Made by a program: the position numbers and the translations under genes
In this document: in pieces, positions 1 to 64,000 of the stretch
How positions within the stretch are numbered: position 1 is the first letter of the stretch
Layout: each line of letters opens with the position of its first letter
From: Myxococcales bacterium
GTDB lineage: Bacteria > Myxococcota_A > Polyangia > Polyangiales > Ga0077539
Assembly: GCA_016792845.1 (NCBI GenBank)
Contig: JAEUKH010000018.1
Span: forward strand, 138,984 to 202,983
DNA: 64,000 nucleotides
Direction: 5' to 3'
The notes under the pieces: generated by a model
Database searches by the model: none
What the model saw: the letters and a program-made list of their open reading frames with translations, nothing else
Told to the model about the DNA's origin: nothing

Positions 1-548
1 TCTTCGAGCGCGCGCTGCTGGCCGAGGGGCCTCAGCGCCTCGTCGCCACCTTCGACGTGGTGGTGATCGACACGGCGCCCTACCTCGGGCTCCTCACGGT
101 CAACGCCCTGGTCGCCGCCGACACGCTGCTCGTGCCGGTGAGCTGCGAGTATCTGCCCATGTTGGGGCTCAAGCTGCTCGGCGAGACCGTCGAGCGCCTG
201 CGTCAACGGGCCGGCGCGCGGTGCGAGGTGATGGGCTACCTCCTCACCATGGTCGACCGCCGCGAGCGCATCACCGTCGAGGTCGAGGAGCTTCTCCGTA
301 AGCGCTTCGGCGACAAGGTCTTCGAGGCCGTGATCCGCGCCAACACGCACCACAAGGCCGCCCCCTCGCACCGCAAGACCATCTTCGAGCACGAGCCCGA
401 GAAGGGCCGCGGCCGCGAAGACTACACCGCCCTCTGCGACGAGGTGATCGCGCGCCTCGGCCTGCGCCGCGCCCGCCGAAAGGCCCCCGTGCGAGGCCCC
501 AAACCCGCCGACGATGCCGCCCCCGCGCGCGCCCTCTCGCGAGGCTGA
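1..548 (+). CDS. ParA/MinD-family ATPase, C-terminal part; 5' end lies upstream of the window
   Basis: Reading frame is open from base 3. Translation ...VVIDTAPYLGLLTVNALVAADTLLVPVSCEYLPMLGL... matches the ParA/Soj C-terminal region. No parB follows, so this is probably an orphan ParA-like gene. Confidence 0.75.
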   Translation, partial: FERALLAEGPQRLVATFDVVVIDTAPYLGLLTVNALVAADTLLVPVSCEYLPMLGLKLLGETVERLRQRAGARCEVMGYLLTMVDRRERITVEVEELLRKRFGDKVFEAVIRANTHHKAAPSHRKTIFEHEPEKGRGREDYTALCDEVIARLGLRRARRKAPVRGPKPADDAAPARALSRG

Positions 549-1125
549 CCTGAGCACCATGCGCCCACACCCTTCGCCCACTCACCGCGCGGCCTGCCTC
601 GCCCTCGCGCTCTGCCTCAGCGCCTGCGGCGGCGCCCGCGGATACAGCAGCGGCGGCGACGACGCCTCCTCCCGCGACGACGCGTCGACCCAAGACCTCG
701 GCGGCCTCGACGCGGGCCTCGTGACACCTCCCGATGACCTCGGGCGCCCGCCCGCTGACACGGGCAACGTCACACCGCCCGCTGACACCGGCAACGTCAC
801 ACCGCCCACCGACACCGGCAACGTCACACCGCCCGCTGACACCGGCAACGTCACCCCGCCCACCGACACGGGCAACGTCACACCGCCCGCTGACACGGGC
901 AACGTCACCCCCCTCGACGCGGGCACGATGCCCGCGATCTGCCCCTCATCGTGCACCACCTCGACGGCGTGCGAGCCGTGCCGCGGGCCGAGCGACCCGC
1001 CGGGCTCAAACTACTGCTGCGTGAGCGGACTCTGCCTCTACATGCAGGGCGTCTGCGGCAGCGTGCCGACCGACGTCGCGCTGCCCACAGACCTCAGCGC
1101 CGACGTGGGCGACCTGGGGCTCTGA
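514..1125 (+). CDS. Exported lipoprotein with 11-aa tandem repeats and a Cys-rich C-terminus
   Basis: Signal peptide with lipobox LSAC. About six copies of [A/T]DTGNVTPP. C-terminal segment with 8 Cys. Confidence 0.5.
   Translation: MPPPRAPSREADLSTMRPHPSPTHRAACLALALCLSACGGARGYSSGGDDASSRDDASTQDLGGLDAGLVTPPDDLGRPPADTGNVTPPADTGNVTPPTDTGNVTPPADTGNVTPPTDTGNVTPPADTGNVTPLDAGTMPAICPSSCTTSTACEPCRGPSDPPGSNYCCVSGLCLYMQGVCGSVPTDVALPTDLSADVGDLGL
757..917 (+). repeat. 33-bp tandem repeat (about 5-6 copies) inside the lipoprotein gene
   Basis: ccgc(t/c)gacac(g/c)ggcaacgtcacaccgcc repeated head-to-tail, encoding PPADTGNVTPP / PPTDTGNVTPP. Confidence 0.8.
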
Positions 1126-1176
1126 TGTTCACAACGTCAACATTGAATGTTGACAGCGTTTACATCGGCCGAGATT

Positions 1177-1836
1177 TCAGGCGCCGGGTCGCGAGAGCGT
1201 CCAATGGCGGTCGCTGGTCATTGAGACGGTGACGTCGACGAGCCCAGCGCGGTCGCATGCGGCGCGCACCTCGTCGACGGTCAGGGCCGCGCCGAGCGAG
1301 GCCCGAAAGAGCGCCTGCCCCGTCGCGTCTTCGTCTCGGGCCCACCGCGCCACGAGGGCCTCGACGGCCTCGACGCTCTCGGGGCGGGCGAGGTCGCGCA
1401 CGAAGAGCGCCGCGGTCTCACCGGCGACGTAGGCGAGGGCATCGAAGAAGCGCGCCACGTCAGCGACATGGTGAACGAGGCTGTTCGACATCACCGCGTC
1501 GAAAGACCCTGGGGCGAAGGGCAGCGCCTTGGTGTCGGCGTGCACGAGCGAGACCCGCCCGTCGAGACCCGCCGCCGCGATGTTTCGCCGCGCCACGTCG
1601 AGCATCGCGGGCGAGAGGTCGACCCCGGTGACCGACAGGCCCGACACCCGGGCCGCGAGCGCCACCGCGATCTGCCCCGTGCCCACCCCGAGGTCGAGCA
1701 CCCTCCGGGGCCGCGCCGCGCACGACAAGAAGTCGTCGACGAAGCGCGCGTTGACGGCCCTGTGATCGATCGCGTCGTAGGCGAGGGCCTCGGCGGGGTC
1801 ATCCATCGATTCGGGTTCGAGTACGCGGTCGAGCAC
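1177..1836 (-). CDS. Class I SAM-dependent methyltransferase
   Basis: Motif I VLDLGVGTGQIAVALA. About 219 aa, a typical small methyltransferase. Confidence 0.7.
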   Translation of the reverse strand: MLDRVLEPESMDDPAEALAYDAIDHRAVNARFVDDFLSCAARPRRVLDLGVGTGQIAVALAARVSGLSVTGVDLSPAMLDVARRNIAAAGLDGRVSLVHADTKALPFAPGSFDAVMSNSLVHHVADVARFFDALAYVAGETAALFVRDLARPESVEAVEALVARWARDEDATGQALFRASLGAALTVDEVRAACDRAGLVDVTVSMTSDRHWTLSRPGA

Positions 1837-1874
1837 AGCCTCGCGAGGCTATCGGCCCCGCAGCGCGCGCGCAA

Positions 1875-3380
1875 CTACCGCAGCAGCGCCCGCAGCACCA
1901 AGGCCGCCCCGAGGGCGCTCACCGCCGCCGACGAGAGCACAGGCAGGACACGCAGAGCCTTCGACGAGACCTCGAAGCGATCGAGCCAACGCCGCCCCAA
2001 GACCGCCGCCGCGCCGACGAGGCTCAGCACCGCCGCGAGACCCGCAGAGAAGGCCACTAAGAGCCCGATACCCCACAACAATTTGCCAAGCGAGAGCGCC
2101 GCGAGGAGCAGCACCAGCGCACCCGGGCACGGCACCACGCCGCCGCTCACTCCCATCAGCACGAGCCCGCGCAGGTCGAGGCGCTCTGGCACGGCGTGGC
2201 TGTGAGCCCCCCCGTCGTGGGCGTGCCCCGCGGCCGAAGACGGCTGTCGAAACCGTCGCCATCGCCCGGGGAGCTGCGCCAAGGCCACCGCCACGATGAG
2301 CGCCCCCGCGGCGAGCTCAAGCGTCTTGACGAGCTTCTCGGTGCCCACGGTGCGCTCGATGGCCAGGGCCAGGAGCGCGAGGGCGAACACCGAGGCCGTG
2401 TGGCTGAGGGTGATCGCGAGGCCCAAGAGCAGCGCGTGCCGCACCGTACCCCGAGAGCCCACCAACCACGCGCCCACCATCGCCTTGCCGTGCCCCGGCG
2501 AGAGGGCGTGGCTGGCCCCGAGCAGCAGCGCGAGCGCGAGGCTCAAGAGCGCCGCCGAGAGGCTTTGGGGCCCCGCCCTGAGCATCGCCACGAGCCGCGC
2601 CGACTCGCTCGCCGCGCCGCGCCGACTGACCACGCCCCGCGCGACGGCGGCGCCTGCCGACTCGCCCTGGGCGGCCTCGCTGCGGTCGAACACGAAGGTC
2701 GCCTCGTCGGTCTGCGGCAACCCGCGCCCGTCGGGGCGCTCTTCAGGGTACACGAGCGAAGGCCCCGCCCGCGGCAACGTCGCCGGGAGCGAGCTCGACA
2801 CCACCCGCGCCGCCCCACCCGGCACCGCATCAATCTCACGCCACCCCGGACGCTCGGGGCGAAACGCGTCGCGCACCTGCACCGTGACCCGCGCCTCGGG
2901 CCCCGGCCACGGCGCCGCGAAGATCACCGCGACGCGCAGGGTCGAGAGGCCGTTCTGCCCCGGCGGCGCCTCAAGGGTGCGCCCCACCTCGGCCAGCGCC
3001 ACACGCACGCCGTTGACGCGGACGTCGAGCCCCCGCGCGATGCCGGGCACCATGCGGTCGAGAAAGCGGTCGCGCTCTTGCGGCGTGATGCGCTCATCGT
3101 GGTCGACGTCGATGCGCTCGATCTCGGCGTAGGCAGGCAGCTCGGCCAGGTCGAGCAGGTAGTCGATCTCAAGCTGCGCCGCCCGGGGGTCGACGCCCAC
3201 GTAGCGGTTCACCGACGACATGCCCAACGGATGCGCCCCGAGCCCCGCGCCCATCAACACCAAGGCCGCGAAGACCCAGACCCGCAGCGCAATGACCCTC
3301 AACCGCACAGCGAAGGGTGATACCACCGTCGCGCCTTCAAGGAGGGCGACGGCGAATGAGCGACGACGCTTTGACCGCAC
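1875..3380 (-). CDS. Membrane metal transporter, NicO/RcnA-like (HALSPGHGK motif), with an N-terminal periplasmic domain
   Basis: N-terminal signal/TM, a periplasmic domain of about 250 aa, then HALSPGHGKAMVGAWLVG and several TM helices typical of nickel/cobalt transporter families. The true start may be internal. Confidence 0.45.
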   Translation of the reverse strand: MRSKRRRSFAVALLEGATVVSPFAVRLRVIALRVWVFAALVLMGAGLGAHPLGMSSVNRYVGVDPRAAQLEIDYLLDLAELPAYAEIERIDVDHDERITPQERDRFLDRMVPGIARGLDVRVNGVRVALAEVGRTLEAPPGQNGLSTLRVAVIFAAPWPGPEARVTVQVRDAFRPERPGWREIDAVPGGAARVVSSSLPATLPRAGPSLVYPEERPDGRGLPQTDEATFVFDRSEAAQGESAGAAVARGVVSRRGAASESARLVAMLRAGPQSLSAALLSLALALLLGASHALSPGHGKAMVGAWLVGSRGTVRHALLLGLAITLSHTASVFALALLALAIERTVGTEKLVKTLELAAGALIVAVALAQLPGRWRRFRQPSSAAGHAHDGGAHSHAVPERLDLRGLVLMGVSGGVVPCPGALVLLLAALSLGKLLWGIGLLVAFSAGLAAVLSLVGAAAVLGRRWLDRFEVSSKALRVLPVLSSAAVSALGAALVLRALLR

Positions 3381-4408
3381 GCATCGTGGCCGAGGCGACC
3401 CGGCTAGGCTTTCACCGCGTGGGCATCGCCGCGGCGGGCCCGCTCAGCGTCGACCACCCGCGCTACGAAGCCTTCGTGGCAGAGGGGCTCCACGGCGAGA
3501 TGGGCTTCCTCGCAGAAGACGCCGCGGTGCGCCGCGACGTCGATCACCCGGGCATCCTGCAAGGCGCCAAGAGCGTCATCGTGTGCGCCCTCTCGTACCA
3601 CCGCCGCGACGCCCCCTCGCCCCTCACCGGCGCCACCGTCGCGCGCTACGCCCAGGGCCGCGACTACCATAACTTCTTCCGTAAGCGGCTCCGTAAGCTC
3701 GCGAAGTTTGTGCGCACCCTCGGGGGCGAGGCGCGTCCGACGGTCGACACGGCGCCGCTCCTCGAGCGCGCCTGGGCGGCCCGCGCGGGGGTGGGCTTCG
3801 TCGGCAAGAACGGCATGATCATCGCGCCAGGGCTCGGGTCGTACCTCCTCCTCGGTGAGGTCGTCACCGACCTCGTCCTCACCCCGGGAGCGCCCCTCAG
3901 CAGCCGCTGCGGCGCCTGCACGCTCTGCCTCGACGGGTGCCCCACCCGCGCTTTCGCGGCCCCGTACCGCCTCGACCCCCGGCGCTGCATCGCCTATCTC
4001 ACCATCGAACAAAAGGGCGCCATCGCGCCCGCGCTGCGCCCCCTCGTAGGCGACAGGCTCTTCGGCTGCGACACCTGCCAAGACCTCTGCCCCTTCAACC
4101 GAACCGCCCCGCCGCCCGCCGAAGGCACCCGCGATTTTGAGCCCGACCCGCGCTACGCCGGACGCGCCGTCGAAGACCTCTTGACCCTCGACGACGCCGG
4201 CTTCGCGGCCCTCACCGAAGGCACGCCCCTCGCCCGCGCCACCCGACCCGGGCTCGCCCGCAACGCCGCGGTGGTCATCGGCAACACCGGCGGGCGGCGT
4301 CACCTGCCCGTTCTTCGACAGACTGTCAACACTGACCCGAACGCGCTCGTCCGTGAAACCGCAGCCTGGGCGATCGATCAGATCGAAGCCCGAGACCCAT
4401 CACGTTGA
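3356..4408 (+). CDS. queG: tRNA epoxyqueuosine(34) reductase QueG
   Basis: Two 4Fe-4S ferredoxin-type Cys clusters (CGACTLCLDGCP, CDTCQDLCP) plus the CIAYLTIE region and a HEAT-like C-terminus. Start placed at MSDDAL. Confidence 0.8.
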   Translation: MSDDALTARIVAEATRLGFHRVGIAAAGPLSVDHPRYEAFVAEGLHGEMGFLAEDAAVRRDVDHPGILQGAKSVIVCALSYHRRDAPSPLTGATVARYAQGRDYHNFFRKRLRKLAKFVRTLGGEARPTVDTAPLLERAWAARAGVGFVGKNGMIIAPGLGSYLLLGEVVTDLVLTPGAPLSSRCGACTLCLDGCPTRAFAAPYRLDPRRCIAYLTIEQKGAIAPALRPLVGDRLFGCDTCQDLCPFNRTAPPPAEGTRDFEPDPRYAGRAVEDLLTLDDAGFAALTEGTPLARATRPGLARNAAVVIGNTGGRRHLPVLRQTVNTDPNALVRETAAWAIDQIEARDPSR

Positions 4409-4689
4409 CGGAGCGTCAACCTTCGCCTGCCCGGCCTGTTTGCCCCGCCCACCGTGCGAGGCGAGGCCGCCCTTGCGCCCGGCGAGGCGGGCTTTTTCGC
4501 TGTCCCACTCGTGGCCGGTGCCCTTCTCGTGGCTCGCGCGGCCGCCCTTCGAGGCGATGGCCTTCTGCCGCGCCGGATCCATCGCCGCAAAGCCCCGCCG
4601 CGCCTTCTTGCGTACAGGCACCGCGGCGCCCGCGTCGACGCCCCCGAGGGCCATGTTGTCGTGCTCGTCTCTTGCGTTGTGCGCCATTG
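4400..4689 (-). CDS. KGG-repeat general stress protein (YciG-like)
   Basis: Repeated GRKGG/ASHGG motifs (KGG stress-induced repeat). Start placed at MAHNARDEHD. Confidence 0.6.
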
Positions 4690-4933
4690 GGCTCCCTCTC
4701 TCGGGCACGGCCCCGCCGGTGCCGCCCGACGAGGGCGCGCCCCCCGACGTCGACACCCACGGGCAACGTGCGTAGAGGGTTTGTACACCCCGCACTCCCA
4801 ACGGCAAGTGCTCCTCGGGGTGCACTTTTTGAGTACACGACCGAGATCAGTGATTGGGCCGGGGCCCACTTGTAGAGGGTTTGAACAAGTCCTGAGCGTG
4901 GCCCTCTGACCGGGCCGCGCGGGGGGTCGCGCG

Positions 4934-6301
<1,368 letters not shown>

Positions 6302-6386
6302 CTGTGCGGCGCGGAGGGTAGAGCCTTTTCGCCCGCGCCGAAAGACCTCTCTTGCACCCGCTTTCGACCGGTCGCAGGCTCACCCC

Positions 6387-7271
6387 GTGAGCTTCTCAAC
6401 GCCCCTCATTTCGGTCGAAGCGTTGTCTACCCTGGCCGCCTCACCGCGGCTCCGGTTGATCGACCTCCGGTGGCATCTCAACGGCCCGAGCGGCGCCGAT
6501 TTGTACGCCCGCGGCCACCTCGACGGGGCCGTCTTTGTCGACCTCGAAGCCGCCCTCACGGCCCCCGTGGGCCCCGGGCGACACCCCATCGCCAGCCGCG
6601 CCCAGTTTGAGCGGGCCATGCGCGCGGCGGGCGTCTCGAACGACACGACGGTGGTGGTCTACGACGACGCCGGCGGCAGCGTCGCGTCTCGGCTCTGGTG
6701 GCTCTTGCGATACTACGGGCACACCGAGGTCGCGGTGCTCGACGGCGGCCTCGCCCGCTACGAGGCCCTCGGCGGCGCGCTCAGCACCCGCGCCACGGCG
6801 CCCGAGCCCGGCAGCTTCGTGGCGAAGCCCGGGGCCATGCCCGTGGTCTCGGCCCTCACCGTCGAGGCTCGGGCCGCCGAGCCCGAGGGGGCGCTCCTCC
6901 TCGACGCCCGCGCGCCCGAGCGGTACCGCGGCGAGGTCGAACCCGTCGACGCCCGGGCGGGGCACATCCCCTCGGCCCGCAACGCCTTCTGGCAGTGGCA
7001 CCTCGACGGCGCGGTGTTTCGCAGCCGAGAGGCCCTCGCGGCCCACTTCGCCGCCCTCGGGGTCACCCCCTCGCGCGAGGTGATCGCCTACTGCGGCAGC
7101 GGCGTCACCGCCTCACAGCTCATCTTGGCCCTCACCTACGCAATGCCCTCCCTCACCGTCTCGCTCTACGAAGGCAGCTGGAGCGACTGGTGCCGCGACC
7201 CCTCGCGCCCCATCGCCACCGGCGAGGCCCCGGGGCAGCTCTGGCCATCAAGCCCATCGCCCCGCTGTTGA
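6387..7271 (+). CDS. Tandem-rhodanese sulfurtransferase (thiosulfate/3-mercaptopyruvate type)
   Basis: Two rhodanese modules. Active-site loop CGSGVTAS near the C-terminus. Confidence 0.75.
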   Translation: MSFSTPLISVEALSTLAASPRLRLIDLRWHLNGPSGADLYARGHLDGAVFVDLEAALTAPVGPGRHPIASRAQFERAMRAAGVSNDTTVVVYDDAGGSVASRLWWLLRYYGHTEVAVLDGGLARYEALGGALSTRATAPEPGSFVAKPGAMPVVSALTVEARAAEPEGALLLDARAPERYRGEVEPVDARAGHIPSARNAFWQWHLDGAVFRSREALAAHFAALGVTPSREVIAYCGSGVTASQLILALTYAMPSLTVSLYEGSWSDWCRDPSRPIATGEAPGQLWPSSPSPRC

Positions 7272-7555
7272 ACGGTGTTCAACACGCCCCTCGCATCGCC
7301 TTGTTGAACAGTGTTCAACACGCCCCCCATCGGCGCCACAACCACACTCGCAGCGCTTCGTTGAGCGGCGCTCAACACGATCACCGCGGAGAGGCGGCAC
7401 GCTGTTGAACAGCGCTCAACAGCGAGGCCCGATGACGCTTCGGCGCCCGCGGAGTGTGCGGCGGTCGCGCGACCGGCGGCCCTCACGGGTCGGGGGTCAC
7501 ACGCAGACGCTGTAGCGATTCTCTGGGGCGAGGAGGCTGTTGAACAGTGTTCAAC
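7267..7555. repeat. Array of five 17-bp palindromes GTTGAAC-N3-GTTCAAC in a convergent intergenic region
   Basis: Copies at about 7267, 7303, 7360 (GTTGAGCGGCGCTCAAC), 7404 and 7539. Spacing is irregular (34-126 bp). Confidence 0.85.
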
Positions 7556-7576
7556 ACGGCGGGGCGCCGAGGGCGC

Positions 7577-8668
7577 TCAGAGCACGTCGTCGCGCTTCGC
7601 GGCGGTGAGGGCGTCGATGGCCTTCTTGATGTCCTGGGCCTTGTCACGCGGCATCACGAGGAGCGCGTCGGGGGTGTCGACGACGACGAAGTCTTTCACC
7701 CCGACGAGGGCGACGACCTTGCCGGCGGGCGCCACCACCACGTTGCCCGAGGCGTCTGCGAGGATGGCGTTGCCGCGGTCGACGCGCACCACGTTGCCCG
7801 CGGCGTCTTTGGCCCCGAGCTCCCACGAGGCTTGCCAGCTGCCGACGTCGTTCCACCCGCAATCGACGGGCACGACGGCGACCTCGGCAACCTTCTCCAT
7901 GACGCCGTAGTCGATCGAGATGTTGGGCAGTTGCGCGTATTTCGCGGCCACAGTCTCGGCCTCTCGGCCCTCCCTCGCCGCGGCATCGAAGCCGTCGATG
8001 GCCTCGGCCACGGTGGGCAGGAGGGCCTTCACCGCGTCGCGCATCACGTCGGCGCGAAACACGAAGATCCCAGCGTTCCACAAATGGCTGCCCCCCGCGA
8101 CGAACTGCGCCGCGCGGGCCGCGTCGGGCTTCTCGACGAAGGCCGCGACCTTCTTCACCCCGGCCGCCGCGCCCTCGACGGCGTCGCCCACCCGGAGGTA
8201 GCCGTAGCCCGTCTCGGGCCGCGTAGGCTTGATGCCCAGGGTCACGATCGAGCCCGCGCGGGCCACCTCGACGGCGGTCTTGAGCGCCGCCACAAACGCG
8301 CCCTCGTCGACGATGAACGCGTCGGCCGCGAGCACCACCACCACGGCCTCGGGGTCGCGCCGCTGGATCACCGCCGTCGCCCAGGCCACACACGGCGCGG
8401 TGTTGCGACCCACGGGCTCAAGCAACACGTTCTCGGCCGGAAGGTCGGGCAAAGCCGACGCCGTCGCCGCCGCGAGGTCAGCCCGGGTCACCACCAGCGT
8501 GCGGTGCCGCGGAGAGAGCCCCGACACCCGACGCGCCGTGGCCGTCAAGAGCGGCGTCGTACCATCGGCCCCGAGCGGCAAAAACTGCTTCGGACGCGCC
8601 CGGCGTGACTGCGGCCAGAACCGCGTGCCCGAGCCCCCCGCCATGATGACCGTGAAGACCTCTCCCAT
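7577..8668 (-). CDS. manC: Mannose-1-phosphate guanylyltransferase
   Basis: MGEVFTVIMAGGSGTRFWP nucleotidyltransferase N-terminus. About 364 aa. Confidence 0.8.
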   Translation of the reverse strand: MGEVFTVIMAGGSGTRFWPQSRRARPKQFLPLGADGTTPLLTATARRVSGLSPRHRTLVVTRADLAAATASALPDLPAENVLLEPVGRNTAPCVAWATAVIQRRDPEAVVVVLAADAFIVDEGAFVAALKTAVEVARAGSIVTLGIKPTRPETGYGYLRVGDAVEGAAAGVKKVAAFVEKPDAARAAQFVAGGSHLWNAGIFVFRADVMRDAVKALLPTVAEAIDGFDAAAREGREAETVAAKYAQLPNISIDYGVMEKVAEVAVVPVDCGWNDVGSWQASWELGAKDAAGNVVRVDRGNAILADASGNVVVAPAGKVVALVGVKDFVVVDTPDALLVMPRDKAQDIKKAIDALTAAKRDDVL

Positions 8669-8761
8669 CGCCTTTGCCCTCGTGTGCGTTCTTTCTGCGC
8701 CGACGCGCCGAAGCGCAGTACCACAGCCGTCGGGCCGCGCGACACGTCTGTCAGTCAACCC

Positions 8762-8779
8762 TGTCAACGCGTTGACAGA
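8762..8779. promoter_or_regulatory. 18-bp perfect palindrome CTGTCAACGCGTTGACAG in the divergent manC / PDZ-protein promoter region
   Basis: Perfect inverted repeat, flanked by TGTCAGTCAAC. It lies between the manC start (8668) and the 8839 start. Confidence 0.5.
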
Positions 8780-8838
8780 CCCGTGCGACGGCTTTGCGTG
8801 AATCTTGCGACTTTTCGACGGGTGGCGTTTGACGTCGC

Positions 8839-10773
8839 TTGATGGTGACCGTCGCCGCCCGCCGCTCGCGCTTGCTCCTCGTTGGTGCCCTGCTCTTGGG
8901 GGCGTGTGAGACGCAGCCCACCCACGAGGTGTTGTCACTCACCGACCTCACGCCCCGGGCCCTTGAGGTCGGCGAGCGGGTGGTGCTCACCGGCGCGGGG
9001 CTGCCGCAAGCGCAAGACATCCACCGCATTCGGCTGCGCTTCAGCGGCACCGTCGCGCGCCCCGGCGCGGCCAGCTGCGGTCGCCCGGTGGTGCTCAACG
9101 TGGTCGACCCGCCCGACGAGGCGCAGCTCACCGACCACCTCACCGGGCAGAGCCGCGCGGCGACCTATGCCGAGAGCGCGCTCCACACGGTGCGCGTCGA
9201 CGGGCCCAATCGGCTTGAATTCGTGCTCACCGCGGCGATGCTCGACACCCTCTCGCGGTGCCCCGAGGCGAGCGAGGCGCAGAGCGACGCCCCCACCCAC
9301 GCGACGCTGAGCCTCAGCGGGGCGCGGGGCGGCGTGAGCCTCCAGATCGAGACCGCCCAGGGCACCGTGCTCTCGGCCGCCAGGGCGCTCCGCGGACCCA
9401 CCGTCGAGCTCATCCCCCATCGGGCCGCGCTGGCCGAGGAGCTCGCCGCGCGCACCACCGCCGAGCGCGCCCTCGACACCTTGGGCCTCCAGCTCGCAGC
9501 GGCGCACCCCACCGAAGGGGGGCTCCAGATCGAGCGCGTCAGACCCGGCTCTGCGGCCGACGAAGCGGGCCTCTCAGACGGCGACGTGATGGTGCGCCTC
9601 GATGGCGTGACCCTCCTCGGAGTCGGCGATTTTCTCCCCGCTCCGTCGCGCGAAGTCTCGGTGCTCACGGTGCGCCGCGGAGACGCCCTCGACGACCGCG
9701 CGATGCGGGTCTCGAGCCTCGCCCCGACGGCACCCGCCGACCTCGTCGCGACGGGCGTCTTGCTCCTCGTGGCGATGGCCTGGCTCCTCGTGGCCCGCGG
9801 CGGCGGCCCGGGCTCGGTGCGCTGGATCGTGCGTCGCCTCGGCAGCCCCGAGCGCGACCCCAGCACCCATCACAGCGCCCTCGACGACGCGCGCCGCGGC
9901 TGGCGTTGGAGCTGGCTCGTCGGCGACCTCCGGCGTCAGCTCTTGGGCCTCGCGGTGTTCGGCAGCACGCTGCTCTGCACGGTGCTCGGGCCCTTGTTCT
10001 TGGGGCGCGACCTCGACCTCGCGGCGGCCCACGGTTTTGTCGCTTTGGGCTCGCTGAGCCTCTCGGCCTTCTTGCTTCGTCAGCGGGGTCTCGCCCTCCA
10101 TCACACGGCCCGCGCACTCATCGACCGGCTCCCGAACGAGCTCCTGGCCCTGCTCCCGGTGGCGGTGGGCGTGATGGCCGCGGGCTCGCTGCACGTGCAA
10201 GACCTCGTCGACGCCCAGGGCGGCGCCCCGTGGCGCTTTACGGGCCTCGGCGCCCCCTGGACGGCCCTCCTCGTCGTCGGCTGGTGGGCCTCTCTGGTGC
10301 GTTCGACGGAGCCCGGCGTGGCCCTCGACCTCCGGGCCTGGGCGGGCACCGTCTCGATGCTCTGGGTGCGCGCGATGCTCGGCGTGGTGGTGTTTCTCGG
10401 CGCTTGGCGGCTCCCCGGCGTCGGGGCGATGACCCAAGACGCCCGCGCCTCGCTCAGCATGCTCGGGGCCCTGTGGCTGTCGCTCAAAGCCTGGGCCCTG
10501 GTGCTCTCGGCGCTCGCCGCCCGACGCGCCTTCGCCCGGGTGAGCGCCCCGCGCTTCAGCCGCTTCGTGCTCCGCGCGTGGCTGCCCATGTCGCTCGTCG
10601 CCGCGGCCCTCAGCGCCGCCCAGGTGCTCAGCACCCCCCGCCTCGGGAGCGTCACCCGCGACGTGCTCACCCGCTCGGCGAGTTGGGCCACCGTGGCCAC
10701 CCTGGCGATGGCCCTCGGGTGGATCACCTGGCGCCGCCTGCGCCCCCGCGCCACCTTCGGCTACGCCCCCTGA
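8839..10773 (+). CDS. PDZ domain-containing polytopic membrane protein
   Basis: N-terminal lipoprotein-like signal and a PDZ-like segment (GLQIERVRPGSAADEAGLSDGDVMVRLDGV), then at least 8 predicted TM helices. Confidence 0.5.
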   Translation: MMVTVAARRSRLLLVGALLLGACETQPTHEVLSLTDLTPRALEVGERVVLTGAGLPQAQDIHRIRLRFSGTVARPGAASCGRPVVLNVVDPPDEAQLTDHLTGQSRAATYAESALHTVRVDGPNRLEFVLTAAMLDTLSRCPEASEAQSDAPTHATLSLSGARGGVSLQIETAQGTVLSAARALRGPTVELIPHRAALAEELAARTTAERALDTLGLQLAAAHPTEGGLQIERVRPGSAADEAGLSDGDVMVRLDGVTLLGVGDFLPAPSREVSVLTVRRGDALDDRAMRVSSLAPTAPADLVATGVLLLVAMAWLLVARGGGPGSVRWIVRRLGSPERDPSTHHSALDDARRGWRWSWLVGDLRRQLLGLAVFGSTLLCTVLGPLFLGRDLDLAAAHGFVALGSLSLSAFLLRQRGLALHHTARALIDRLPNELLALLPVAVGVMAAGSLHVQDLVDAQGGAPWRFTGLGAPWTALLVVGWWASLVRSTEPGVALDLRAWAGTVSMLWVRAMLGVVVFLGAWRLPGVGAMTQDARASLSMLGALWLSLKAWALVLSALAARRAFARVSAPRFSRFVLRAWLPMSLVAAALSAAQVLSTPRLGSVTRDVLTRSASWATVATLAMALGWITWRRLRPRATFGYAP

Positions 10774-11003
10774 GTTGAACACTGTTCAACACGCGCCTGG
10801 CCGCGTCTTCGCGTCACCCTCGTCGCCCAGATGCGCGCCGTTCGAGGCGGCCTCGGCGCCGCAAGTTGAACACTGTTCAACACGCCCGCGCGCCGCGCTG
10901 ACGCCCCGCCGACGGCATCGCCGGACGCCTGCCCAGGCGCCGCACCGCGCCCCGAGGCCCGAACGATGAACGCTGTTCGGCGCCGTGTTGAACAGTGATC
11001 AAC
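10774..11003. repeat. Array of three or four GTTGAAC-N3-GTTCAAC palindromes in a convergent intergenic region
   Basis: Copies at about 10774, 10865 and 10987 (GTTGAACAGTGATCAAC), plus a degenerate copy near 10965 (GATGAACGCTGTTCGG). Confidence 0.85.
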
Positions 11004-11018
11004 AAGGGCCGCTTGGGT

Positions 11019-12101
11019 CTAGCCGAAGCGAGCCAGGACGAGCCCCGCCACGAGGCCGCCGAGGTGCGCCGCGGCCGACGCGCGCTGCGCCGCCGCGAGG
11101 TCGAGCCCCGCCTGGAGCAACACGAGCCCCGTAAGGAGCAGCGCCCCGACCCGAAGCTCCGGGGTCTTTCGCAGGCGCGGCTCGCCGACGAGGGTCGCGA
11201 TCGAGGCCCCGACCAGGCCCATCGCGGCGCCGCTCGCGCCCACCACGAGAGTCACGCCGGGGCGCGAGGCCCAACTCGCCACGCCGGCCAAGACGCCGCT
11301 CATCACCCAAAGCGAGAGCGTGCCCCGGGGGCCGCGGCGCGACTCGACGAAGCGACCGAAGATCAGCGTCACGAGCACGTTCATGCTGAGGTGCAGCGCG
11401 TTGGCGTGGAGGGGCAGATAGCCCACCAGACGCACGAGGTCGCCCAGCCCCTCGGGAGGCACCCGCAAGGCGCCCCAGCGCAGGAGCCGTTCGGGGGTCG
11501 GCCCGCCGAGCAGGCGCTCGATGCCGTAGCCCGCCAGGAGCATGGTCGCGAGGGCGAAGGTCATGGGGCTCCGCGCCGACAAGACCGCGGGCGAGACCGT
11601 GACCCATGGTTGCAGCGAGAGGCTCGCGAGGAGCCGACGCGCCTCGACGCGCTTCTCGACCTGCGCGACGAGGCGATGCCACGCCGGGTCGCTCTGAACG
11701 ATGGGCGCCAGCGGCGAGGCGCGACGCCGTTCGAGCCGGTGACGCATGGCAGGCCCGAGGCCCGGCAAGGTCATCGCGAGGTCGAGCCGTCGCGCGGCCC
11801 GCTTCGCCCGATCGGCCCGTTGCAGCGCCACCGAACGCCAATACGCCGCGGCGCCGAGGGGAAGCTCAGCCCGCAGCTCGGCCACGAGGCTCGCCGTCGC
11901 GTCGACGAGGCCGAGGTGCGCCGCCACCACGAGGAGCTCAGCGGCCGTCGCGCGAGAGAGCGGCCAGCGCGCCCCGCCGAGGCGGTGCGTCAGCAGCGCC
12001 CCGGGGCCCTGACGGCGCACACGCAGGTCGAGCGCCGCGGCCTCTGAAGCGAGGCCGCCGAGGGTGGGATCGAGTTCGGGTGAGGCGAGCGACCCTGACA
12101 T
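11019..12101 (-). CDS. Rhomboid-family intramembrane serine protease
   Basis: GASGAAMGLVGA (GxSG) and the AHLGGLVAGL histidine helix at the C-terminus. N-terminal soluble domain. The start is uncertain; the ORF extends to 12221. Confidence 0.65.
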   Translation of the reverse strand: MSGSLASPELDPTLGGLASEAAALDLRVRRQGPGALLTHRLGGARWPLSRATAAELLVVAAHLGLVDATASLVAELRAELPLGAAAYWRSVALQRADRAKRAARRLDLAMTLPGLGPAMRHRLERRRASPLAPIVQSDPAWHRLVAQVEKRVEARRLLASLSLQPWVTVSPAVLSARSPMTFALATMLLAGYGIERLLGGPTPERLLRWGALRVPPEGLGDLVRLVGYLPLHANALHLSMNVLVTLIFGRFVESRRGPRGTLSLWVMSGVLAGVASWASRPGVTLVVGASGAAMGLVGASIATLVGEPRLRKTPELRVGALLLTGLVLLQAGLDLAAAQRASAAAHLGGLVAGLVLARFG

Positions 12102-12160
12102 CGTGGGCGGCTCTGGGCATAACGTGAACGGGCCGAGAGGCGTGAGCTTTTGGCAGCTTT

Positions 12161-12766
12161 TCAGGCCGCCAGGGCGCCGTCGTCGCGCTGCTTCTTCAGG
12201 GCGACCCTGAGGCGATGGCACCGTGTGTAGACGGTCTTCACGGGGATGGCGCAGACCTCAGCGATCTCGTTCGGTGACGACTCGTCGACGAAGAGCATCT
12301 TGACCATGGTCTGGTCGCGCTCGCTCATCTCGCCGAGGGTCTCTGCGAGGCGCTCACACGAGAGCCGCGCGGCGGTCTTCTCGAAGAGGTCTTCTTCGAC
12401 GTGCAAGATGTTCTCGAGCGCGGCGAGGTTGGCGCCGGCCGGGCGGCGGCTCACGGCCCTGAGGTAATCGTGGCAGCAGTGGCCGACCAGGAGGGTGATC
12501 CAGGTGCCGAGCCTCGCGCCGCGGTTGGGGTCGTAACAGCGCAGCTTGTGCATGTCGTTCGAGAGCAGCGAGGCGTAGTAGTTGGCGTGAATCTCTTCTT
12601 GATCTGCGCTCGAGAGCACCTTGGCGAAGCTGCCCGTCACCCGGTGGATCTGCATCCACACGAGGCGGTCGAAGCGGCGGTGAAACTCCCGCCACGCGCG
12701 GTCTTCCCCGCGGAGCATCCGGGCGAGAAGGTCGGTGTCGCTGAGCGTTTCGAACGTCTGGTGCAT
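12161..12766 (-). CDS. ECF-type RNA polymerase sigma-70 factor
   Basis: Sigma-70 region 2 (DQEEIHANYYASLL...) and a region-4 HTH (IAEVCAIPVKTVYTRCHRLRVALKKQ). Start placed at MHQTFETL. Confidence 0.7.
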   Translation of the reverse strand: MHQTFETLSDTDLLARMLRGEDRAWREFHRRFDRLVWMQIHRVTGSFAKVLSSADQEEIHANYYASLLSNDMHKLRCYDPNRGARLGTWITLLVGHCCHDYLRAVSRRPAGANLAALENILHVEEDLFEKTAARLSCERLAETLGEMSERDQTMVKMLFVDESSPNEIAEVCAIPVKTVYTRCHRLRVALKKQRDDGALAA

Positions 12767-13081
12767 AAGCCACTTGCCCCTTTCGAGTCGTCGGCACTCT
12801 CGGCCGAGCGTGGCGATGCCCTTGAGCACCCGGTATGCCGGGCGAATTCGATTTTTTCTTGCGAGAACCCGCCGTCACACCGCGTATAGGGCGGGCCCCG
12901 CCGCGTCACACCCCAGTCGCGCGTTTTGGGCCTGTTTGCCCTTCGTTTGCGCAGGTGGCAGTCGAAGTCGCCAGGGCCCCGGTGTGACCGACCGCGCGGC
13001 GGGCCTCGCGGCGGCGTGTGGCGATGGGTTCACAACGCGCCCGCGCGGCGTTCACCCAACGCGGTGTCACAAACCGAGGCG

Positions 13082-13975
13082 TCAACGGGCGTTGACACTC
13101 TTTCGGCGGCGGCTGACGGCCCACGCGAGGGCCGAGAGCCAGACGAGGTGCGTCGCCGAAGTGCCGCGCCGAGAGACGTTGCAGGCGCCCGTTACCTTCA
13201 TGTCTCCGGGGAGGGTCGCGAGGCCGCCGTAGGGCACGCCCACGCAGCGCCCCGGGGGCTGGACCGCTTGGGGGTAGATCGTGCAGACGCCCGCGTTGTC
13301 GTCGGCGGTGAGGTCGCGGCGCGCCTCGCCCACCCCGGCCTCGAACCACATCACCGCGCGGTCGTTGCCCGAGTGCGAGAGCCCGAGAAAATGGCCGAAC
13401 TCGTGGGTCAAGATGGTGGGCAAATCGGCCGCCCCGGGGTCGGGCCGGGCCTCGGTCGAGAAGCGAAACCCGATGGGGTTGGTGCGCTCGTCGAGGCTGT
13501 TCATCTCAATGTCGGCGTCGAAGATCTCGCCGTTGAATGAATCGAAGGTCACCACGGTGATCGCGATGGCCCCGGGCCGGTGGAGCGCGTCGTCGCCCCA
13601 TCGGGGCCGAAACGCCACGGTGTTGGCGTTGGCGCCGTTGGGGTTGTACCCCGCGGGGGCCAGCGTCGGCGCATCGGGGATCACTCGGTAGTACTGCGAG
13701 AGCTGCCCGTTGGCGTCGCAGGCCGCCCGGGCCCAGGCCCCCGTCGCGGCGGCGGCGAAGGTCGTCAGGTCGGGCATATTGATGCCGTCAGGGAGATCGC
13801 GGTTGTAGAGCGAGAAGCTCGTGCACCGGTTTCGCCACGAGAGCGGGATGCCCTGCGTCGCGCACTCGCCGGGCTGCATCGCGCGGAGCCGGGCCGTGGT
13901 GGTGCGACAGAAGCCGTGCCCCGTCGACGCGGCCAGCGAGAGCGACGCCGCGAGCAGCCACGCAGAGGGCCTCAT
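13082..13975 (-). CDS. Matrixin-family zinc metalloprotease (M10) with a MYXO-CTERM-like tail
   Basis: HEFGHFLGLSHS zinc-binding motif, a signal peptide, and a C-terminus C...LVWLSALAWAVSRRRK. Confidence 0.75.
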   Translation of the reverse strand: MRPSAWLLAASLSLAASTGHGFCRTTTARLRAMQPGECATQGIPLSWRNRCTSFSLYNRDLPDGINMPDLTTFAAAATGAWARAACDANGQLSQYYRVIPDAPTLAPAGYNPNGANANTVAFRPRWGDDALHRPGAIAITVVTFDSFNGEIFDADIEMNSLDERTNPIGFRFSTEARPDPGAADLPTILTHEFGHFLGLSHSGNDRAVMWFEAGVGEARRDLTADDNAGVCTIYPQAVQPPGRCVGVPYGGLATLPGDMKVTGACNVSRRGTSATHLVWLSALAWAVSRRRKSVNAR

Positions 13976-14508
13976 CGGGCGCCCCCGACGCGCTCGGCGA
14001 GGGTCGCGAGGGGCAACACCCCAGGGCCCGCTGTGCCCGACGCCACGGCGCTCTGCAACCCCTGCGGCGCCACCGCCTCGATCTGCCCGGCGGCGTTGAC
14101 CCGCAGCGGCACCAGCGCGGCCGTCGCGTGGGCCAGGTACCTCGTGTTGCCGACGCCGCCCGAGAGAAAGAACACGTAGCTCTCGCCCACCTCGGGCGAA
14201 GGCACGTCGGCGATGCGTTGGGTGACGTTGCCCAGGGTGCCGCCCGCGGTGCGCACGAACACCGTACCCCGCGGCACGAGCCTGCCCTTGAGCACCGCCG
14301 CCACGCTCACCTCGCTGTCTGTCACCAGGTGCCGCCCCTCGTAGCGAACGGTCTGCCGCGCGACGGTGCCGAGCACCACGTCGTCGCTCTGCTGCGTGAG
14401 GGCGCTCAGCCCGATGGGCGCCACCACGATCGCCTCGGCCTCACCCGCGCGCGCGCCCGCCGCCACCCACAACGCCAGCACCGCAGCCCTCGTCAGTCGC
14501 AGCTTCAC
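13972..14508 (-). CDS. Secreted hypothetical protein, co-transcribed partner of the matrixin
   Basis: Signal peptide. 4-bp start/stop overlap with the matrixin. Paralogous to 56314..56949. Confidence 0.5.
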   Translation of the reverse strand: MKLRLTRAAVLALWVAAGARAGEAEAIVVAPIGLSALTQQSDDVVLGTVARQTVRYEGRHLVTDSEVSVAAVLKGRLVPRGTVFVRTAGGTLGNVTQRIADVPSPEVGESYVFFLSGGVGNTRYLAHATAALVPLRVNAAGQIEAVAPQGLQSAVASGTAGPGVLPLATLAERVGGAR

Positions 14509-14572
14509 CGCACCGTTGTAGCACCATGGAAGGCCCCATTTCGAGCGCCTCGCCGCACGAAACTCCCGCGGC

Positions 14573-15409
14573 TCAGAGCCGCTCGCCGAGCACTTGTTGG
14601 AGGCTCACCACGGGCGAGGTGCTGTCGCGGCCCATCTCGACGCTGCGCGGCGCCGCTTGGAGCGTCGGGTTGGTCTGCTCGTTGAAGACCCTCGGCAGCT
14701 CGTCGGGCGCCGCCGGAAGCGGCGAGCGCATCATCGCCGTCGCGTCGCCCCCGAGCGGGTTGACCAACGGCATCGGGGTCTCGGGGGTCATGGTCTCACG
14801 CTCAAAGCCGCCCTGCCCGAAGGCCTTGCGCGGGTCAGGAGGCTCGGGCGCCGAGGTCCCGCGCCACGCGACGCCGAACACCGCGTCGACGAACTGAATG
14901 GCCTTCTGCGGAGGCATCTCGGCCCCGGCCAGCGACAGCGACGCGCACACCAGAAGGTCGGAGTGCGCCGCGTACCAGAGCAGCTGGCGCACCGCCACGC
15001 AGAGCGCCGTGGTGCTCTCGCGGGTCGCCGCGTCGCCACGGGTGACCGCCATTTGCAGCGCCACGAGGTCGACCGCCAAGGTGATCGGCAGCGCCACCAG
15101 ATGGAGCGCGTTGTTGATGTCTTCGAAGCGCGACAGGCCTGAGCGGTCGAGCTCGGCGAGGCCGCGGGCTTCGAGGGTCGAGTAGTGCCGCCCGAGGGTC
15201 GCCACGGCGGCTTCGAGGTGCACGAATTCAGCGTCAATCACGGCGCGGAGCCGGGTCGAGAGCTCTTGCGGCCATCGGCCCGACTCAGCCGCGGCCTTGG
15301 CGCGCAAGAGGGCCCCGAAGGCATCCGAGGGTTCGAGCTGCAGATCGAGAATCCGGCTCATGGCGTTGGCGCGATGGTACCAAAGCGCGCGCCGAGTTTT
15401 CTCGGGCAT
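14573..15409 (-). CDS. Hypothetical protein
   Basis: 278-aa ORF with ordinary amino-acid composition. No domain recognised. Confidence 0.4.
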   Translation of the reverse strand: MPEKTRRALWYHRANAMSRILDLQLEPSDAFGALLRAKAAAESGRWPQELSTRLRAVIDAEFVHLEAAVATLGRHYSTLEARGLAELDRSGLSRFEDINNALHLVALPITLAVDLVALQMAVTRGDAATRESTTALCVAVRQLLWYAAHSDLLVCASLSLAGAEMPPQKAIQFVDAVFGVAWRGTSAPEPPDPRKAFGQGGFERETMTPETPMPLVNPLGGDATAMMRSPLPAAPDELPRVFNEQTNPTLQAAPRSVEMGRDSTSPVVSLQQVLGERL

Positions 15410-15459
15410 GCACCTTTCACCAGACAGTTTTTTACGCCGCGCGAGGGCCCGGCGCGGGG

Positions 15460-17142
15460 TCAGCGACCCGTCGGGGCCGCAACCCGGTGCGCCGCGGGCC
15501 CGTCGGCCTTGCGCCCGAGGTCGTTGCGAAACGCGATGGCGACCACAAGCCCCACGACGATCAGCCCCAAGGCCGAGGCTGCCTGGCGGAGGCTCAGCGG
15601 GAGGGGGCGCCGCAAGATGGCCTCGATGGCGAAGAACAACAGATGGCCGCCATCAAGGATCGGGATGGGCAAGAGGTTCAAGAGGCCCAGGTTGATGCTC
15701 ACGAGGGCCATGAGCCGCAGAAAGCCCCACAGGCCGTCGAGGGCGACGGTGCGCGAGGCGTCGTAGATCATGATCGGCCCGCCCACCGAGCTGATGGGCA
15801 CCCGGCCCTGAAAAATGCGCAAAAACCCGGTGCTGAGGTAAGTGGTCACCTCGCGGGTCTCGCGCAGCGCGCTCTCGACCGCCGAGCCGAGCGGAGAGGG
15901 GTTGGCGATGGGCGCCTCGGCGAGGCTCGGCCGCCAACGGTTGATGCCCAACGTGAGGTGCATCATGCGCTGGCCGTACTCGTCGACCCACTCGCTCGGC
16001 CGCAGCGCGTAGCCGCCTTCGGCCTCGCCCGTGGCATGCACGAACCGCAACGTGCGGAGCCGCGAGGGGCCGCGGGTGAGCCGCTCTCGAAAATGCTCCC
16101 ATGACGGTTCGAGCTCGCCGTCAACTGAAATAATACGGTGCCCGCGGCGCAGCCCCATCTGGTACTCGGGGCTCTGCGGGTCGACCTCGGCGACGTACAG
16201 ATCGCTCGACTCGATGCCCGTGCGGTTGAGCACGTCGCCCTCGCCCGGTACGGGGGTCAACTGCGCGAGACCCGGGTCAAACACGTCGAGGTCGACGAGG
16301 CCGCCTGCGGCTCCGGCGACGGCACGGGGGCGCAAGAAGGCCACCGGCACGGTCGCCCCGCGAGAGCGCTGGAGCACCCGTTCGAGGTCGGCCCAGCGCC
16401 GAATCGGGGCCCCGCGGTACATGGTGATCAAATCAAAGCTTCGAAGGCCCGCGACCCAGCCCTGGCCGCGCTGTCCGCGTACGCCGATCACGGGGAGCGG
16501 CGCCCCGGGGGCGATGCCTAGAAAGCCCACGGTCTCGACCACATCGAGGGGCCGCTCGATTCGGAGCGTCACAGGGGTGACGGTGACCGCGTGGGGGGCT
16601 CCTTCGCGCTCGACCTCGAAGCGCATGGGGCGCCCGGGCGACTCGGCCACCGCGGCCCGCACCTCTTGAAACGACCCGACTTCGCGGCCGTTGATGCGCA
16701 GCACCCGGTCGCCCGCCGCGAGGACGCCCTCGGCGGGGTACCCGGCCACCACGGTGCCGATGATGGGCGGCGTCAGGTCGGTGTTTCCGAGAAACACCAG
16801 CACGTACAGCCCGACCGGGAAGAGCAGCGACATCAGCGGCCCGGCCAACACGATGGCGAAGCGCTTCACGAGAGATTGTGTGTGAAAGGCCCGCGGCAGG
16901 TCTTCAGGGGCGATGTCATCGCTCGGGTCTTCGCCGAGCATTTTCACAAAGCCCCCGAGAGGGATGAGCGAGACACAATAATCGGTCTCGCCCTGGCGCC
17001 AGCCCACCACCCGAGGACCGAAGCCCAGCGAGAACTTCAGCACCTTCACGCCGCAGAGCCGCGCCACGATGAAGTGGCCGAACTCGTGAACGAACACGAG
17101 CGCCCCGATCAGCGCCACGAATCGAAACAAATTCACCAGCAC
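15460..17142 (-). CDS. rseP: RIP metalloprotease RseP (site-2 protease, M50) with a PDZ domain
   Basis: HEFGHF zinc motif in the first TM. PDZ region. C-terminal LDGGHLLFF motif. GTG start inferred at the VLVNLF N-terminus; the ORF has a spurious 5' extension. Confidence 0.75.
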   Translation of the reverse strand: MLVNLFRFVALIGALVFVHEFGHFIVARLCGVKVLKFSLGFGPRVVGWRQGETDYCVSLIPLGGFVKMLGEDPSDDIAPEDLPRAFHTQSLVKRFAIVLAGPLMSLLFPVGLYVLVFLGNTDLTPPIIGTVVAGYPAEGVLAAGDRVLRINGREVGSFQEVRAAVAESPGRPMRFEVEREGAPHAVTVTPVTLRIERPLDVVETVGFLGIAPGAPLPVIGVRGQRGQGWVAGLRSFDLITMYRGAPIRRWADLERVLQRSRGATVPVAFLRPRAVAGAAGGLVDLDVFDPGLAQLTPVPGEGDVLNRTGIESSDLYVAEVDPQSPEYQMGLRRGHRIISVDGELEPSWEHFRERLTRGPSRLRTLRFVHATGEAEGGYALRPSEWVDEYGQRMMHLTLGINRWRPSLAEAPIANPSPLGSAVESALRETREVTTYLSTGFLRIFQGRVPISSVGGPIMIYDASRTVALDGLWGFLRLMALVSINLGLLNLLPIPILDGGHLLFFAIEAILRRPLPLSLRQAASALGLIVVGLVVAIAFRNDLGRKADGPAAHRVAAPTGR

Positions 17143-17171
17143 AGGCTTTGGCCTTCTCGCTTCGCCCTCTA

Positions 17172-18038
17172 TCACCCGTCGGCCTTCACCGCCACGAGGC
17201 TCGCCAATGCGACGCTCTCGACCCGCGACGGGCCCGTACGAAGGTCGAGGTACGCCTCGTCGCGCCGGAGGTAGAGCGACTCGACCCGCCCCCGAAGGCC
17301 CACGACCTGGTCGTGAACGACGTGCTCGATGACACAGCGGAGCCCCTCGTGGAGCTGCGGCCAGAGGAGCCGAAACGCGTGATCGGACGCGAGCCCCGCG
17401 GGCCCCTCGGAGAAGCGGTAGGGGCGCCCCTCGACGCACCCGTGGGCCAAGAGCGCCTCGGCCTCGCAGGGCCCCATGCGCCCTTGCAAGAGCCCGTAGA
17501 GCCTTCGGGTGAGGTCTGCGTCGGCCAGGGCCTGGTGCGGTGACTCGGCCCGCAGCGCGAAGTGCTCAGCGAGGCGTTGGAGACCGAAGCGAGGCGCCTC
17601 GGCGAGCAGGACCCGCGCGAGCTTGAGCGTGCAGAACAGGGGCTCGTCAGGCGGCGCTTGCCCGGCCCGCACGAACTCGGCGCCGACGATGTCGCGGTCG
17701 AACTCGGCGTTGTGGGCCAGCACCACCGCCCCGTCGATGAAGCGACGAAACGCAGGCAAGACCTCGGAGAGCTTGGGCAGCCCCGCCACCCGCGCGTCGG
17801 TGATGCCGTGGATCTTCACCACCGCCTCGGGGATGGGCCGCTCAGGGTCGACCATCGCCGAGAAGCGCCCGATCACCGTGTCGCCGCGAAAGCGCACCGC
17901 CGCGAGCTCGACCACCCGCGAGCCCCACCAGAGGCCCGTGGTCTCGGTGTCGAGGGCCACGCGGTCGCGGGCGTCGAGGGCGACGTGCTCAGGTGTGCGC
18001 ACCCGGTCGGTCAGGCTTGAACAGGCAACGTCGTGCAT
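17172..18038 (-). CDS. DnaQ-like 3'-5' exonuclease (DNA polymerase III epsilon family) with a C-terminal extension
   Basis: Exo I motif LDTETTGLWWGSRVVELAAV, and Exo II/III-like HNAEFD and ADA residues. Confidence 0.7.
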   Translation of the reverse strand: MHDVACSSLTDRVRTPEHVALDARDRVALDTETTGLWWGSRVVELAAVRFRGDTVIGRFSAMVDPERPIPEAVVKIHGITDARVAGLPKLSEVLPAFRRFIDGAVVLAHNAEFDRDIVGAEFVRAGQAPPDEPLFCTLKLARVLLAEAPRFGLQRLAEHFALRAESPHQALADADLTRRLYGLLQGRMGPCEAEALLAHGCVEGRPYRFSEGPAGLASDHAFRLLWPQLHEGLRCVIEHVVHDQVVGLRGRVESLYLRRDEAYLDLRTGPSRVESVALASLVAVKADG

Positions 18039-18138
18039 TGCAGGGTGCCTTAGCCTGTGTGCACCTCGGGTCCGTTGACAAGCGCGCCGGGGCGCAACAG
18101 TGACATATTACGTCACATCGGGAGTGTTATAGACTTGC

Positions 18139-18633
18139 ATGGCGATGAGCGAGACGAAGGGTCTGACGCACCTGAGCGAGGCGGGCGAGGTGCACATGGT
18201 CGATGTGGGCGAGAAGGCGATTTCGCGGCGCCGCGCGGTGGCCTCGGCGCAGGTGTTGATGCGCCCCGAAACGGTCGCTCTGGCGCGCGGGGGCGGGCTG
18301 GCGAAGGGTGACCTTGAGGCGACGGTGCGCGTCGCGGCGATCATGGCCGCGAAGGAGACGCCGCGGTTGATTCCGCTCTGTCATTCGTTGGGGCTGACGG
18401 CGGTTGAGGTTCAGCTTCGGTGGCATCTGAGCGGGGCCGAGGTCGAGGTCGCGGTCGAGACCTATGCCAAGACGGGCGTCGAGATGGAGGCCATGGTGGC
18501 CGCCTCGGTGGGCGCGCTCACCCTTTATGACATGGTGAAGGGCGTCGAGCGCGGGGTGAGCATCACCGCGGTGGCGCTTCAAGAGAAGTCGGGCGGGCGC
18601 TCGGGGCTCTGGCGGCGCGAGGGCTCGCCGTGA
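18139..18633 (+). CDS. moaC: Cyclic pyranopterin monophosphate synthase MoaC
   Basis: Conserved MoaC region MVDVGEK...RIAAIMAAKETPRLIPLCH. 164 aa. Confidence 0.85.
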   Translation: MAMSETKGLTHLSEAGEVHMVDVGEKAISRRRAVASAQVLMRPETVALARGGGLAKGDLEATVRVAAIMAAKETPRLIPLCHSLGLTAVEVQLRWHLSGAEVEVAVETYAKTGVEMEAMVAASVGALTLYDMVKGVERGVSITAVALQEKSGGRSGLWRREGSP

Positions 18634-19121
18634 GCTTTTCGGTCACAGACAAGCCCCTCTCGCTCGATCAGGCCTTCGCCGCGGTGGCGCACCCGGGCGC
18701 CGGGGCGGTGGTGCTCTTTGTGGGCATGGTGCGCGACGAGAACCTCGGGCGGAGCGTCGTGCGGCTCGACTACGAGGCCTACCCCAGCATGGCCGTTCGC
18801 GAGATGCAGCGCATCGCCGACGAGATCGAGGCGCGGTATGCGGGCGTCCGTCTCAGCGTCGCGCATCGGGTGGGCACGCTTGAGGTGGGCGCCCTGGCGG
18901 TGCTCTGCGCAGCGAGCGCGCCGCATCGCGGTGAGGCCTTCGCGGCGTGTCGGGCCCTCATCGACGCGGTGAAGGCCCGGGTGCCCGTGTGGAAACGCGA
19001 GTGGGGCCACGAGGGCCCCTACTGGGTCGGGTGGGAAGACGCCCGCTGTCTCGGCGACGACCACCCCGAGCACGGGCACGGCGCGCACCCGGGTCACGAA
19101 AAAGCTTCGCACGGTCTGTAA
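18630..19121 (+). CDS. moaE: Molybdopterin synthase catalytic subunit MoaE
   Basis: GAVVLFVGMVRD...DYEAYPSMA typical of MoaE. 4-bp overlap with moaC. Confidence 0.75.
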   Translation: MSFSVTDKPLSLDQAFAAVAHPGAGAVVLFVGMVRDENLGRSVVRLDYEAYPSMAVREMQRIADEIEARYAGVRLSVAHRVGTLEVGALAVLCAASAPHRGEAFAACRALIDAVKARVPVWKREWGHEGPYWVGWEDARCLGDDHPEHGHGAHPGHEKASHGL

Positions 19122-19154
19122 GGTCGCCCGGGGGGCGGCGTTCTTCGCTGCACC

Positions 19155-20537
19155 ATGCGCAACCTCAAGAGCCTCGCCGTGATCGTCGCCGCCCTCGCCT
19201 CGTCTGCCATCGGGTGCGCCGCGCACCCTCCGCCTGCGCTCACGGTGGTGCAGAACCCGGTCGAGCTCTTGACCCTCGACGCCGCGACGGCCAACCGGTT
19301 CGTCGTGGCCGGGGCGCGCAGCGAGCTCGCGGCGCGCATTCGCGTCGCGGTGCCGAGCATCAGCAGCCTCCGGCGGCCGCCGATCAACCTCGCGCTGGTC
19401 GTCGACACCTCGGGCTCGATGGAGGGCCGCGCCATCGAAGACGCCCGCGTGGCGAGCCGCACCCTGCTCGAATCGCTGCACGACGGCGACCGCCTCTCGG
19501 TCATCACCTTCGACTCGCAGGGGCGCGTCTTGGTGCCCTCGACGGTGCTCAGCGCCGCGAGCCGGAGCACCATCGCCGAGCAGATCGCGCAGATCGAAGC
19601 CCGCGGCACCACGGCGATGGCCGAGGGCCTGCGCCTCGGGGTCGCTCAGGTGTTCGCGAACCACGACCCGGCGGGCATCAACCGCATCGTGCTGCTCGGC
19701 GACGGCGTGCCCAACGACGCCTCGGGGATCCTCGAAACGGCTCAGGCCGCGGGCGCCCGGGGGGTCGCCATCACGACCCTCGGGCTCGGTCTCGACTACG
19801 ACGAGACCCTGATGGGCAACGTGGCGCAGCGCTCGGGCGGGCACTTCCACTTCGTCGAAGACTCGTCGGCGGTGGCCGCGGTGTTTCGCGACGAGGTGCT
19901 CCGCATGGAGCGGGTGGTGGGCCGCAACGCCGTGGCGGTGCTCAACGCGGGCCCTGGGGTCGAGGTGCAGTCGGTGGTGGGGCTGAGCGCGACGCGCACC
20001 GACGAGGGCATCGTGGTGCCGCTCGGAGACGTCTCCGAGGGCAGCACCCGCGACCTGGTCGTTCGCCTGAGCGTGCCCTCGCGGCGTAACGGGGCCTCGG
20101 TGGAGCTCCTCGACGTCACGGTGCGCTACGTCGACGCGTTGCAGGGCGGCGGGCAGCGCGAGCGGCGGGCCTTCGTCGGGGTGCGCGCCTCGTCGAATGA
20201 GGCCGAGCTGCGGGCGGGGCGCAACGAAGAGGTCGAGCGCACGGTGGCCGCCCAGCAGCTCGCGAGCAACACGCTCGAGGCCATTCGTGACGCCCGCAGC
20301 GGCAACCTCGCGGCGGCGCAGCAGCGCCTCGATCAGGCGATCGCTCAGGCCGAGCAGCAGGCGCGGGTTCGCAACGACGTGCGGCTGCAACGTCGGGTGG
20401 CCTCGCTGCGTGGCCTTCGCGGCGCGCTGCCGAGCGTCGCCCCGTCGACGCCTTCGGCCCCGGCCCCTGAGGCTGCGCCCGCCACGGCGGTGCGTGCCGC
20501 GCACGACGAGGCGATGAGCGAGCTCTCGGGTGACTGA
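19155..20537 (+). CDS. von Willebrand factor A domain lipoprotein
   Basis: MIDAS motif VVDTSGSMEG. Signal peptide with lipobox. Confidence 0.7.
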   Translation: MRNLKSLAVIVAALASSAIGCAAHPPPALTVVQNPVELLTLDAATANRFVVAGARSELAARIRVAVPSISSLRRPPINLALVVDTSGSMEGRAIEDARVASRTLLESLHDGDRLSVITFDSQGRVLVPSTVLSAASRSTIAEQIAQIEARGTTAMAEGLRLGVAQVFANHDPAGINRIVLLGDGVPNDASGILETAQAAGARGVAITTLGLGLDYDETLMGNVAQRSGGHFHFVEDSSAVAAVFRDEVLRMERVVGRNAVAVLNAGPGVEVQSVVGLSATRTDEGIVVPLGDVSEGSTRDLVVRLSVPSRRNGASVELLDVTVRYVDALQGGGQRERRAFVGVRASSNEAELRAGRNEEVERTVAAQQLASNTLEAIRDARSGNLAAAQQRLDQAIAQAEQQARVRNDVRLQRRVASLRGLRGALPSVAPSTPSAPAPEAAPATAVRAAHDEAMSELSGD

Positions 20538-20614
20538 AGCCGCATCGGCGCTTGCAGCCGCTGGGGAGATGCTGCGACCCTGGTGCGCCCCTCCGTAGGG
20601 GGCTCCGAGGGTTT

Positions 20615-21724
20615 ATGCGTCTCGTCTTCACCGACCGCAACATTCGTCGCGCGTTCTCGCTGTTTCTGTTCTTGCTCCTGCTCTTTCTCTTTCGTCACCT
20701 TGCCATCTTGCTGGTGTTCTTTGTCTTGTTCGAGCGCAGCCTCGGGAGCATCGCGGGGCTGCTCCGTGACAAGCTGAAGCTGCCTGTGGGGGCGGGCATC
20801 GCGATGCAGCTCCTCGTCTCGGCGGGGCTGTTCGCGCTGGCGGTCTACCTCGGCTACACCAGCGTCGTGCCCGCGGTGCCGACGCTGCGCGGCGACGTCG
20901 AGAGCGAGATCCACCGGATCCAAGACTGGCTCCACGCCCGCGGGTGGGATCACCTCGTCTCGCAAGGCAGCGAGAGCCTCGTCGAGAAGGCGCAGCACTA
21001 CGCCGGCAACGTCGTGGGCTTTCTCGGTTCGATCGGCAAGAACGCCATCTACATCGTGATCGGCCTGATCTTGTCGATCGTCTTCTTGCTTGAACGCGAG
21101 GCCCTCGAATCGTGGCGCTCGGGGCTCGACGAAGACGCCCCGCCGCGCATCCTCATGCGGTATTTCTCGTACCTCTGCGAGGCCATCGCGATCACCGCCA
21201 AGCTTCAGGTGATCGTGGCCTTCGTCAACACGGTCATCACGCTGCCGGTGCTGCTCCTCATGGGCTTGCCGAACGTGCCCGCGCTGATGGTGTTTCTGTT
21301 CGTGAGCGGGCTCATCCCGGTGGTGGGCGGCGTGGTGAGCGGCGTGGTGATGGCGGTGATCGCGTACACGCACAAGGGCCCCGCGGGGGTGGCGATCTTC
21401 TTCGCGAGCACCTTCGTGCTGCACAAGATCGAGAGCTACTACCTCTCGCCGCGGCTCACGGCCCAGCACGTCAAGCTGCCGGGCTTCGTGATCATCACCT
21501 CGCTGGTGCTCTTCGAGCATCTCTTCGGGCTGGTGGGCTTGTTCATCAGCTTCCCGACCTTGTACGTCGCGGCGAAGATCCGCGAGGGCTGGCGCGACTC
21601 AGACCGAGAGCACGAAGACGAGCTCGCGCTCACCGAGGCGATGCGGCTCAAACGCCCCTCGTTCGCGGCCTTCATGAAGTCGCGGCGCAAGCCCGCGAGC
21701 CCCTCGGCCGAGGGCGGCGCGTGA
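20615..21724 (+). CDS. AI-2E family transporter (PerM/YdiK-like permease)
   Basis: Eight TM helices with the characteristic spacing. Start placed at MRLVFTDRNIRRAFSLFLF. Confidence 0.6.
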   Translation: MRLVFTDRNIRRAFSLFLFLLLLFLFRHLAILLVFFVLFERSLGSIAGLLRDKLKLPVGAGIAMQLLVSAGLFALAVYLGYTSVVPAVPTLRGDVESEIHRIQDWLHARGWDHLVSQGSESLVEKAQHYAGNVVGFLGSIGKNAIYIVIGLILSIVFLLEREALESWRSGLDEDAPPRILMRYFSYLCEAIAITAKLQVIVAFVNTVITLPVLLLMGLPNVPALMVFLFVSGLIPVVGGVVSGVVMAVIAYTHKGPAGVAIFFASTFVLHKIESYYLSPRLTAQHVKLPGFVIITSLVLFEHLFGLVGLFISFPTLYVAAKIREGWRDSDREHEDELALTEAMRLKRPSFAAFMKSRRKPASPSAEGGA

Positions 21725-22212
21725 AGGCGCACGAGGGCACCGTGGCGGTGCGGGTCTGCACCATCACCGTCAGCGACACGCGTCGCGGCGACGACGACAC
21801 GTCGGGGGCGCTCCTCGCCGCGGGATGCGTCGACGCGGGCTTCGAGCACCTCGCCCATCTTCGGGTGCCCGACGAACCCGCGGCCATCGAGGCCGCCCTC
21901 GCCGAGGCCGCCAGCCGACACGCCGACGCGGTGCTCCTCACCGGCGGCACCGGCATCGCGGCGCGCGATGTCACCTACGAGGTGGTGGCCGCGCGGCTCG
22001 CAAAGACCCTCGACGGCTTCGGCGAGACCTTTCGTCGGCTCAGCTACGACGAAATCGGCCCGCGGGCGATGCTCTCGCGCGCGGTGGCCGGGGTCACCGC
22101 CGAGGGGCGCGTGCTCGTCGCGCTGCCCGGCAGCCGCGGCGCCGTGAGCCTCGCCATGCGGGCCCTCATCGCGCCCACCCTCGGGCACATGGTCGCCCTC
22201 GCGCGCCCCTGA
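21721..22212 (+). CDS. moaB: Molybdenum cofactor biosynthesis protein MoaB/MogA
   Basis: MogA/MoaB fold motifs (VCTITVSDTR...LLTGGTGIAARD). GTG start overlapping the upstream stop. Confidence 0.7.
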   Translation: MKAHEGTVAVRVCTITVSDTRRGDDDTSGALLAAGCVDAGFEHLAHLRVPDEPAAIEAALAEAASRHADAVLLTGGTGIAARDVTYEVVAARLAKTLDGFGETFRRLSYDEIGPRAMLSRAVAGVTAEGRVLVALPGSRGAVSLAMRALIAPTLGHMVALARP

Positions 22213-22289
22213 GCGCGTCGCTTTTTTCAACACCCGTCGGTTGAAACGCACGCCCCACGAACTCTAGTGTCTCGCCCCGGAGGACGACC

Positions 22290-23234
22290 ATGAAAGCCCT
22301 CGAGCTCTCTGACCGCGAGCGCAGCCTCTGCCTCTCGGCGATGGCCACGCTCATGCGCCACGACGGCGCCGTACACCCGAAGGAGCGCGAGCTCTTCGAC
22401 GCCGTCTCTCACGCCCTCGGGCGCGCGACGCCCTTCGACGATGTTGACACTGTCAACATTGACACGATCGCGGCCGAGGTGACAGACCCCGAGAAGCGCG
22501 AGCGGCTCGTGCAGCTCTTGATCGTGACGGCGCTATTTGACGGCGACGTCACGGCGGGCGAGCTGGCGTTTTTGCGGGCGTGGTCAGAGGCCCTCTCGGT
22601 CGACGAGCCGCGCATGGGCACGCTCTCACGTTGGGCCCACGGGCTGTCGTCGCTCACGCAGTTTGACCTCGGGTTTCGCTCGGCGATGCTCGACCGGATC
22701 CGGCGAGACACCTGGGCCCGCGACGGCGTCTCGGGGCTGCGTCACCTTTACGGCAGCCTCTTCGGGATGGGGGCCGAAGACCCGGGCCTCGCGGCGCGCT
22801 TTGACGCGCTCGGGGCGCTGCCCGAGGGCACCTTGGGGCGGGTCTACCACGAGCATTTGCGGGCCCGCGGGTTCAGCTTTCCGGGCGAGCGCGGGGTCAC
22901 GATGCCGAAGCAGCTGGTGGCCCACGATCTCTCGCATGTGTTGGGCGGGTATGACACCGACGCGGGGGGCGAGACCGAGGTGATCGCCTTTGTGGCGGGC
23001 TTCATCTCGACCGACCCGTTCTGGTACGTGTTCGCGATTTTGATGCACATGCACCTCGGCACGCGGGTGTTCGGCCTCGACCCCACGGCCCACCTCGCCG
23101 CCGACGCCCACAAGATGGTGGCGGCCCTGCGCCGCGGGATGCGCGTCAATCGCGACCTCTACCACGACTGGGACTACTGGCCCGCCTTCGCCGAGCCCCT
23201 CGAGGCCGTGAGGGCTTCGCTCAACATCGTGTAG
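22290..23234 (+). CDS. Hypothetical protein with a TerB-like N-terminal domain
   Basis: Helical N-terminus resembling the TerB / DjlA-N fold. It carries a GTTGAC-type palindrome at 22441 in frame (DVDTVNID). Confidence 0.35.
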   Translation: MKALELSDRERSLCLSAMATLMRHDGAVHPKERELFDAVSHALGRATPFDDVDTVNIDTIAAEVTDPEKRERLVQLLIVTALFDGDVTAGELAFLRAWSEALSVDEPRMGTLSRWAHGLSSLTQFDLGFRSAMLDRIRRDTWARDGVSGLRHLYGSLFGMGAEDPGLAARFDALGALPEGTLGRVYHEHLRARGFSFPGERGVTMPKQLVAHDLSHVLGGYDTDAGGETEVIAFVAGFISTDPFWYVFAILMHMHLGTRVFGLDPTAHLAADAHKMVAALRRGMRVNRDLYHDWDYWPAFAEPLEAVRASLNIV

Positions 23235-23248
23235 CGTCGGCGTCGACG

Positions 23249-24454
23249 ATGCTGAGCTACGAAGAAGCCCTCGCGCGCATGGTCGCCGAGGCCCACCCGG
23301 TCGACCGCGAGCGCGTGCCCTTTGCGAGCATCGCGGGGCGCGTGCTGGCGCACCCGCTGACGGCCCGCGAAGACCTCCCGCCCTTCGATTACAGCGCGAT
23401 GGACGGCTACGCCCTCGATCACCGCGCGGCCCTCGCCCCTGGCGCCGCGCTGCCGGTGGCGGGGGCGCGTCGGGCGGGTGACCCTCCGGGAGAGGCCCTC
23501 GCGCGAGGCCAGAGCGTACGCATCTTCACCGGCGCCCCGTTGCCGCCCGGAGCCGACGCGGTGGTGATGCAAGAAGAGGCGCTCCGGGAGGGTGACACGG
23601 TTCGCTTCACCCGCGCGGTTCACGCCGGGCAGCACGTTCGTCGCCGCGGTGAAGACCTCGTCGCGGGCGCGCAGGCCTTGCCCGCTGGGGCGCGGGTGTC
23701 GCCCTGGCAGGTGGCCCTCGGCGCGAGCTGCGACCGGGCCGAGGTCGAGGTGTTTCGGCACGTCAGGGTGGGCCTCGTCCTCACGGGCGATGAGCTGCGC
23801 GCGCCCGGCTCGGAGCCCCGCCCCGGGAGCGTGGTGAACTCGATCGGCCCCGCGCTCGAAGCCTGGCTCTGCGCCCTCGACGCGCGGGTCAGCGTCAACG
23901 GCCCCTATGTTGACGATGTGAACATCATCGCCGACGCGATCGGCGCGGCGGTCGCGCAGAACGACCTGGTGATCACCGTCGGCGGCGTCTCGGTGGGCGA
24001 TCACGACCCGGTGAAGCCTGCCTTGGTCGCCGCGGGGGTCGCCCTCGATTTCTGGAAGGTGGCCATCAAGCCCGGCAAGCCGCTCTGTTACGGCCGCGCG
24101 TCGGGCGCGAAGCGGGTCTTGGGGCTGCCGGGCAACCCGGCCTCGGCGCTCTTGACCTTCGGCCTCTTCGGCGTTCCGGTGTTGCGGGCCATGGCGGGGT
24201 TGTCGAGGCCCGAGACGCCGACCGCGCGCGCGCGGCTGGCCGGCACCTTTCGTCGGAGCCCCGGGCGCACAGAGTTTGTGCGTGTGCGCACACGCGAAGA
24301 CGGGCGCGTCGAGGTGCTGTCGAACCAATCTTCAGGCGCGGCGACGAGCTTCGCGTGGGGCGACGCGGTGATGGTGGTCGCGCTCGAGACCGCGGTGATC
24401 GAAGACGGCGCTGAGGTGACGGTGATGCCGCTCGACGCCTGGCGCCGCGGTTAG
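23249..24454 (+). CDS. moeA: Molybdopterin molybdenumtransferase MoeA
   Basis: Typical MoeA N-terminus (LSYEEALARM...), GGVSVGDHD motif, 401 aa. Confidence 0.85.
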   Translation: MLSYEEALARMVAEAHPVDRERVPFASIAGRVLAHPLTAREDLPPFDYSAMDGYALDHRAALAPGAALPVAGARRAGDPPGEALARGQSVRIFTGAPLPPGADAVVMQEEALREGDTVRFTRAVHAGQHVRRRGEDLVAGAQALPAGARVSPWQVALGASCDRAEVEVFRHVRVGLVLTGDELRAPGSEPRPGSVVNSIGPALEAWLCALDARVSVNGPYVDDVNIIADAIGAAVAQNDLVITVGGVSVGDHDPVKPALVAAGVALDFWKVAIKPGKPLCYGRASGAKRVLGLPGNPASALLTFGLFGVPVLRAMAGLSRPETPTARARLAGTFRRSPGRTEFVRVRTREDGRVEVLSNQSSGAATSFAWGDAVMVVALETAVIEDGAEVTVMPLDAWRRG

Positions 24455-24497
24455 TCTGCGATGACTGCGCGGCCCGAGACGCGGTATAGCGTCGGCC

Positions 24498-24749
24498 GTG
24501 ACGCAGACGATCACCGTGCTCCTCTTCGCCGCGGCCCGCGAGACCGTAGGCTCGGCAGAGACCACCCTGTCGCTCGCAGCCCCCGCCACCGCGCGGGCCG
24601 TGCTCGACGCGCTGACCGAAGCCCACCCTGGCCTCCGCGGCTACCACCGCGCGATGCGGGTGGCCATCAACGGCGCCTACGCCCGCGACGACGACCCCGT
24701 CGCAGCGGGCGACGAGGTGGCCATCATCCCCCCGGTGGCGGGCGGTTAG
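24498..24749 (+). CDS. moaD: Molybdopterin synthase sulfur-carrier subunit MoaD
   Basis: 83 aa with a ThiS/MoaD fold, ending in -GG. Confidence 0.75.
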   Translation: MTQTITVLLFAAARETVGSAETTLSLAAPATARAVLDALTEAHPGLRGYHRAMRVAINGAYARDDDPVAAGDEVAIIPPVAGG

Positions 24750-24773
24750 TACTGCAACGTTTGCGTGGGGCGC

Positions 24774-25280
24774 TCAGCTCGCGGCGTCTGCGCAGATGGT
24801 CTCGATCTCGGTCTCGACCTGGGCTTCGGTGAGATGCTTGGCCAGGGCCAGCTCTTTGACCAAGAGGGCCTTGGCCTGATCCATCAGACGGCGCTCGCCG
24901 TATGACAGCTCTTTTTCATCGCGAAACTTGATGCGGTACAGGTCGCGGAGCACCTTGGCGACCTCGTAGGGCGAGCCCGACTTGATCATCTCGTTGTAGG
25001 CGCGCTGCCTGCGATTCCACGGGCCGTTGCCGACGGCCTTCTCGCCTGAGCGAAACACCGCGAGCACGTTCTCGGCCTCGCCCAAGCTCATCACACCGCG
25101 GAGGCCCACATTGTCGCTCGACAAGGTCGGCACCATCACCTTCATCCCCGAGTCGAGGATGCGGAGTACATAAAAAGCCCGGGTGCTGCCAGCGATGTCG
25201 CGGCGCTCGATGGCAGTCACCTCACCGACGCCATGGGCGGGGTGAACGGCTTTGTCTCCCACCTGAAATGACGGCTGCAT
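24774..25280 (-). CDS. cdnL: CarD/CdnL-family RNA polymerase-binding transcription factor
   Basis: MQPSFQVGDKAVHPAHGVGEV...FYVLRILDSGMKVMVP... is near-colinear with CdnL of Myxococcus. Confidence 0.85.
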   Translation of the reverse strand: MQPSFQVGDKAVHPAHGVGEVTAIERRDIAGSTRAFYVLRILDSGMKVMVPTLSSDNVGLRGVMSLGEAENVLAVFRSGEKAVGNGPWNRRQRAYNEMIKSGSPYEVAKVLRDLYRIKFRDEKELSYGERRLMDQAKALLVKELALAKHLTEAQVETEIETICADAAS

Positions 25281-25451
25281 CCACAGTCTCCTGCCGCAGT
25301 TGCCGGTCGCTCATCACGAGCGACGCGCGCGAGCCGCGGGCGCCATTCGCCAATGAGACGGTCGCTTTGCGGCAGGAGGTGATACCACGCCCCACCACAG
25401 AGGTCAAAGAAGCTCTCTCAAACACCGCAATTTCAAGCAGTTGGCGCTCAC

Positions 25452-26420
25452 TCAAGGGCGCCCCTGAGGCGCCACCCGCCCGCGCAAAACGTCACCGAGC
25501 GCTTCGAGCCCGCTCCACGGCACCGTCACCCGCGCGACGAGCGCCCGCGCGCGCCCCTCACCGACGGGCCCCTCGACCGACGGCGCCTGCGCCCCCGAGG
25601 CCCAGACATCGGCCCCGATGGCGCCGCCGAGGGTGCTCTCGGCGAAGCGCGCCACGGCCCGTGTGAGCCGCGCCGCGGTGTCGTCGGGGAGCGGGCCTTC
25701 GAGCCGCAGCGTCAGCGCTACGCCGCGCGCTTCAACCTGCGCGTCGAGGGTGAACCACTGCACCCGCCACTGCAACGCGTCGCTGCCGGTCTCGGCGGTC
25801 TCGCGGGGCAAACCGCGTACGCGCCAGCGCAACAGCACCTCGGGGTCGGGCGCCCGCTCGTCGTCGTGCAGGGCTGTCGGCAACACCGCGTCGACGCTTC
25901 GCGGGGCGCCCTCTGCCCAAGCCGCGAGGCCGCACTGCCCCTGGATGGCCAAGCCCACCGCGCGCCCCGCGAGAGAGCCCTCGAAGCGCAGGGCCGAGGG
26001 CCCGAGGTCGTCGCGGCGCCGCGGAGGCAAGAGGCGCTCCCACATCAGTTCGGCGATGCGTCGCCCGTCGAGGGCGCCGGCGCCGAGCCAGAGGGTTTGC
26101 CCCGCGGTCTCGGCCCAGAGGGCCCGTTCGAGCAAGCGTACGTCGACCCCGGTGACCCGCGCGCGGGTGAAGAGGGCGTCTTCGGCCGCGTCGTCGAAGG
26201 TCTGCGCGACGATGCGCCCGAGGCGCGGGTGCGCGAAGAGCGCGGCCGGTCGAAGGAAGACCCACTGCGACGCCTCAGGCGGGCTGAGGCTGCTAAGCGA
26301 GCCAGGACACCGCAGCACAGGCCGCTGCCGAGCCCCCAACGCGCGCGTGGCGCCTGTGTGCTGCGTGCACCCAAGCGCCACCACGAAGGCACCCGCGAGG
26401 CTGAGCCTCGCCGCGATCAA
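25452..26420 (-). CDS. Hypothetical lipoprotein (start overlaps the recA stop)
   Basis: Signal peptide with lipobox LGC. ATGA overlap with recA. Confidence 0.45.
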
Positions 26421-27499
26421 GCCTGCGCCTTGGGCCGCTCTTTACGAGCCGGCGCCTCAGCCTTCTCGTCGCTCTTGGCGCCGGCCCCGTTCAAGCTCTT
26501 CTTGGTGATGCCGTGCTTGCTCAGCACCTCAGTCTCGATGCGCGCGAGCACCTCGGGGTGCTCTTCGAGGTAGCGCTTGGCCTGCTCGCGCCCCTGCCCG
26601 ATGCGCTCGCCCTTGTACGAGAACCACGCGCCCGACTTCTCGACGATGGCGTCTTCGGTGGCGAGGTCGAGGAGGTCGCCGGTCTTCGAGATGCCCTGCC
26701 CGTACATGATGTCGAACTCGACCTCTTTGAAGGGCGCCGAGACCTTGTTCTTCACCACCTTCACGCGGGTGCGGTTGCCCACCACCGACTCGCCGTCTTT
26801 CAACGCGCCCACGCGGCGAACGTCGAGACGAATGGTCGAGTAGAACTTCAGCGCGTTGCCGCCCGTGGTGGTCTCGGGGTTGCCGAACATCACGCCGATC
26901 TTCATACGAATCTGGTTGATGAAGATCATGAGCGTCTGCGACCGATGCACCGAGGCCGTGAGCTTGCGCAGGGCCTGGCTCATCAAGCGGGCCTGAAGAC
27001 CCGGGAGCTGATCGCCCATGTCGCCCTCGATCTCGGCCTTCGGCACCAGCGCGGCCACCGAGTCGATCACCACCACGTCGACGGCGCCCGAGCGCACCAG
27101 CATGTCGGCGATCTCAAGGGCCTGCTCGCCGTTGTCGGGCTGCGACACGAGGAGCTCGTCGACCTTCACGCCGAGGCGGCGCGCGTAGTTCACGTCGAGG
27201 GCGTGCTCGGCGTCGATGAAGGCCGCCACGCCGCCCATGCGCTGGCACTCGGCGATGGCGTGAAGGGTCAGCGTCGTCTTGCCCGAGCTCTCAGGCCCGT
27301 ACACCTCGATGATGCGCCCCTTGGGGAAGCCCCCCACCCCGAGCGCGATGTCGAGCGACACCGACCCCGACCCCACCACCAGCATGTCGCTCTTGGCCGC
27401 CTCGGCGGCGGCGTCGAGCTTCATCACGGCGCCCTTGCCGTACTGCTTCTCGATGCCAACCAACGCGAGCTCAAGGGCCTTCTTGCGATTCTCATCCAT
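26417..27499 (-). CDS. recA: Recombinase RecA
   Basis: Walker [10 protein letters not shown] and the full RecA core. Start placed at [10 protein letters not shown]. Confidence 0.95.
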
Positions 27500-27580
27500 C
27501 TGAAAAACTCCGTGTTGGGGATCGGCGTTTGTCGCCGTCACGCTTGCTTCGTCGCCGTCGCCCACCCTCTATGCACCCTA

Positions 27581-27597
27581 CCTGAACACCCGTAAAG
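27581..27597 (-). promoter_or_regulatory. Putative LexA (SOS) box upstream of recA
   Basis: On the minus strand, CTTTACGGGTGTTCAGG matches 15 of 17 positions of the myxobacterial-type LexA consensus CTRHAMRYBYGTTCAGS. It lies about 85 bp upstream of the recA ATG. Confidence 0.4.
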
Positions 27598-27632
27598 TCC
27601 CCTACCGAACAACCGTGACATACTCTGTCACG

Positions 27633-28223
27633 CTATCGGGCCGGGGCTCTGGCCTGGCCGAGCGTCGCCCGCGCGAGAACGTGGTGTTCTGCGCCGGGCC
27701 GGGTGAGGTCGCTGCGCCAGAGGGTGAGCTCCGACACCGTGGCCTGGACGCCATCGACGCCGACCACCCCGAGGCTCCCGAGGGGGGTGGTGGCCTCGCG
27801 CACCCTCGCCAGCGTGAGGTGCGGCGCGAAGGGCTTGTTTTCAGGCTCGATGCCGAGCTCGGCGAGCCGCGCGTCGAGGGTCTCTCGGGCCGCGCTCAGG
27901 AGCTCTCGCCCGCGGCGCAGGTCGACGTAGACCACCCGCGGCGCGGCGGGTTCGCCGAAGGCGGCGAGGGCCCCCAAGAGGAGCTTCATGGGCTCGCTCT
28001 GGGCGGCCACGCTGCGCATCGCGTCGGCCACCGGCGCGGTGAGCCCGGGGTCGAGCTCGCCCAGAAAGCGCAGGGTGATGTGCAAATTGGGCGGCGGGAC
28101 GAAGCGCGCCTGCCAGCCGGCCTGGGTGGCCGACTTGCGGAAGGCCCGGGCGCACTCGGTGACGCGTCGGCTCGCGCCGAGGTCGAGCAGGCACCCCACG
28201 AAGGCCCGAACGGGGTCGGTCAT
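27633..28223 (-). CDS. thpR: RNA 2',3'-cyclic phosphodiesterase (2'-5' RNA ligase family) ThpR/LigT
   Basis: Two H-x-T/S-x motifs (HITLRFLG, HLTLARV). Start placed at MTDPVRAF. 4-bp overlap with cinA. Confidence 0.7.
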   Translation of the reverse strand: MTDPVRAFVGCLLDLGASRRVTECARAFRKSATQAGWQARFVPPPNLHITLRFLGELDPGLTAPVADAMRSVAAQSEPMKLLLGALAAFGEPAAPRVVYVDLRRGRELLSAARETLDARLAELGIEPENKPFAPHLTLARVREATTPLGSLGVVGVDGVQATVSELTLWRSDLTRPGAEHHVLARATLGQARAPAR

Positions 28224-29485
28224 CCGCAGACCCCGGCGAGGTTCATCGCGACGGGGCCGCGGCAGGCGGCGCGAACGAGCTCGAGCGCGACATGGGCCGC
28301 ATCGAGCTGGACCCGCGCGCGGTCGCCCTGAAACCTTCGCTCCAGCACGGTGGTGCCCTCGGCCGCGGCGAGAGCGAAGAACACCAACCCCACGGGCTTC
28401 TCGGCGCTGCCGCCGCCGGGCCCGGCGACCCCGCTCACGCTCACCGCGAGGTCGGAGCCCGTGAGCCGCCGCGCGCCCTCGGCCATGGCCCGCACGCACT
28501 CGGCCGACACCGCGCCGTGCCCCCGAAGGATCTCAGCCGAGACGCCCAGCACCCGCTCTTTGGCCGCGTTCGAGTAGGTCACCGCGTCGAGGAGGAGGTA
28601 CTCGCTCGACCCCGGCACCGCCGTGAGCATCGCGCCGATGAGCCCGCCCGTGCAGCTCTCGGCCACCGCGAGGGTGAAGCCTCGGGCCCTCAGCTTGCGA
28701 CCGATGGCCGCGGCGAAGCTCTCGTCGCCCTCGCCAAAATAAGCGTCGCCGAGCTTCGCCCGGGCGGCGCTCGCGGCCTGCTCGGCCACGGCCCGCGCAG
28801 AGGCCACATCGTCGGCGCGCACCGTGAGGCTCACTTCGACCACCGGCGCCGTCGCACGGTACCCGATCGCGAGCCCCGAGAACTGCTCTTCGAGCCCCGC
28901 CAAGCGCTCGCCCACGACGCTCTCGGGGAGCCCGTAGGTGCGCAAGAGCACCCGATGACGCCGCGGCTCGGCGCGCCCCAAGAGGCGCCGCGTCACTTGG
29001 GCCTCGAAGCACGCCTCCATCTCTGAAGGGTCGCCCGGCAGGAAGATCACTTCGGCCTCGGCGAGCTGCACCAGGAAGCTCGGCGCGAAGCCCACGGGAT
29101 TACCCAAAACCTCAGCAGTTTCAGGCACTTCGCTCTGCGCTTCGAGGCTCGGCGTGATCGCGCGCCCGAGGGCGCCGAGCTTGCGACGGATCTTCGTGAG
29201 CGCGACGGGGTCTTGGTGGAGCCCGACCCCGAGCACCGAGGCGGCGGCTTCGGCGGTGCGATCGTCGCTGGTGGGGCCGAGCCCGCCGGTGACCATGACG
29301 ACCGCGGCCTGGGCCGCGAGGCGTCGCAGGGTCTGGGCGATCTGCGAGACCTCATCGCCGACGGTGGTGATCTCAACGATCTCGAAGCCGAGCTCGTCGA
29401 GGCGCCGGGCAAGCCATGCGGCGTTGGTGTCGGGCACCTCGCCGCGCAAGAGTTCAGACCCGATCGAGACGATGGCCGCTGTCAT
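28220..29485 (-). CDS. cinA: Competence/damage-inducible protein CinA (MocF-like plus CinA C-terminal domain)
   Basis: MTAAIVSIGSELLRGEVPDTNAAWLA N-terminus. 421 aa, full-length CinA. Confidence 0.85.
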   Translation of the reverse strand: MTAAIVSIGSELLRGEVPDTNAAWLARRLDELGFEIVEITTVGDEVSQIAQTLRRLAAQAAVVMVTGGLGPTSDDRTAEAAASVLGVGLHQDPVALTKIRRKLGALGRAITPSLEAQSEVPETAEVLGNPVGFAPSFLVQLAEAEVIFLPGDPSEMEACFEAQVTRRLLGRAEPRRHRVLLRTYGLPESVVGERLAGLEEQFSGLAIGYRATAPVVEVSLTVRADDVASARAVAEQAASAARAKLGDAYFGEGDESFAAAIGRKLRARGFTLAVAESCTGGLIGAMLTAVPGSSEYLLLDAVTYSNAAKERVLGVSAEILRGHGAVSAECVRAMAEGARRLTGSDLAVSVSGVAGPGGGSAEKPVGLVFFALAAAEGTTVLERRFQGDRARVQLDAAHVALELVRAACRGPVAMNLAGVCG

Positions 29486-29530
29486 GGTGGGCCGTTGACG
29501 CTAAGGGCCCTCGGGGCCCGCGGTCAACCC

Positions 29531-29962
29531 TCAGGGCGCGGGCGATTTCACCGAGAGCATCTCGCGAACCTTGTCGAGCACCGGCCCATCGGCGGGCGGG
29601 AAGGCCAGCCCGTCGAGGCCCTCGGGGCGCTCCCAACGGTGGGCGGCCACTTCGAGGTCTTCGACCTCACCCGCGGTGATCGTCGCGCGGTAAAAGAGCA
29701 GCAAGACGTTCTTCTGCGGGTACCGCCAGAAGGTCACCTCGACGATCTCGCCGACCTCTGCGGTGACACCGATCTCTTCGCGGAGCTCGCGTCGCAGCGC
29801 CTCTTCGGGCGACTCGTCGGCTTCGAGCTTGCCGCCCGGAAACTCCCACAGCCCGCCGAGATCGGCCTGCCCGGGGCGCTGCGTGAGGAGCACCCTGCCC
29901 CCGCGCACGATCACCGCGGCCACCACCACGACGGTCTTGCGTTGCACAGTCTCGTTCGTCAT
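29531..29962 (-). CDS. mutT: NUDIX hydrolase MutT (8-oxo-dGTP diphosphatase family)
   Basis: Nudix box GGKLEADESPEEALRRELREEIGV. Start overlaps the upstream stop (ATGA). The ORF track shows a spurious 5' extension. Confidence 0.8.
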   Translation of the reverse strand: MTNETVQRKTVVVVAAVIVRGGRVLLTQRPGQADLGGLWEFPGGKLEADESPEEALRRELREEIGVTAEVGEIVEVTFWRYPQKNVLLLFYRATITAGEVEDLEVAAHRWERPEGLDGLAFPPADGPVLDKVREMLSVKSPAP

Positions 29963-32220
29963 GGCCCGACCTTTCGCGCGGCCACGGCGGGCCCGCGCAG
30001 CACCAACGCCTCGCCCACCAGCACCACCACCACCGCGAGGAGCACCCCCAGCATGCCCCAACTCGGGATCAGGGCCGCCGCGAAGGCCGCCACGGCGGCG
30101 CCGCCGAGGCCGACGGCGAGCACCGTCCACGCGCGCTCTCGGGCGGTTCGGGCCATCGCGAGGGCGGCCGCGGCGTCGCGGAGGTCGTCGCTGGCGAGGG
30201 CCACCCCGGTGTCGCCCCCCATGGCCCCTGCGGCCTCGATCGAGATGCCCACATCGGCCGCGGCGAGAGCCATCCCGTCTTCGGCCGGTCGCCCCACCAC
30301 GGCCACGCCGTGCCCGACCTCTGAGAGCGCGCGCACCACCGCGGGGCGCTCTTCGGGTAGCACCTCGGGGCGCAAATTGGTGACATCGAGCAGGGCCCCG
30401 ATGGCCTCGACGGTGGCCCTGCTCGCGCCGCCGAGGAGCGCCACGTCGTAACCCGCATCGATCATCGACTGCACCGCCGAGCGGGCCTCCTCTCTCACTG
30501 GGTCGTCGAGCCCGACGGCCCCCTCGACGCGCCCTTCGAGGGCCACCAAGATGGCGGTACGGCACGCGCCCTCGATCGAGGCCACGAGGTCTTCGACGGG
30601 CCCCACACTCACCCCCTCGGCCAGCAAGAGCCGCCGGTCGCCGACCACCAACGACTGCCCCGCCGAGGTCACCGCGGTGATGCCGAGGCCGGGCACCACC
30701 GTCGGGCGGCGCACCGATTCGAGACGCCACCCGCGCTCGCGCACGGCGCGAAGCACGGCCCGCGCGATGGGGTCGTCGCCCGCGACGTCTTCGGCCGCCG
30801 CGACGGCCTCGAGGATCTCGCGCTCTTCGCGGTCGCCGAGGGCCACGATGTCGGTCACCTCGGGCCGCCCCACGGTCACCGTTCGCCGCAGGCACAGGGC
30901 CACGGTGCCGACCCGCGCCGCGGCTTCGACGCTGCCCGCGTCGCGAAACACGATGCCCCGCTGGGCCGCCGCCACGAGGGCGTCGACGAAGGGCAGCTCG
31001 ACCGCAGAGGCGATCATCGCCGCCGGAGAAAGCGAGAGAATACAAGCGGTTGCACGAAGCGCATCGTCGCTCCCGAGGAGCGCGCGCACCGCCCCCGTGA
31101 GCACCGCGAGGCCGAGCGCGCCGTAGGGCAGGAGCTCGCCCACGCGACGGGCGAGGTAGATCGAGCGGGGGCCGCCGCGGTCGTCTCCGAGGAGCCGCGC
31201 GAGGCGCGCCCAGGCGACCTCTTCGCCCGCCCGGGTGGCCTGCACCTGGAGCGTGCCGCCGAGCACCTTGGCCCCTGCGAGCACGGCGTCGCCCGGCGCC
31301 GCTCTGCGCGTGAGGGTCGCCCCGGGCCAAGGGCGAATCTCGGCCTCTCCCTGCCGCACGACGCCGTCGACGGCGACCACCGCGCCTGCGCCCACGACCA
31401 CCACGGCCCCGGCCCGCAGCCGCGCGGCCTCGACCCGCTCGGTGGCCTCGGCGCCGTCGACCCCGATGGTCGACTCTCCGGCGCTGAGCGGGCGGAGCAC
31501 CTCGGCCATGGTGGGCAGCGCGCGCCCGAGGGCGTCGAGGCCCTGGCGCCCTGCGATGCGGCGCGCCATCACGGCCCACACCGCGACGGGCGTCACCGCG
31601 GCGAGCACTGCGCTGTCACGGAGGGCCTCGACCACCGCGGGCCCCGACGCGCGGATCGCCGTCAACCAAGGCAAGAGCGCGCCGAGGAGGCCAATGGCCC
31701 TGCCCACCGCGTCGGGGTCGCGAAAGCGCCGCAAGAGGCCCCGCGCGTCGACCACGATGCCCGCCACCGCGGCCACGCCGACCAGGAGCACCCGCGCGAG
31801 GTGGGGCAGCACCCCGATGCTCGCCACGAGGGCCGCGAGGGCCGCCGCGGTGATGGCCACCGCAGGCGGGATGGGGTCGACCGGCTCATCGACTACGGCC
31901 CGTGTCGCACGCGGCGTCTCGCGGAGGCTGCGGGCCCCGGCCTGCTCACCGTGGACGACCTCGGTCGGCAGCGAGGCGCGCGCGAGGCCGAGCATGTCGG
32001 TGACCTCGACGACGCTCGGGCGATACACCCGCGCCGCGCGGCCGACGACGCTGGGGCGCTCGCCATCGGGGCGGCCCCGCTCGCGACACTCGCGCGAACA
32101 GTAGAAGCGGTACTGTTCGGCGATCACGGCCACAAAGGGCGCGCGCAGCGGGTCGACCGGCGTTCGACAGGTCGCGCAGGGCACACGCTCTTGGGCTTCG
32201 GCAGAGGGCTCGCTGTTCAC
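29959..32220 (-). CDS. P1B-type (heavy-metal) ATPase homologue with degenerate catalytic motifs and an N-terminal TRASH-like Cys4 domain
   Basis: Full colinearity with CopA/ZntA-like ATPases, but DKTGT is replaced by CLRRT, TGES by TRRA, TGDN by GGAS, GDGIND by GRPAED, and CPC by CIL. The N-terminus has C-x2-C-x23-C-x3-C. Confidence 0.6.
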   Translation of the reverse strand: MNSEPSAEAQERVPCATCRTPVDPLRAPFVAVIAEQYRFYCSRECRERGRPDGERPSVVGRAARVYRPSVVEVTDMLGLARASLPTEVVHGEQAGARSLRETPRATRAVVDEPVDPIPPAVAITAAALAALVASIGVLPHLARVLLVGVAAVAGIVVDARGLLRRFRDPDAVGRAIGLLGALLPWLTAIRASGPAVVEALRDSAVLAAVTPVAVWAVMARRIAGRQGLDALGRALPTMAEVLRPLSAGESTIGVDGAEATERVEAARLRAGAVVVVGAGAVVAVDGVVRQGEAEIRPWPGATLTRRAAPGDAVLAGAKVLGGTLQVQATRAGEEVAWARLARLLGDDRGGPRSIYLARRVGELLPYGALGLAVLTGAVRALLGSDDALRATACILSLSPAAMIASAVELPFVDALVAAAQRGIVFRDAGSVEAAARVGTVALCLRRTVTVGRPEVTDIVALGDREEREILEAVAAAEDVAGDDPIARAVLRAVRERGWRLESVRRPTVVPGLGITAVTSAGQSLVVGDRRLLLAEGVSVGPVEDLVASIEGACRTAILVALEGRVEGAVGLDDPVREEARSAVQSMIDAGYDVALLGGASRATVEAIGALLDVTNLRPEVLPEERPAVVRALSEVGHGVAVVGRPAEDGMALAAADVGISIEAAGAMGGDTGVALASDDLRDAAAALAMARTARERAWTVLAVGLGGAAVAAFAAALIPSWGMLGVLLAVVVVLVGEALVLRGPAVAARKVGP

Positions 32221-32269
32221 GTCAACGCGACGCGACGCCTACCACAGCCGACGGCCCCGCTGAAACCGA

Positions 32270-34362
32270 TCACGCCTCGGCGGCTGGCGCGAGGACCATC
32301 GGCCGCAGCGGGTCGACCCCGGCCTCGCCGCGACGCGGGAGCCTCGAACGATACCGTCGCCACCACTGCTCAGCGTGCAGCGAAGACCACGGCGGATCGA
32401 GCGGCGGGAGGTCGCGCAGGAGCGCCGCGAGGGCCCCGGCCGACTGCGGCCTAAGGGCGGTGTTCTTGCTCAGGCACCGCAGCACGAGGCTCTCGAGCGC
32501 CGCGGGGATGGGCAGCGGCGCGTGGGCGTCGAGAGCAGGCGGCGGCGTCGAGGTGTGCGCCGCGAAGAGCTCTCGCAGGTCTTCGTACTCGAAGGGGGCG
32601 CGCTGCGTGAGGAGGAAATACGCCACGCCGCCGAGCGCATAGACGTCGGCCGGGGGGCCCACGGGGCGCCCCTCGATGGCCTCGGGCGCGAGGTAGAGCG
32701 GGGTGCCCACCACGGCGTTCGAGGCGGTGATGTTGTGCCCTCGGCCCATGAAGTCTTTGGCCAGCCCGAAGTCGAGCACCTTCACAAAATCTGCGATGCC
32801 GCCGCGCTCACAAATCATCAGGTTGGCGGGCTTGATGTCGCGATGCACGACCCCCTCGCGGTGGGCCTCTTCGAGGGCGTCGCAGACCTGCAAGAGGAGC
32901 TTCACCACCCGCGCCGCGGGCATCACCCCGCTCAGCGCGATGGCCTCCTCGAAGGAGAAGCCTTCGACGAACTCCATCGCGTAGTAGAAGGTGCCCGCGG
33001 CGGCGTGGCCGTAGTCGTAGATGGCGATGGTGTTGGGGTGCGTGAGCCGGCTCGTAAAGGCCACCTCGCGCTCGAAGCGGGCCAGGGCGTCGGGGCTCAA
33101 GCGCTCGGGGCGGATCACCTTCACCGCCGTTGGGCGCTTGAGGAGCAGATGCTTCGCGCGCCAGACCCGCCCATGCCCCCGCTGCCGATCTTCTCGACCA
33201 GGGTGTAGGGCCCGAGGCGTTGGGCGCGGTCGACCTCGGCCATCAGCTGCCGCACGAGGCTCCGCGCGCCGAGGGCGAGGGCCGAGGCGAGGGTGAGGGC
33301 GATACAGAACAGGGCCGTCAGACGGGCCAGCCAGGGGTTGGTGTACGCCGACACGTCGGCGATCACGGTGAGCTGCCAGGTGCGCCCGGCGAAGGTGATG
33401 CGGTCGCGTCGCTCCCACCCGTGGGCTTCGCGGAGGGCGTTCAAGCGCACCCGGTCGGTCACATAGAGCACGCGCTGTGACTCTGCGACGCCGAGGTCGG
33501 TGAGCTCGACCGCGACGGGGTCGGCGGTGCCGTTGGCGTCGTGTTGAAGCTGCGGCATCACCTCGAAGAGCTTCATGGTCACCTGCCCGACGCCCACCAC
33601 GGCGCCGCGACGACGCTCGACGCTGTCGAGCTGGAGCCCTCGCGGGAACCCCGGCGCGTACACCGTCAAGAAGAGCTCGGGTTGCCCGTCGACGCGGTAG
33701 GGCGGCGAGGCCACCGGGGCGCCGTTGTCGATGGCGGTGCGCATGCGCTGCCAGTTTACGCGCAGCCGCGTGATGTCGACGCCGAGGTACTCAGCCGCCG
33801 TCGCGGGCTCGTTGAAGGCCACGGGGAAGTAGTCGCTCCGCACCTCGGCCCGGGTCGGATGACTGAAGGTGTAAACAGGCCCGCTGCTCTCGACGAGGTC
33901 GCGAATCTCAAAGTCTGCGAGCCCCTCGGCCCTACGATCAGCCTCGAACTGAGCGCGCTCAGATTGGAGGACCCGCGGCGTCCACGCGATGCTGCGCAGC
34001 TCGGCGTGACGCTGCAAGATCGCGTGTGCGTAGTCTCGAAACTCGGCCAGCGTGACCTGATCGCTGTTGCGCAAAAACGCGGGCACCGCGTCAGCCACGG
34101 CCTCGCACGCCGCGAGCTTGCTGCGCATCTCGACCTAGTAGTCACCCGCCTGCTCTGCGAAGGCCGCGTGGGCGGCGCGAGCATCGAGGCGATCGACGAG
34201 GCGCGTCGCCAGGGCCGTCACACCGAAGCCGACGAGCGTCGAGAAGAGCACCGCGCGGCGCTGCCGCACCGGCAGCCGATGCCAGAGCGCATACCAACGC
34301 CGGAGCCCGTCACGGCGAACCGGGCTCGATTCGAGGGTGGCTTGATCGCGCAACTCACTCAC
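32270..34362 (-). pseudogene. Disrupted sensor Ser/Thr protein kinase (TM - CHASE domain - TM - kinase)
   Basis: Three ORFs colinear with one sensor-kinase gene. A TM segment (34362..34138) is ended by an in-frame TAG. A CHASE-like domain (34128..) follows. The kinase subdomain I GSGGMG is separated from VAVKV by a -1 frameshift near 33165. Confidence 0.55.
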
Positions 34363-34441
34363 AGCGCGGCGACCATAGCGCACTCTATTTTGCACACCAC
34401 CCCCCTCGACCCGAAGGTGTGATATCGAGCACGCCCCCGCG

Positions 34442-35809
34442 ATGGAAGTTGAATGCGTTTCTTGTTCAACGCGCGCGCCGCAGGGCACGAAGCGTTGCCC
34501 CAAGTGCTTGAGGACTCGACTCTTGCCAGTGCCCGAAGCCCCCGCTCGGGGGGGCGAAAAGGGGCTCGCTCGACCCCTGCGCCTTGGGGTGCTCTTTGTG
34601 AGCCTCGGGCTCGGCGCGGGCGGGGCCGTCTGGCTCTCAAAATACAGAAAATCAAGCGACAATCGGGGTGTCGTCGCAGCCCCTGTGAGCGCGGCGCAGC
34701 TCGGCCTTGGAGATTCGTTGAGCCCCGAAGCGGCCGCTCTCACGCGGGCGGCCTCGACACCATCGGCGCGGCTCCGGGTGCTGGGCGAGCGGCTTCAGGC
34801 GCGACGGCGCGCGCGGTGGGTGTCTGGGGGTGATGGGGTGCCTCCGCCCCGCAGCCCGGCTCAGGTGTGGGAGGCCTTGGCGCGCCCCGAGACCGCGGTG
34901 ACGGAGCTCGAAGTGGCGCGTCTCGCGGCGGCGCTCTTGCGCGGGTGCGGCGACAGCGCCGAGGTCGCGCTCCGCGAGCGCCCGCGGCGACGTGAACACA
35001 GCCGTAGCGACGTGGCGGCCCTCGGCAGCTGGCTGGTGCGTTCGGGCGACCAGCTCCTCGACCTCGGGAGCATGATGGTGCTCGGCGCCAGCGCGGTGCC
35101 GCACACGGTGTTGAACAGTGTTCAACTCGCGGCGGCGCTCGACGCGGCAGCGGCGATCGAGGTCTCGACGGCGGCCGAGGGTCGGGCCGCGGCTTTAGGC
35201 CGGGCCGAGTCGGCGGTGAACGGTTGGCGCGACGGCTGGCTCCCGCTGGCTGCGCGGGCCACGGTTTGGGTCAACGTGGGGGCGAGCAGCGGGCTCGACC
35301 ACGCCGCCCGCGACCTCTCGGCGGCGATCGCGCTTTCAGACGACGCGGGCCTCCACCTCGCACGGGCGCGGGTGCTCCTGGGGCAGCGTCGCCTCGTCGA
35401 GGTCGCCTTCGAGACGCAGCGCGCGTTGCAGATGGCGCCGGGCTTCACCGAGGCCGCGATGGCGTCGATGCTCTTACATCGGGTCTACGCTCAGCTCGAC
35501 GGCGGCGCGCCTTCGGGGTGTGAGGCGCTCCATCTCGCGCACCAGCCCACGGCCGACCTCGCCTCGGTGCTCTGCGCCGAGGGCCAGTCTGAGGCCTCCC
35601 GGGCGCAGGCCGCGACGCAGCTCGTGGCGCGCTCGACAGACCCGTTGGTGTTGGCCTACGCGGGGCGGGCGCTCGGCCCTTCGGCGGCCCCGACGCTGCG
35701 GCAAAAGACGACCCTCGCGGCCGCGCGGCGAGAGCTCGTGGGCTGGCTCGAAGCGGCCGGTGAGAGCGCGCTGTTGGCGGCCCTGGTGCCCCAAGACGGT
35801 GGCCTGTGA
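34442..35809 (+). CDS. Zinc-ribbon plus TM hypothetical protein
   Basis: N-terminal C-x2-C-x10-C-x2-C, one TM, and a large helical domain. An in-frame palindrome at 35109 encodes LNSVQ. Confidence 0.45.
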   Translation: MEVECVSCSTRAPQGTKRCPKCLRTRLLPVPEAPARGGEKGLARPLRLGVLFVSLGLGAGGAVWLSKYRKSSDNRGVVAAPVSAAQLGLGDSLSPEAAALTRAASTPSARLRVLGERLQARRRARWVSGGDGVPPPRSPAQVWEALARPETAVTELEVARLAAALLRGCGDSAEVALRERPRRREHSRSDVAALGSWLVRSGDQLLDLGSMMVLGASAVPHTVLNSVQLAAALDAAAAIEVSTAAEGRAAALGRAESAVNGWRDGWLPLAARATVWVNVGASSGLDHAARDLSAAIALSDDAGLHLARARVLLGQRRLVEVAFETQRALQMAPGFTEAAMASMLLHRVYAQLDGGAPSGCEALHLAHQPTADLASVLCAEGQSEASRAQAATQLVARSTDPLVLAYAGRALGPSAAPTLRQKTTLAAARRELVGWLEAAGESALLAALVPQDGGL

Positions 35810-36195
35810 GGGCGCTGGGGCTGGCTGTCTTGGCGGCGCTTCTGGGGTGTGACCGCGGGGCCGAGCGCGCCCCCGCGGCGCCCCAGGAGGCGCTGCGCGA
35901 GTGGGTGCGGTGCAGCCTCGATGGCGTCGAGCCGACGGCCGACGTGGCGCAGCTCGAAGGGGCGCTGCGGCAAGGGCTGCGCCGCGATCGGGTGAACCTC
36001 GTCGTGCGCGGCGGGCGCTGCGAAGACAGCCTGGGGCTCGGGGCCGCGACGCACCCGTGTCTCGCGCCGCTCAAGACCCGGTGGGTTCAGTTTCTGACCG
36101 TCGCCCAGCGGCCCGGGGCCGACGCCATCGCCCTCGACATGGCCGTGCGCCACGTCGGCGAGCGCTACGACGCCGCCCGCCGTCACTGCCCGTGA
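35806..36195 (+). CDS. Small lipoprotein
   Basis: Lipobox LLGC. 4-bp overlap with the upstream gene. Confidence 0.4.
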   Translation: MRALGLAVLAALLGCDRGAERAPAAPQEALREWVRCSLDGVEPTADVAQLEGALRQGLRRDRVNLVVRGGRCEDSLGLGAATHPCLAPLKTRWVQFLTVAQRPGADAIALDMAVRHVGERYDAARRHCP

Positions 36196-36210
36196 TGTTC
36201 GACCTGGCGC

Positions 36211-37380
36211 TCAGGGCTCGCGCTGCACGAACAGCGACCACACCAGCGCGTCTTGGGTGTCTGTGGTGAAGACCGTGGGGCCCTCGCTCGGGCAGAGCCT
36301 GAGCCCGGCGACGTTCTCGTGCATGGGCACCTCGGTCTCGCCCCCAGAGGCCCGATCGTAGCGGGCCAGGCGCGCCCTGAGACCGACCGCGTGACGCACA
36401 AACCCCAAGCGCACGCAGCCGCGCCCGAGCTGCCGCGGGTCGACCACCGCGAGCACCCGCGAGAACGCGCGGTCGCCCGTCTGCACCACCGCGTCGTGCA
36501 CCGGCGGGAGCGTCTGCCCTCGCGACGCCTGCTGCTCGACGATCGAGAACTCCAACGGGAGGCCCGTCGTAAACCACGCGCCCGGCACCACCTCGGGCTC
36601 GACTCGCGGGTGAACCGGCTCGTCGTCGCGCTGTTGAACACTGTTCAACAGGGCGCGGTAAGTGACCGCGGTCGAAGGCACGAGCCGCGCAGCCCCGGGC
36701 CGGAGAGGCAGCGCGAGCCCCCCCACCGAGGGCCCCTCAAGGCTCGCCGCGCGGTCGAGCGCAGCCCCTTCGCCGAGGCCCACAAGCCCCTCGGGCGAGA
36801 AGGTGCCGCGGTTGAGCGCCGCAACACCGCCGACCTCGGCGCTCGGACCGCGGAGCACCGTCACGATCGCCGTGCCGCCGCGCACCGGCGGGGGCAGCAT
36901 CGGCGAGAGGTTGCGGGTCTCGAGCACCATCACGAGCTCGGCCGGCGCGTGGGTGCACCACTGGAGCTGCCCCGTGACGCCCATGGGTTCGCGGGCCACC
37001 ACCAAGGCAGGAGGCATCACGCTCACACGCTCGGCGCCCTCGGCGCGGTGTTGCAGCCCGAGGCGCTCGATGCGGTGATACCCGTGAACCGAGACCACCA
37101 CGGCCGCGCAGGTCTCGGCCCCGAGGCTCAGGGTGTACGACGCGTGACCCCGCGCGCCCGCGTCGGCTTCGAGCACCGGGAGCGTCACCTCGACGGGCTC
37201 GCGCATCCCCAAAGCCCGGGCCACCGCCACCTCGGTGTTGTGGACCCGCCGCGCGAGCGCCTCGGCCACCGGCGGCGCGTTTTCGGGAGGGTGCCGCGCC
37301 CGCGTCGCCGTCGCGTACATCAGCGCCACGATGGCCGAAAAGAACGCGCTGAGCACCCACAACACCGCCCGCAGAGACAT
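36211..37380 (-). CDS. Membrane-anchored hypothetical protein
   Basis: N-terminal TM. An in-frame palindrome at 36633 encodes LLNSVQQ. Confidence 0.4.
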   Translation of the reverse strand: MSLRAVLWVLSAFFSAIVALMYATATRARHPPENAPPVAEALARRVHNTEVAVARALGMREPVEVTLPVLEADAGARGHASYTLSLGAETCAAVVVSVHGYHRIERLGLQHRAEGAERVSVMPPALVVAREPMGVTGQLQWCTHAPAELVMVLETRNLSPMLPPPVRGGTAIVTVLRGPSAEVGGVAALNRGTFSPEGLVGLGEGAALDRAASLEGPSVGGLALPLRPGAARLVPSTAVTYRALLNSVQQRDDEPVHPRVEPEVVPGAWFTTGLPLEFSIVEQQASRGQTLPPVHDAVVQTGDRAFSRVLAVVDPRQLGRGCVRLGFVRHAVGLRARLARYDRASGGETEVPMHENVAGLRLCPSEGPTVFTTDTQDALVWSLFVQREP

Positions 37381-37522
37381 CGCGCGAGACTCTCACGCAT
37401 GACGCGCGCCCAGCAACGCGCGAGCGCGCACCCCCCGGCGGGCGCGGCGGCCGAGTGCACAGCCGCGACCGATGACAGGGCTCCACAACGGCCGCGCGAG
37501 GCGCTAGGCTGGCGGCCCTTCG

Positions 37523-38758
37523 ATGCGAGCGCGCGCTACGGCTTTGATGACTCTCTCGACGGCCCTCTGGGTCGCCTCGTCGCCCGCAGCGGCTCAGCTC
37601 ACGGGCGGGCGTATCGGCGGCTCCAACTGGGGCGCCGCGCGGCCCTCGCGCACCGTCCAGGCGAGGCCCTCGGTGATGCCGTCGTTCGGTGCGCCGACGC
37701 CGAGGCCGGCCCCCGCCCCCGCGCCGACGGTGCAGCTGCCGGGGCTCCCGGCGGTGGCTCCGAACCCCGCCGCGATGCCGGGGATCGCCGTCGTCACGCC
37801 GCGGGTCGAGGTGCCAGCGGCGCCGCTCCCTCGCCTCGCGGTGAGCGCGTATGTCGCCCCGCCTCCGCACCCGGGGTATGTGCTCTACGCTCCCGGGGGT
37901 CGCACCCTTGAGCCCGACGAGGCGCAAGCGACGCACCCCCTCTGGCCGATGCACGACACCTACGGCCCGCTGAACCTCCTGGGCGGCGCGGTGGTCTTTG
38001 TGGGTCTCTTCGGCGCGCTCGGGGTCGGCGCCTGGGTGCTCACCCGGGCTCAGGGCGCAGCGCCGTCGCCCTCGCCGCCGTCCATTCCCCACGCTCCTGC
38101 GGGGCTCCCGGTGTCGCTCGGCCGGGTCTCGCTCGCGTTCGACGCCTCGCTCCGCGCGCACCTCCAGGCTGAGCTCGCGCGCTTCGCCGCGCAGGCGTCG
38201 TCGTCGTCACCTGAGGCCCTCGAGCGCACGACGCGGCAGGCCATCGACCTCCTCGGCAGCGCCCTCGGGGCGGCGCGGGCCGCCGCGGTGGCGAGCGCGC
38301 AGAGCCGCGTCGACGAGGCCGAGCGGCGCTTCACCGGGCTCGCCGATTCGCTGCGGCAGCGGTACACCGTCGAGAGCATCACCGAGGCCCGACGGGTGGT
38401 GATGCCGGGCCTCTCGCCCCTCGCCGACGAGGGTCAAGGCTTCGTGGTGGTGTCGCTCCTCGTCGCTGTTGAAACCCCGGATCTTGAAGCCCCCGCAGAG
38501 TTGAACACTGTTCAACTTGGGGCGTGGTTGCGCGCGCTGCGACCGCGGGCCGGGGGGCTCCTCGCGACGGAGCTCATCTGGTCACCGGCCGACCCTGGCG
38601 ATCTCATGTCATCGGCCGAGATGCTGCACCTCTACCCCGAGCTTCGCCCGCTCGAAGGGGCGACGCTCGGGCGCGTGGTGTGCGGGCACTGCCGGGCGGT
38701 GTTCGCCGCCGAGTTGGGGCGCTGTCAGCGTTGCGGCGCGGCGCCCGCCCAAGCCTGA
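37523..38758 (+). CDS. DUF1517-like exported protein with a C-terminal zinc ribbon
   Basis: Signal peptide then GGRIGGSNWG. C-terminal C-x2-C-x12-C-x2-C. An in-frame palindrome at 38500 encodes ELNTVQL. Confidence 0.4.
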   Translation: MRARATALMTLSTALWVASSPAAAQLTGGRIGGSNWGAARPSRTVQARPSVMPSFGAPTPRPAPAPAPTVQLPGLPAVAPNPAAMPGIAVVTPRVEVPAAPLPRLAVSAYVAPPPHPGYVLYAPGGRTLEPDEAQATHPLWPMHDTYGPLNLLGGAVVFVGLFGALGVGAWVLTRAQGAAPSPSPPSIPHAPAGLPVSLGRVSLAFDASLRAHLQAELARFAAQASSSSPEALERTTRQAIDLLGSALGAARAAAVASAQSRVDEAERRFTGLADSLRQRYTVESITEARRVVMPGLSPLADEGQGFVVVSLLVAVETPDLEAPAELNTVQLGAWLRALRPRAGGLLATELIWSPADPGDLMSSAEMLHLYPELRPLEGATLGRVVCGHCRAVFAAELGRCQRCGAAPAQA

Positions 38759-38764
38759 GGCACC

Positions 38765-39823
38765 TCAGCGCTCGGCGGGGCGCGCTTCGAGGGTGAGCGG
38801 AACATCAAAGATGGCGCCCTCGCGGAGCACCCGCAGGGTCAACACGTCACCGACCCGCCGACCTTGCATCACCTCGCCGAGCTCTGAGAGCGCCCGCAGC
38901 GCGCGGCCCTCGGCGGCGAGCAGCACGTCGCCCCGCTCGCCGCCCCGCAGCCCCGCAGCCTCGGCGGGCCCGCCGCGGTGAACCACCGCCACCCGGAGCC
39001 CGCCCTGAACGGCCTGGATCGAGCTGCCCGGGGTGAGCTCTTCGAGCACCATCCCGAGCCACGGGGTCTCGACCACGCCCGCGCTCTCGACCACAGCACG
39101 GAGCACCGCGAGCGGCACCCCGAACGCGATGGGCGGCCCCGTGATCGAGGTCTCTTCGTCGGCCGGCGGCACCACGAGCCCCACCATCGCGCCGGTGCTG
39201 AGCGACACCAGCGCCGAGCCCGCCGACGAGGCCGCGGGGATGGGGTCGACCTCCCACGCGTCACGCAACAAGGTCGCGTCGGCCCCAACAAACGAGCGGC
39301 GGCGGCGGAGGAAGCCGCCCGAGACGCGGAGGTTCTCGGCGGGCATCCACGCGACCGGGTCGCGCACCCGCAGGTCGCCCTCGGCCAGCGCGATCTGCTC
39401 GGGCCAGCGGCCCGCGAAGCCTTCGAGGAGCGCCACACCCCACGCCTCGTCTTGGGCGATGAGCCGCGCGCGGTCGACGCGCCCGTCGGGGTAGCGCACC
39501 CGCACCTCGCGCTGGCCCCGCAAGAGCGCGAGCGCCGTCACGATGCGCCCCGCGGGGGCGAGCACCGCCCCGCGGCCCACGTCGCGGTTGCCCGACAGAA
39601 TCGACACCGTGGCGCGCCCCACGCGTCGCCCGAGGGCGGGCGGCACCGTCACCACCGTGGTGTTCGCCGCGGCCTGCGCAGCGCTTGCGCCCGCGGGGGT
39701 ACGACGGGTCTGGGCCTGCGCCGAGGCGGCCAGGCACCATGCCAAAGGAGCGAGCAAACCCAACGACACCGCGACGCGCACAGCGTCGAGGAGTGTGCCA
39801 CATTCGGGCTCTCGGGCGACCAC
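38765..39823 (-). CDS. Trypsin-like serine protease with a PDZ domain (HtrA/DegP-like)
   Basis: GSALVSLSTGAMVGL around the catalytic Ser. C-terminal PDZ (GLRGGERGDVLLAAEG). Signal peptide. Confidence 0.65.
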   Translation of the reverse strand: MVAREPECGTLLDAVRVAVSLGLLAPLAWCLAASAQAQTRRTPAGASAAQAAANTTVVTVPPALGRRVGRATVSILSGNRDVGRGAVLAPAGRIVTALALLRGQREVRVRYPDGRVDRARLIAQDEAWGVALLEGFAGRWPEQIALAEGDLRVRDPVAWMPAENLRVSGGFLRRRRSFVGADATLLRDAWEVDPIPAASSAGSALVSLSTGAMVGLVVPPADEETSITGPPIAFGVPLAVLRAVVESAGVVETPWLGMVLEELTPGSSIQAVQGGLRVAVVHRGGPAEAAGLRGGERGDVLLAAEGRALRALSELGEVMQGRRVGDVLTLRVLREGAIFDVPLTLEARPAER

Positions 39824-39850
39824 GGCTTTGCGCTATGACTCGCGCCCACC

Positions 39851-40315
39851 ATGATTGTCACCGTTCGACGCGAAGGGCAGACGCCCCGCACCCTCACCAA
39901 CAAGGCCGTCGACGCCGAGGCGCGGTGCATGCTGCGGGCGCTGAAGCTCCCGCGGGCCGAGCTCTCGGTGGTGCTCTGCGACGACCCCACCATTCATCAG
40001 CTGAACAAGCAGTACCGCAAGAAGAACAAGCCCACCGATGTGCTGGCCTTTGCGCTCCGTGAGGGCCCCGCAGGGCACCTCGCGGGCGACGCCCTCGGCG
40101 ACGTGGTGATCTCGCTAGAGACCGCCGCGCGCCAGGCCCGCGAGCGCAAAGTGACGGTCAAAGAAGAGGTTCGGATGCTGCTCGCGCACGGGCTCTTGCA
40201 CCTCCTCGGGTGGGATCACCAGACCGACGACGAAGACGCCGCGATGCGGGCCGAGACCGAGCGGCTCATGGCCGCGGTCGCGCGCTGGGCGCGACGAAAC
40301 GCTGCGGGGGCTTGA
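39851..40315 (+). CDS. ybeY: rRNA maturation RNase YbeY
   Basis: HGLLHLLGWDH zinc-binding motif. 154 aa. Confidence 0.85.
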   Translation: MIVTVRREGQTPRTLTNKAVDAEARCMLRALKLPRAELSVVLCDDPTIHQLNKQYRKKNKPTDVLAFALREGPAGHLAGDALGDVVISLETAARQARERKVTVKEEVRMLLAHGLLHLLGWDHQTDDEDAAMRAETERLMAAVARWARRNAAGA

Positions 40316-40387
40316 CAGCGGGGCGGCGAATCACGACGGTGGCGGGCGTATCTTTCGCCGGTTTTTTCAACGAAGGGGTCGTGGGCG

Positions 40388-40906
40388 ATGTTCGATCAGC
40401 TTCTCAACGTGTTTGGGCAGTCACGGCAGGGGCAACAGGCGTATCAGGCGCTCCAGGCCCAGGGGTATTCACCGCAGCAGTCGGCGGGCATTCTGTCGAC
40501 GGCCTTCCCGGTGGCTGCGCAGGCGGTTCAGCAGGCCATCGCCAACCCGTCGTCGCTGACCCAGTCGGGCCCCGACGGCAAGGGCCTTCTTGCCATCGGC
40601 GATTCAAACTACGCGATGAATTTTCTCGGCGCCGCGGTGACGAGCCTCGTGCGCGGCCACGGCATGAAAGACGCTGCGGTTGATGGGCTCCAGGGCGTCG
40701 TGGGCGGCCACGTCGCGCAGGTGATCGCGTCGCGGTGCGGGCTCCCCGAGCGCGTCGCGGGGGTCGTCGGCGCGGTGATCACCCCGATGATGATCGACTT
40801 CTTGTGGGAGAAGTTTCAGGGCATGGGCGGCGGCGCTCAGGCCGCGGCGCCCGCGGGCGGCCCCCCGGGCTTCGGCTCGAACTTCACGCCCTTCAACAAC
40901 CGCTGA
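40388..40906 (+). CDS. Hypothetical protein (Gln/Ala-rich)
   Basis: 172-aa ORF. No domain recognised. Confidence 0.35.
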   Translation: MFDQLLNVFGQSRQGQQAYQALQAQGYSPQQSAGILSTAFPVAAQAVQQAIANPSSLTQSGPDGKGLLAIGDSNYAMNFLGAAVTSLVRGHGMKDAAVDGLQGVVGGHVAQVIASRCGLPERVAGVVGAVITPMMIDFLWEKFQGMGGGAQAAAPAGGPPGFGSNFTPFNNR

Positions 40907-40971
40907 GCCCTCACCCGTAGGGCGCACCGAGGCTCCGAGACGCAGGTTTCGGGGCCTCGTTCGCGTTTAGG

Positions 40972-41949
40972 TCACCCGAGCGCTTCGACGGCCTCGACGG
41001 TCTCGCGGAGGCTGTGCCGCGGCGCCCAGTTGAGCACCTCGCGGGCGCGGCGGTCGTCGACCATGCAGACGTACCGGATGTGATCGAGCTCGGGCGCGGG
41101 GAAGCTCGACAGGCGGTACCGAAAGAGCGCCGTGAGCATCCGCCGGGCCGCGAGGTGGGGCACCGGCAGGGTCGGCCGCCCGAGGAGCCGGAAGAGTCGC
41201 GAGAGGGGCACCGGCGAGGGCCCGGCGACGTTGAAGATGCCGCGAATGCCGGGCTGCAACGCGCGCTCGATGACCCGCGCGACGTCGTCTTGGTGGATCA
41301 CCTGCACCATCGGGTCGAAGCCGAGGAGCGTCGGCACCACGGGCAAACGGAGGTAGTTGCTCGGCGCGTTGCGCACCGCCCCGAGGATGTGCGTCGGCCG
41401 CAAGATCACCGTCTCGCAGGCCGGGTTTCGCCAGAAGAAGCTCTGGGCCAGCATGTCGACCTCGATCAGGTCGCGGATCTCATGAAAATCCTGGCTCCCG
41501 AGCAGCGGCGACTCTTCGGTCAGAAACTGCGGGTTGTCGGGGCGCGGGCCGTAGACGTTGGCGCTCGACAAGACCACGAGCTTGCGAACCCCGTATTGCT
41601 CCATTGATTCGAGCATTTTCGCGAAGCCGAGCACATTCCACGAGTGGTGCTCGGCGGGCGAGGCGCGGGGGTCGTGCATGACCCCGAGGTGCACGACGGC
41701 TTTGACCCTGCCCGAGCGAAAGACGTCGCGCATTTTCTTGCGCCGCAGGTCAAACTGAAGGTGCTCGACGTCTTCGGGCTTGTCGACGAAGCTCCTGCGG
41801 TCGACCCCGATCAGCGGGTGCTCACGGTGGAGCACCCGGCACACCTGTTTGCCGAGGCGCCCGACGATGCCGGTCACCACGACGGCCCCCGGGTCACCCG
41901 GCCGAGCGGCGCCGTCGTGCGGGGGCGGGGGCTTGAGCGATGCGGTCAC
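40972..41949 (-). CDS. NAD-dependent epimerase/dehydratase (extended SDR)
   Basis: N-terminal VVVTGIVGRLG Rossmann motif. 325 aa. Confidence 0.65.
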   Translation of the reverse strand: MTASLKPPPPHDGAARPGDPGAVVVTGIVGRLGKQVCRVLHREHPLIGVDRRSFVDKPEDVEHLQFDLRRKKMRDVFRSGRVKAVVHLGVMHDPRASPAEHHSWNVLGFAKMLESMEQYGVRKLVVLSSANVYGPRPDNPQFLTEESPLLGSQDFHEIRDLIEVDMLAQSFFWRNPACETVILRPTHILGAVRNAPSNYLRLPVVPTLLGFDPMVQVIHQDDVARVIERALQPGIRGIFNVAGPSPVPLSRLFRLLGRPTLPVPHLAARRMLTALFRYRLSSFPAPELDHIRYVCMVDDRRAREVLNWAPRHSLRETVEAVEALG

Positions 41950-42099
41950 GAAACCTCCAGAGTGGGGCGATTCGGCGCGATTCGGGGGCGGCTGTCAACA
42001 CGCGTTTCCGCGATGATGCAAGGCCGTCGTTGCCCTGCGGCGGGGTTCGGAGGTATGAGCGTCGCGGCCCGATAGGGTGGGCCGACGCTCCGAGGCACT

Positions 42100-44508
42100 G
42101 TGCGCAACCCGCTCTCGACCCGTACCCGCAAGAAGACTGGCCTCCTCGGCGCCGCGATGGCGCTGTGTTTTGGGGCCTTTGGTGTTGGGTGTCAGACCTC
42201 GCCCGGCGAGTCTGTCAACCTGCAAGGCGACGTTCGCTTCACGCTGCTGCACACCGCAGATTGGCACTCGCGGCTCTTGCCCTACAACCAGCAGGTCAAC
42301 CAGACCGACCTGGCGTTGGGTCTCCGCCCCGAGAACGCCCCCTTCGGCGGTGCCGCGCGGATGAACTACCTCATCCAGCGTGAGCGCTCGCGGGCCGACC
42401 GCATCTTGCACCTTGACTCTGGCGACTGCTTTCAGGGCGCGCCGATCTTCAACTTCTTCAACGGCGAGGCCGAGGTCCGCGCGCTGGCCCACACCGGCGT
42501 CGACGCGGTGGTCGTGGGCAACCACGAGTTCGACCGCGGCGCGCTCAATTTTGCGCGGCAATACCAGCGTTGGGGCACCTTCGAGACCCTCGCGGCGAAC
42601 TACCAGTTCGACGACCCGACCACCCCGGGCAGCAGCGAGCTCGGGCGCGTCGTCAAGCCGTACGCGTTCTTCAACCTCCGCGGCCTGAAGGTCGGCGTCA
42701 TCGGCCTCGGCAACCTGTCGAGCATCACGTCGATCTTCGACCAGCCGAACCGGCTCGGCATCATCCCGCTGAACACCATCGAGGTCACGCAGCACTACAT
42801 CGACCTCGTGCGCGAGCAGGGCGCCGACGTGATCGTGCTCGTGTCGCACATCGGCCTCGAAGACGACATTCACACGCTCGAGTTCTCGACCGGGGCCGAC
42901 ATCGTGCTCGGCGGGCACCTTCACATCGTGCTCAACCCGACCCAAGAGGTCGAAGACTGCCGCCCCTTCGATCGGCAGGGCAATCACTTCATCCCCGTGC
43001 TCGAAGAGACCCGCGCGTCGCCGCGGCCGCCTGCCACCTGCGGCGCGACCGAGTGCTGCGCGCCTTCGGGGGCCTGCGCGCCTTCGGGGCAGTTTCCGTA
43101 TTGGCGGCTCGCGAGCGGGTATCGGGCGCGTGCGTGCCGGCCGCGCCGGGTCATCCTTCAGCACTCGGGGGCTTTTATGAAGTACCTCGGCCGCCTCGAC
43201 ACGGTGCTGTCGAACAACCCCGCGCGCATCTACCCCGGGCACGAGGCCGACTACGACCCCCGCAACCGCTGGGAGGTCGTGTCGCATCGCTTCAGCCTCT
43301 TCCCCGTCGACAGCACGGTGCCTGAAGAGCCCACGATGAAGCGCATGCTCGAGCCCTACGCGCGCGCCCTCGACACCGTGGCCAACCTCGACGCGCTGGT
43401 CGGATACGCCCCCGCCGACATCACCCGCACCCCCGCGGGCGGCGGCGACTCGGCGCTCGGCAACCTCGTCTCGACGAGCATGTGGCTGCGCCTCGGCATC
43501 CAGACCGACTTCTCGCTCACCAACACCCTCGGCATCCGCGACAACATCCCCGCGGGCCCGGTGAGCCTCGATCAGATCTTCAACGTCTTCCCCTTCGACA
43601 ACAGCATCACCACGATGATCTTGTCGGGGCGCGAGGTGCAAGAGCTCTTCGACTTCGTGGCGCGCCGCTCGGCCGGCCGCGGCTGCAACTCGCAGGCTCA
43701 GATCGCCGGCGCCCGGGTGGTGATCGTGTGCGGGTCGTGCGACCGCCGCGACGCCCAGGGGCAGCCCCTCACGGCCTGCGCCGAGACCATCAACATCGGC
43801 CTCCGCACCGACCCTGCGGCCACCCAGAGGCCCTGCGAGACGGCCGAAGACTGCAACCCCGGCGGCGTCGCCGCGACGCCCCCCTCGTCGCGCTCGCTCT
43901 GCGACCCGAACGCCCACCGCTGCATGACGCCGCTCTCGCTCAACGCGAGCTACGCCGCCGCGGTGAACAACTACATCGCCGGCGGCGGCTCGGGCTTCTT
44001 CGTGCTCCAGCGCAACACCACGCAGACCGACACCCGGGTCGAGCAGCGCGACGCCGTGATCGATTTCGTGCGCACCGCGCCGCCCTGCGGTTACAGCGTC
44101 GACGTCACCGTCGAGCGCAACCGTCGCCGCGGCATCACCGACGCGGCTGAGCTCAGGGTGCCTCAGCACCCCGACGACGGGCTGAGAGACTGTCGCACCG
44201 ACGACGACTGCGGCGCCGAGTCGTTGTGCGCCTGCGCCGAGCGCATCACCTTCGATGACACCCGTCGCATGTGCGTCACCGCCCCGAGCTGCGCGGCGGG
44301 CGAAGGGCGCTGCGTGCTCAGGCAGTGCCGCGACGACATGCGCGAGCTGGTGGTTCGGTCGTGCCCCGCGCAGCCCAACGACCTCGCCACGGCGCGCTGT
44401 CAGTGCACCGCCGAGATCCGCGCGGCGATGTCGTGCCGCATCCTCTCGTGCATCGACGAGAACACTGGGGCGCGGCAAGACGGCCGCTTGAACATGGTGT
44501 CACGATGA
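42100..44508 (+). CDS. Exported bifunctional metallophosphatase/5'-nucleotidase with a Cys-rich insertion
   Basis: HTADWHS, GDCFQG and GNHEFD metallophosphoesterase motifs. C-terminal 5'-nucleotidase domain interrupted by Cys-rich segments. The lipoprotein signal may start at MALCFGAFGVGC. Confidence 0.65.
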   Translation: MRNPLSTRTRKKTGLLGAAMALCFGAFGVGCQTSPGESVNLQGDVRFTLLHTADWHSRLLPYNQQVNQTDLALGLRPENAPFGGAARMNYLIQRERSRADRILHLDSGDCFQGAPIFNFFNGEAEVRALAHTGVDAVVVGNHEFDRGALNFARQYQRWGTFETLAANYQFDDPTTPGSSELGRVVKPYAFFNLRGLKVGVIGLGNLSSITSIFDQPNRLGIIPLNTIEVTQHYIDLVREQGADVIVLVSHIGLEDDIHTLEFSTGADIVLGGHLHIVLNPTQEVEDCRPFDRQGNHFIPVLEETRASPRPPATCGATECCAPSGACAPSGQFPYWRLASGYRARACRPRRVILQHSGAFMKYLGRLDTVLSNNPARIYPGHEADYDPRNRWEVVSHRFSLFPVDSTVPEEPTMKRMLEPYARALDTVANLDALVGYAPADITRTPAGGGDSALGNLVSTSMWLRLGIQTDFSLTNTLGIRDNIPAGPVSLDQIFNVFPFDNSITTMILSGREVQELFDFVARRSAGRGCNSQAQIAGARVVIVCGSCDRRDAQGQPLTACAETINIGLRTDPAATQRPCETAEDCNPGGVAATPPSSRSLCDPNAHRCMTPLSLNASYAAAVNNYIAGGGSGFFVLQRNTTQTDTRVEQRDAVIDFVRTAPPCGYSVDVTVERNRRRGITDAAELRVPQHPDDGLRDCRTDDDCGAESLCACAERITFDDTRRMCVTAPSCAAGEGRCVLRQCRDDMRELVVRSCPAQPNDLATARCQCTAEIRAAMSCRILSCIDENTGARQDGRLNMVSR

Positions 44509-45992
44509 AGGCTCCTCGCATCGCGCGTGCACTCCTTGGCCTCGTCGCGGCGCAGCTCGTGTCGTGCGTGGGCGAGGCGCTCCCTGAGCTCGGCAGCGGC
44601 GACCGCGAGGGCAACGTGGCCTGGGTGCGCGTCACCACCGCGGGCGACCGCGGCCAGCGCATGGCCCCGCTGCCCTACTCGCTCAACGGCGTACCCCTCT
44701 CGTTGCGGCTCGACGTGTTCGGCCGCGACAACCGCCCCGCCGCGGGGTTCAACGGCTACATCGGTCTCAGCGTGACGCCGGGCATCATCCTCTCGGTGGC
44801 GGGCGCCGGGGTGGTGGGCAACTACGTCCGGGTCACCAACGGCGTGGCCGAGAACATCACCATCCAGATCGCGCGGGGCTACGGCGAGTCGCGCATCTGG
44901 GCCGAAGACTCGGGGTACGTGCCCGTCGAGCCGCTGCGAGAGCCGCGCCCCGCGTGCTCTGACGGCCGCGACAACGACGACGACGGCTTGATCGACTACC
45001 CGGCCGACCTCGGGTGCGCCGCCGCCAACGACGACAACGAGCGGGGCGGCTCCTTCGCCGCCGGGACGAGCGAGCCCATCTACTTCGACACGCCTTTTGT
45101 GAGCGACGTCCAGGGCCGCGCCTCGCAGTCGCCGCTGCTCAACGAGCGGGTGACCATCCGCGGGCACATCACCCCCGACGCGCCCCCGGCCGACGCCCGG
45201 GCCCACCGCCTCGTGGTCACCCAGACCGACAACTCGGGCTTCTTCATCACCGACATCGATGACCGCTCGTGCGGCGGCCAGCCCTGCTATAACAGCTTGT
45301 ATTCGTTCAACTTTCGCTCACCCGACGGCATGCGACCGTGCGACCTCTTGACGGTGCTCACGGGCAGCGTGGCCGAGTTCGTGAGTTCGACGCAGCTCGC
45401 GCAGCCCGGCTACCAGGTGGGCCTCGCGTGGCGACCGAACGACCCGCAAGCGGGGGCGTGCTTGATCCCCGACCCGACCGAGCTGACGGGGGCGATCCTC
45501 ACCGACGAGGTGCAGCTTGAGCGCTACGAGTCGGGCCTGGTGCGGGTGCAGAACGCGACCCTGCCCACGATGGTGGGCCCGCTGCGGGCGCCCAATGGCA
45601 TCCCCGCGATGGGGGCCACCAACTGCGATTTCAACAACGACGGTCGGGTGACCTTTGACGGCGGGGCCGAGCAGCAGTGCAGCGACGCGTGCGCGGCCAA
45701 CCCGGCGTGCAGCGAGTGGAGCGCCTGGGCGCGCTTCGGCCAGGTCGCGGTGACCCTGCCGGGTACCGGTGCGCCGGTGCGTGTGGCGATCAACGCGAAG
45801 GCCGTCGACCCGAACTTCGACCCGCAGCGGCCCGTGGCGGCGCGGGCGACGTTCACCGGCACCCTGCGACAGGTGGGGCCGAACTGGGTGATTCAGCCTC
45901 GGTGCGGGGCTGAGATTGTGTACGAGGGGATGGGCCCGGTTCGGCGCCCGAGCGAGATCTGCCTCTCCGAGAGGCCGTTGAGCGAGGACTGA
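44505..45992 (+). CDS. Exported hypothetical lipoprotein (Asp-rich Ca-binding-like loop, several Cys pairs)
   Basis: Signal peptide with lipobox VSC. CSDGRDNDDDGLIDYPADLGC loop. ATGA overlap with the upstream gene. Confidence 0.45.
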   Translation: MKAPRIARALLGLVAAQLVSCVGEALPELGSGDREGNVAWVRVTTAGDRGQRMAPLPYSLNGVPLSLRLDVFGRDNRPAAGFNGYIGLSVTPGIILSVAGAGVVGNYVRVTNGVAENITIQIARGYGESRIWAEDSGYVPVEPLREPRPACSDGRDNDDDGLIDYPADLGCAAANDDNERGGSFAAGTSEPIYFDTPFVSDVQGRASQSPLLNERVTIRGHITPDAPPADARAHRLVVTQTDNSGFFITDIDDRSCGGQPCYNSLYSFNFRSPDGMRPCDLLTVLTGSVAEFVSSTQLAQPGYQVGLAWRPNDPQAGACLIPDPTELTGAILTDEVQLERYESGLVRVQNATLPTMVGPLRAPNGIPAMGATNCDFNNDGRVTFDGGAEQQCSDACAANPACSEWSAWARFGQVAVTLPGTGAPVRVAINAKAVDPNFDPQRPVAARATFTGTLRQVGPNWVIQPRCGAEIVYEGMGPVRRPSEICLSERPLSED

Positions 45993-45998
45993 AGTCTG

Positions 45999-47831
45999 AT
46001 GAAGCGTCGGTCAATTGCCGCCACCGTGCGGACAGGATCAGTGTACGCTGTTGCGCTCGCGACAGCTCTCGGGGCCCGTTCGGGTCTCGCCCAACCCATC
46101 ACCCCGACGGCGACGCAGACGAGCCCTGCGACCCCCGCGCAGACGGGCACCGACCCGGGCACGACCTCGGGCGCCACGACGCCCGCGGGCGGCTCGAACA
46201 GCGCCCAGGGCTTCGCGCCTCCGAACCTCGGGCAGACGGCCCCGCAAGACCCCGGCCCGCAGCCGCAGGCGGGCGCTCCGGCGGTTCAGCCTGTGCGTAT
46301 GGAGGCCCCGGTGGCCCGCACGGCGCCGGCGACGTCGGCCCGCCCGTCGACGCCCCACGATTTCATCGACACCCGCATCACCTGGACGTTCGGTGACGAC
46401 GACATCTTGACCTCGACGGGTCAGCGGGTGCCCGTCTCGCCGCTCCCGCGGATCGCCGACCGACAGCAGTACCAGCTCTTCTTCGACGCGCTGAACTCGC
46501 GCTTCGCGGGCCGTGAGAACCTCACGCACCTCGCGATGTACGCGCGGGCTCCGGGCTTCATCGACCGGCTGACCACCGAGGCGGGCTTGATCCTCCGTGT
46601 CGACCTCGGCCAGTTGACCACGGGCTCGGGCAACTTGAACCAGGCCTTCTACGACGCGGGCACGTTCTTGCGTGTGGCCTACGGGCTGAACCCTTCGCGG
46701 GCCTCGGACCAGGTGTCGCTGACCTTCTTCCCCTTCGACACTGACCGCTTTCGGCTCGGGTATCTTTGGGATCTCTCATGGGGCGGCAACGACGTCTTCC
46801 CGCGCCGCGTGGGCCCCGCCCCGGGCCTGAAGCTTCAGCTCGACATCGGCGGGCTGCAGCTCTGGACGGGCTTCAAGACCGCCGGCATCGTGGTGCCCCT
46901 TGAGGTGGTCACGCAGTCGCGCGACATCGAGATCGTGCGCGTCGAAGAGACCCAGTATGCGGCCCTCGCGGGCGGCGCGTACCGCTTCAACGAGAACGTC
47001 AGGTTTGACGTCTCGGGCGGGTACTTTCAGCAGGGTCGCTTCGACTTCCCCGGGGTGCGCGGGCAACAGGTCTACCTCGTCGGCGGCAGCGCGCGGCTGG
47101 TGTTCTCGCAGGGCCTCAGCGCGGGCCAGTCGCTCGACATGCGGCTCTACCGCAACGACCCGACGACGCCCTTCCAGGCCTTCACCCCCGAGACCTACAC
47201 CCCCGGCCGCGTCTTGTGGAACGTGTCTCTCGAAGGCACCGCCATCGGTCAGAACCTGGCCGACATCAACTTCCCCGGGCGTACGGCGATCCAGACGGGC
47301 TTCGCGGGGGCGCTCCAAGCCCGCCTCAAGGCTGGCTACTTCGGCGCGGGCTTCACGGCCCTCTACCGCGACGTGCCCTTCCTCCTCCGCAACGTGCCGA
47401 GCTTCATCCCCTTCCAGACCTTGCCCACCGACGCGACGGTCGACCCTGAGTTCTTCCTCGCCGCGCAGGTCGACTACGCCTTCGTGCGTCAGCATCTCAT
47501 CCCGAGCTTGATCGTGGGCATGCAGCTCCCGGCCTCGTTCTCGAGCTCGGTGCGCGAGGGCTCCCTCGAATCCGAGCGCACGCTCGTGATTCGCCGCGCG
47601 GGCAACTTCTCGATCCTCCCGCCGGGCGAGGGCCGCGTACCGATCATCTCGGCCCGCGCCTCGATGCGCTGGGATCTCTCGACCGTCCTCGCGGGCATCT
47701 TCTGGGTGCAGTACGTGCTCGACCAGAACGCCACGCTCCTCCAGGTCGACTCGTCGGGTACGCGCCAGGTGCGTATCTTCCAAGCGGCCAATCAGCTCGG
47801 CTTCGGCATCACCGCGCAAGCCCGCTTCTGA
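45999..47831 (+). CDS. Outer-membrane beta-barrel protein
   Basis: Signal peptide, alternating amphipathic strands, and a C-terminal ...GFGITAQARF with terminal Phe. Confidence 0.5.
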   Translation: MKRRSIAATVRTGSVYAVALATALGARSGLAQPITPTATQTSPATPAQTGTDPGTTSGATTPAGGSNSAQGFAPPNLGQTAPQDPGPQPQAGAPAVQPVRMEAPVARTAPATSARPSTPHDFIDTRITWTFGDDDILTSTGQRVPVSPLPRIADRQQYQLFFDALNSRFAGRENLTHLAMYARAPGFIDRLTTEAGLILRVDLGQLTTGSGNLNQAFYDAGTFLRVAYGLNPSRASDQVSLTFFPFDTDRFRLGYLWDLSWGGNDVFPRRVGPAPGLKLQLDIGGLQLWTGFKTAGIVVPLEVVTQSRDIEIVRVEETQYAALAGGAYRFNENVRFDVSGGYFQQGRFDFPGVRGQQVYLVGGSARLVFSQGLSAGQSLDMRLYRNDPTTPFQAFTPETYTPGRVLWNVSLEGTAIGQNLADINFPGRTAIQTGFAGALQARLKAGYFGAGFTALYRDVPFLLRNVPSFIPFQTLPTDATVDPEFFLAAQVDYAFVRQHLIPSLIVGMQLPASFSSSVREGSLESERTLVIRRAGNFSILPPGEGRVPIISARASMRWDLSTVLAGIFWVQYVLDQNATLLQVDSSGTRQVRIFQAANQLGFGITAQARF

Positions 47832-48399
47832 GCGGCAGTTCAGCCAAACCCAGCGCCGCGTCTTCGAGCACCTCTGCCGCGTCGCCGACGCCCTCCATCG
47901 AGAGCGCCGCGACGCCGTGGCAGTGCGCCCAGAGCGCCATCGCGCGCCCCCGCACCTGCCCCGTCGAGGCCAGCCCATCAACCGCCGCGAGCGCCACCAC
48001 GAAGCGCTCGAACGCGTCGTGGGCCCGGTTCGGCGCACGCCCCGCGGGCGCGAACATCACCGCGTAGAGACCCCGATGGAGCCGCGCGAAGCCCACGTAC
48101 GCCGCGCACACCGCGACGAGCTGGGCGCGGGCCGCGACGGCCTCGGCGCGGGCGCCATCGAGCCGCTCGACGAGGCGCGCGAAGCCCTCCTCTCGCACCG
48201 CCCCGAGGAGCCCCTCACGGTCAATGAAGTGGTGGTACGCCGCGGCCGGAGCGACCCCCGCCTCGCGGCACACCGCGCGCAGCGACAGCGCCGCCGAGGG
48301 GCCCGATTCGAGCATCGCCAGGGCCGTGCCCATGAGGGTCGCGCGGAGGTCGCCGTGGTGTTGCCCCACCCTCCGCGGGGGGCGCTTTCGCTTCGCCAT
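47809..48399 (-). CDS. TetR/AcrR-family transcriptional regulator
   Basis: N-terminal HTH LRAVCREAGVAPAAAYHHF. 196 aa. Confidence 0.8.
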   Translation of the reverse strand: MAKRKRPPRRVGQHHGDLRATLMGTALAMLESGPSAALSLRAVCREAGVAPAAAYHHFIDREGLLGAVREEGFARLVERLDGARAEAVAARAQLVAVCAAYVGFARLHRGLYAVMFAPAGRAPNRAHDAFERFVVALAAVDGLASTGQVRGRAMALWAHCHGVAALSMEGVGDAAEVLEDAALGLAELPLRSGLAR

Positions 48400-48445
48400 G
48401 TCTGGTGGTCGCAGCCTAGCCCGGCCCGCGCCCGCCGTGAACCGT

Positions 48446-48606
48446 GTTGAACAGCGTTCAACAGCGCCGAGGGCATCGAAGGGGCCGACCCGCGCTCAGC
48501 CCGGCCGAGGGTTGTCTGTCATGTTGAACAGCGTTCAACGGTGAACCCTGCGCGTGTTGAACAGTGTTCAACTTCGCCCCTGTGTGCGTGTTGAGCGGTG
48601 TTCAAC
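48446..48606. repeat. Array of four GTTGAAC-N3-GTTCAAC palindromes directly upstream of the TetR gene
   Basis: Copies at about 48446, 48523, 48556 and 48590 (GTTGAGCGGTGTTCAAC). Flanking GTGAACC motifs at about 48438 and 48541. Confidence 0.85.
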
Positions 48607-48898
48607 TGGGGCCTGGCCCGCGCTCCTGGCCCTGCGGGGGCGGCGGCATCCGGTCGGGCCTGCAGATCATGCGCTGGTCGCGGAAGGCCGCGCAGGTGCC
48701 CGAGATCGTGTGGGGGCCGAAGTTGACCGTGCAGGCGTCGCCGGTGTTGTGCCCCTGGCAGGCCGTAAACGCCTCGGCAGGGGGCTCAGGCGGTCGCCCG
48801 CCGGGGTTGCCCGGTTGGCCCTGCGGTTGGGCCGCGGCGAGGCCCGAGAGCGACAAGACGAGACCCAGTGAGCAGAGCGCGCGGCGCAGCGATTTCAT
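48602..48898 (-). CDS. Small secreted Cys-containing protein
   Basis: Signal peptide. 98 aa with 4 Cys. Pro/Gly-rich. Confidence 0.4.
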   Translation of the reverse strand: MKSLRRALCSLGLVLSLSGLAAAQPQGQPGNPGGRPPEPPAEAFTACQGHNTGDACTVNFGPHTISGTCAAFRDQRMICRPDRMPPPPQGQERGPGPS

Positions 48899-49026
48899 CA
48901 GGAGGCTCCTTGTGTGGACGGTTTCGTAGAGAGAAACGGCGCCCGCGGGGGCGGGCCTTCCCGCGAGGGGGGAGTGTTGGGCGATTTGTTGACCGGCGGG
49001 GCTTCGTTGGGGGCAGATCGCGCCGC

Positions 49027-49389
49027 ATGAGCCAGCCGAAGACCTACGCCGGAAGTTGTCACTGCGCCGCGGTGACGTTTGAGGTCACCGCCGACCTCGA
49101 TCAAGAGCTCGTCACCTGCAACTGCTCGATCTGTTCGCGCACGGGGGCCATCATGGCCTTCACGCCGCGTCAGGCGTTCACGCTGAAATCGGGGCAAGCG
49201 TCGCTGACCGACTATCAATTCGCCACGAAGCGCGTTCACCATGTGTTCTGCTCGGTGTGCGGCGTGCGCGCGTTCAGCTTCGGCGACGGGCCCGACGGGA
49301 GCCTGATGTACGTCGTCAACGTGCGCTGCCTCGACGGCGTGACGCTGAGCGCCCTCAAGACGAAAGAGTTCGACGGGCGGAGCTTGTGA
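49027..49389 (+). CDS. GFA-family protein (CENP-V/GFA zinc-binding domain)
   Basis: CHCAAV...CNCSICS...CSVCG Cys pattern typical of the glutathione-dependent formaldehyde-activating-like fold. Confidence 0.7.
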   Translation: MSQPKTYAGSCHCAAVTFEVTADLDQELVTCNCSICSRTGAIMAFTPRQAFTLKSGQASLTDYQFATKRVHHVFCSVCGVRAFSFGDGPDGSLMYVVNVRCLDGVTLSALKTKEFDGRSL

Positions 49390-49423
49390 GCGGAGCGCGG
49401 CGCGGCGTGGTACGAGCGAGGGC

Positions 49424-50731
49424 GTGAGTCTTCCGCTGGTTGTTGCGATCCAGAAGGCGCTCGGCGAGGCGCCCGGCCACCCTGCCCTCGTCGACGATGC
49501 GCTGCGGGCGGTGTTCAGCTTCCAGCTCCACGCGCCGCAGCTGACCGACGACCCGCGCGCGCGGGCCGCGCCGCACGCGGTGCTCCACGAGATGCTCACC
49601 CACCTCGCCGCGGGCCCGTGGCACGCGCGCTTTGTCGCCCTTGAGTTGAACAGTGTTCAACACGAGGCCCTGGTCATCGCGGGCTTCGCCGCCGCGTCGC
49701 TGCCCGAGGTCGAGTGGCTCATCAAGCAGAACTGGCGGGTCACCGAGGGGCTCCTCGCGGCCCGCGACGACGCCCCCGAAGCGCTGCTGGCGCTGGCCGA
49801 GCGGCTGCGCGGCAAGCCCGCCGAGAACCCCGCACTCTTGACGGCGCTGGGTCGCCTCGCGGTGATCGCCGACGGCCTCGAAGACGCGCTCACGTTGGCG
49901 AATTGTAGCCTCGCCGCGACGGCCGAGCGCGCCTTCACGGCCCTCGGCCCGACCCGCACCGCGCGGGTGGTCGAGCGGGTGCTCGCGCGCTTCGACCACA
50001 CGCCCGAGTTTCGCAGCCAGAGCCTCATCCCGATGCTCGAACGGGTCGGGCCCTGGCTCAACGCCCGCGCCCTCGACGCCGTGCTGACCCGGGCCGAGCT
50101 CCTCTCGAACACCTACCTCGCATGGGAAGATTGGGGCCAACGCCTCGGCCAGAACGCCGACACGCGCTTCGTCCTCGGGGCCGTCGCGGCCCGCATCGCC
50201 CAGCACGACGACCCGGGGCTCCGCGACGGGTGGCGCCGGGCCGCGCGCATGTTGCTCGACCGCGCGACGCACCGCGGGTTTGTGCCCTCGCCCGACGACG
50301 ACGTGTTCATCGACCCCGCGGGCGCGGCGCGCGGCAACGACGACGTGTGGATGGCCACCCGGAGGCTCCTCAACGCCATCGGCCCGACCCGCGCCGAGGC
50401 CGTGCTGACGGCAGCCTTCGCGGGCTACCGCGCCCCCTGCGAGGCCCTCCGCTTCGCCGTGAGCGGCATGTCGCCGGGCTACCTCTCTCGGGTCGCCGAG
50501 GCCATGGTGGCCGTGCGCGACGACCCTGCCTTCTCAGACCTCCTGGCCATCAGCGACCTCAAGCCCTTCGGCCCCGGGTTCGTCGACGCGCTCATCGAGG
50601 CCCTGCGCGACCTCCGTCCGCGCCGCGCCTTTGTGAAGCACCTTGAGCGCAACCTCAGCGTCGGCGACTACAACCGCCTCTCGATCTGGCTTGAGACGCG
50701 CCCGCCGCCCAAACGCCCCCGCGCGCCGTGA
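49424..50731 (+). CDS. Hypothetical helical-repeat protein
   Basis: 435-aa ORF with ordinary composition. An in-frame palindrome at 49644 encodes ELNSVQH. Confidence 0.4.
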   Translation: MSLPLVVAIQKALGEAPGHPALVDDALRAVFSFQLHAPQLTDDPRARAAPHAVLHEMLTHLAAGPWHARFVALELNSVQHEALVIAGFAAASLPEVEWLIKQNWRVTEGLLAARDDAPEALLALAERLRGKPAENPALLTALGRLAVIADGLEDALTLANCSLAATAERAFTALGPTRTARVVERVLARFDHTPEFRSQSLIPMLERVGPWLNARALDAVLTRAELLSNTYLAWEDWGQRLGQNADTRFVLGAVAARIAQHDDPGLRDGWRRAARMLLDRATHRGFVPSPDDDVFIDPAGAARGNDDVWMATRRLLNAIGPTRAEAVLTAAFAGYRAPCEALRFAVSGMSPGYLSRVAEAMVAVRDDPAFSDLLAISDLKPFGPGFVDALIEALRDLRPRRAFVKHLERNLSVGDYNRLSIWLETRPPPKRPRAP

Positions 50732-50794
50732 GCGCCCTGTTGAACAGTGTTCAACAGTGGGTGAAATTCGGGGGCGCAGCGGGTGCGGCGCGGG

Positions 50795-52600
<1,806 letters not shown>

Positions 52601-52648
52601 GCGATGTACTCCTCGGCGCGCGGTTGCCCCCAACGACGGGTCAAACGC

Positions 52649-53248
52649 TCAGTTGGTCTGCCCCTCGTCGTCGCCCTTCGGAGCCTCTGTCGCCACGGGC
52701 TTGCCCTTCGACACCACCACCTGCGCGGCCCGCAAGAGCCGATCGGCGAACTGGTAGCCCGGCACAAACTCTTGCACCACCACGCCCGCGGGGTACTCGT
52801 CGTGCTCGACCTGCTGAATGGCCTCGTGCACGTTGGGGTCGAACACCTGCCCGACCGACTTGAGGCGGCTGCCGCCCACCCGGGTCAGGGTGTCTTCAAA
52901 GAGCCGCAGCACCATCACGACGCCCTCGCCGATGGCCTTGGCGTCGGTGCTCGACTTCGAAAAATTCGCCGCGCGCTCGAGGTTGTCGAACACCGGCAGG
53001 AGCTCGCGCAAGACGTCTTCTTTGGCGCGCTTCTTGGCGTCATCTTCGTCGCGGCGCGCGCGCTTGCGGAAGTTGTCAAAGTCAGCCCGCGAACGCAAAA
53101 GCTGATCGCGGAGGGCGTTACGCTCTTCGGTGAGGAGGGCCAGCAAGTCGGGCTCGGCAGGGGCCGCCGCGGGGGCCGCCTCGTTCGCTGCTGAGGCCTC
53201 GGTTTCAGGGGTGTTCGCTTCGTTGGGAGCCGTCGACTCGTTGCTCAT
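52649..53248 (-). CDS. grpE: Nucleotide exchange factor GrpE
   Basis: RADFDNFRKR and the C-terminal beta-domain conserved in GrpE. It lies upstream of dnaK on the same strand. Confidence 0.85.
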   Translation of the reverse strand: MSNESTAPNEANTPETEASAANEAAPAAAPAEPDLLALLTEERNALRDQLLRSRADFDNFRKRARRDEDDAKKRAKEDVLRELLPVFDNLERAANFSKSSTDAKAIGEGVVMVLRLFEDTLTRVGGSRLKSVGQVFDPNVHEAIQQVEHDEYPAGVVVQEFVPGYQFADRLLRAAQVVVSKGKPVATEAPKGDDEGQTN

Positions 53249-53384
53249 GCGCGTTGCCTTGAGAGAGGATAGACCGTGAGGGCGCCTGCGGGCTCTGAAC
53301 GAGCCGCCGCGACGACACCTCCACTGGGGTCAGTGATGTATCACAGCCCGTCATCACTTGTGCCCCCAATGTCAACGCCGACGG

Positions 53385-54050
53385 TCAGCCGCCGACGAGC
53401 TTGCGCCGTGCGGGGCAGAGGTCTGCGCAGGCGCAGCCTACACACCTGGGCTTGCGCGCGAGGCAGGTGTAGCGACCGAAGAGCACGAGCCTGTGGCCGG
53501 TGGCGATCCATCGGGCGGGCGCGATCACGCGCATGAGGTCGGCCTCGACCTTCACCGGGTCGGTGTGGCGGGTGAATCCGAGGCGCTTTGACACCCGCAA
53601 GACGTGGGTGTCGACGGTGATGCCCGAGGCGATGCCGAAGCCCGTGCCGAGCACCACGTTGGCGGTCTTTCGCGCCACCCCCGGGAGGGCCACCAGCTCG
53701 GCCATGCTCTCTGGCACCGCCCCGCCGTGGAGGGCCACGAGGCGCCCCGCCGTGGCGACGATGTTGCGGGCCTTGTTCTTGTAAAAGCCCGTAGGCTTGA
53801 TGAGCGCCTCGACCTCGCTGAGCGCGGCCCCGGCCAAGGCCTCGGCGTTGGGGTACTTCGCGAAGAGCCCCGGCGTCACGAGGTTGACGGTCCTGTCGGT
53901 GGTCTGCGCTGAGAGGATGGTGGCGACGAGGAGCTCGAAGGGTGAGCTGAAATCAAGCTCGCAGCGGGGCTCTGGCACTGTGGCCTCGATGGCCTGGAGC
54001 GTCGCAGAGACCCGCGCGAGGCGCTGCTTCGAGGGCGCGCGAGGGGTCAC
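53385..54050 (-). CDS. nth: Endonuclease III (Nth)
   Basis: HhH-GPD motif and a C-terminal C-x6-C-x2-C-x5-C 4Fe-4S cluster. Confidence 0.85.
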   Translation of the reverse strand: MTPRAPSKQRLARVSATLQAIEATVPEPRCELDFSSPFELLVATILSAQTTDRTVNLVTPGLFAKYPNAEALAGAALSEVEALIKPTGFYKNKARNIVATAGRLVALHGGAVPESMAELVALPGVARKTANVVLGTGFGIASGITVDTHVLRVSKRLGFTRHTDPVKVEADLMRVIAPARWIATGHRLVLFGRYTCLARKPRCVGCACADLCPARRKLVGG

Positions 54051-55078
54051 CGCGCGGCGTTCTGCACCCGCTGCACGAAGGCAGGCTCGGCCACGGTGTT
54101 GCCGAGGGCCGCGCGCGTACGCTGGAAGAGGTCAGTCCATTGTTGGCGCTGGGCCGCTGAGACTTGCACGGTGGTGAGGCCGCGGGTGCTCAGGGTGTTC
54201 AAGGTGCTCGCCTCGTCGCGGCGGAGGTTGTTGATCAGCAGCTGGTGAAACTGCGTGGCGGTCTCGCGAAGCGCGGTCTGGAGCTCGGGCGAGAGGCTGT
54301 TCATCTGGGTGTTGCCGAAGACCGTGGCGCCGACCACCACGCCGACGTTCTGGTCGGTCATGTGGGTGGCCCGGGTCGACCATTGCAGCGACACCGCGGC
54401 GTAGGGCGTGGTGATGAACGAATCGACCCGGTTGGTCTGAAGCGCGCTCAGCACCTCGGGCAGCTGCAGCCGCACCGCCTCGACGTGGGCCTCGCGGAAG
54501 AACGCCGGCATCACCAGGTCGTCGCGCCAGACGTACGGGTGGAGCCCCGCCATCTCGCTCGGCGCCGCCACCGGGCGGTTCGAGAACACCCGCGAGAAGC
54601 CCACGTCGGCCCAGCCCATGAAGGCAAAGCCCGCGGTATTGAACTCACGCACGATGTCGGCGTTGGTCGCCGCGCGGGCGGCGTCGAGCTGACGGTACGA
54701 GCCGAACATCCCGGGCATCTGGAAGGTGAGCGCGGGGCGGTAGATCTGCGCGAGGCCCACCGCGGTCACCGCGGCGCCGTCGAGACGCCCCGAGCGGATC
54801 TTGCGAACCACCTCGCTCTCGTCACCCTGGACGCCGCCCGGGTAGATGCGGAGCGACAGCATACGGTTGGTGCGCCGACGGAGCTCGCGATTCCACGCGT
54901 CGAGGACGCGCATCCATGTGGAGCCCGCCGGGGCGAGGGTCGCCACCGAGAGCACCCGCGCGCCGGCCGGAGTGTCACCCGCCGGCTGGGGCTGCGCGGT
55001 CACCTCGGCACCACGAACAAAGAAGGCGCCGAGGGCGGCAACGCCGAGGGCCACGAAACCAAGGCTGTATCGCTTCAT
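54047..55078 (-). CDS. TRAP-type periplasmic solute-binding protein (DctP family), orphan
   Basis: Signal peptide and DctP-like RIYPGGVQGDESEVVRKIRSGRLDGAAV. No dctQM nearby. Confidence 0.5.
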   Translation of the reverse strand: MKRYSLGFVALGVAALGAFFVRGAEVTAQPQPAGDTPAGARVLSVATLAPAGSTWMRVLDAWNRELRRRTNRMLSLRIYPGGVQGDESEVVRKIRSGRLDGAAVTAVGLAQIYRPALTFQMPGMFGSYRQLDAARAATNADIVREFNTAGFAFMGWADVGFSRVFSNRPVAAPSEMAGLHPYVWRDDLVMPAFFREAHVEAVRLQLPEVLSALQTNRVDSFITTPYAAVSLQWSTRATHMTDQNVGVVVGATVFGNTQMNSLSPELQTALRETATQFHQLLINNLRRDEASTLNTLSTRGLTTVQVSAAQRQQWTDLFQRTRAALGNTVAEPAFVQRVQNAAR

Positions 55079-55229
55079 GGAGTCAACCACTTTCTGTGTC
55101 ACTGTCGAAGTTGTCGTTGTCGGCCCCGGAGGGTGGGCAATCGGCCACAAGTACGGGCCCCGCGCCTCTGCGATTCAGACCCGCATCGGGCGCCCTGACC
55201 TCACCCCTGGCGCGCCGCGGGGCGTGCCC

Positions 55230-56243
55230 TCAGTTGCTCGCGGGTGCCGCCTCGGCGGGCGCCGCAGGCGTCTCAGCGCTGGCCCCTTCGGCGGGCGCCG
55301 CGCCCTCTTCTTCGGGTGCGAAGAGGTTGTCGATCTGCGCGAGATACCGCCGCGCGCGGCGCTTGGCGATCTGGTTGGCGAGGCGCTGCTCGGGCAACAC
55401 ATCGCCCGCGTTGATCACCTCTTCGAGGAGCCGACGGTAGAGCGCGCGGTCTTGCACCATCACCGCGTAGGCCCGCGCCTCCATCACGATGTAGGTGAGA
55501 AACTGGCGGTTGGTGCGCGCGATGGCCTCTTCGAAGAGGCGCCGCGACTCGACCGGGTCGCCGCCGAGGGAGGCCGCGGCGCGGGCGTGATAGGCCGCCA
55601 TGGCCGCGAGGGGCGCGTGGCTGTTGAAGGTCGGGTCGAGCTGCATCGTGCGCTCGAAGCACGCGATCGCGAAGGGCAGATCGGCGAGCACATCGGGGTT
55701 GTCTTTGTTCAAGCTGATGTGTCGGGCCCAGTTGTAGCCGAGCCAGAACACCATGCCGGCGTGCTCGCGGTCGTCGAAGCGGTTCAGGTAGCCGCGCCAC
55801 GCCTGGAGGCCGCGCTGCACCGCGGCCAGAGCGCCGCCGTCGGCGTCTTCTTCGCGGGTGAGGGTCTCGAAGCCCACGGCCTTGCCGCGGAGGTAGGCCA
55901 TCGACGCGCGGGCCCGGTAGTGCTCGATGCGCGCCTCGTCGTCGTTCGCCTCAGCCTCTTCGAGGTGATCTTCGAGGAAGCCGAAGCCGAACGAGCCGTA
56001 CGCCCGCATGAGGTTGACCCGCAGCCCCGTGTTGTCGGGGATGACCAGGAGGAGGCCCTCCATCTGCGTGATCGAGTACGGCAGCGCCGACTCGGCCAAG
56101 GCCGGATCGGTGAAGGTCTGAAGGGCCGGCGAGGCCCGATTCATGATCCTCGCGGTCGAGTTGGCCGCGAGCCGTTGAAGACACCCCGTCATACTGACTG
56201 CGAGCGCCGCAGCCAGGAACCCCGTCACCACCCTGGTACGCAT
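55230..56243 (-). CDS. TPR-like repeat lipoprotein
   Basis: Lipobox MTGC. Helical repeat composition. Confidence 0.4.
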   Translation of the reverse strand: MRTRVVTGFLAAALAVSMTGCLQRLAANSTARIMNRASPALQTFTDPALAESALPYSITQMEGLLLVIPDNTGLRVNLMRAYGSFGFGFLEDHLEEAEANDDEARIEHYRARASMAYLRGKAVGFETLTREEDADGGALAAVQRGLQAWRGYLNRFDDREHAGMVFWLGYNWARHISLNKDNPDVLADLPFAIACFERTMQLDPTFNSHAPLAAMAAYHARAAASLGGDPVESRRLFEEAIARTNRQFLTYIVMEARAYAVMVQDRALYRRLLEEVINAGDVLPEQRLANQIAKRRARRYLAQIDNLFAPEEEGAAPAEGASAETPAAPAEAAPASN

Positions 56244-56313
56244 CGTGGCTCGACTGCGTAAAGGTATCGCCCCCCGAGTGTCAACGCCTTACGCGACACC
56301 CGGCCCCACTTGA

Positions 56314-56949
56314 TTGCATGATCTGCCCCCACGAGACCCGATGATGCAGCGCGCCGAAACCACCCTCGAACGCCTCCGAAGGCTCGCCCCGTGGGCCCTC
56401 GGGGCCCTCGCCTTGAGCCTGTCTCAGCCTGCCGAAGCCACGGTGTTTCGTGCCATCTCGCTCGATGAGATGGCGCGCCGGGCCGACGCCGTAGCGGTGC
56501 TCATGGGGCCCCCAGACACCGCCGCCGCGTCAAGAAGTTACTGGCTCGGGCGGCGCATCGTGACCGAGCAGACGCTCACCGTGGTGGGCGTGCTGGCTGA
56601 CCGAACGGGGCTGCTTCGACAGGCCTCGGGGCCCTTGGTCTTGACGATTCCGGGTGGGCGTGTAGGGCCGCATGTGCAGACTGTGGCGGGCGCCCCCGAG
56701 CCGCGCCCCAACGCGGTACAGACCGTGTTCTTGCAGCGCCTCCGCGACGGCCGTTGGGTCGTCTACGACATGGCCTTGGGGCTCCTGCCGATGCGCCCCG
56801 ACGGCCGCGGCGGCTGGTGGGTCTCGCCGCCCGACACCCGCGGCATCGAGCGCGTCGACGGCGACACCGGCGCGGCGCCGCTCGCGATGCCCGCCGAGGG
56901 CCTGAGCCTCACCGCGCTCCAGGGCCGCATCGAGCGAGCCGCACCGTGA
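56314..56949 (+). CDS. Secreted hypothetical protein, partner of the matrixin (paralogue of 13972..14508)
   Basis: Signal peptide. Similar to 13972..14508 (A.VF.AISLDEMARRADAVAVL vs AIVVAPIGLSALTQQSDDVVLGTV). GTGA overlap with the matrixin. Confidence 0.5.
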   Translation: MHDLPPRDPMMQRAETTLERLRRLAPWALGALALSLSQPAEATVFRAISLDEMARRADAVAVLMGPPDTAAASRSYWLGRRIVTEQTLTVVGVLADRTGLLRQASGPLVLTIPGGRVGPHVQTVAGAPEPRPNAVQTVFLQRLRDGRWVVYDMALGLLPMRPDGRGGWWVSPPDTRGIERVDGDTGAAPLAMPAEGLSLTALQGRIERAAP

Positions 56950-57818
56950 GCGCCGCGCCGCCCTCGTCGCGCTCGGGCCCCCTCGCCCTCGGCCTCGCGG
57001 CCCTCGCGCTGCTCACCGACGCGCACGGGTACTGCCGCACCACCACGTCGCCGGCGCAGCCCGACCCCACCGTGTGCCCCGCCCGCGGCGTGCCCATCGC
57101 CTGGCCCACCCGCTGCGGCGCCATGCGGCTCTCGCCCATCGAGCGCCCCCCGAACCTCGATTGGAGCGTCGTCCAGAGCGCGACCCGCGACGCCGCCGCG
57201 GCGTGGCGCGGTATCGACTGCGGCGGCGGCCGACCCTCAGGCTTCGACCTCGAGATCCTCGGCGACGTCGCCGCCGCCGCCGGCTACAATGTTGACGGTG
57301 TCAACATCAACAGCATCAACTTTCTGTCTCGTTGGGCTGACGACGCGTTTCACCCGCCCGACGCGGCGGCGGTGACCATCGTCACCTTCGGCGCGATGTC
57401 GGCCAGCATCCTCGACACCGACACCGACCTGAACCTCGCCGACTTTCGCTTCGTGGTGGGCGCCGACCGCACCGGCGCTGACTTGCAGACCATCCTCGGG
57501 CACGAGATGGGGCACGCGTTGGGGCTCGCCCACAGCCCCGATCGCCTCTCGGTGATGTGGTACGCCGTCGGTCGCGGCGAGCAGCGGCGCGCCCCAACGA
57601 GCGACGACGTCGCGGGCCTCTGCGCGGTGTATCCGCCGCGGCCGCGCGAGGCGTGCGACCCCGAGATTCGTCGCGAGACCTTCTACGGCGGCGGGTTGCC
57701 GCTGGCCTGCACGAGCGGGCCCCGCGGGGGCGGGTCGGGGGGCGCTGCGGTGTGCCTCGGCGCGGCGCTCTGGCTCTCGGCGCGGCGACGGCGCGCGGCG
57801 CTCAGCGGGCGGCGATGA
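56946..57818 (+). CDS. Matrixin-family zinc metalloprotease (M10) with a MYXO-CTERM-like tail
   Basis: HEMGHALGLAHS motif. C-terminal GGGSGGAAVCLGAALWLSARRRR. Carries a GTTGAC-type palindrome at 57289 (NVDGVNI). Confidence 0.75.
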   Translation: MSAAPPSSRSGPLALGLAALALLTDAHGYCRTTTSPAQPDPTVCPARGVPIAWPTRCGAMRLSPIERPPNLDWSVVQSATRDAAAAWRGIDCGGGRPSGFDLEILGDVAAAAGYNVDGVNINSINFLSRWADDAFHPPDAAAVTIVTFGAMSASILDTDTDLNLADFRFVVGADRTGADLQTILGHEMGHALGLAHSPDRLSVMWYAVGRGEQRRAPTSDDVAGLCAVYPPRPREACDPEIRRETFYGGGLPLACTSGPRGGGSGGAAVCLGAALWLSARRRRAALSGRR

Positions 57819-59106
57819 GGATGATCTCGACCGCTGCGAGGAGCGCCACCGAGCGGTCAGGGTCGAGCAGGAGCGGCGCGATGGGGTCGCAGTCGGTGCC
57901 GCCTCCGAGGGCCTCGGGCCAGGCCATCACCGCCATGCGCCGTACGCTCGGATCGGGCGCGCGAAGAGCCCGCCGCAGGGGCTCAAGGGTGCTCGGGTCG
58001 CCGCGCTGCGCGAGGGTCGCGAGGGCGCGAACGGCCACAAACCCGTCGAGGCTCGCAGACAGGCGGCGCAGCACCTCGGCGGCCCGCCCGCGGTGCTCAG
58101 GCTGACGGAGCAGCGTCGCCGCCACGCGGAGCGCGACCTCGGGGTCGGGGCTCTCGAGCGCCAGCGCCAGCCCGTCGGCGTGCGAGCCCGCGAGCATCGC
58201 GCTCGTCACCGCGGCTTGGGCGCGAAGCTCGCGGCGCCCTGCCGACATCGCGCGGAGCAAGAACGCACCCGCGGCCTCGTCGTGATGCGACGCGAGCACC
58301 CGCGCGCACTCGATGTTGACACTGTTTACATCGCCCGTCGCGAGCTGCTCGCGGAGCGCGACCTCTGCGGCCTCGGCATCGACGGCGAACCAAGCCGACG
58401 CGACGGCGAGCCGCATGCTCGGGTCGCCTTGTTGGAAGAGCGCGGCGAGGGTCGGGGCGGCGTCGGCGCCGTAGCTGCCGAGGGTGCTCGCGGCGCCGAG
58501 GCGCGCGACGCGGTTGGGGTCTTCGAGGGCGATCTGGCGCACGGCGGCGAGGGCCCTGGGGTGCCGGTGGCTCCGCGCGAGCTCGTAGAGGGCCGCCTGA
58601 CGGAGCTGCGGGTCTTCGCTCTGGAGCCACCCGATGAGGGTCTCTCGGCCGCGTCGGCCGCGGAGGCTGGCCATGCCCGCGACCCGGCGCTCGCGGTCGT
58701 CGCTGGCGGCGGCGTCGCGGAGGCGGCGCGGGGGGTCGCCGTCGCGTCGCTCCATTTCGTACCGCGTCGAGGCGGCGCGATCGCCCACCACGTCGGGCCG
58801 TCGGGCGAGCTCATCGAGGAGGTCGAAGGCGCGCACGCCGAGGCCGCGGAGGGCTGAGAAGCATGCGCTCCGCGCGCTCTCATCGCGGCTGCCGCATTGG
58901 GCCTTGAGGCTCGCCAGGGCGATCTCAGCGACGAGGTCTGGGTCGCCCTCGCCGCGGGTCTCGACGAAGCTCCGATACGCCACCAGGGCTTCGTGAATCT
59001 GCGCGCTGCGGGCGTAGCTCCGTACGGGGCTGACGCCGCTGGCGCAGTGCGCGGCGGCCGACATCACCAAGGCAACGACCCACCGACGGCGCGACGCGAG
59101 AGGCAC
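57802..59106 (-). CDS. HEAT-repeat protein
   Basis: Multiple PxxRxxAxxAL HEAT-like repeats. Confidence 0.55.
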   Translation of the reverse strand: MPLASRRRWVVALVMSAAAHCASGVSPVRSYARSAQIHEALVAYRSFVETRGEGDPDLVAEIALASLKAQCGSRDESARSACFSALRGLGVRAFDLLDELARRPDVVGDRAASTRYEMERRDGDPPRRLRDAAASDDRERRVAGMASLRGRRGRETLIGWLQSEDPQLRQAALYELARSHRHPRALAAVRQIALEDPNRVARLGAASTLGSYGADAAPTLAALFQQGDPSMRLAVASAWFAVDAEAAEVALREQLATGDVNSVNIECARVLASHHDEAAGAFLLRAMSAGRRELRAQAAVTSAMLAGSHADGLALALESPDPEVALRVAATLLRQPEHRGRAAEVLRRLSASLDGFVAVRALATLAQRGDPSTLEPLRRALRAPDPSVRRMAVMAWPEALGGGTDCDPIAPLLLDPDRSVALLAAVEIILIAAR

Positions 59107-59154
59107 CTCGCGATGGTAGCTTGAGGCGCGGCCCCGGTGCTATGAGCGAGGGCC

Positions 59155-60051
59155 GTGAGACAGCGGGTGCTGCGTGATGGGGGTGTGGCGGCGAGCGCGC
59201 TCGGGGCGTGCGCGCTGGCCCTCTCGGGGCTGTGGTGTGTGGGGCCGCGTGCGCTTCAGGCGCAGCCGCGAGAGGGCGCCCGGGTCGACCGCGTCGCGAT
59301 CGCCGAGGGGGGCTTCGTGATGGGTGACGACACCCTCGGTGAGGGCGACGAGCGCCCGCGCCATCGCGCGGTGTTGCCTGCGTTTCGGATCGACCGCACC
59401 GAGGTCACCCAGGCCGACTGGCGGCGCTGCGTGGGGGCGCGGCGGTGCACGTCTCCGAGGCCCCTTGAGGCGCGGTTTGTTGGGCCGAGGTTGCCGCAGA
59501 TGGGGGTGAGCTGGTTTCAGGCGGCGGAGTATTGCGCTTGGGCGGGCGGGCGGCTCCCGAGCGAGGCCGAGTGGGAGCGCGCGGCGCGGGGCCCTGAGGG
59601 GCGCACCTTCCCTTGGGGCGAGGCGACGCCGACGCCGCGGCACGCGGTGTTTGGGCGCGCTGACGCGACGGGCTTCCCCGACCCGGTGGGCACGCACCCG
59701 CAGGGTGACAGCCCCGAGGGCGTGCATGACCTCGCGGGCAACGTCTGGGAGTGGGTCGCGAGCCCCTACGACCCCTATGCGTACCGCCACCCCGAGACGC
59801 CCGCGACGTGCGCCACCGCGATGGCCGCACTCGGCGACCTCCGACGCCTCGGGGTGCGCGGGTTCACGGGCTCGAACCCCCTCCCCAACGAGTGCGAGCG
59901 CGTGCTCCGCGGCGGCGGGTGGAACTACGGCGGCGCCGGCCTCCGCAGCTCGAACCGCGTGCACCACCCCCCGCGCTATCGCCTGGTCATGTCGGGCTTC
60001 CGCTGCGCCGACGACGGCCCCGCCTCTGCCCCCTCGGCGCCGCCCCTGTGA
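59155..60051 (+). CDS. Formylglycine-generating enzyme (SUMF1/FGE-sulfatase) family protein
   Basis: GNVWEWV...RGGGW and other FGE-domain signatures. Confidence 0.75.
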   Translation: MRQRVLRDGGVAASALGACALALSGLWCVGPRALQAQPREGARVDRVAIAEGGFVMGDDTLGEGDERPRHRAVLPAFRIDRTEVTQADWRRCVGARRCTSPRPLEARFVGPRLPQMGVSWFQAAEYCAWAGGRLPSEAEWERAARGPEGRTFPWGEATPTPRHAVFGRADATGFPDPVGTHPQGDSPEGVHDLAGNVWEWVASPYDPYAYRHPETPATCATAMAALGDLRRLGVRGFTGSNPLPNECERVLRGGGWNYGGAGLRSSNRVHHPPRYRLVMSGFRCADDGPASAPSAPPL

Positions 60052-60956
60052 CCCTCGACGCGCGGGTACTTTACGCCCACGAGACCGGCAATTTCGGGGC
60101 CCTCGCCGCCCACGACGGCCAGCTCTACGCGGGCTGCCTCAACACCGGTCGTGTGCTCGTCTTCGACCTCGCGACGGGGCGCGAGCGCCTCGTCTTCACC
60201 GACGCGCCCGGCGTGACCAGCCTCGCGGCGGGCCCCGACCGCGCGCTCTACGTCGGCAACGCGTGGCGCAAGCACATCGTGCGGTGCGCGCTCGGCACCG
60301 GGGCGTGCGAGACCCTCGCGACGGGCTTCGCCCAGTGTGTTCACCTCGTCGCATCGGGCGAGGCCCTCTACACCGGCGGCGGCGTCGGAGCCTCGCACGC
60401 CGTGTACCGCACCGACCTTCGCGTCAAAAAGAAGACCTCGCTCGGCGGCAAGCTCGGGCCCGTGATCTCGCTCACCGACGACCCGCGCGGCCTCCTGGTC
60501 ACCACCAACAGCACCCGCACGCAACCCGGCGCGCTCTGGCGCCTCGCCCCTGGGGCCGACACCCTCACCCGCCTCGCCGACGGCTTCCGCTTCTGCCGCC
60601 GCGCGCTTTGGGGCCCCGACGGCGCCGTGTACTTCGCCGCCGAGGGCGCCCCCGAAGACCCCAGCCTCAGCGCAGTCTTTCGTCTCGTCGAGGGCGAGGC
60701 GCGGGCCGTGTACGCGCGATGCTTCGACCCCCGCGGGCTCGCGTTCTTCGGCGCGCGGCTCGTGGGCGTCGGCTTCGACGGGTCGGTGTTTGAAGTGTCG
60801 CCGGGTCAGCCTGCGCGCGCCCTCGGCACCCTGGGCGTGTCAATCCAACGCGCCGTTCAGGTGGGCGCGACCTTGTACGTCAGCGCCTATGCGCCCAGGC
60901 GCCATGACAAGGCCCTCATCTTCGCCCTCGACCTCAGCGCCGCGACGGGCTCGTAA
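60048..60956 (+). CDS. Hypothetical protein, possibly a beta-propeller
   Basis: GTG start overlapping the FGE stop. Repeated LY.G...G motifs. Confidence 0.35.
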   Translation: MTLDARVLYAHETGNFGALAAHDGQLYAGCLNTGRVLVFDLATGRERLVFTDAPGVTSLAAGPDRALYVGNAWRKHIVRCALGTGACETLATGFAQCVHLVASGEALYTGGGVGASHAVYRTDLRVKKKTSLGGKLGPVISLTDDPRGLLVTTNSTRTQPGALWRLAPGADTLTRLADGFRFCRRALWGPDGAVYFAAEGAPEDPSLSAVFRLVEGEARAVYARCFDPRGLAFFGARLVGVGFDGSVFEVSPGQPARALGTLGVSIQRAVQVGATLYVSAYAPRRHDKALIFALDLSAATGS

Positions 60957-61320
60957 ACCACGCATACCAGGCCCCCGCGAGGCTGACCGTCGCCAAGAGG
61001 GCCCAGTACCGCAGATCGCCTACGAGGCCCCCCAGGGCGGCTTCGGCGCCCGCGACGGCCCCTCCCACCAGGAGCCCCGCCGACGCCAGCCTGAGGCCCC
61101 CTGAGAGGCGCCCCATGAGGCGTCGATGTCCCGTCGAGACGCGGCGCACCACCGTGAGGCTCCGGAGGGTGGTGTAGAGATGCAAGGCGAAGAGCCCGAC
61201 GAGGGGTGCGAGGGCGCGATCGCTCGCGACGAGCTGTGACCCGAGCGCGCGGAGGCTGGCCGCGGTGAGCAGCGCGAGCAGCGCGTCGAGTACGAAGACG
61301 GTCGAGAGCGGAGGGAGCAA
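60934..61320 (-). CDS. Small membrane protein
   Basis: Four predicted TM helices. 128 aa. Confidence 0.35.
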   Translation of the reverse strand: MLPPLSTVFVLDALLALLTAASLRALGSQLVASDRALAPLVGLFALHLYTTLRSLTVVRRVSTGHRRLMGRLSGGLRLASAGLLVGGAVAGAEAALGGLVGDLRYWALLATVSLAGAWYAWFTSPSRR

Positions 61321-61336
61321 ACGGGCCTGAGCGCGC

Positions 61337-61906
61337 CTACGGCGTGGGCGCCTCGGCGGCGGGCTTGGGCTTCACGATACCGGGTTTGGGCGCGAGAAGC
61401 ATGGTCATAGCCTTGCCCTCCATCGAGGGGTGCTGCTCAATGACCACGAGCCCCTCAAGCGCCTGGATGATCTCGTCGAGGACTTCGCGCCCCTTCTCGG
61501 GGTGCGTGATCTCGCGGCCGCGGAAGCGCACCGTGAGCTTGGCCTTGTTACCCTCTTCGAGGAAGCGCTTGATGTGCTTCACCTTGGTGTCGAGATCGTG
61601 CTCATCGGTCTTGGGGCGAACCTTGACCTCTTTGATCTCGACCACATTCTGCTTCTTGCGGGCCTCGTTCGCGCGCTTCTTCTCTTCGTACTTGAACTTG
61701 CCAAAGTCCATGATCTTGCAGACCGGCGGATCGGCCTTCGGATTGACTTCGACGAGATCCATCGATTCTTCTTGCGCGCGGCGGATGGCCTCTTGACTCG
61801 ACATGATCCCAAGCTGAGAGCCATCGCTCGCGATGACACGCACCTCGGGTACACGGATTCGGTAGTTTACCCGCACCTGGGGCGTACGCTGCTGGCCCCT
61901 GTCCAT
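61337..61906 (-). CDS. infC: Translation initiation factor IF-3
   Basis: IF-3 N- and C-domain conservation (VRVI...DLVEV..ADPPVCKIMDFGKFKYE...). ATG assumed at MDRGQQ; a non-canonical upstream start is possible. Confidence 0.85.
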   Translation of the reverse strand: MDRGQQRTPQVRVNYRIRVPEVRVIASDGSQLGIMSSQEAIRRAQEESMDLVEVNPKADPPVCKIMDFGKFKYEEKKRANEARKKQNVVEIKEVKVRPKTDEHDLDTKVKHIKRFLEEGNKAKLTVRFRGREITHPEKGREVLDEIIQALEGLVVIEQHPSMEGKAMTMLLAPKPGIVKPKPAAEAPTP

Positions 61907-62155
61907 CGGTCCCTTGATTGCTGTGCTCCTTGGATGGGGAGCCGCCCTGGCCCCCACAGTGTGTTGAACCGCTCTGGCACCGACACCAGGCCACAAAACG
62001 GCTCCGACGCGGAGAGTGAACGCCCAGAGGCACTCTCGTCAAGCGCAGCGCCCCGAAGAAGTGCAGCGCCCCATCGCCCGCGCGACGTTTTGAGAGACGA
62101 CCCCCCCAAAGCCGACACCCGCGAGACTCTTTCGAATCATCGCGGGTGTCTTTTG

Positions 62156-62227
62156 TAGGCGCGATAGGGTTTGAACCTACGACCCCCACCGTGTCAAGGT
62201 GGTGCTCTACCACTGAGCTACGCGCCT
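62156..62227 (-). tRNA. tRNA-Val (anticodon GAC)
   Basis: Manual cloverleaf fold: acceptor AGGCGCG/CGCGCCT, D-arm GCTC/GAGC, anticodon stem CCACC/GGTGG with loop TTGACAC, T-arm GTAGG-TTCAAAC-CCTAT. No encoded CCA. Confidence 0.8.
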
Positions 62228-62301
62228 GAGGGATGCGGTTTGTACGCCGACCCCGTCACCCCGTCAACCACTTTGTGTCGCGGGGTGAAACTTTTCTACG
62301 C

Positions 62302-63945
62302 TCACAGGTGAAAACCCACAAACCCCGTGACATCAATGTCAAAAAGGAAGGTGGGGAACATGAACTGCAACGCCACCTCGCCCCCGACGTGGAAGCCGTT
62401 GCGCATGCCGTACTCGACCCGGCCGCCCACGTTGGCGTTGCCGAAGCCCGAGAGCACGTGGGCCCCGGGCCGCGTGACGTTCGGCGGGAGCGCGGGCTTG
62501 GGCTCGATCTGCCCGACGCCGCCGCCCACGAAGACCGACGCGGTAACCCCGGTGGGGCTCCAACCGTCGGGCGTCACGGCGTAGTAGAGCCGCCCCGAGA
62601 GGAGCAGGTTGGCGAAGGGGTTCGAGCGCGTCGCGCCGCCCGGCATGGTGGGTTCGATGGTCCACCCGGCGGAGTCGAACTGGAAGCGCACCCCGACGCC
62701 GACCCCGATGCGGCGGTTGATGTTGTACCGCACCGCCCCGGCGAGGTAGCCCGTGGGCGCGAAGCCCGGTTCGATGCTCTCGTAACAGACGTAATTGCCG
62801 CAGGTGGTGCCCCGGCGCACGCCCATGCTGTCGACCAGCACCCGCTGCTGCGCATAGGCCGGGCGGCCCGAGAGAAAGGCCAGCCCGAGCCCGCCGCCGA
62901 TGTCGATGGTGAAGCGTGAGAACCGCGACGTGTTCGAGGGCCCCGAGGGCTCGGTCGAGCCGCCGCTCCCTTCGGCGCAGGCCCCGGCGTCGCAATAGAG
63001 CCCCTCGCCGCACTCGTTGTTGGCCGAGCAGACGTCGCCGAGGCCGCGGCTCCCGTGGGCCCCGCGACAGCTCGGGCCGCTCATGCCCGGCGGGCACTCT
63101 TCGCCGCAGGTAGCGGGCGGCGCGCGGTTCGGCAGCGAGGGCGCGGCGTGCTGCCGGGTCGTCACGATCGGGATGTGCACCGGCGAGGCGTCGCTGCCGA
63201 CCCCAGCGACGACGCTCCCGCCCGAGTCTTGCGCTTGAACGTAGTAATCGATGCTCCCCTGGATGATCTCGCCGCAGGGCAGTTCGATGCCGTACCCGCC
63301 GCCCATGGCCCGCATCTCAGAGCGCTGATACTGCGTGCGCCCGGTGCCCCGGAAGAACACATACACATGCTCGGCCGAGAGCTGCCCCGCCGGCATCACA
63401 TAGATCGGCAAGGGGGTGTTTTCGAGCTGCTCGGGCGCGGGGGTGTGCATGAGCTCGCTGCCCGCCGACGGGGGCGGCGGCCGGCTCACGTTGCCGGTGT
63501 TGCTCGAGCCGCTCGTGTTGCTGCTCGTGCTCGCGTTGCTGGCGCCGCCGTTGCTGCGCCCCGATTGCCCTTGGGCCTGACGAAAGGCCGCCGAAATCTC
63601 GCTTGTGACCAAGAGCGGGTCGGGCTCGGCGTTGCTGTCGGCCTGGAGCGCGCGGCCCATCGACGCGACGCCCGCCGCGGTGTCTTGCTGACCGCCCACC
63701 TGAACGATGCCGAGCGACATGTGCACCCGGGCCACCACCGCGGGCGAGCACGCGTTGTTTGCGCAGCCGCGAAGCGCGAGGTTGAGGCGCTCAAGGGCGC
63801 GATCAATCTCAAGGTTCTGGTAGTCTTCCATCGCCGTCTGGATCATCCCGCGGGTCTGGCGATCGCGGGGGGCCTGCTGGGCCGAAGCCGTCGAGGCCAT
63901 CGTGGTGAGTCCGGCAACAAGGATCGCAGCGCGTCGCAAACTCAT
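62302..63945 (-). CDS. Large exported Cys-rich hypothetical protein
   Basis: Signal peptide (start placed at MSLRRAAILVAGL). Ser/Asn-rich linker. Cys-rich central domain (CGEECPPGMSGPSC...). Confidence 0.45.
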   Translation of the reverse strand: MSLRRAAILVAGLTTMASTASAQQAPRDRQTRGMIQTAMEDYQNLEIDRALERLNLALRGCANNACSPAVVARVHMSLGIVQVGGQQDTAAGVASMGRALQADSNAEPDPLLVTSEISAAFRQAQGQSGRSNGGASNASTSSNTSGSSNTGNVSRPPPPSAGSELMHTPAPEQLENTPLPIYVMPAGQLSAEHVYVFFRGTGRTQYQRSEMRAMGGGYGIELPCGEIIQGSIDYYVQAQDSGGSVVAGVGSDASPVHIPIVTTRQHAAPSLPNRAPPATCGEECPPGMSGPSCRGAHGSRGLGDVCSANNECGEGLYCDAGACAEGSGGSTEPSGPSNTSRFSRFTIDIGGGLGLAFLSGRPAYAQQRVLVDSMGVRRGTTCGNYVCYESIEPGFAPTGYLAGAVRYNINRRIGVGVGVRFQFDSAGWTIEPTMPGGATRSNPFANLLLSGRLYYAVTPDGWSPTGVTASVFVGGGVGQIEPKPALPPNVTRPGAHVLSGFGNANVGGRVEYGMRNGFHVGGEVALQFMFPTFLFDIDVTGFVGFHL

Positions 63946-64000
63946 ATCCCGTTCAAAGCTCCCTGAGCGTGCCCTCGCAGAACATCGTAACATTGCGAGA

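Follow-up and report, generated by a model that had tools for sequence, protein, structure and literature searches.

Why would a short palindrome recur along a housekeeping chromosome, at a promoter, between the ends of genes and inside them, and which protein would bind it? We examined this question in a 64-kb stretch of DNA (the window; 91% coding, JNK72_06180–06490) of a metagenome-assembled genome that NCBI lists as "Myxococcales bacterium"; unless another source is named, the counts given here cover this window.

Over-representation and constraint of the family 1 palindrome

The preliminary description reported an excess of the palindrome GTTGAAC-N3-GTTCAAC (GTTGAACNNNGTTCAAC), and our counts bear this out. 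We found 13 exact matches against 0.00 expected from 100 dinucleotide shuffles, and 17 copies at up to two mismatches against 0.07 expected in shuffle controls of the 64-kb window. These 17 copies, here termed family 1, lie within 43 kb, and their density is one site per 3.8 kb. The extended form held up as well: the complete site is a 19-bp odd-centred palindrome, T-GTTGAAC-A-S-T-GTTCAAC-A, with the outer T…A present in 24 of 34 half-sites. Outside these 19 bp, the flanks of the 17 copies are not conserved and carry no sequence information.

The spacer between the arms was exactly 3 bp in 17/17 copies. All 12 deviations from the consensus fell at positions 6, 8, 10 and 12, with none at the other 12 arm positions. 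Since the deviations are limited to 4 of 16 positions, the remaining positions are probably under purifying selection, and such position-specific constraint is the pattern that would be expected of selected protein-binding sites. Both mismatching and compensating changes occur among the variants, and copy 7360 carries double changes that are symmetric. Decayed relics are scarce, with only 3 further matches at 3 mismatches, 2 of them within arrays. Single half-sites were not enriched outside the full sites (3 GTTCAAC and 1 GTTGAAC against about 4 expected), so the full palindrome is the unit of family 1.

Furthermore, independent short-read assemblies from several metagenomes reproduced the sites at 99.7–100% identity, and the sites are therefore not assembly artefacts. 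The strain variants (99.7% identical) are too alike to gauge constraint on the sites.

Placement of the family 1 copies

The placement of family 1 is non-random. Four copies are located at a TetR promoter, nine in three convergent intergenic regions and four in genes, which agrees with the earlier account: copies form arrays between genes, or lie at gene ends, in one promoter region or within coding sequence. The features are the following.

First half of the window:
7267..7555, unstranded: array of five family 1 copies (7267, 7303, 7360, 7404, 7539) in a convergent intergenic region
10774..11003, unstranded: array of three family 1 copies (10774, 10865, 10987) in a convergent intergenic region
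Second half of the window:
35110..35126, unstranded: family 1 copy in ORF 34442-35809 (+), codon 223, V-L-N-S-V-Q-L
36633..36649, unstranded: family 1 copy in gene 36211-37380 (-), codon 244, L-L-N-S-V-Q-Q
38500..38516, unstranded: family 1 copy in DUF1517 gene 37523-38758 (+), codon 326, E-L-N-T-V-Q-L
47809..48399, minus strand: TetR-family regulator gene (MBL8601538.1, 196 aa), TetR_N + TetR_C_33/WHG, proposed family 1 binder
48446..48606, unstranded: four family 1 copies (48446, 48523, 48556, 48590) upstream of the TetR gene, in a divergent intergenic region
49645..49661, unstranded: family 1 copy in the 435-aa gene 49424-50731 (+), codon 74, E-L-N-S-V-Q-H
50739..50755, unstranded: family 1 copy in a 63-bp convergent gap between the 435-aa gene (end 50731) and dnaK (50795-52633 -)

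In this largely coding window, 13 of the 17 copies are intergenic; 13 of the 17 also lie away from the promoter. The nine copies at convergent gene ends occupy 3 of the 12 convergent intergenic regions, and none was found in the 36 co-directional regions.

The four copies upstream of the TetR gene have start-to-start spacings of 77, 33 and 34 bp and lie 46-207 bp upstream of the start codon of the 196-aa protein, with a degenerate copy at 48436 overlapping the set. We presume that they are autoregulatory operators.

The five-copy array fills the 305-bp gap between a rhodanese gene (6387-7271 +) and a GDP-mannose pyrophosphorylase gene (7577-8668 -), and the TGA within copy 7267 is the stop codon of the rhodanese gene. 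The left flanks within this array are related and show growth by local duplication. We looked for a promoter, a terminator or a credible ORF inside the array (7267..7555) and found none. The three-copy array is located in a 245-bp gap between the gene for a 643-aa membrane/PDZ protein (8842-10773 +) and a rhomboid gene (11019-12221 -); its first copy begins directly after the stop codon of the membrane/PDZ protein gene, and a decayed copy lies at 10965. The last base of the copy next to dnaK is polymorphic in two strains.

All four in-gene copies are read in the same frame, as L-N-S/T-V-Q. Copy 36633 aligned without gaps to LYPFFVG, and copy 38500 to GHDLASL, of the respective Polyangiales homologs.

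Probable link of family 1 to a TetR-family regulator

The preliminary description proposed the adjacent TetR-family protein as a candidate binder, and comparison with other genomes strongly supports this proposal. The protein matches PF00440 TetR_N (3e-9) and PF13305 TetR_C_33 (1.6e-12); among solved structures, the TetR-family protein 3on2 is closest to it. An alternative gene call gives 174 aa with the start at 48333. Operators of the tetO type are 19-bp palindromes with a central base, located in the regulator's own divergent promoter.

A search of related genomes for the motif had been suggested, and this comparison found the palindrome in the promoter regions of five other TetR genes, carried by unrelated genomes, and a variant with the same core in a sixth. 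The four closest TetR homologs (39–47% identity) each have one or two palindromes between the TetR gene and a divergent gene of the metallo-β-lactamase fold, Lactamase_B in 4/4. In L043 and L019, the TetR homologs are preceded by the exact 17-mer at a distance of 26-50 bp, and L082 and L083 have one-mismatch and two-copy versions between their TetR and Lactamase_B genes. A distant Paenibacillus TetR gene (L021) has the exact 17-mer 30 bp upstream. The core-conserved variant (P0005, L215) is TCTGAAC-ATC-GTTCAGA, with the inner core and spacing of family 1. Both L083 operator copies vary at positions 6, 8 and 12, those of L082 and L215 at other positions.

The recognition-helix region (…YHHF) is common to the window protein and the motif-bearing homologs. 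In the Streptomyces TetR homologs, the recognition helix differs and the promoter region lacks the palindrome. Taken together, co-occurrence in six genomes strongly supports family 1 as the predicted operator of the TetR_C_33/WHG-type regulator at 47809-48399.

This comparison also indicates that, in related genomes, members of this TetR clade act as ordinary local repressors with one or two operators and a divergent metallo-beta-lactamase-fold gene. The Lactamase_B partner gene is absent from beside the window TetR gene. The sequences thus indicate that the operator of a single TetR switch has been multiplied here to 17 copies, with the partner gene no longer adjacent. The nearest Polyangiales relative had 0 family 1 copies in the 21 kb compared, and the JGI metagenomes searched held no array comparable to those of family 1; on this evidence the amplification is lineage-specific.

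A second palindrome family

About nine looser GTTGAC...GTCAAC palindromes had also been reported. The family itself is real, and its count needed revision. We found 3 exact matches of GTTGAC-N1-9-GTCAAC in the window and 15 matches of GTTGACNNNGTCAAC at up to two mismatches, against 1.4 expected. Four of these 15 (754–903) belong to a coding repeat of 27 bp that is translated as PPADTGNVT; several of the others, weak matches with two mismatches, misfit the extended pattern. Redefined as the 19-bp AT-GTTGAC-N3-GTCAAC-AT, family 2 has 6 copies at up to three mismatches, against 0.01 expected, with starts at 1125, 1147, 22441, 23907, 57289 and 58313. A palindrome at 4404 was left out, as it has N5 spacing and a different sequence.

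1125..1165, unstranded: two adjoining family 2 palindromes (ATGTTCACAACGTCAACAT, ATGTTGACAGCGTTTACAT) in a 51-bp convergent intergenic region
22441..22459, unstranded: exact family 2 palindrome ATGTTGACACTGTCAACAT in TerB-like gene 22290-23234 (+), D-V-D-T-V-N-I
23907..23925, unstranded: family 2 copy with 1 mismatch in moeA 23249-24454 (+), Y-V-D-D-V-N-I
57289..57307, unstranded: exact family 2 palindrome ATGTTGACGGTGTCAACAT in M10 peptidase gene 56946-57818 (+), N-V-D-G-V-N-I
58313..58331, unstranded: family 2 copy with 2 mismatches in HEAT-repeat gene 57802-59064 (-), D-V-N-S-V-N-I

The 51-bp region is flanked by a lipoprotein-like gene (559-1125 +) and a methyltransferase gene (1177-1806 -). 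Upstream of the lipoprotein-like gene, a ParA-like fragment (3-548) matches AAA_31/CbiA. The four in-gene copies are always in the same reading frame, and the moeA copy aligned without gaps to E. coli MoeA. Judging from this copy and the two family 1 copies compared, in-gene copies apparently arose as substitutions, not insertions.

Family 2 is a second palindrome of the family 1 design with a similar odd placement, and the two families alternate along the window. Since family 2 is placed like family 1 and has no regulator nearby, it hints at a genome-wide process or system and not at the quirk of one repressor.

Possible roles of the multiplied sites

We regard as moderately probable a joint explanation in which a TetR operator was multiplied, the non-promoter copies act as roadblocks or insulators and as a sink, and family 2 has a separate binder. 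Most of the multiplied copies lie between the ends of genes, and some within genes; control of one promoter is therefore probably not the repressor's only task. The sites have increased by two routes: local tandem duplication in the convergent intergenic regions and the TetR promoter, and base substitution that wrote a site into coding sequence in the least costly frame (L-N-S/T-V-Q). TetR dimers would occupy all family 1 copies until released by ligand binding, and the promoter-proximal copies would provide cooperative autoregulation. At gene ends and in genes, the non-promoter copies might then form protein roadblocks or insulators that respond to the ligand, and might simultaneously buffer free repressor as a sink. 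Family 2 would be bound by a different protein encoded outside the window.

Regarding the roadblocks, the sequence itself gives no sign that transcription stops at the arrays, and a roadblock would not need as many as five copies between two genes. As for the sink, intergenic DNA would be a cheaper place for it, which leaves the four in-gene copies poorly explained.

A tentative alternative, which we consider possible but doubtful, is that the TetR protein, with a second protein for family 2, was recruited as a site-specific nucleoid protein. The palindromes would mark a domain or set up higher-order structure, and the arrays would nucleate multi-dimer complexes. SlmA is such a protein with a TetR fold, and Noc and MatP are other site-specific nucleoid proteins. 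Most family 1 copies lie away from promoters (13/17), their outer positions are strictly conserved, the two related families alternate, and the TetR locus no longer has its ancestral target gene. Moreover, copies were written into genes by substitution in a fixed frame, as in architecture-imparting sequences; parS, NBS, matS and KOPS are typically written into coding sequence. However, the TetR protein is not an SlmA orthologue (NCBIfam NF007015, 19 bits against a cutoff of 120), the site density and the tandem arrays are far above the known SBS, NBS and matS sets, and the GC skew across the window shows neither an ori nor a ter switch. With similar reserve, the two orthogonal 19-bp palindromes could be described as chromosomal address sites in alternating clusters every 5-12 kb, placed in convergent regions and in frame in genes, with family 1 bound by a re-purposed TetR and family 2 by another partner. 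If true, this would be a previously undescribed TetR-based chromosome-organising or transcription-insulating system. It would share its logic with SlmA/SBS or Noc/NBS, having arisen independently of them out of an ordinary local repressor. A ParB/parS system was rejected: parS centromeres are even palindromes of 16 bp (TGTTNCACGTGNAACA type) accompanied by a ParB gene, the family 1 site has 19 bp, an odd centre and another sequence, and no ParBc-domain protein is found in the window.

Neutral or selfish spread by a DNA-level process (hairpin-promoted slippage, template switching, short-patch gene conversion) is unlikely. Copies would be kept where they do little harm, with no function beyond the original operator. 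The local duplication in arrays with related flanks fits such spread, as do the symmetric double changes in copy 7360, which template switching would give, and the concentration of copies between convergent genes, where DNA is least constrained and where tolerated repeats such as REP/BIME also gather. On the other hand, no conserved flank, target-site duplication or transposase/RAYT was found in the window, in-gene copies take the place of equally long stretches and keep the frame, substitution at only 4/16 positions indicates purifying selection on the rest, and there are nearly no decayed relics. The earlier suggestion of a miniature mobile element is likewise not supported: a MITE or IS terminal repeat was rejected, as nothing internal is conserved beyond the 19-bp palindrome and in-gene copies add no length compared with homologs. 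A transposase or RAYT (IS200/IS605-like Y1) was sought among the about 60 genes of the window, and none was found.

An RNA-level or DNA-structure element is very improbable, whether as cruciforms or as hairpins at convergent gene ends that terminate transcription in both directions or stabilise mRNA. Nine copies do lie between convergent gene ends, and each can form a stem of 7-9 bp with a loop of 1-3 nt. However, these stems are weak and AT-rich (-6.8 to -9.2 kcal/mol for most copies) and lack a T-tract, like sequence occurs in TetR promoters of six genomes, variants mismatch as well as compensate, and an Rfam search gave no match. An intrinsic (rho-independent) terminator was rejected, with no stable G+C-rich stem and no site called terminator-like. 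The lack of conserved flanks and transposase, the unenriched half-sites and the weak hairpin thus argue against the MITE/REP, uptake-sequence and terminator readings. That the motif is a DNA uptake sequence in inverted pairs, like the Neisseria DUS pairs at terminators, as had also been raised, is hardly credible: DUS/USS likewise show over-representation, a preferred frame in genes and inverted pairs at gene ends, but uptake sequences are mostly single whereas single half-sites are at chance here, the 3-bp spacing is fixed, and in other phyla the motif accompanies TetR genes.

Comparison with known systems

The multiplied TetR operator that we favour is closest to TetR/tetO repressors. The window protein has TetR_N and a TetR C-terminal domain. 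Here, as in five to six homologous loci, the 19-bp odd-centred site is found in the promoter of the regulator itself, usually opposite a divergent enzyme gene. The window differs in its 17 copies in 43 kb against the usual one or two, in the 13 non-promoter copies in convergent arrays or in frame in four genes, and in the missing divergent target gene.

SlmA/SBS, which acts in nucleoid occlusion in E. coli, likewise combines a TetR-fold protein with a palindromic site in many mostly non-promoter copies, some in genes. The SBS is the 12-mer GTGAGTACTCAC; the window site differs in sequence and length, its local density is much higher with tandem arrays, and the protein is no orthologue.

REP/BIME elements with RAYT share the short palindromes, the arrays and the strong preference for convergent gene ends. 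However, the window copies lack a GTAG head, a conserved flank and a RAYT in the window, and REPs are strictly extragenic whereas four family 1 and four family 2 copies lie in genes, the tested family 1 copies being indel-free. Cyanobacterial copies of the identical 17-mer do look REP-like, with GTAGGG-…-CCCTAC and conserved flanks.

Neisseria DUS and Haemophilus USS share a large excess over chance, a preferred frame in genes and inverted pairs at gene ends; the window unit differs in being the whole palindrome with fixed spacing and unenriched single arms.

Cluster A mycobacteriophage stoperators and the phiC31 repressor inverted repeats also occur as many near-identical, mostly non-promoter copies over tens of kb, and for stoperators the roadblock mechanism is established. 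Those sites belong to phage genomes, whereas the window is a housekeeping chromosome with no phage genes. A phage repressor operator set was rejected on this gene content and on a megablast against 50,697 phage records without a match; viral-contig matches to the motif are single copies. Stoperators are asymmetric and oriented, and the window sites are symmetric.

Over-representation and shape of the family-1 palindrome

We counted matches to the family-1 palindrome (GTTGAAC-N3-GTTCAAC, a 17-mer; TGTTGAACASTGTTCAACA) in the 64-kb window, where G+C is ~70% throughout, and found 13 exact matches to GTTGAACNNNGTTCAAC, compared with 0.00 expected from 100 dinucleotide-preserving shuffles. At ≤2 mismatches there were 17 copies (0.07 expected), or one site per 3.8 kb within the window. 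The strong over-representation claimed in the preliminary description was thus borne out. The 667 bp beyond the window edge contained no family-1 copies. The sites were reproduced at 99.7-100% identity in short-read assemblies from several independent metagenomes, indicating that they are not assembly artefacts.

The symmetrised logo (n = 17 copies) revealed a 19-bp palindrome, T-GTTGAAC-A-S-T-GTTCAAC-A, with zero information beyond it, and no longer common element was found when all copies were aligned with 30-bp flanks. The unit is the entire palindrome; single half-sites occur in the window at chance level (4 observed, ~4 expected). Family-1 copies are under position-specific constraint. 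All deviations from the consensus (12/12) fall at positions 6, 8, 10 and 12, while the remaining 12 arm positions are invariant (P~6x10^-5, calculated within the positions used to define the sites). Decayed copies are scarce, with three extra matches at three mismatches, two of them within arrays.

Two positions were polymorphic among assemblies. At position 48532 (position 10 of copy 48523) the window has C where five other assemblies have T, the consensus base, and at position 50755 (the last base of copy 50739) it has C where two metagenome assemblies have T. Between these variants, which are 99.7-100% identical, one SNP is toward the consensus and one away, too few to inform on constraint.

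Genomic setting and placement of the sites

Pfam annotation of the ~60 window genes (JNK72_06180 to 06490, proteins MBL8601493-MBL8601554) showed an ordinary chromosome, with genes for phosphomannomutase, rhodanese, GDP-mannose pyrophosphorylase, rhomboid, an ECF sigma factor, RseP, moaC/moaE/moeA, CarD, recA, cinA, YbeY, dnaK-grpE, IF3 and tRNA-Val. Only one TetR gene was found, and no transposase, integrase, RAYT or phage gene. Megablast of 30-50 kb of the window against phage and plasmid collections returned no near-identical record. The lineage is isolated: for two window proteins, identity to the best non-self homolog is only 45-47%.

Palindromes of the window by location
Divergent region upstream of the TetR gene (47809-48399, minus strand): 4 family-1 copies
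Three convergent intergenic regions: 9 family-1 copies (5, 3 and 1)
36 co-directional intergenic regions: 0 family-1 copies
Inside genes: 4 family-1 copies
1125-1165, convergent region: two adjacent family-2 copies
22441, 23907, 57289 and 58313, inside genes: family-2 copies, all read V-D/N-x-V-N-I

On the curated gene map, 13 of the 17 family-1 copies are intergenic although the window is 91% coding (P~3x10^-11, treating copies as independent). When they were counted as eight independent loci, the intergenic bias persisted (P=0.003), as did the bias toward convergent regions (P~10^-4; Fisher test on 3/12 versus 1/47, P=0.02). Most copies are located away from promoters. Neighbours within arrays have related left flanks (for example, 7290-7322 and 7347-7379 are 79% identical over 33 nt), indicating that the arrays grew via local duplication. 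We searched the convergent arrays for hidden genes and promoters, and found neither sites resembling promoters or terminators nor any credible small ORF; Rfam matched only tRNA-Val in the window and nothing in the arrays.

The four in-gene copies all read L-N-S/T-V-Q (4/4), with TGA present in a second frame. Copy 7267 supplies the stop of the rhodanese gene, which ends on the TGA within the motif, and copy 10774 starts directly past the stop codon of its gene. Two in-gene peptides were aligned with Polyangiales homologs, and both alignments were gapless: ELNTVQL against GHDLASL (homolog 45% identical) and LLNSVQQ against LYPFFVG (33% identical). These two copies therefore came about through base substitution at poorly conserved places and not through an insertion. 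The sites are placed in ORFs at a codon-usage cost. A related Polyangiales locus had no family-1 copy in 21 kb at ≤3 mismatches, and a metagenome scan for two-copy arrays revealed only five unrelated loci and no comparable array. In this lineage, family 1 has increased in number through local duplication together with in-frame substitution.

Family 1 as the putative operator of a TetR clade

The exact 17-mer was found at 72 loci in a scan that took one genome per species, the source genome not being among those representatives. At two high-GC loci (L043 and L019), a homolog of the window TetR regulator (MBL8601538.1) starts 26-50 bp from the palindrome (47% and 43% identity, tblastn). The next two closest homologs in the protein search were at L082, with one one-mismatch copy, and L083, with two copies at 1-2 mismatches, all within the short spacer that separates the TetR gene from a divergent neighbour. 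In both L083 operators, positions 6, 8 and 12 are likewise variable. The divergent partner encodes a metallo-beta-lactamase-fold protein in all four relatives, followed by GNAT in 2/4. A profile search of all loci bearing the 17-mer also identified a distant Paenibacillus TetR (L021) with an exact site 30 bp upstream.

The window protein has GVAPAAAYHHF in its recognition-helix region, where the motif-bearing homologs have GVSPGAPYHHF or GVAPAAPYHHF; Streptomyces homologs have GVSATAPYRHY there, and their promoter region is without the palindrome. The prediction that a further homolog with the YHHF helix (P0005) carries a family-1 site held in part. Its promoter has TCTGAAC-ATC-GTTCAGA 42 bp upstream, with the same inner core and spacing and different outer two bases, and a degenerate second copy 20 bp further on. 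The comparative evidence, with the palindrome in promoter regions of homologous TetR genes, upholds the earlier suggestion of the adjacent TetR protein as the first candidate binder. We conclude that family 1 is the predicted operator of the TetR_C_33 (WHG) clade, and that the ancestral protein was probably a repressor acting locally through one or two operators. The window TetR gene has no lactamase-fold partner, four operators upstream and thirteen other copies elsewhere in the window.

The TetR promoter regions at L082 (1060-1135) and L019 (5270-5345), from two unrelated MAGs, are conserved far past the operator (...GTTCAACTTGC-ATDG-CC-C-C-GGCGGCA-GTTGCG-AGATGA...). This points to a shared layout of promoter or leader within the ancestral TetR/lactamase-fold cassette.

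Other occurrences of the 17-mer

Single exact copies were found in Arthrobacter (L003/L024), Solirubrobacteraceae (L013/L041), Sandaracinaceae (L027), Dermabacter (L037), Tessaracoccus (L052) and Anaerolineales (L062), and two copies 42 bp apart in Paeniglutamicibacter (L022). In these high-GC genomes, where chance occurrence is unlikely, the 8-kb loci showed no TetR-family ORF; the palindrome may serve a different family of regulators there, or the gene may be situated outside the fetched DNA. The viral contigs among the matches listed had single copies only.

In several low-GC cyanobacterial genomes, the 17-mer forms the centre of a larger palindrome, GTAGGG-GTTGAACASTGTTCAAC-CCCTAC, found on many contigs, often with conserved flanks (...ttgggttgaatatttgg...), in a Microcystaceae MAG (L004, L034, L057, L065, L072), Geminocystis sp. 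CENA526 (L005, L009, L014, L015, L030) and an uncultured Cyanobacterium (L001, L016, L028, L042). With its classic GTAG head, it resembles a REP/MITE-type repeat; its structure differs from that of the window copies, and its context is unrelated to TetR. Methanococcoides vulcani (L020, 242-864) has three exact copies of GTTGAACAGTGTTCAAC in 620 bp, each inside a longer archaeal repeat with conserved flanks (...ctgtcgttcaatgact and ...gacgggacggaag...). Metagenome contig MRWG01003153.1 (L204, 68.8% GC) carries two copies of GTTGAACGCAGTTCAAC 53 bp apart (1737-1806) in a tandemly duplicated unit (ggaaggccgaa-site-ttcccagcc...), and a tblastn search of this contig with the window TetR gave no homolog.

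A second palindrome family

The looser GTTGAC...GTCAAC family of the preliminary description contained a genuine palindrome, but its definition also caught an unrelated coding repeat. That definition gave three exact matches and 15 at ≤2 mismatches, of which four were a 27-bp coding repeat encoding PPADTGNVT. The source of these false matches is a tandem repeat at 740-910 (six copies, PPADTGNVT / PPTDTGNVT) within gene 559-1125 (plus strand), whose protein has a lipoprotein-type signal peptide (...LALCLSACGG...). The extended 19-bp pattern, AT-GTTGAC-N3-GTCAAC-AT (family 2; ATGTTGACNNNGTCAACAT), has six copies compared with 0.01 expected. The copy in moeA aligns without gaps to E. coli MoeA, and the in-gene copies form pairs 1.0-1.5 kb apart. 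Families 1 and 2 have a common centre, ACAsTGT, with the outer TGTTG block 1 bp nearer the centre per arm in family 2. No regulator gene adjoins any family-2 copy, and the family is absent from 1.6 Mb of the other fetched loci.

Among AT-rich perfect palindromes with arms of 7 bp or longer, only families 1 and 2 recur within the window. Their clusters lie at 1.1, 7.3-11.0, 22.4-23.9, 35.1-38.5, 48.4-50.8 and 57.3-58.3 kb, in the order F2, F1, F2, F1, F1, F2, with gaps of ~4 to 11.5 kb, too few points for periodicity. A further palindrome at 4404-4420 (GTTGAC-GGAGC-GTCAAC) has N5 spacing, unlike both families, and sits precisely at the overlap of the convergent QueG-like (3356-4408, plus strand) and KGG-repeat (4400-4687, minus strand) genes.

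Interpretation of the extra copies

Positional constraint, the whole-palindrome unit, the few relics, the fixed frame, the lack of indels in the two aligned copies and the lineage specificity indicate that the extra copies are kept as sites for protein binding and were not dispersed by a mobile element. We propose that TetR dimers would occupy all family-1 copies and be released by a ligand. The four promoter copies would serve cooperative autoregulation, and the others would affect something other than initiation. The reading to which we commit is that, at gene ends and within genes, they may act as roadblocks or insulators that respond to the ligand and would also buffer free repressor. It requires no new protein activity and agrees with the bias toward convergent gene ends, given that intrinsic terminators are few in this genome. 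Five copies in a single spacer are nevertheless excessive for a roadblock, and a sink for repressor leaves the in-gene copies unexplained.

The chief rival reading is a possible address-site system like those of SlmA, Noc or MatP; the in-gene copies written in frame and the parallel behaviour of family 2 speak for it. The window TetR scores 19 bits against the 120-bit SlmA cutoff, so it is rejected as an SlmA orthologue, although this score concerns family membership and not the logic of the system. Neutral spread via hairpin-driven duplication fares worse; it accounts for the arrays and leaves the in-gene copies and the constraint pattern unexplained. Two other rivals also fare worse than address sites: terminators were rejected on weak stems, no T-tract and zero terminator-like calls, and uptake sequences failed a direct test, with half-sites at chance (4 vs ~4). 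The miniature mobile element offered in the preliminary description is rejected, given no flank conservation past 19 bp in the alignment of all copies (which also dismisses a MITE or IS end), no transposase or RAYT in the window and gapless alignments for the in-gene copies compared with homologs. Phage or plasmid origin is dismissed by the megablast result and the housekeeping gene content, and a known RNA family by Rfam.

Comparison with known systems

Functional extra sites would make the window a snapshot of a one-gene repressor turning into a multi-site chromosomal DNA-binding protein, and would show protein roadblocks or insulators at work at gene ends in an organism of high GC whose intrinsic terminators are few. 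If they are neutral, it would be a rare case in which a transcription-factor site has spread with no transposase involved. Either way, the operator assignment offers a testable DNA target for the uncharacterised TetR_C_33 (WHG) clade, which is paired with metallo-beta-lactamase-fold enzymes in several phyla.

Keyword searches found no paper containing the 17-mer and no precedent under multi-site TetR proteins or Myxococcales palindromes. SlmA presumably evolved by the same route, for which we know of no intermediates. As read from sequence, the window appears to hold a TetR operator amplified ~ten-fold and redeployed to non-promoter DNA, with a second palindrome family behaving alike. The parts, a TetR repressor and a palindromic operator, are familiar; the arrangement is what is unusual.

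What the first reader, a model, noticed from the sequence alone, without database searches (positions are those of the whole stretch)
7267..7555. Five-copy palindrome array in the convergent intergenic region between the rhodanese gene and manC
Five GTTGAAC-N3-GTTCAAC copies sit within 290 bp at 34-126 bp spacing. The region is convergent, so it is not an obvious promoter. The short arms with a 3-nt spacer would make poor rho-independent terminators. The array looks like a protein-loading or nucleation site, centromere-like or nucleoid-associated, rather than a transcription signal.
Basis: seen in the sequence. Interest (0 to 1): 0.6.

Follow-up and report, generated by a model that had tools for sequence, protein, structure and literature searches.

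The report
Dispersed copies of a TetR operator palindrome
The five palindromes between the rhodanese and manC genes are one cluster of a repeat family scattered through this uncultured myxobacterial genome, and the repeated word is the conserved binding site of a TetR-type repressor encoded 40 kb away, so a regulator's operator has multiplied much as REP elements do.

Summary
Three exact and two variant copies of GTTGAAC-N3-GTTCAAC lie at 7267-7555 between convergent rhodanese and manC genes. The array is not unique: the 64-kb window holds 17 copies against 0.07 expected, in eight places. The full word is (cg)TGTTGAACA-S-TGTTCAACA(cg).

In five loci from other lineages the same palindrome lies 9-70 bp upstream of orthologues of the window's TetR gene (47809-48399, minus strand). 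That gene has a four-copy array directly upstream of it. The palindrome is therefore this TetR subfamily's operator.

The dispersed copies are placed like REP elements:
- Nine of 13 intergenic copies are in 3'-3' spacers and none are in the 11 divergent spacers.
- Two copies supply a gene's TGA stop codon.
- Four copies lie inside ORFs, all read as LN(S/T)VQ.

Both intragenic copies that could be tested replace homologous residues without any indel, so they arose in place and were not inserted. About 47 kb sampled from relatives has no copy. The hairpins are weak (-4 to -11 kcal/mol) and have no U tract.

Best reading: these are lineage-specific, amplified binding sites for the TetR dimer that act on DNA at gene ends, not at promoters. 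What binding achieves (roadblock, decoy or landmark) is inferred only. "Centromere-like" is not.

The parts
7267..7283 (.). Palindrome copy 1 of the flagged array, GTTGAACGGTGTTCAAC. It contains the rhodanese TGA stop codon (7269-7271).
7303..7319 (.). Palindrome copy 2, an exact consensus (TGTTGAACAGTGTTCAACA).
   Evidence: shares its left flank with copy 3
7360..7376 (.). Palindrome copy 3, the symmetric variant GTTGAGCG-G-CGCTCAAC.
7404..7420 (.). Palindrome copy 4, a hybrid of one consensus arm and one variant arm (GTTGAACAGCGCTCAAC).
7539..7555 (.). Palindrome copy 5, an exact consensus, 21 nt beyond the manC stop codon.
10774..11003 (.). Second array, with copies at 10774, 10865 and 10987, in the convergent spacer between the PDZ/membrane protein gene (8839-10773, plus strand; its TGA lies immediately before the first copy) and the rhomboid gene (stop at 11019, minus strand).
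35110..35126 (.). Intragenic copy in ORF 34442-35809 (plus strand), read as VLNSVQ.
36633..36649 (.). Intragenic copy in ORF 36211-37380 (minus strand), read as LLNSVQ.
38500..38516 (.). Intragenic copy in the DUF1517 protein gene 37523-38758 (plus strand), read as ELNTVQ. It aligns without a gap to a variable loop of the homologues, so it arose by substitution and not by insertion.
48446..48606 (.). Four-copy array (48446, 48523, 48556, 48590) directly upstream of the TetR gene. The nearest copy is centred 55 bp from the ATG at 48399. The last copy contains the TGA stop (48602-48604) of the small secreted-protein ORF 48602-48898 (minus strand).
47809..48399 (-). TetR-family regulator gene (TetR_N plus TetR_C_33/WHG domains, 196 aa), the presumed binder of the palindrome.
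   Evidence: Pfam; orthologue loci carry the same palindrome upstream; the DNA-reading head is conserved
49645..49661 (.). Intragenic copy in the 435-aa ORF 49424-50731 (plus strand), read as ELNSVQ. It aligns without a gap to DDTGSG of a 52%-identical homologue, so it arose by substitution.
50739..50755 (.). Single copy in the 63-bp convergent spacer, 7 nt after the stop of ORF 49424-50731 and 39 nt after the stop of the DnaK paralogue gene (50795-52600, minus strand).
6387..7271 (+). Rhodanese gene flanking the array. It is absent from this position in the relative L004, where manC abuts PGM/PMM.
7577..8668 (-). manC (mannose-1-phosphate guanylyltransferase), the gene flanking the array on the other side.

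Best explanation
The five-copy array is one cluster of a lineage-specific, dispersed family of 19-23-bp perfect palindromes, (cg)TGTTGAACA-S-TGTTCAACA(cg). This word is the operator of the TetR/WHG-type repressor encoded at 47809-48399. Each copy is a full two-half-site operator for one TetR dimer, so the 290-bp spacer can load up to five dimers at the 3' ends of two convergent genes.

Shown by the analysis:
- The family exists and is strongly enriched over chance.
- Its sequence matches a conserved operator.
- Its placement resembles that of REP elements: 3'-3' spacers, stop-codon overlap, absence from divergent promoter spacers.
- The arrays grew partly by local duplication.
- The two intragenic copies that could be tested arose by substitution.

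Inferred only:
- The TetR binds all copies in vivo.
- The sites act on DNA where binding cannot repress initiation. They could block read-through transcription between convergent genes, buffer or titrate the repressor, or serve as chromosomal landmarks.
- Copies that would silence promoters have been purged by selection.
For: 1. There are 17 copies in 64 kb against 0.07 expected. This is the top 12-14-mer of the window. AT-rich perfect palindromes number 43 against 1.1 in shuffles.
2. The same palindrome (0-2 mismatches) lies 9-70 bp upstream of the TetR start in 5 of 5 loci whose TetR shares the VGQHHGDLR arm and the ...YHHF recognition helix: L023, L047, L079 (two copies), L080 and L212 (two copies). 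No other copy was found in those 1-21-kb loci.
3. The more divergent P0125 has a co-varied palindrome, TCTGAAC-ATC-GTTCAGA.
4. In the window, four copies sit directly upstream of that TetR gene.
5. The positions that vary among dispersed copies (arm positions 6 and 8, A/G) are the same ones that vary among the true operators, and the other arm positions are invariant in both sets.
6. Nine of 13 intergenic copies are in convergent spacers, none are in the 11 divergent spacers, and the remaining four are upstream of the TetR gene.
7. The stems are AT-rich in a 71% GC genome, fold at only -4.3 to -10.9 kcal/mol and have no U tract. That fits recognition of DNA by a protein better than an RNA structure.
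8. Arm-to-arm covariation is not above shuffles.
9. Intragenic copies replace variable residues without indels. This is how binding sites of SlmA, RefZ or ParB type come to lie inside genes, and it is not how inserted elements behave.
10. TetR-family proteins with dispersed chromosomal sites have precedents in SlmA and RefZ (PMC6657595).
Against: - No binding data exist, so the identity of the binder rests on comparative genomics only.
- In the orthologue loci the TetR is an ordinary local regulator of a divergent MBL-fold hydrolase and GNAT pair, with one or two operators. Nothing in the protein sequence marks the window's copy as special.
- Seventeen high-affinity sites per 64 kb would need an unusually abundant TetR if the density holds genome-wide.
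- A roadblock function would make the four intragenic copies harmful.
- Within the species, palindromes are not more conserved than their surroundings (3 SNPs in 255 bp against about 3 per kb).
- Placement, stop-codon overlap and arrays are also what REP elements show (PMC3733652), and those features need no dedicated repressor.
- Only 64 kb of the genome could be examined.
Confidence: 0.5

Rival explanations
1. This is a REP-like selfish or structural repeat that does not depend on the TetR. A short palindrome spreads by a dedicated or host mechanism (a RAYT-type transposase, or replication or repair at hairpins) and survives where it does no harm, at 3' ends and in tolerant codons. Any function is that of an RNA or DNA hairpin, for example protecting mRNA 3' ends or pausing transcription. 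On this view the match to the TetR operator is secondary: the operator seeded the family, or the TetR merely tolerates the copies.
For: - Placement between convergent or co-directional ORFs and absence from divergent spacers.
- Copies that supply stop codons.
- In-frame intragenic copies.
- Clusters that grew by local duplication.
- High sequence homogeneity.
- A second palindromic word in the same window.
- All of these are described properties of REP families (PMC3733652).
- The copy density, about 1 per 3.8 kb, seems to me to be in the range reported for REPs in REP-rich genomes. That comparison is from memory and I did not check it.
Against: - There is no GTAG or CGTC tag. CGT-G occurs at one end in 11 of 17 copies, and its absence from both ends of any copy is not significant.
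- The unit is a perfect, AT-rich, 17-23-bp palindrome with weak hairpins, not the 20-40-bp GC-rich imperfect stem of typical REPs.
- Both intragenic copies that could be tested are substitutions without length change, which transposition does not produce.
- No covariation above shuffles.
- No transposase was seen among the window genes that have a Pfam result (precomputed tables, Pfam scan). Roughly 19-37 kb and 51-64 kb of the window were not scanned.
- A chance identity with the operator of a TetR encoded in the same 64 kb, with an array at its own promoter, is improbable.
Confidence: 0.27
2. The word accumulates by an uptake-sequence-like molecular drive. Mutations that create it are preferentially transmitted, for example through biased DNA uptake and recombination, as with USS and DUS. 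Copies therefore appear by substitution inside genes at tolerant positions and pile up in spacers.
For: - Intragenic copies arose by substitution at poorly conserved residues.
- All four are in one reading frame. Uptake sequences likewise show reading-frame biases and sit preferentially at poorly conserved amino acids (PMC2817400).
- The word is lineage-specific.
- At two polymorphic palindrome positions (10998 and 48532) one allele is the exact consensus.
Against: - Only 4 of 17 copies are in ORFs although ORFs make up about 89% of the window. Uptake sequences are 35-65% intragenic (PMC2817400).
- The known uptake sequences I recall are oriented, non-palindromic 9-12-mers and do not form arrays of 3-5 copies. 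That is from memory and was not checked here.
- This model does not explain the identity with the TetR operator.
- No competence receptor can be examined.
Confidence: 0.07
3. This is a classical TetR regulon, in which the copies control transcription initiation of neighbouring genes such as manC and the rhodanese gene.
For: The word is a bona fide TetR operator in five other lineages, and it contains a TTGAAC half that resembles a -35 hexamer.
Against: The flagged array and the 10.8-kb and 50.7-kb sites are in 3'-3' spacers. None of the 11 divergent spacers has a copy. No promoter-like sites were found. The neighbouring genes have no common function.
Confidence: 0.05
4. The array is a centromere-like or partition site, serving the ParA-like ATPase at the window start.
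For: Arrays of short palindromes are typical of plasmid centromeres. A ParA/Soj-like fragment lies at 3-548 (translation).
Against: The word differs from parS (TGTTNCACGTGNAACA), as read directly from the sequence. No ParB gene was recognised next to the ParA-like fragment. The adjacent ORF at about 561-1125 encodes a repeat-bearing lipoprotein. The copies are spread over more than 43 kb, some inside genes. There is no GC-skew switch. The word is already accounted for as a TetR operator.
Confidence: 0.03

Closest known systems
REP / BIME elements (repetitive extragenic palindromes, including the GTAG- and CGTC-tagged families; PMC3733652)
   Same: It is a short palindrome in many copies. It forms clusters in spacers between convergent or co-directional genes and is absent from divergent promoter spacers. 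Its termini supply stop codons to flanking ORFs. A few copies lie in frame inside genes. More than one palindromic word occurs in the same genome.
   Different: It is a perfect, AT-rich, 17-23-bp palindrome with no GTAG or CGTC tag. Its hairpins are weak. The intragenic copies that could be tested were made by substitution and not by insertion. No RAYT gene is in view. The word is identical to a specific repressor's operator.
TetR-family operators (autoregulated TetR gene with a divergent target gene)
   Same: It is a 17-19-bp two-half-site palindrome. It lies 9-70 bp upstream of the TetR start in five orthologue loci and in the window's own TetR locus. The operator co-varies with the DNA-reading head.
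   Different: Thirteen of the 17 copies in the window are far from the TetR gene, at gene 3' ends or inside genes, and are arranged in arrays of three to five.
SlmA-SBS and RefZ-RBM: TetR-family proteins that use dispersed chromosomal palindromes as landmarks (PMC6657595)
   Same: A TetR-family protein is paired with multiple specific palindromic sites spread along the chromosome. In the window these include sites inside genes that evolved in place.
   Different: There is no detectable sequence relationship to SlmA or RefZ beyond the shared family. The site density is far higher, with arrays. No link to FtsZ or to any chromosome region could be tested.
DNA uptake sequences (USS / DUS; PMC2817400)
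   Same: A lineage-specific DNA word is over-represented. Copies in genes arose by substitution, in a preferred reading frame and at poorly conserved residues.
   Different: The word is palindromic, mostly intergenic and arrayed, and it matches a repressor operator.

Membership tests
REP / REPIN-RAYT elements | Short palindromic unit in high copy number | tested here: inconclusive
   The window holds 17 copies of a 17-23-bp unit in 64 kb. The genome-wide count could not be obtained because the source MAG is not in the searchable genome collection.
REP / REPIN-RAYT elements | Located between convergent or unidirectional ORFs, rarely between divergent ones, often touching stop codons | tested here: met
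   Nine copies are in convergent spacers, four in one tandem spacer and none in the 11 divergent spacers. TGA stop codons lie inside copies at 7269-7271 and 48602-48604.
REP / REPIN-RAYT elements | Unpaired GTAG or CGTC tag at one end | tested here: not met
   The flank consensus is c-(g/c)-T. CGT occurs at one end in 11 of 17 copies. No GTAG or CGTC tag is present.
REP / REPIN-RAYT elements | New copies arise by insertion (transposition) | tested here: not met
   Both intragenic copies that could be tested align without a gap to homologous residues. There are no indels among the same-species contigs.
REP / REPIN-RAYT elements | Cognate RAYT (IS200/IS605-like Y1 transposase) gene flanked by the repeats | not testable with these tools
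   No transposase appears among the window genes that have a Pfam result, but roughly 19-37 kb and 51-64 kb were not scanned and only 64 kb of the genome is available.
TetR-family operator | Palindrome of about 15-30 bp close upstream of the TetR gene or its divergent target | tested here: met
   The copy at 48446-48462 is centred 55 bp upstream of the ATG at 48399. The flagged array at 7267-7555 does not meet this positional criterion itself.
TetR-family operator | The site is conserved upstream of orthologous regulators and co-varies with the DNA-reading head | tested here: met
   All five VGQHHGDLR/YHHF-type loci carry it (L023, L047, L079, L080, L212). The divergent P0125 locus has a changed palindrome.
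TetR-family operator | Specific binding by the regulator, relieved by a ligand | not testable with these tools
   This needs EMSA or footprinting.
SlmA / RefZ-type chromosomal landmark system | The protein belongs to the SlmA or RefZ lineage or shares their effector surface | tested here: not met
   The closest solved structure is 3on2, an uncharacterised TetR. Neither SlmA nor RefZ is among the hits at E<=1e-3.
SlmA / RefZ-type chromosomal landmark system | Sites confined to or excluded from a chromosome region | not testable with these tools
   Only one 64-kb window is available, and it shows no GC-skew switch.
DNA uptake sequences (USS/DUS) | Copies in genes at poorly conserved residues, in preferred frames, made by substitution | tested here: met
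DNA uptake sequences (USS/DUS) | A large share (35-65%) of copies lies inside ORFs, and the word is oriented and non-palindromic | tested here: not met
   Four of 17 copies are in ORFs although ORFs make up about 89% of the window, and the word is a perfect palindrome. The 35-65% range is from PMC2817400. That known uptake words are oriented and non-palindromic is from memory.
parS / plasmid centromere | Match to the parS consensus, or adjacency to a parAB or parA-adaptor operon | tested here: not met
   The word differs from TGTTNCACGTGNAACA (read directly from the sequence). The ParA-like fragment at 3-548 is followed by a repeat-bearing lipoprotein ORF and no ParB gene was recognised there.
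Intrinsic (rho-independent) terminator | GC-rich stem followed by a U tract | tested here: not met
   No hits in 7150-7650. Stems fold at -4.3 to -10.9 kcal/mol and are AT-rich. Terminator-like sites in the window are at shuffle level and none lies in the palindrome-bearing spacers.

The most novel reading that the evidence does not exclude
A TetR-family repressor that arrived with its single operator has been turned into a chromosome-wide DNA-landmark or insulator system in this myxobacterial lineage. Selection or a drive acting on the DNA word creates its operator de novo by point substitution, even inside genes, and stacks it in arrays at the ends of convergent genes. Bound dimers there act as transcriptional roadblocks or domain boundaries. 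That would be a protein-dependent, substitution-born counterpart of REP elements.
Probability: 0.15. Interest if true: 0.8.

Novelty: new variant of a known kind. Interest (0 to 1): 0.5.

Why it matters
Short dispersed palindromes such as REPs are common in bacteria, but how they originate and what recognises them is mostly unsettled. Here the repeated word can be tied to a specific, easily purified DNA-binding protein. At least some copies can be shown to have arisen by substitution and not by insertion.

If the TetR binds all copies, this is a natural case of a local repressor's operator being amplified into a genome-scale site family. It would bear on three questions:
- How REP-like families start.
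- How regulators such as SlmA and RefZ acquired chromosome-wide roles.
- How convergent transcription is insulated in high-GC genomes, which in this window show no excess of intrinsic terminators.

If the TetR does not bind, the result is still a new REP-like family in the Myxococcota. One full-text search found no REP or RAYT paper that mentions this phylum.

Tried and rejected
- **Actinobacterial origin** was my first guess from the GC content. ManC and the other proteins place the window in an uncultured Myxococcales/Polyangiales-related MAG.
- **Known RNA family.** Rfam at gathering threshold finds only tRNA-Val.
- **Folding the whole array** gives z = -4.8 and -5.6. This is trivial, because every copy is complementary to every other.
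- **Hairpin covariation.** The symmetric variant at 7360 looked compensatory, but covariation over 24 sequences equals the shuffle mean.
- **One-sided CGT tag, meaning an oriented element.** Having no copy with CGT on both sides is not significant, with 1.8 expected.
- **Genome collection scan**. The source genome is absent and no Myxococcota representative has many copies. Multi-copy hits in cyanobacteria and Methanococcoides are unrelated families with GGG...CCC extensions.
- **Metagenome scan**. It was capped at 120 loci and returned no other high-GC contig with dispersed arrays.
- **Extending beyond the window.** Exact-protein look-ups for DnaK and the right-edge ORF failed. Same-species Logan contigs all lie inside the window.
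- **MBL/GNAT partner genes of the orthologue TetRs.** None is present in the window.
- **Origin or terminus location.** There is no GC-skew switch.
- **Literature searches for the raw motif** returned only primer noise.
Full report
**Observation**

The flagged region contains five copies of a 17-bp palindrome, starting at 7267, 7303, 7360, 7404 and 7539. Three match GTTGAAC-N3-GTTCAAC exactly. The copy at 7404 has one mismatch. The copy at 7360 has two symmetric mismatches and remains a perfect palindrome (GTTGAGCG-G-CGCTCAAC). Start-to-start spacing is 36, 57, 44 and 135 bp.

Pfam confirms the flanking genes. The rhodanese gene (6387-7271, plus strand) has its TGA stop at 7269-7271, inside the first copy. 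The manC gene (7577-8668, minus strand) has its stop 21 nt beyond the last copy.

Most copies read TGTTGAACA-S-TGTTCAACA (9-bp arms and a one-base centre), often with CGT or ACG outside.

**The array is not unique**

At up to two mismatches the window has 17 copies against 0.07 expected, and 0 of 100 shuffles reached that count. The copies fall in eight places:
- 7267-7555 (five copies)
- 10774-11003 (three copies)
- 35110
- 36633
- 38500
- 48446-48606 (four copies)
- 49645
- 50739

The word is by far the most frequent 12-14-mer of the window. AT-rich perfect palindromes number 43 against 1.1 in shuffles.

**Source and relatives**

ManC is 100% identical to a protein of a MAG labelled Myxococcales bacterium. 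The next relatives are Polyangiales MAGs at 72-76% identity.

Three independent samples of the same species carry a 420-bp segment spanning the array (7201-7620) that is identical to the window. Twelve same-species contigs are 99.7-100% identical to the window with no indels.

Relatives have no copy at up to two mismatches in about 47 kb of sampled sequence (L004, L077 and L210). In L004, manC is followed directly by PGM/PMM and a KGG gene. Relative to that genome, the rhodanese gene and the array are an insertion into a manC-PGM operon.

The source genome is not in the species-representative genome collection. No Myxococcota genome in that collection has many exact copies. The capped metagenome scan also found no other high-GC contig with dispersed arrays.

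**What the word is**

A TetR-family gene (TetR_N plus TetR_C_33/WHG domains; 47809-48399, minus strand) lies immediately downstream of the four-copy array at 48446-48606.

Two single-copy hits from the genome scan sit 35 bp upstream of 43-47%-identical homologues of that TetR (L023, a Myxococcota MAG, and L047, a Pseudomonadota MAG). In both, the palindrome lies between the TetR gene and a divergent MBL-fold hydrolase plus GNAT pair.

Further homologues gave the same picture:
- L080 has one copy, 44 bp upstream.
- L079 has two copies, 9 and 52 bp upstream.
- L212 has two copies, 26 and 70 bp upstream.

All five of these proteins and the window protein share the N-terminal arm R-x-VGQHHGDLR and the recognition helix ending ...YHHF. 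More distant TetRs have YRHF or YRHY instead. The more divergent P0125 (arm ...SYHHGDLR) has a changed palindrome, TCTGAAC-ATC-GTTCAGA.

This is standard phylogenetic footprinting with co-variation, and I take the word to be the operator of this TetR subfamily. The true TetR start is 48399. The shorter 174-aa gene call would delete the invariant HHGDLR arm.

The arm positions that vary among the 17 window copies (positions 6 and 8, A/G) are the same ones that vary among the seven orthologue operators. The remaining arm positions are invariant in both sets.

**Where the copies sit**

I built a GC3-based gene map and checked it against the called genes on same-species contigs. Against that map:

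| Spacer type | Spacers | Total bp | Copies |
|---|---|---|---|
| Convergent | 8 (copies in 3 of them) | 1351 | 9 |
| Divergent | 11 | 1675 | 0 |
| Tandem | 28 | 3730 | 4, all in the one spacer upstream of the TetR gene |

Copies hug gene ends:
- A TGA stop lies inside a copy at 7269-7271 (rhodanese) and at 48602-48604 (a 98-aa secreted protein on the minus strand).
- A stop lies immediately before the copy at 10774.
- A stop lies 7 nt before the copy at 50739.

The remaining four copies lie inside high-GC3 ORFs, and all are read in the same frame as (V/L/E)LN(S/T)VQ. Of the other two frames, one is open and one contains the TGA.

This placement is what is described for REP families: between convergent or unidirectional ORFs, with termini that supply stop codons and some intragenic copies (PMC3733652).

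**How copies arise**

Within arrays, neighbouring units share flanking sequence. For example, CTCGCAxCGC... precedes both 7303 and 7360, and the 33-34-bp units at 48523 and 48556 resemble each other. The arrays therefore grew partly by local duplication.

Two intragenic copies could be compared with homologues:
- In the DUF1517 protein, ELNTVQ occupies the same alignment columns as AVDLPS, TVDLPG or TLDTPS in 15 homologues. The distance between the conserved blocks on either side is unchanged.
- In the 435-aa ORF, ELNSVQ aligns without a gap to DDTGSG of a 52%-identical homologue. The orthologous DNA there is ordinary GC-rich coding sequence.

Both copies were therefore written in place by substitution and not inserted. 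That argues against simple transposition. It fits either selection for a binding site or a drive on the word, as known for uptake sequences (PMC2817400).

Within the species, three SNPs fall in palindromes (255 bp), against about 3 per kb elsewhere. At two of those positions one allele is the exact consensus. The numbers are too small to show a direction.

**What the copies are probably not**

- *Intrinsic terminators or strong RNA hairpins.* There is no U tract, and the stems are AT-rich, folding at -4.3 to -10.9 kcal/mol in a 71% GC genome. Terminator-like sites are at shuffle level and none lies in these spacers. Arm covariation equals the shuffle mean.
- *A known RNA family*.
- *Promoters*.
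- *A centromere.* The word is not parS. No ParB gene was recognised near the ParA-like fragment at 3-548. The copies are spread over more than 43 kb. There is no GC-skew switch.
- *SlmA or RefZ relatives.* The TetR has no detectable sequence relationship to them beyond the shared family.

**Most likely mechanism**

The shown steps are the family itself, its identity with a conserved TetR operator, its REP-like placement, local duplication within arrays, and the substitutional origin of the intragenic copies.

The inferred steps are as follows. The TetR dimer binds every copy, so the flagged spacer can hold up to five dimers. Copies persist only where binding does not shut down a promoter, which would explain why divergent spacers are empty. 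At 3'-3' junctions the bound proteins may block read-through between convergent genes, buffer the free repressor, or mark the chromosome. SlmA and RefZ are precedents for TetR-family proteins with dispersed chromosomal sites (PMC6657595).

I put about 0.5 on "TetR-bound, DNA-level sites". I put about 0.27 on a TetR-independent REP-like element, and small probabilities on an uptake-like drive, a classical regulon or a centromere.

The main unexplained point is how a 17-bp word is written into coding sequence without any length change.

**Novelty and verdict**

This is a real feature and a new variant of known kinds. It behaves like REP elements in placement. It fails two REP criteria, the terminal tag and insertional origin. 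Its sequence is a specific repressor's operator.

Interest is moderate (0.5). The link between a dispersed palindrome family and an identifiable binding protein is unusual and directly testable by EMSA. However, only 64 kb of an uncultured genome could be examined and no function has been shown.

Noticed in passing
window 22441-22459 and 57289-57307; also 1136-1154 and 8761-8778: A second palindromic word has a related half-site. ATGTTGAC-N3-GTCAACAT occurs twice as a perfect 19-mer, both times inside genes and in the same frame ((D/N)VDxVNI). The inverted arrangement GTCAACAT-TGA-ATGTTGAC lies in the convergent spacer at 1136. CTGTCAAC-GC-GTTGACAG lies in the divergent spacer upstream of manC at 8761. 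This may be a second amplified operator.
   Followed up: partly
window ~561-1125 (plus strand), repeats at ~745-900: A lipoprotein-like ORF next to the ParA-like fragment contains about six tandem 27-bp repeats encoding PPADTGNVT. This accounts for the repeated 14-mers GGCAACGTCACACC and CCGCCCGCTGACAC. One same-species contig (L003) ends inside it.
   Followed up: partly
window 4934-8668 compared with L004 10001-12873: In the relative L004, manC, PGM/PMM and a KGG gene are contiguous and co-directional. In the window, the rhodanese gene (opposite strand) and the palindrome array are inserted between manC and PGM/PMM.
   Followed up: partly
window 10998, 48532, 50755: Three of the 91 positions that vary among same-species contigs fall inside palindromes (11.8 per kb against about 3 per kb elsewhere). 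At 10998 and 48532 the alternative allele restores the exact consensus. At 50755 it breaks the palindrome.
   Followed up: partly
L008, L034, L038, L061, L069, L075, L113, L126, L134, L138, L193 (cyanobacteria); L024 242-864 (Methanococcoides vulcani); L097: The same 17-mer core is the centre of unrelated multi-copy repeats elsewhere. GGGTTGAACAsTGTTCAACCC(C/T) recurs in Geminocystis, Microcystaceae and Cyanobacterium genomes. Three copies of GACTGTTGAACAGTGTTCAACT lie within 620 bp in a methanogen. L097, a 43% GC metagenome contig, has 14 matches at up to two mismatches, several containing direct GTTGAACACTG repeats.
   Followed up: no
L007 6366, L028 6369, L041 3868 (Arthrobacter, Dermabacter); L095, L100, L107, L124 and others: The same palindrome occurs as a single site between an MFS transporter gene and what reads, from its translation only (no Pfam run), as an IclR-like regulator gene in actinobacteria. 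It also occurs as three 10-bp-phased half-sites (GTTCAAC-GAC-GTTGAAC-AGT-GTTCAAC) in many 60-67% GC metagenome contigs. Other regulators apparently use the same word.
   Followed up: no
window 50795-53011: A DnaK paralogue (601 aa) is followed by an apparently short GrpE-like ORF (52649-53011). Five independent short-read assemblies (L081-L085) all break at the same point inside this dnaK gene (window position about 51388), which suggests a repeat or strain variation there.
   Followed up: no
window 48520 and 48617: Two same-species short-read contigs (L087, L089) end at or within about 11 bp of palindromes of the array upstream of the TetR gene. This would fit the palindromes breaking de Bruijn assemblies.
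   Followed up: no
window 16780-16798: An isolated perfect palindrome, GGTGTTTC-CGA-GAAACACC, lies inside the M50 peptidase gene. It has parS-like ends (GTGTTTC...GAAACAC) but does not match the parS consensus.
   Followed up: no

What the first reader, a model, noticed from the sequence alone, without database searches (positions are those of the whole stretch)
10774..11003. Second palindrome array in the convergent region between the PDZ membrane protein and the rhomboid gene
Three good copies plus one degenerate copy (GATGAACGCTGTTCGG) lie in about 230 bp. The degenerate copy shows the elements diverge by point mutation. That argues for some evolutionary age rather than a recent burst.
Basis: seen in the sequence. 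Interest (0 to 1): 0.5.

Follow-up and report, generated by a model that had tools for sequence, protein, structure and literature searches.

The report
Dispersed TetR-operator palindromes in arrays
The palindrome array is real. The same sequence lies in front of one TetR-type repressor gene in this and other bacteria, and here it has multiplied into arrays at gene ends and into single copies inside genes, which suggests the repressor has a wider role on the chromosome.

Summary
Positions 10774-11003 hold two perfect copies, one 1-mismatch copy and one 4-mismatch copy of GTTGAACA-N-TGTTCAAC. The full motif is the 19-bp palindrome T-GTTGAACA-N-TGTTCAAC-A. The 64-kb window holds 16 copies at 3 mismatches or fewer, against 0.03 expected.

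These copies do not look like mobile repeats:
- The flanks share nothing beyond 1-3 bases, and there are no target-site duplications.
- There is no REP-type GTAG head.
- No transposase gene was found in the window.
- Strains about 99.7-100% identical show no copy gained or lost.

The same palindrome (0-2 mismatches) lies just upstream of homologues of the window's only TetR-family gene (47809-48399, minus strand) in five other genomes. In four of them a metallo-beta-lactamase-fold gene sits on the other side. In the window, the densest array starts 47 bp upstream of that gene.

Four perfect copies lie inside genes. All four read as L-N-S/T-V-Q. Two align without gaps to orthologues, so they arose in place.

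Three relatives, 55 kb in total, have no copy.

Best reading: these are amplified binding sites for this repressor. The arrays end close to the stop codons of convergent genes. What they do there (transcription roadblock, titration, chromosome organisation) is inferred, not shown.

The parts
10774..10790 (.). Array 2, copy 1. Perfect palindrome GTTGAACACTGTTCAAC. It starts 1 nt after the TGA stop codon of the PDZ membrane-protein gene.
10865..10881 (.). Array 2, copy 2. Perfect palindrome.
10965..10981 (.). Array 2, degenerate copy GATGAACGCTGTTCGGC. It has 4 mismatches and is identical in the three strain contigs.
10987..11003 (.). Array 2, copy 4, GTTGAACAGTGATCAAC. It has 1 mismatch in the window and is perfect in three other strains (position 10998, A versus T). 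It ends 15 nt before the rhomboid stop codon.
7267..7555 (.). Array 1. Copies start at 7267 (1 mismatch, overlaps the rhodanese stop codon), 7303 (perfect), 7360 (4 mismatches), 7404 (2 mismatches) and 7539 (perfect, ends 21 nt before the stop codon of the mannose-1-P guanylyltransferase-like gene). The flanking genes converge.
48446..48606 (.). Array 3. Copies start at 48446 (1 mismatch), 48523 (1), 48556 (perfect) and 48590 (2). The nearest copy starts 47 bp upstream of the TetR gene's ATG at 48399. The last copy overlaps the stop codon of the small secreted-protein gene (48602-48898, -).
47809..48399 (-). TetR-family regulator gene (TetR_N + TetR_C_33/WHG). It is the only TetR-family gene found in the window and the candidate binding protein. 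Its recognition-helix signature YHHF is shared with the homologues whose promoters carry the same palindrome.
35110..35126 (.). Perfect copy inside the gene 34442-35809 (+). It reads as VLNSVQL.
36633..36649 (.). Perfect copy inside the gene 36211-37380 (-). It reads as LLNSVQQ.
38500..38516 (.). Perfect copy inside the DUF1517 gene 37523-38758 (+). It reads as ELNTVQL, which aligns without gaps to GHDLASL in the orthologue.
49645..49661 (.). Perfect copy inside the gene 49424-50731 (+). It reads as ELNSVQH. This lies in a variable segment that is ungapped in an alignment with 8 homologues.
50739..50755 (.). Perfect single copy between convergent genes. It starts 8 nt after the stop codon of the 49424-50731 gene and ends 39 nt before the dnaK stop codon.
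8839..10773 (+). Left flanking gene of the finding. It encodes a PDZ / NADHdh-like membrane protein.
11019..12221 (-). Right flanking gene of the finding. It encodes a rhomboid-family protease. The gene caller's start gives 360 aa (11019-12101).

Best explanation
The palindromes are double-stranded DNA binding sites, of the operator type, for a dimer of the TetR-family protein encoded at 47809-48399. In other bacteria this subfamily has one or two such sites in its own promoter. In four of five cases that promoter is shared with a divergent metallo-beta-lactamase-fold gene. In this Polyangiales-like lineage the site has multiplied in three ways:
- a 4-copy array in the regulator's own promoter;
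- arrays and one single copy between convergent genes, with the outer copies close to the stop codons;
- single perfect copies created by substitution inside genes.

The arrays probably grow by local duplication and decay by GC-biased point mutation.

What is shown: the motif, its statistical excess, its conserved position upstream of homologous TetR genes, the in-place origin of two copies inside genes, its stability among strains, and its absence from relatives.

What is inferred: that this TetR protein binds the sites, and that the copies outside promoters are kept by selection. My preferred function is a protein roadblock or insulator at the ends of convergent transcription units. Alternatives are titration of the autoregulated repressor, or a nucleoid-organising role like that of the TetR-family protein SlmA.
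For: - Excess: 16 copies against 0.03 expected.
- Half-sites almost never occur alone: all 14 GTTGAACA 8-mers fall in full sites.
- The motif is a symmetric 19-mer with no significant polarity, as expected for a dimeric helix-turn-helix protein.
- Same 17-mer upstream of homologous TetR genes: L060 and L119 perfect, L120 1 mismatch, L121 two copies with 2 mismatches each, L097 perfect plus a second weaker copy.
- More distant homologues carry related TGAACA-N-(T/C)GTTCA-type palindromes upstream.
- The recognition-helix signature YHHF is shared by the window protein and the homologues with the same site.
- The window's densest array lies directly upstream of this TetR gene.
- The copies inside genes are perfect, all read in one frame, and two of them lie in ungapped alignment with orthologues. 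They arose in place, so a directional force acted on the DNA sequence.
- No flank homology and no target-site duplications.
- No Rfam family at the arrays.
- Weak hairpin of -6.8 kcal/mol with no U-tract.
Against: - No binding data exist.
- A classical repressor has no evident use for sites between convergent genes or inside genes.
- Only the TetR gene itself has sites in a promoter position.
- Divergence between strains inside the sites (2-3 changes in about 270 bp) is not lower than the background of about 0.25%. There is therefore no detectable purifying selection at this shallow depth.
- Only 64 kb of the genome was seen, so the genome-wide number and distribution of sites are unknown.
- The sites are clumped, with gaps of 24 kb, 13 kb and 10 kb.
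- A different protein could recognise the same sequence.
Confidence: 0.6

Rival explanations
1. The copies are REP/REPIN-like or MITE-like selfish repeats. They would form hairpins in single-stranded DNA or RNA, be spread by a RAYT or IS200/IS605-type enzyme encoded elsewhere in the genome, and collect in permissive regions between convergent genes. Their identity to the TetR site would then be coincidence or capture.
For: - The copies cluster downstream of genes in convergent spacers, as REPs and BIMEs do.
- Eleven of 18 copies have ACG on one flank.
- The same 17-mer forms the stem of true GTAG-headed REP-type elements in cyanobacteria and Thermotogales.
- The intergenic RNA folds well, z = -5.4.
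Against: - No GTAG or GGAG head.
- The palindrome is perfect and symmetric rather than imperfect.
- The one-sided ACG flank is consistent with a weak symmetric extension: about 1.7 two-sided cases expected, 0 seen.
- No alternating orientation.
- No shared flank and no target-site duplication.
- No Y1 transposase gene among the window's genes.
- Four of 16 copies lie inside genes, and two of these show no length change against orthologues.
- No copy is gained or lost among strains from many samples.
- The stem is AT-rich and weak in a genome of 70% G+C.
Confidence: 0.15
2. The copies work at the RNA level as 3'-end hairpins. They would act as terminators, or as stabilisers of mRNA against exonucleases, for the convergent genes.
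For: - The outer copies of the arrays lie 0-21 nt from the stop codons on both sides.
- Each copy can form a 7-bp stem with a 3-nt loop.
Against: - The hairpin is only -6.8 kcal/mol, is AT-rich in a GC-rich genome, and has no U-tract.
- The terminator scan finds nothing at the arrays.
- The sequence is strictly conserved, with no compensatory variation.
- The same sequence occurs in promoters of TetR genes in other phyla and inside genes. Neither location fits a terminator.
Confidence: 0.12
3. The copies are sites of a chromosome-level system unrelated to the TetR protein. Candidates are a parS-like centromere cluster, matS- or Noc-type sites, or an uptake-signal sequence spread by biased recombination.
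For: - The density of about 1 site per 4 kb, including perfect copies that arose in place inside genes, resembles parS clusters and uptake signal sequences.
- A ParA/MinD-like gene lies at the left edge of the window.
Against: - The sequence is not the parS consensus.
- No ParB gene is in the window.
- Half-sites never occur alone.
- The distribution is clumped.
- This reading leaves the conserved position upstream of TetR genes unexplained.
Confidence: 0.08

Closest known systems
TetR-family operators (autoregulated local repressors such as TetR/tetO and QacR/IR1)
   Same: It is a 17-19-bp perfect palindrome. It lies in the regulator's own promoter, usually shared with a divergent gene. It is conserved across homologous loci in several genomes.
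   Different: A normal TetR repressor has one or two operators. Here there are at least 16 copies in 64 kb, and most are between convergent genes or inside genes, where no promoter is evident.
SlmA and its SBS sites (a TetR-family nucleoid-occlusion factor of gamma-proteobacteria; this description is from general knowledge)
   Same: A TetR-fold protein with many palindromic chromosomal sites outside promoters. This is the precedent for a TetR-family protein acting on the chromosome as a whole.
   Different: The window protein is not a SlmA orthologue: it scores 19 bits against the NCBIfam cut-off of 120. The site sequence and length differ. A link to cell division is untested.
REP/BIME/REPIN elements with RAYT transposases (PMC2817692)
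   Same: They are short palindromes clustered in extragenic space downstream of genes, and some are bound by host proteins. A cyanobacterial REP-type family even shares the same 17-nt core.
   Different: The window copies have no GTAG head, are perfectly symmetric, do not alternate in orientation, include copies inside genes, and have no RAYT gene in the window.
datA-type titration loci and parS clusters (from general knowledge)
   Same: These are local clusters of high-affinity sites for one DNA-binding protein, placed away from promoters.
   Different: The protein family and the motif differ. There is no evidence here for a role in replication or segregation.

Membership tests
TetR-family operator | Palindromic site of about 15-20 bp, suited to one helix-turn-helix dimer | tested here: met
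   A symmetric 19-bp motif, T-GTTGAACA-N-TGTTCAAC-A.
TetR-family operator | The site lies in the promoter region of the regulator gene (autoregulation, or a divergent target gene) | tested here: met
   Array 3 starts 47 bp upstream of the TetR ATG. The site also lies upstream of the TetR gene in L060, L119, L120, L121 and L097. In the first four it is in the intergenic region between the TetR gene and a metallo-beta-lactamase-fold gene.
TetR-family operator | The site is conserved with the regulator across genomes and changes as the protein diverges | tested here: met
   Homologues of 41-47% identity that share the YHHF helix have 0-2 mismatches to the site. More distant homologues have related but altered palindromes.
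TetR-family operator | Direct binding of the protein to the site | not testable with these tools
   This needs EMSA, DAP-seq or ChIP-seq.
REP/REPIN (RAYT-associated) | Conserved 5' GTAG/GGAG head next to an imperfect palindrome | tested here: not met
   The flanks are c-g/c-T on both sides with no GTAG. The cyanobacterial copies of the same core do carry GTAGGG.
REP/REPIN (RAYT-associated) | Strictly extragenic position, in alternating or inverted orientation (BIME, REPIN) | tested here: not met
   Four of 16 copies lie inside genes. There is no detectable orientation, since the motif is symmetric.
REP/REPIN (RAYT-associated) | A RAYT gene flanked by the repeats, and more than 100 copies per genome | tested here: inconclusive
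   No Y1 transposase appears in Pfam scans of the window's genes. The rest of the genome was not available.
MITE | Terminal inverted repeats around a shared internal sequence, plus target-site duplications | tested here: not met
   No similarity beyond the 19-23-nt core and no flanking direct repeats.
SlmA/SBS nucleoid occlusion | The protein is a SlmA orthologue | tested here: not met
   NCBIfam NF007015 scores 19 bits against a cut-off of 120.
parS/ParB centromere | A match to the parS consensus (TGTTNCACGTGAAACA, from general knowledge) and a nearby parB gene | tested here: not met
   The sequence differs by inspection. No ParB domain was found in the window.
Intrinsic terminator | A GC-rich stem followed by a U-tract | tested here: not met
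   No terminator-like site at the arrays. The hairpin is -6.8 kcal/mol and AT-rich.
CRISPR array | Regular repeat-spacer period, repeats of 23 nt or more, cas genes nearby | tested here: not met
   The spacings are irregular: 36, 57, 44 and 135; 91, 100 and 22; 77, 33 and 34. No cas domains were found.

The most novel reading that the evidence does not exclude
A TetR-family repressor in a Polyangiales-like myxobacterium has been recruited from a local one-operator switch into a site-specific chromosome-associated protein. Its perfect 19-bp sites would then be actively created and kept at the 3' ends of convergent genes and inside coding sequences, all encoded as L-N-S/T-V-Q. They would act as protein roadblocks or insulators for transcription, or as SlmA-like organising sites. 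This would be an independent, second origin of a TetR-fold protein that works on the nucleoid as a whole.
Probability: 0.3. Interest if true: 0.75.

Novelty: new variant of a known kind. Interest (0 to 1): 0.58.

Why it matters
If the TetR protein does occupy these arrays, this is a natural case of an ordinary one-operator repressor gaining dozens of high-affinity sites or more. It would be directly testable by ChIP-seq, by Term-seq and by deleting the gene.

It also bears on two wider questions:
- How GC-rich bacteria that have few canonical intrinsic terminators separate convergent transcription units.
- How binding sites can be written into coding sequence without changing protein length.

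It is also a caution for genome annotation. A short clustered extragenic palindrome is not necessarily a REP or MITE.

Tried and rejected
It returned mostly cyanobacterial REP-type copies. The source genome was not found, so genome-wide counts could not be made.
- The scan of metagenome contigs for two degenerate copies 10-40 nt apart gave three contigs. All three are unrelated tandem repeats. No other organism with such arrays was found.
- Look-ups of genes at the window's edges, meant to extend the sequence, failed because the exact proteins are not on record.
- The literature has no occurrence of the exact motif, and two keyword searches found nothing relevant.
- Rfam finds only a tRNA in the window.
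- The closest solved structure, 3on2, is an uncharacterised structural-genomics TetR protein. No known operator could be transferred from it.
- A LexA box was considered and rejected. The spacing is GAAC-N3-GTTC, not N4, and no copy lies upstream of recA (26417-27565).
- Recombinase core sites and CRISPR were considered and rejected on anatomy.
- The centre-to-centre distances between copies show no helical phasing.

Full report
**1. Observation**

The interval 10774-11003 lies between the TGA stop codon of a PDZ/NADHdh-like membrane-protein gene (8839-10773, +) and the stop codon of a rhomboid gene (11019-12221, -). The two genes converge. The interval contains:
- GTTGAACACTGTTCAAC at 10774 and at 10865, both perfect;
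- GTTGAACAGTGATCAAC at 10987, with one mismatch;
- GATGAACGCTGTTCGGC at 10965, with four mismatches.

The unit is an 8-1-8 perfect palindrome. It is AT-rich in DNA of 70-74% G+C.

The window has 16 matches at 3 mismatches or fewer, against 0.03 expected. By number of mismatches from 0 to 5, the observed counts are 10, 4, 2, 0, 3 and 5. A first-order Markov model expects 0, 0, 0, 0.01, 0.42 and 3.96. All three 4-mismatch hits lie inside arrays, so the degenerate copy is a genuine decayed copy.

When both strands of 18 copies are pooled, the motif extends to T-GTTGAACA-N-TGTTCAAC-A. The T or A is present on 24 of 36 flanks. A weaker cgt/acg extension follows. The centre base is C or G in all 18 copies.

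**2. Anatomy across the window**

The copies form three arrays and five singles.

| Location | Copies | Context |
|---|---|---|
| Array 1, 7267-7555 | five, two of them perfect | between convergent rhodanese and nucleotidyl-transferase genes |
| Array 2, 10774-11003 | four (the finding) | between convergent PDZ and rhomboid genes |
| Array 3, 48446-48606 | four | between the stop codon of a small secreted-protein gene and the ATG of a TetR-family gene |
| Single, 50739 | one | between the convergent 435-aa protein gene and dnaK |
| Singles, 35110, 36633, 38500, 49645 | one each | inside genes |

The outermost copies of the arrays lie 0-21 nt from the stop codons of the flanking genes.

The half-site GTTGAACA never occurs outside full sites: all 14 occurrences are in full sites. 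The functional unit is therefore the whole palindrome.

An alignment of 18 copies with 25-nt flanks shows no conserved sequence beyond the core and no target-site duplications. Centre-to-centre spacings are irregular: 36, 57, 44 and 135 in array 1; 91, 100 and 22 in array 2; 77, 33 and 34 in array 3.

**3. Copies inside genes**

The third-codon-position G+C periodicity runs unbroken across 36633 and 49645. The periodicity signal weakens around 35110 and 38500. The 38500 copy lies within the Pfam DUF1517 match of its protein.

All four copies are perfect, and all are read in the same frame as L-N-S/T-V-Q. Of the other two frames, one contains a TGA stop codon and the other gives VEQCS.

For two copies an orthologue comparison was possible:
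- In the DUF1517 protein, ELNTVQL aligns without gaps to GHDLASL of a Polyangiales orthologue of 45% identity.
- In the 435-aa protein, ELNSVQ falls in a variable segment that is ungapped across eight homologues.

A 17-bp insertion would break the reading frame. These two copies therefore arose in place, with no change in length. For a 16-base specified motif, that requires a directional force acting on the DNA sequence.

**4. Who recognises it**

Among its high-GC hits, however, one was informative: a Myxococcota metagenome-assembled genome (L060). There the perfect 17-mer sits between a metallo-beta-lactamase-fold gene and a divergent TetR gene. That TetR protein is 43% identical to the window's only TetR-family protein, encoded at 47809-48399 (tblastn E = 1e-23).

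A homology search with the window's TetR protein, followed by retrieval of the encoding contigs, showed the same arrangement and the same palindrome in three more genomes:
- L119, perfect;
- L120, 1 mismatch;
- L121, two copies with 2 mismatches each.

A Bauldia locus (L097) also has a perfect copy and a second weaker copy upstream of a homologue of 28% identity.

More distant members of the same TetR_N + TetR_C_33 subfamily have related but altered palindromes upstream:
- L135, TCTGAACATCGTTCAGA;
- L136, GTGAACAGCGTACAC and GTGAACGGTGTCAAC.

The window protein shares the recognition-helix signature A-x-Y-H-H-F with the homologues that carry the identical site. More distant members have Y-R-H-F/Y instead.

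This is phylogenetic footprinting, not a binding assay. It does make the TetR-family protein the best candidate for the binding protein. It also accounts for the densest array, which lies directly upstream of that gene. Those other loci carry only the promoter copies.

**5. Lineage and stability**

The best named homologues of window proteins are from Polyangiales.

Contigs from many sequencing runs match the window at 99.7-100% identity with no insertions or deletions. They carry every copy at the same place. The only differences are single bases:
- 10998 is A in the window and T in three other contigs. The T restores the perfect palindrome.
- One base of the 48523 copy varies between contigs.
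- The last base of the 50739 copy varies between contigs.

Three relatives at about 45-52% protein identity have no copy, even at 4 mismatches. Two of them (L116 and L134) show partial gene-order conservation with the window. Together the three (L116, L118, L134) cover 55 kb. The multiplication is therefore specific to this lineage. It is old enough to be fixed in the sampled population and to have decayed copies.

**6. Mechanism**

Best explanation, confidence about 0.6: these are duplex binding sites for the TetR-family dimer, multiplied well beyond the usual one or two operators.

Within arrays, the spacers of neighbouring units show faint similarity. One example is ACGCCCC...CATCG after the 7267 and 7303 copies. 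Another is CCCTG..GCGT before the 48556 and 48590 copies. This fits growth by local duplication followed by GC-biased point mutation. Most variant bases are A-to-G or T-to-C changes.

The function of the copies outside promoters is inferred. They lie close to the 3' ends of convergent genes, so I favour a protein roadblock or insulator against read-through. Titration of the autoregulated repressor and an organising role like that of SlmA remain open.

Points against:
- There are no binding data.
- The strain comparison shows no detectable constraint on the sites.
- Only 64 kb of the genome was seen.

**7. Rivals**

*REP, REPIN or MITE-like repeats.* The location fits. In addition, the same 17-mer forms the stem of GTAGGG-headed REP-type elements in cyanobacteria and Thermotogales. 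However, the window copies:
- lack that head;
- are perfectly symmetric;
- show no orientation pattern, no shared flanks and no target-site duplications;
- include copies inside genes, at least two of which arose in place.

No Y1 transposase gene is present in the window. No copy is gained or lost among strains.

*RNA hairpin or terminator.* The stem is weak at -6.8 kcal/mol and has no U-tract. The terminator scan finds nothing at the arrays. The good fold of the whole spacer, z = -5.4, follows simply from repeated palindromes pairing with one another. Rfam finds nothing at the arrays.

*parS, uptake-signal or other chromosome-level systems.* The sequence is not parS, and no ParB gene is present. 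Half-sites never occur alone. These readings also leave the link to the TetR promoter unexplained.

**8. Comparison with known systems**

The site passes the tested criteria for a TetR-family operator: it is palindromic, it sits in an autoregulatory position, and it is conserved together with the regulator. It fails the tested criteria for REP, MITE, parS, CRISPR and intrinsic terminators.

The protein is not a SlmA orthologue: it scores 19 bits against a cut-off of 120. Its closest solved structure, 3on2, is uncharacterised.

The site itself is therefore a member of a known kind. Its multiplication into arrays at gene ends and into in-frame copies inside genes is a variant I could not find described.

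**9. Verdict**

The implied reading as repeat elements is not.
- Novelty: a new variant of a known kind.
- Interest is about 0.58. The result would be moderately surprising to a specialist and is directly testable, but it rests on one window and on inference about binding.

Noticed in passing
L001, L007, L013, L015-L021, L086, L088, L103 and others (loci): In several cyanobacteria (Geminocystis sp. CENA526, an uncultured Cyanobacterium MAG, Microcystaceae MAGs) and in Thermotogales MAGs, the same 17-mer is the stem of a high-copy REP-type element, GTAGGG-GTTGAACANTGTTCAAC-CCCTAC. The shared core may be coincidence or may have a common cause. This was not resolved.
   Followed up: partly
window 22441-22459, 57289-57307, 1136-1154: A second family of AT-rich palindromes is present. 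ATGTTGACACTGTCAACAT lies inside the TerB-domain ORF. ATGTTGACGGTGTCAACAT lies between the genes ending at 56949 (+) and 57802 (-). GTCAACATTGAATGTTGAC lies between the 3' ends of the ParA-like gene and the methyltransferase gene. These may be sites of another regulator.
   Followed up: no
window 57-548: The window opens with the C-terminal part of a ParA/MinD-type ATPase gene (AAA_31 and CbiA domains). No ParB gene follows it. A full-length ParA/MipZ-like gene lies at the corresponding place in the relative L134.
   Followed up: no
window 51388 (inside dnaK, 50795-52633): Five Logan contigs (L125-L129) from five different sequencing runs all end at exactly this position. This suggests a repeat or a paralogue that breaks assemblies there.
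   Followed up: no
L119 2640-2658, L120 1116-1134, L060 5322-5338: A second conserved block, GGCA(C/T)GTTGCG(A/G)(A/G)G, lies directly before the TetR start codon in three homologous loci. It is separate from the palindrome.
   Followed up: no
L122 554-616; L124 1-200: L122 (48% G+C) has three tandem 23-bp units, GTTGAGCAATGCTCAACACGTAT. L124 has 42-bp tandem repeats that contain GCGTTGAGCGTCGCTCAACACG and are probably coding. Both contain related palindromes of unknown meaning.
   Followed up: partly
L085 7568-7584: A Sandaracinaceae MAG has one perfect copy (the 19-mer TGTTGAACAGTGTTCAACA) just upstream of a flavin-monooxygenase-like gene. The neighbouring gene lies beyond the end of the fetched stretch, so a TetR partner could not be checked.
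   Followed up: partly
window 62156-62227 (-): A tRNA gene. It is the only Rfam match in the window.
   Followed up: no
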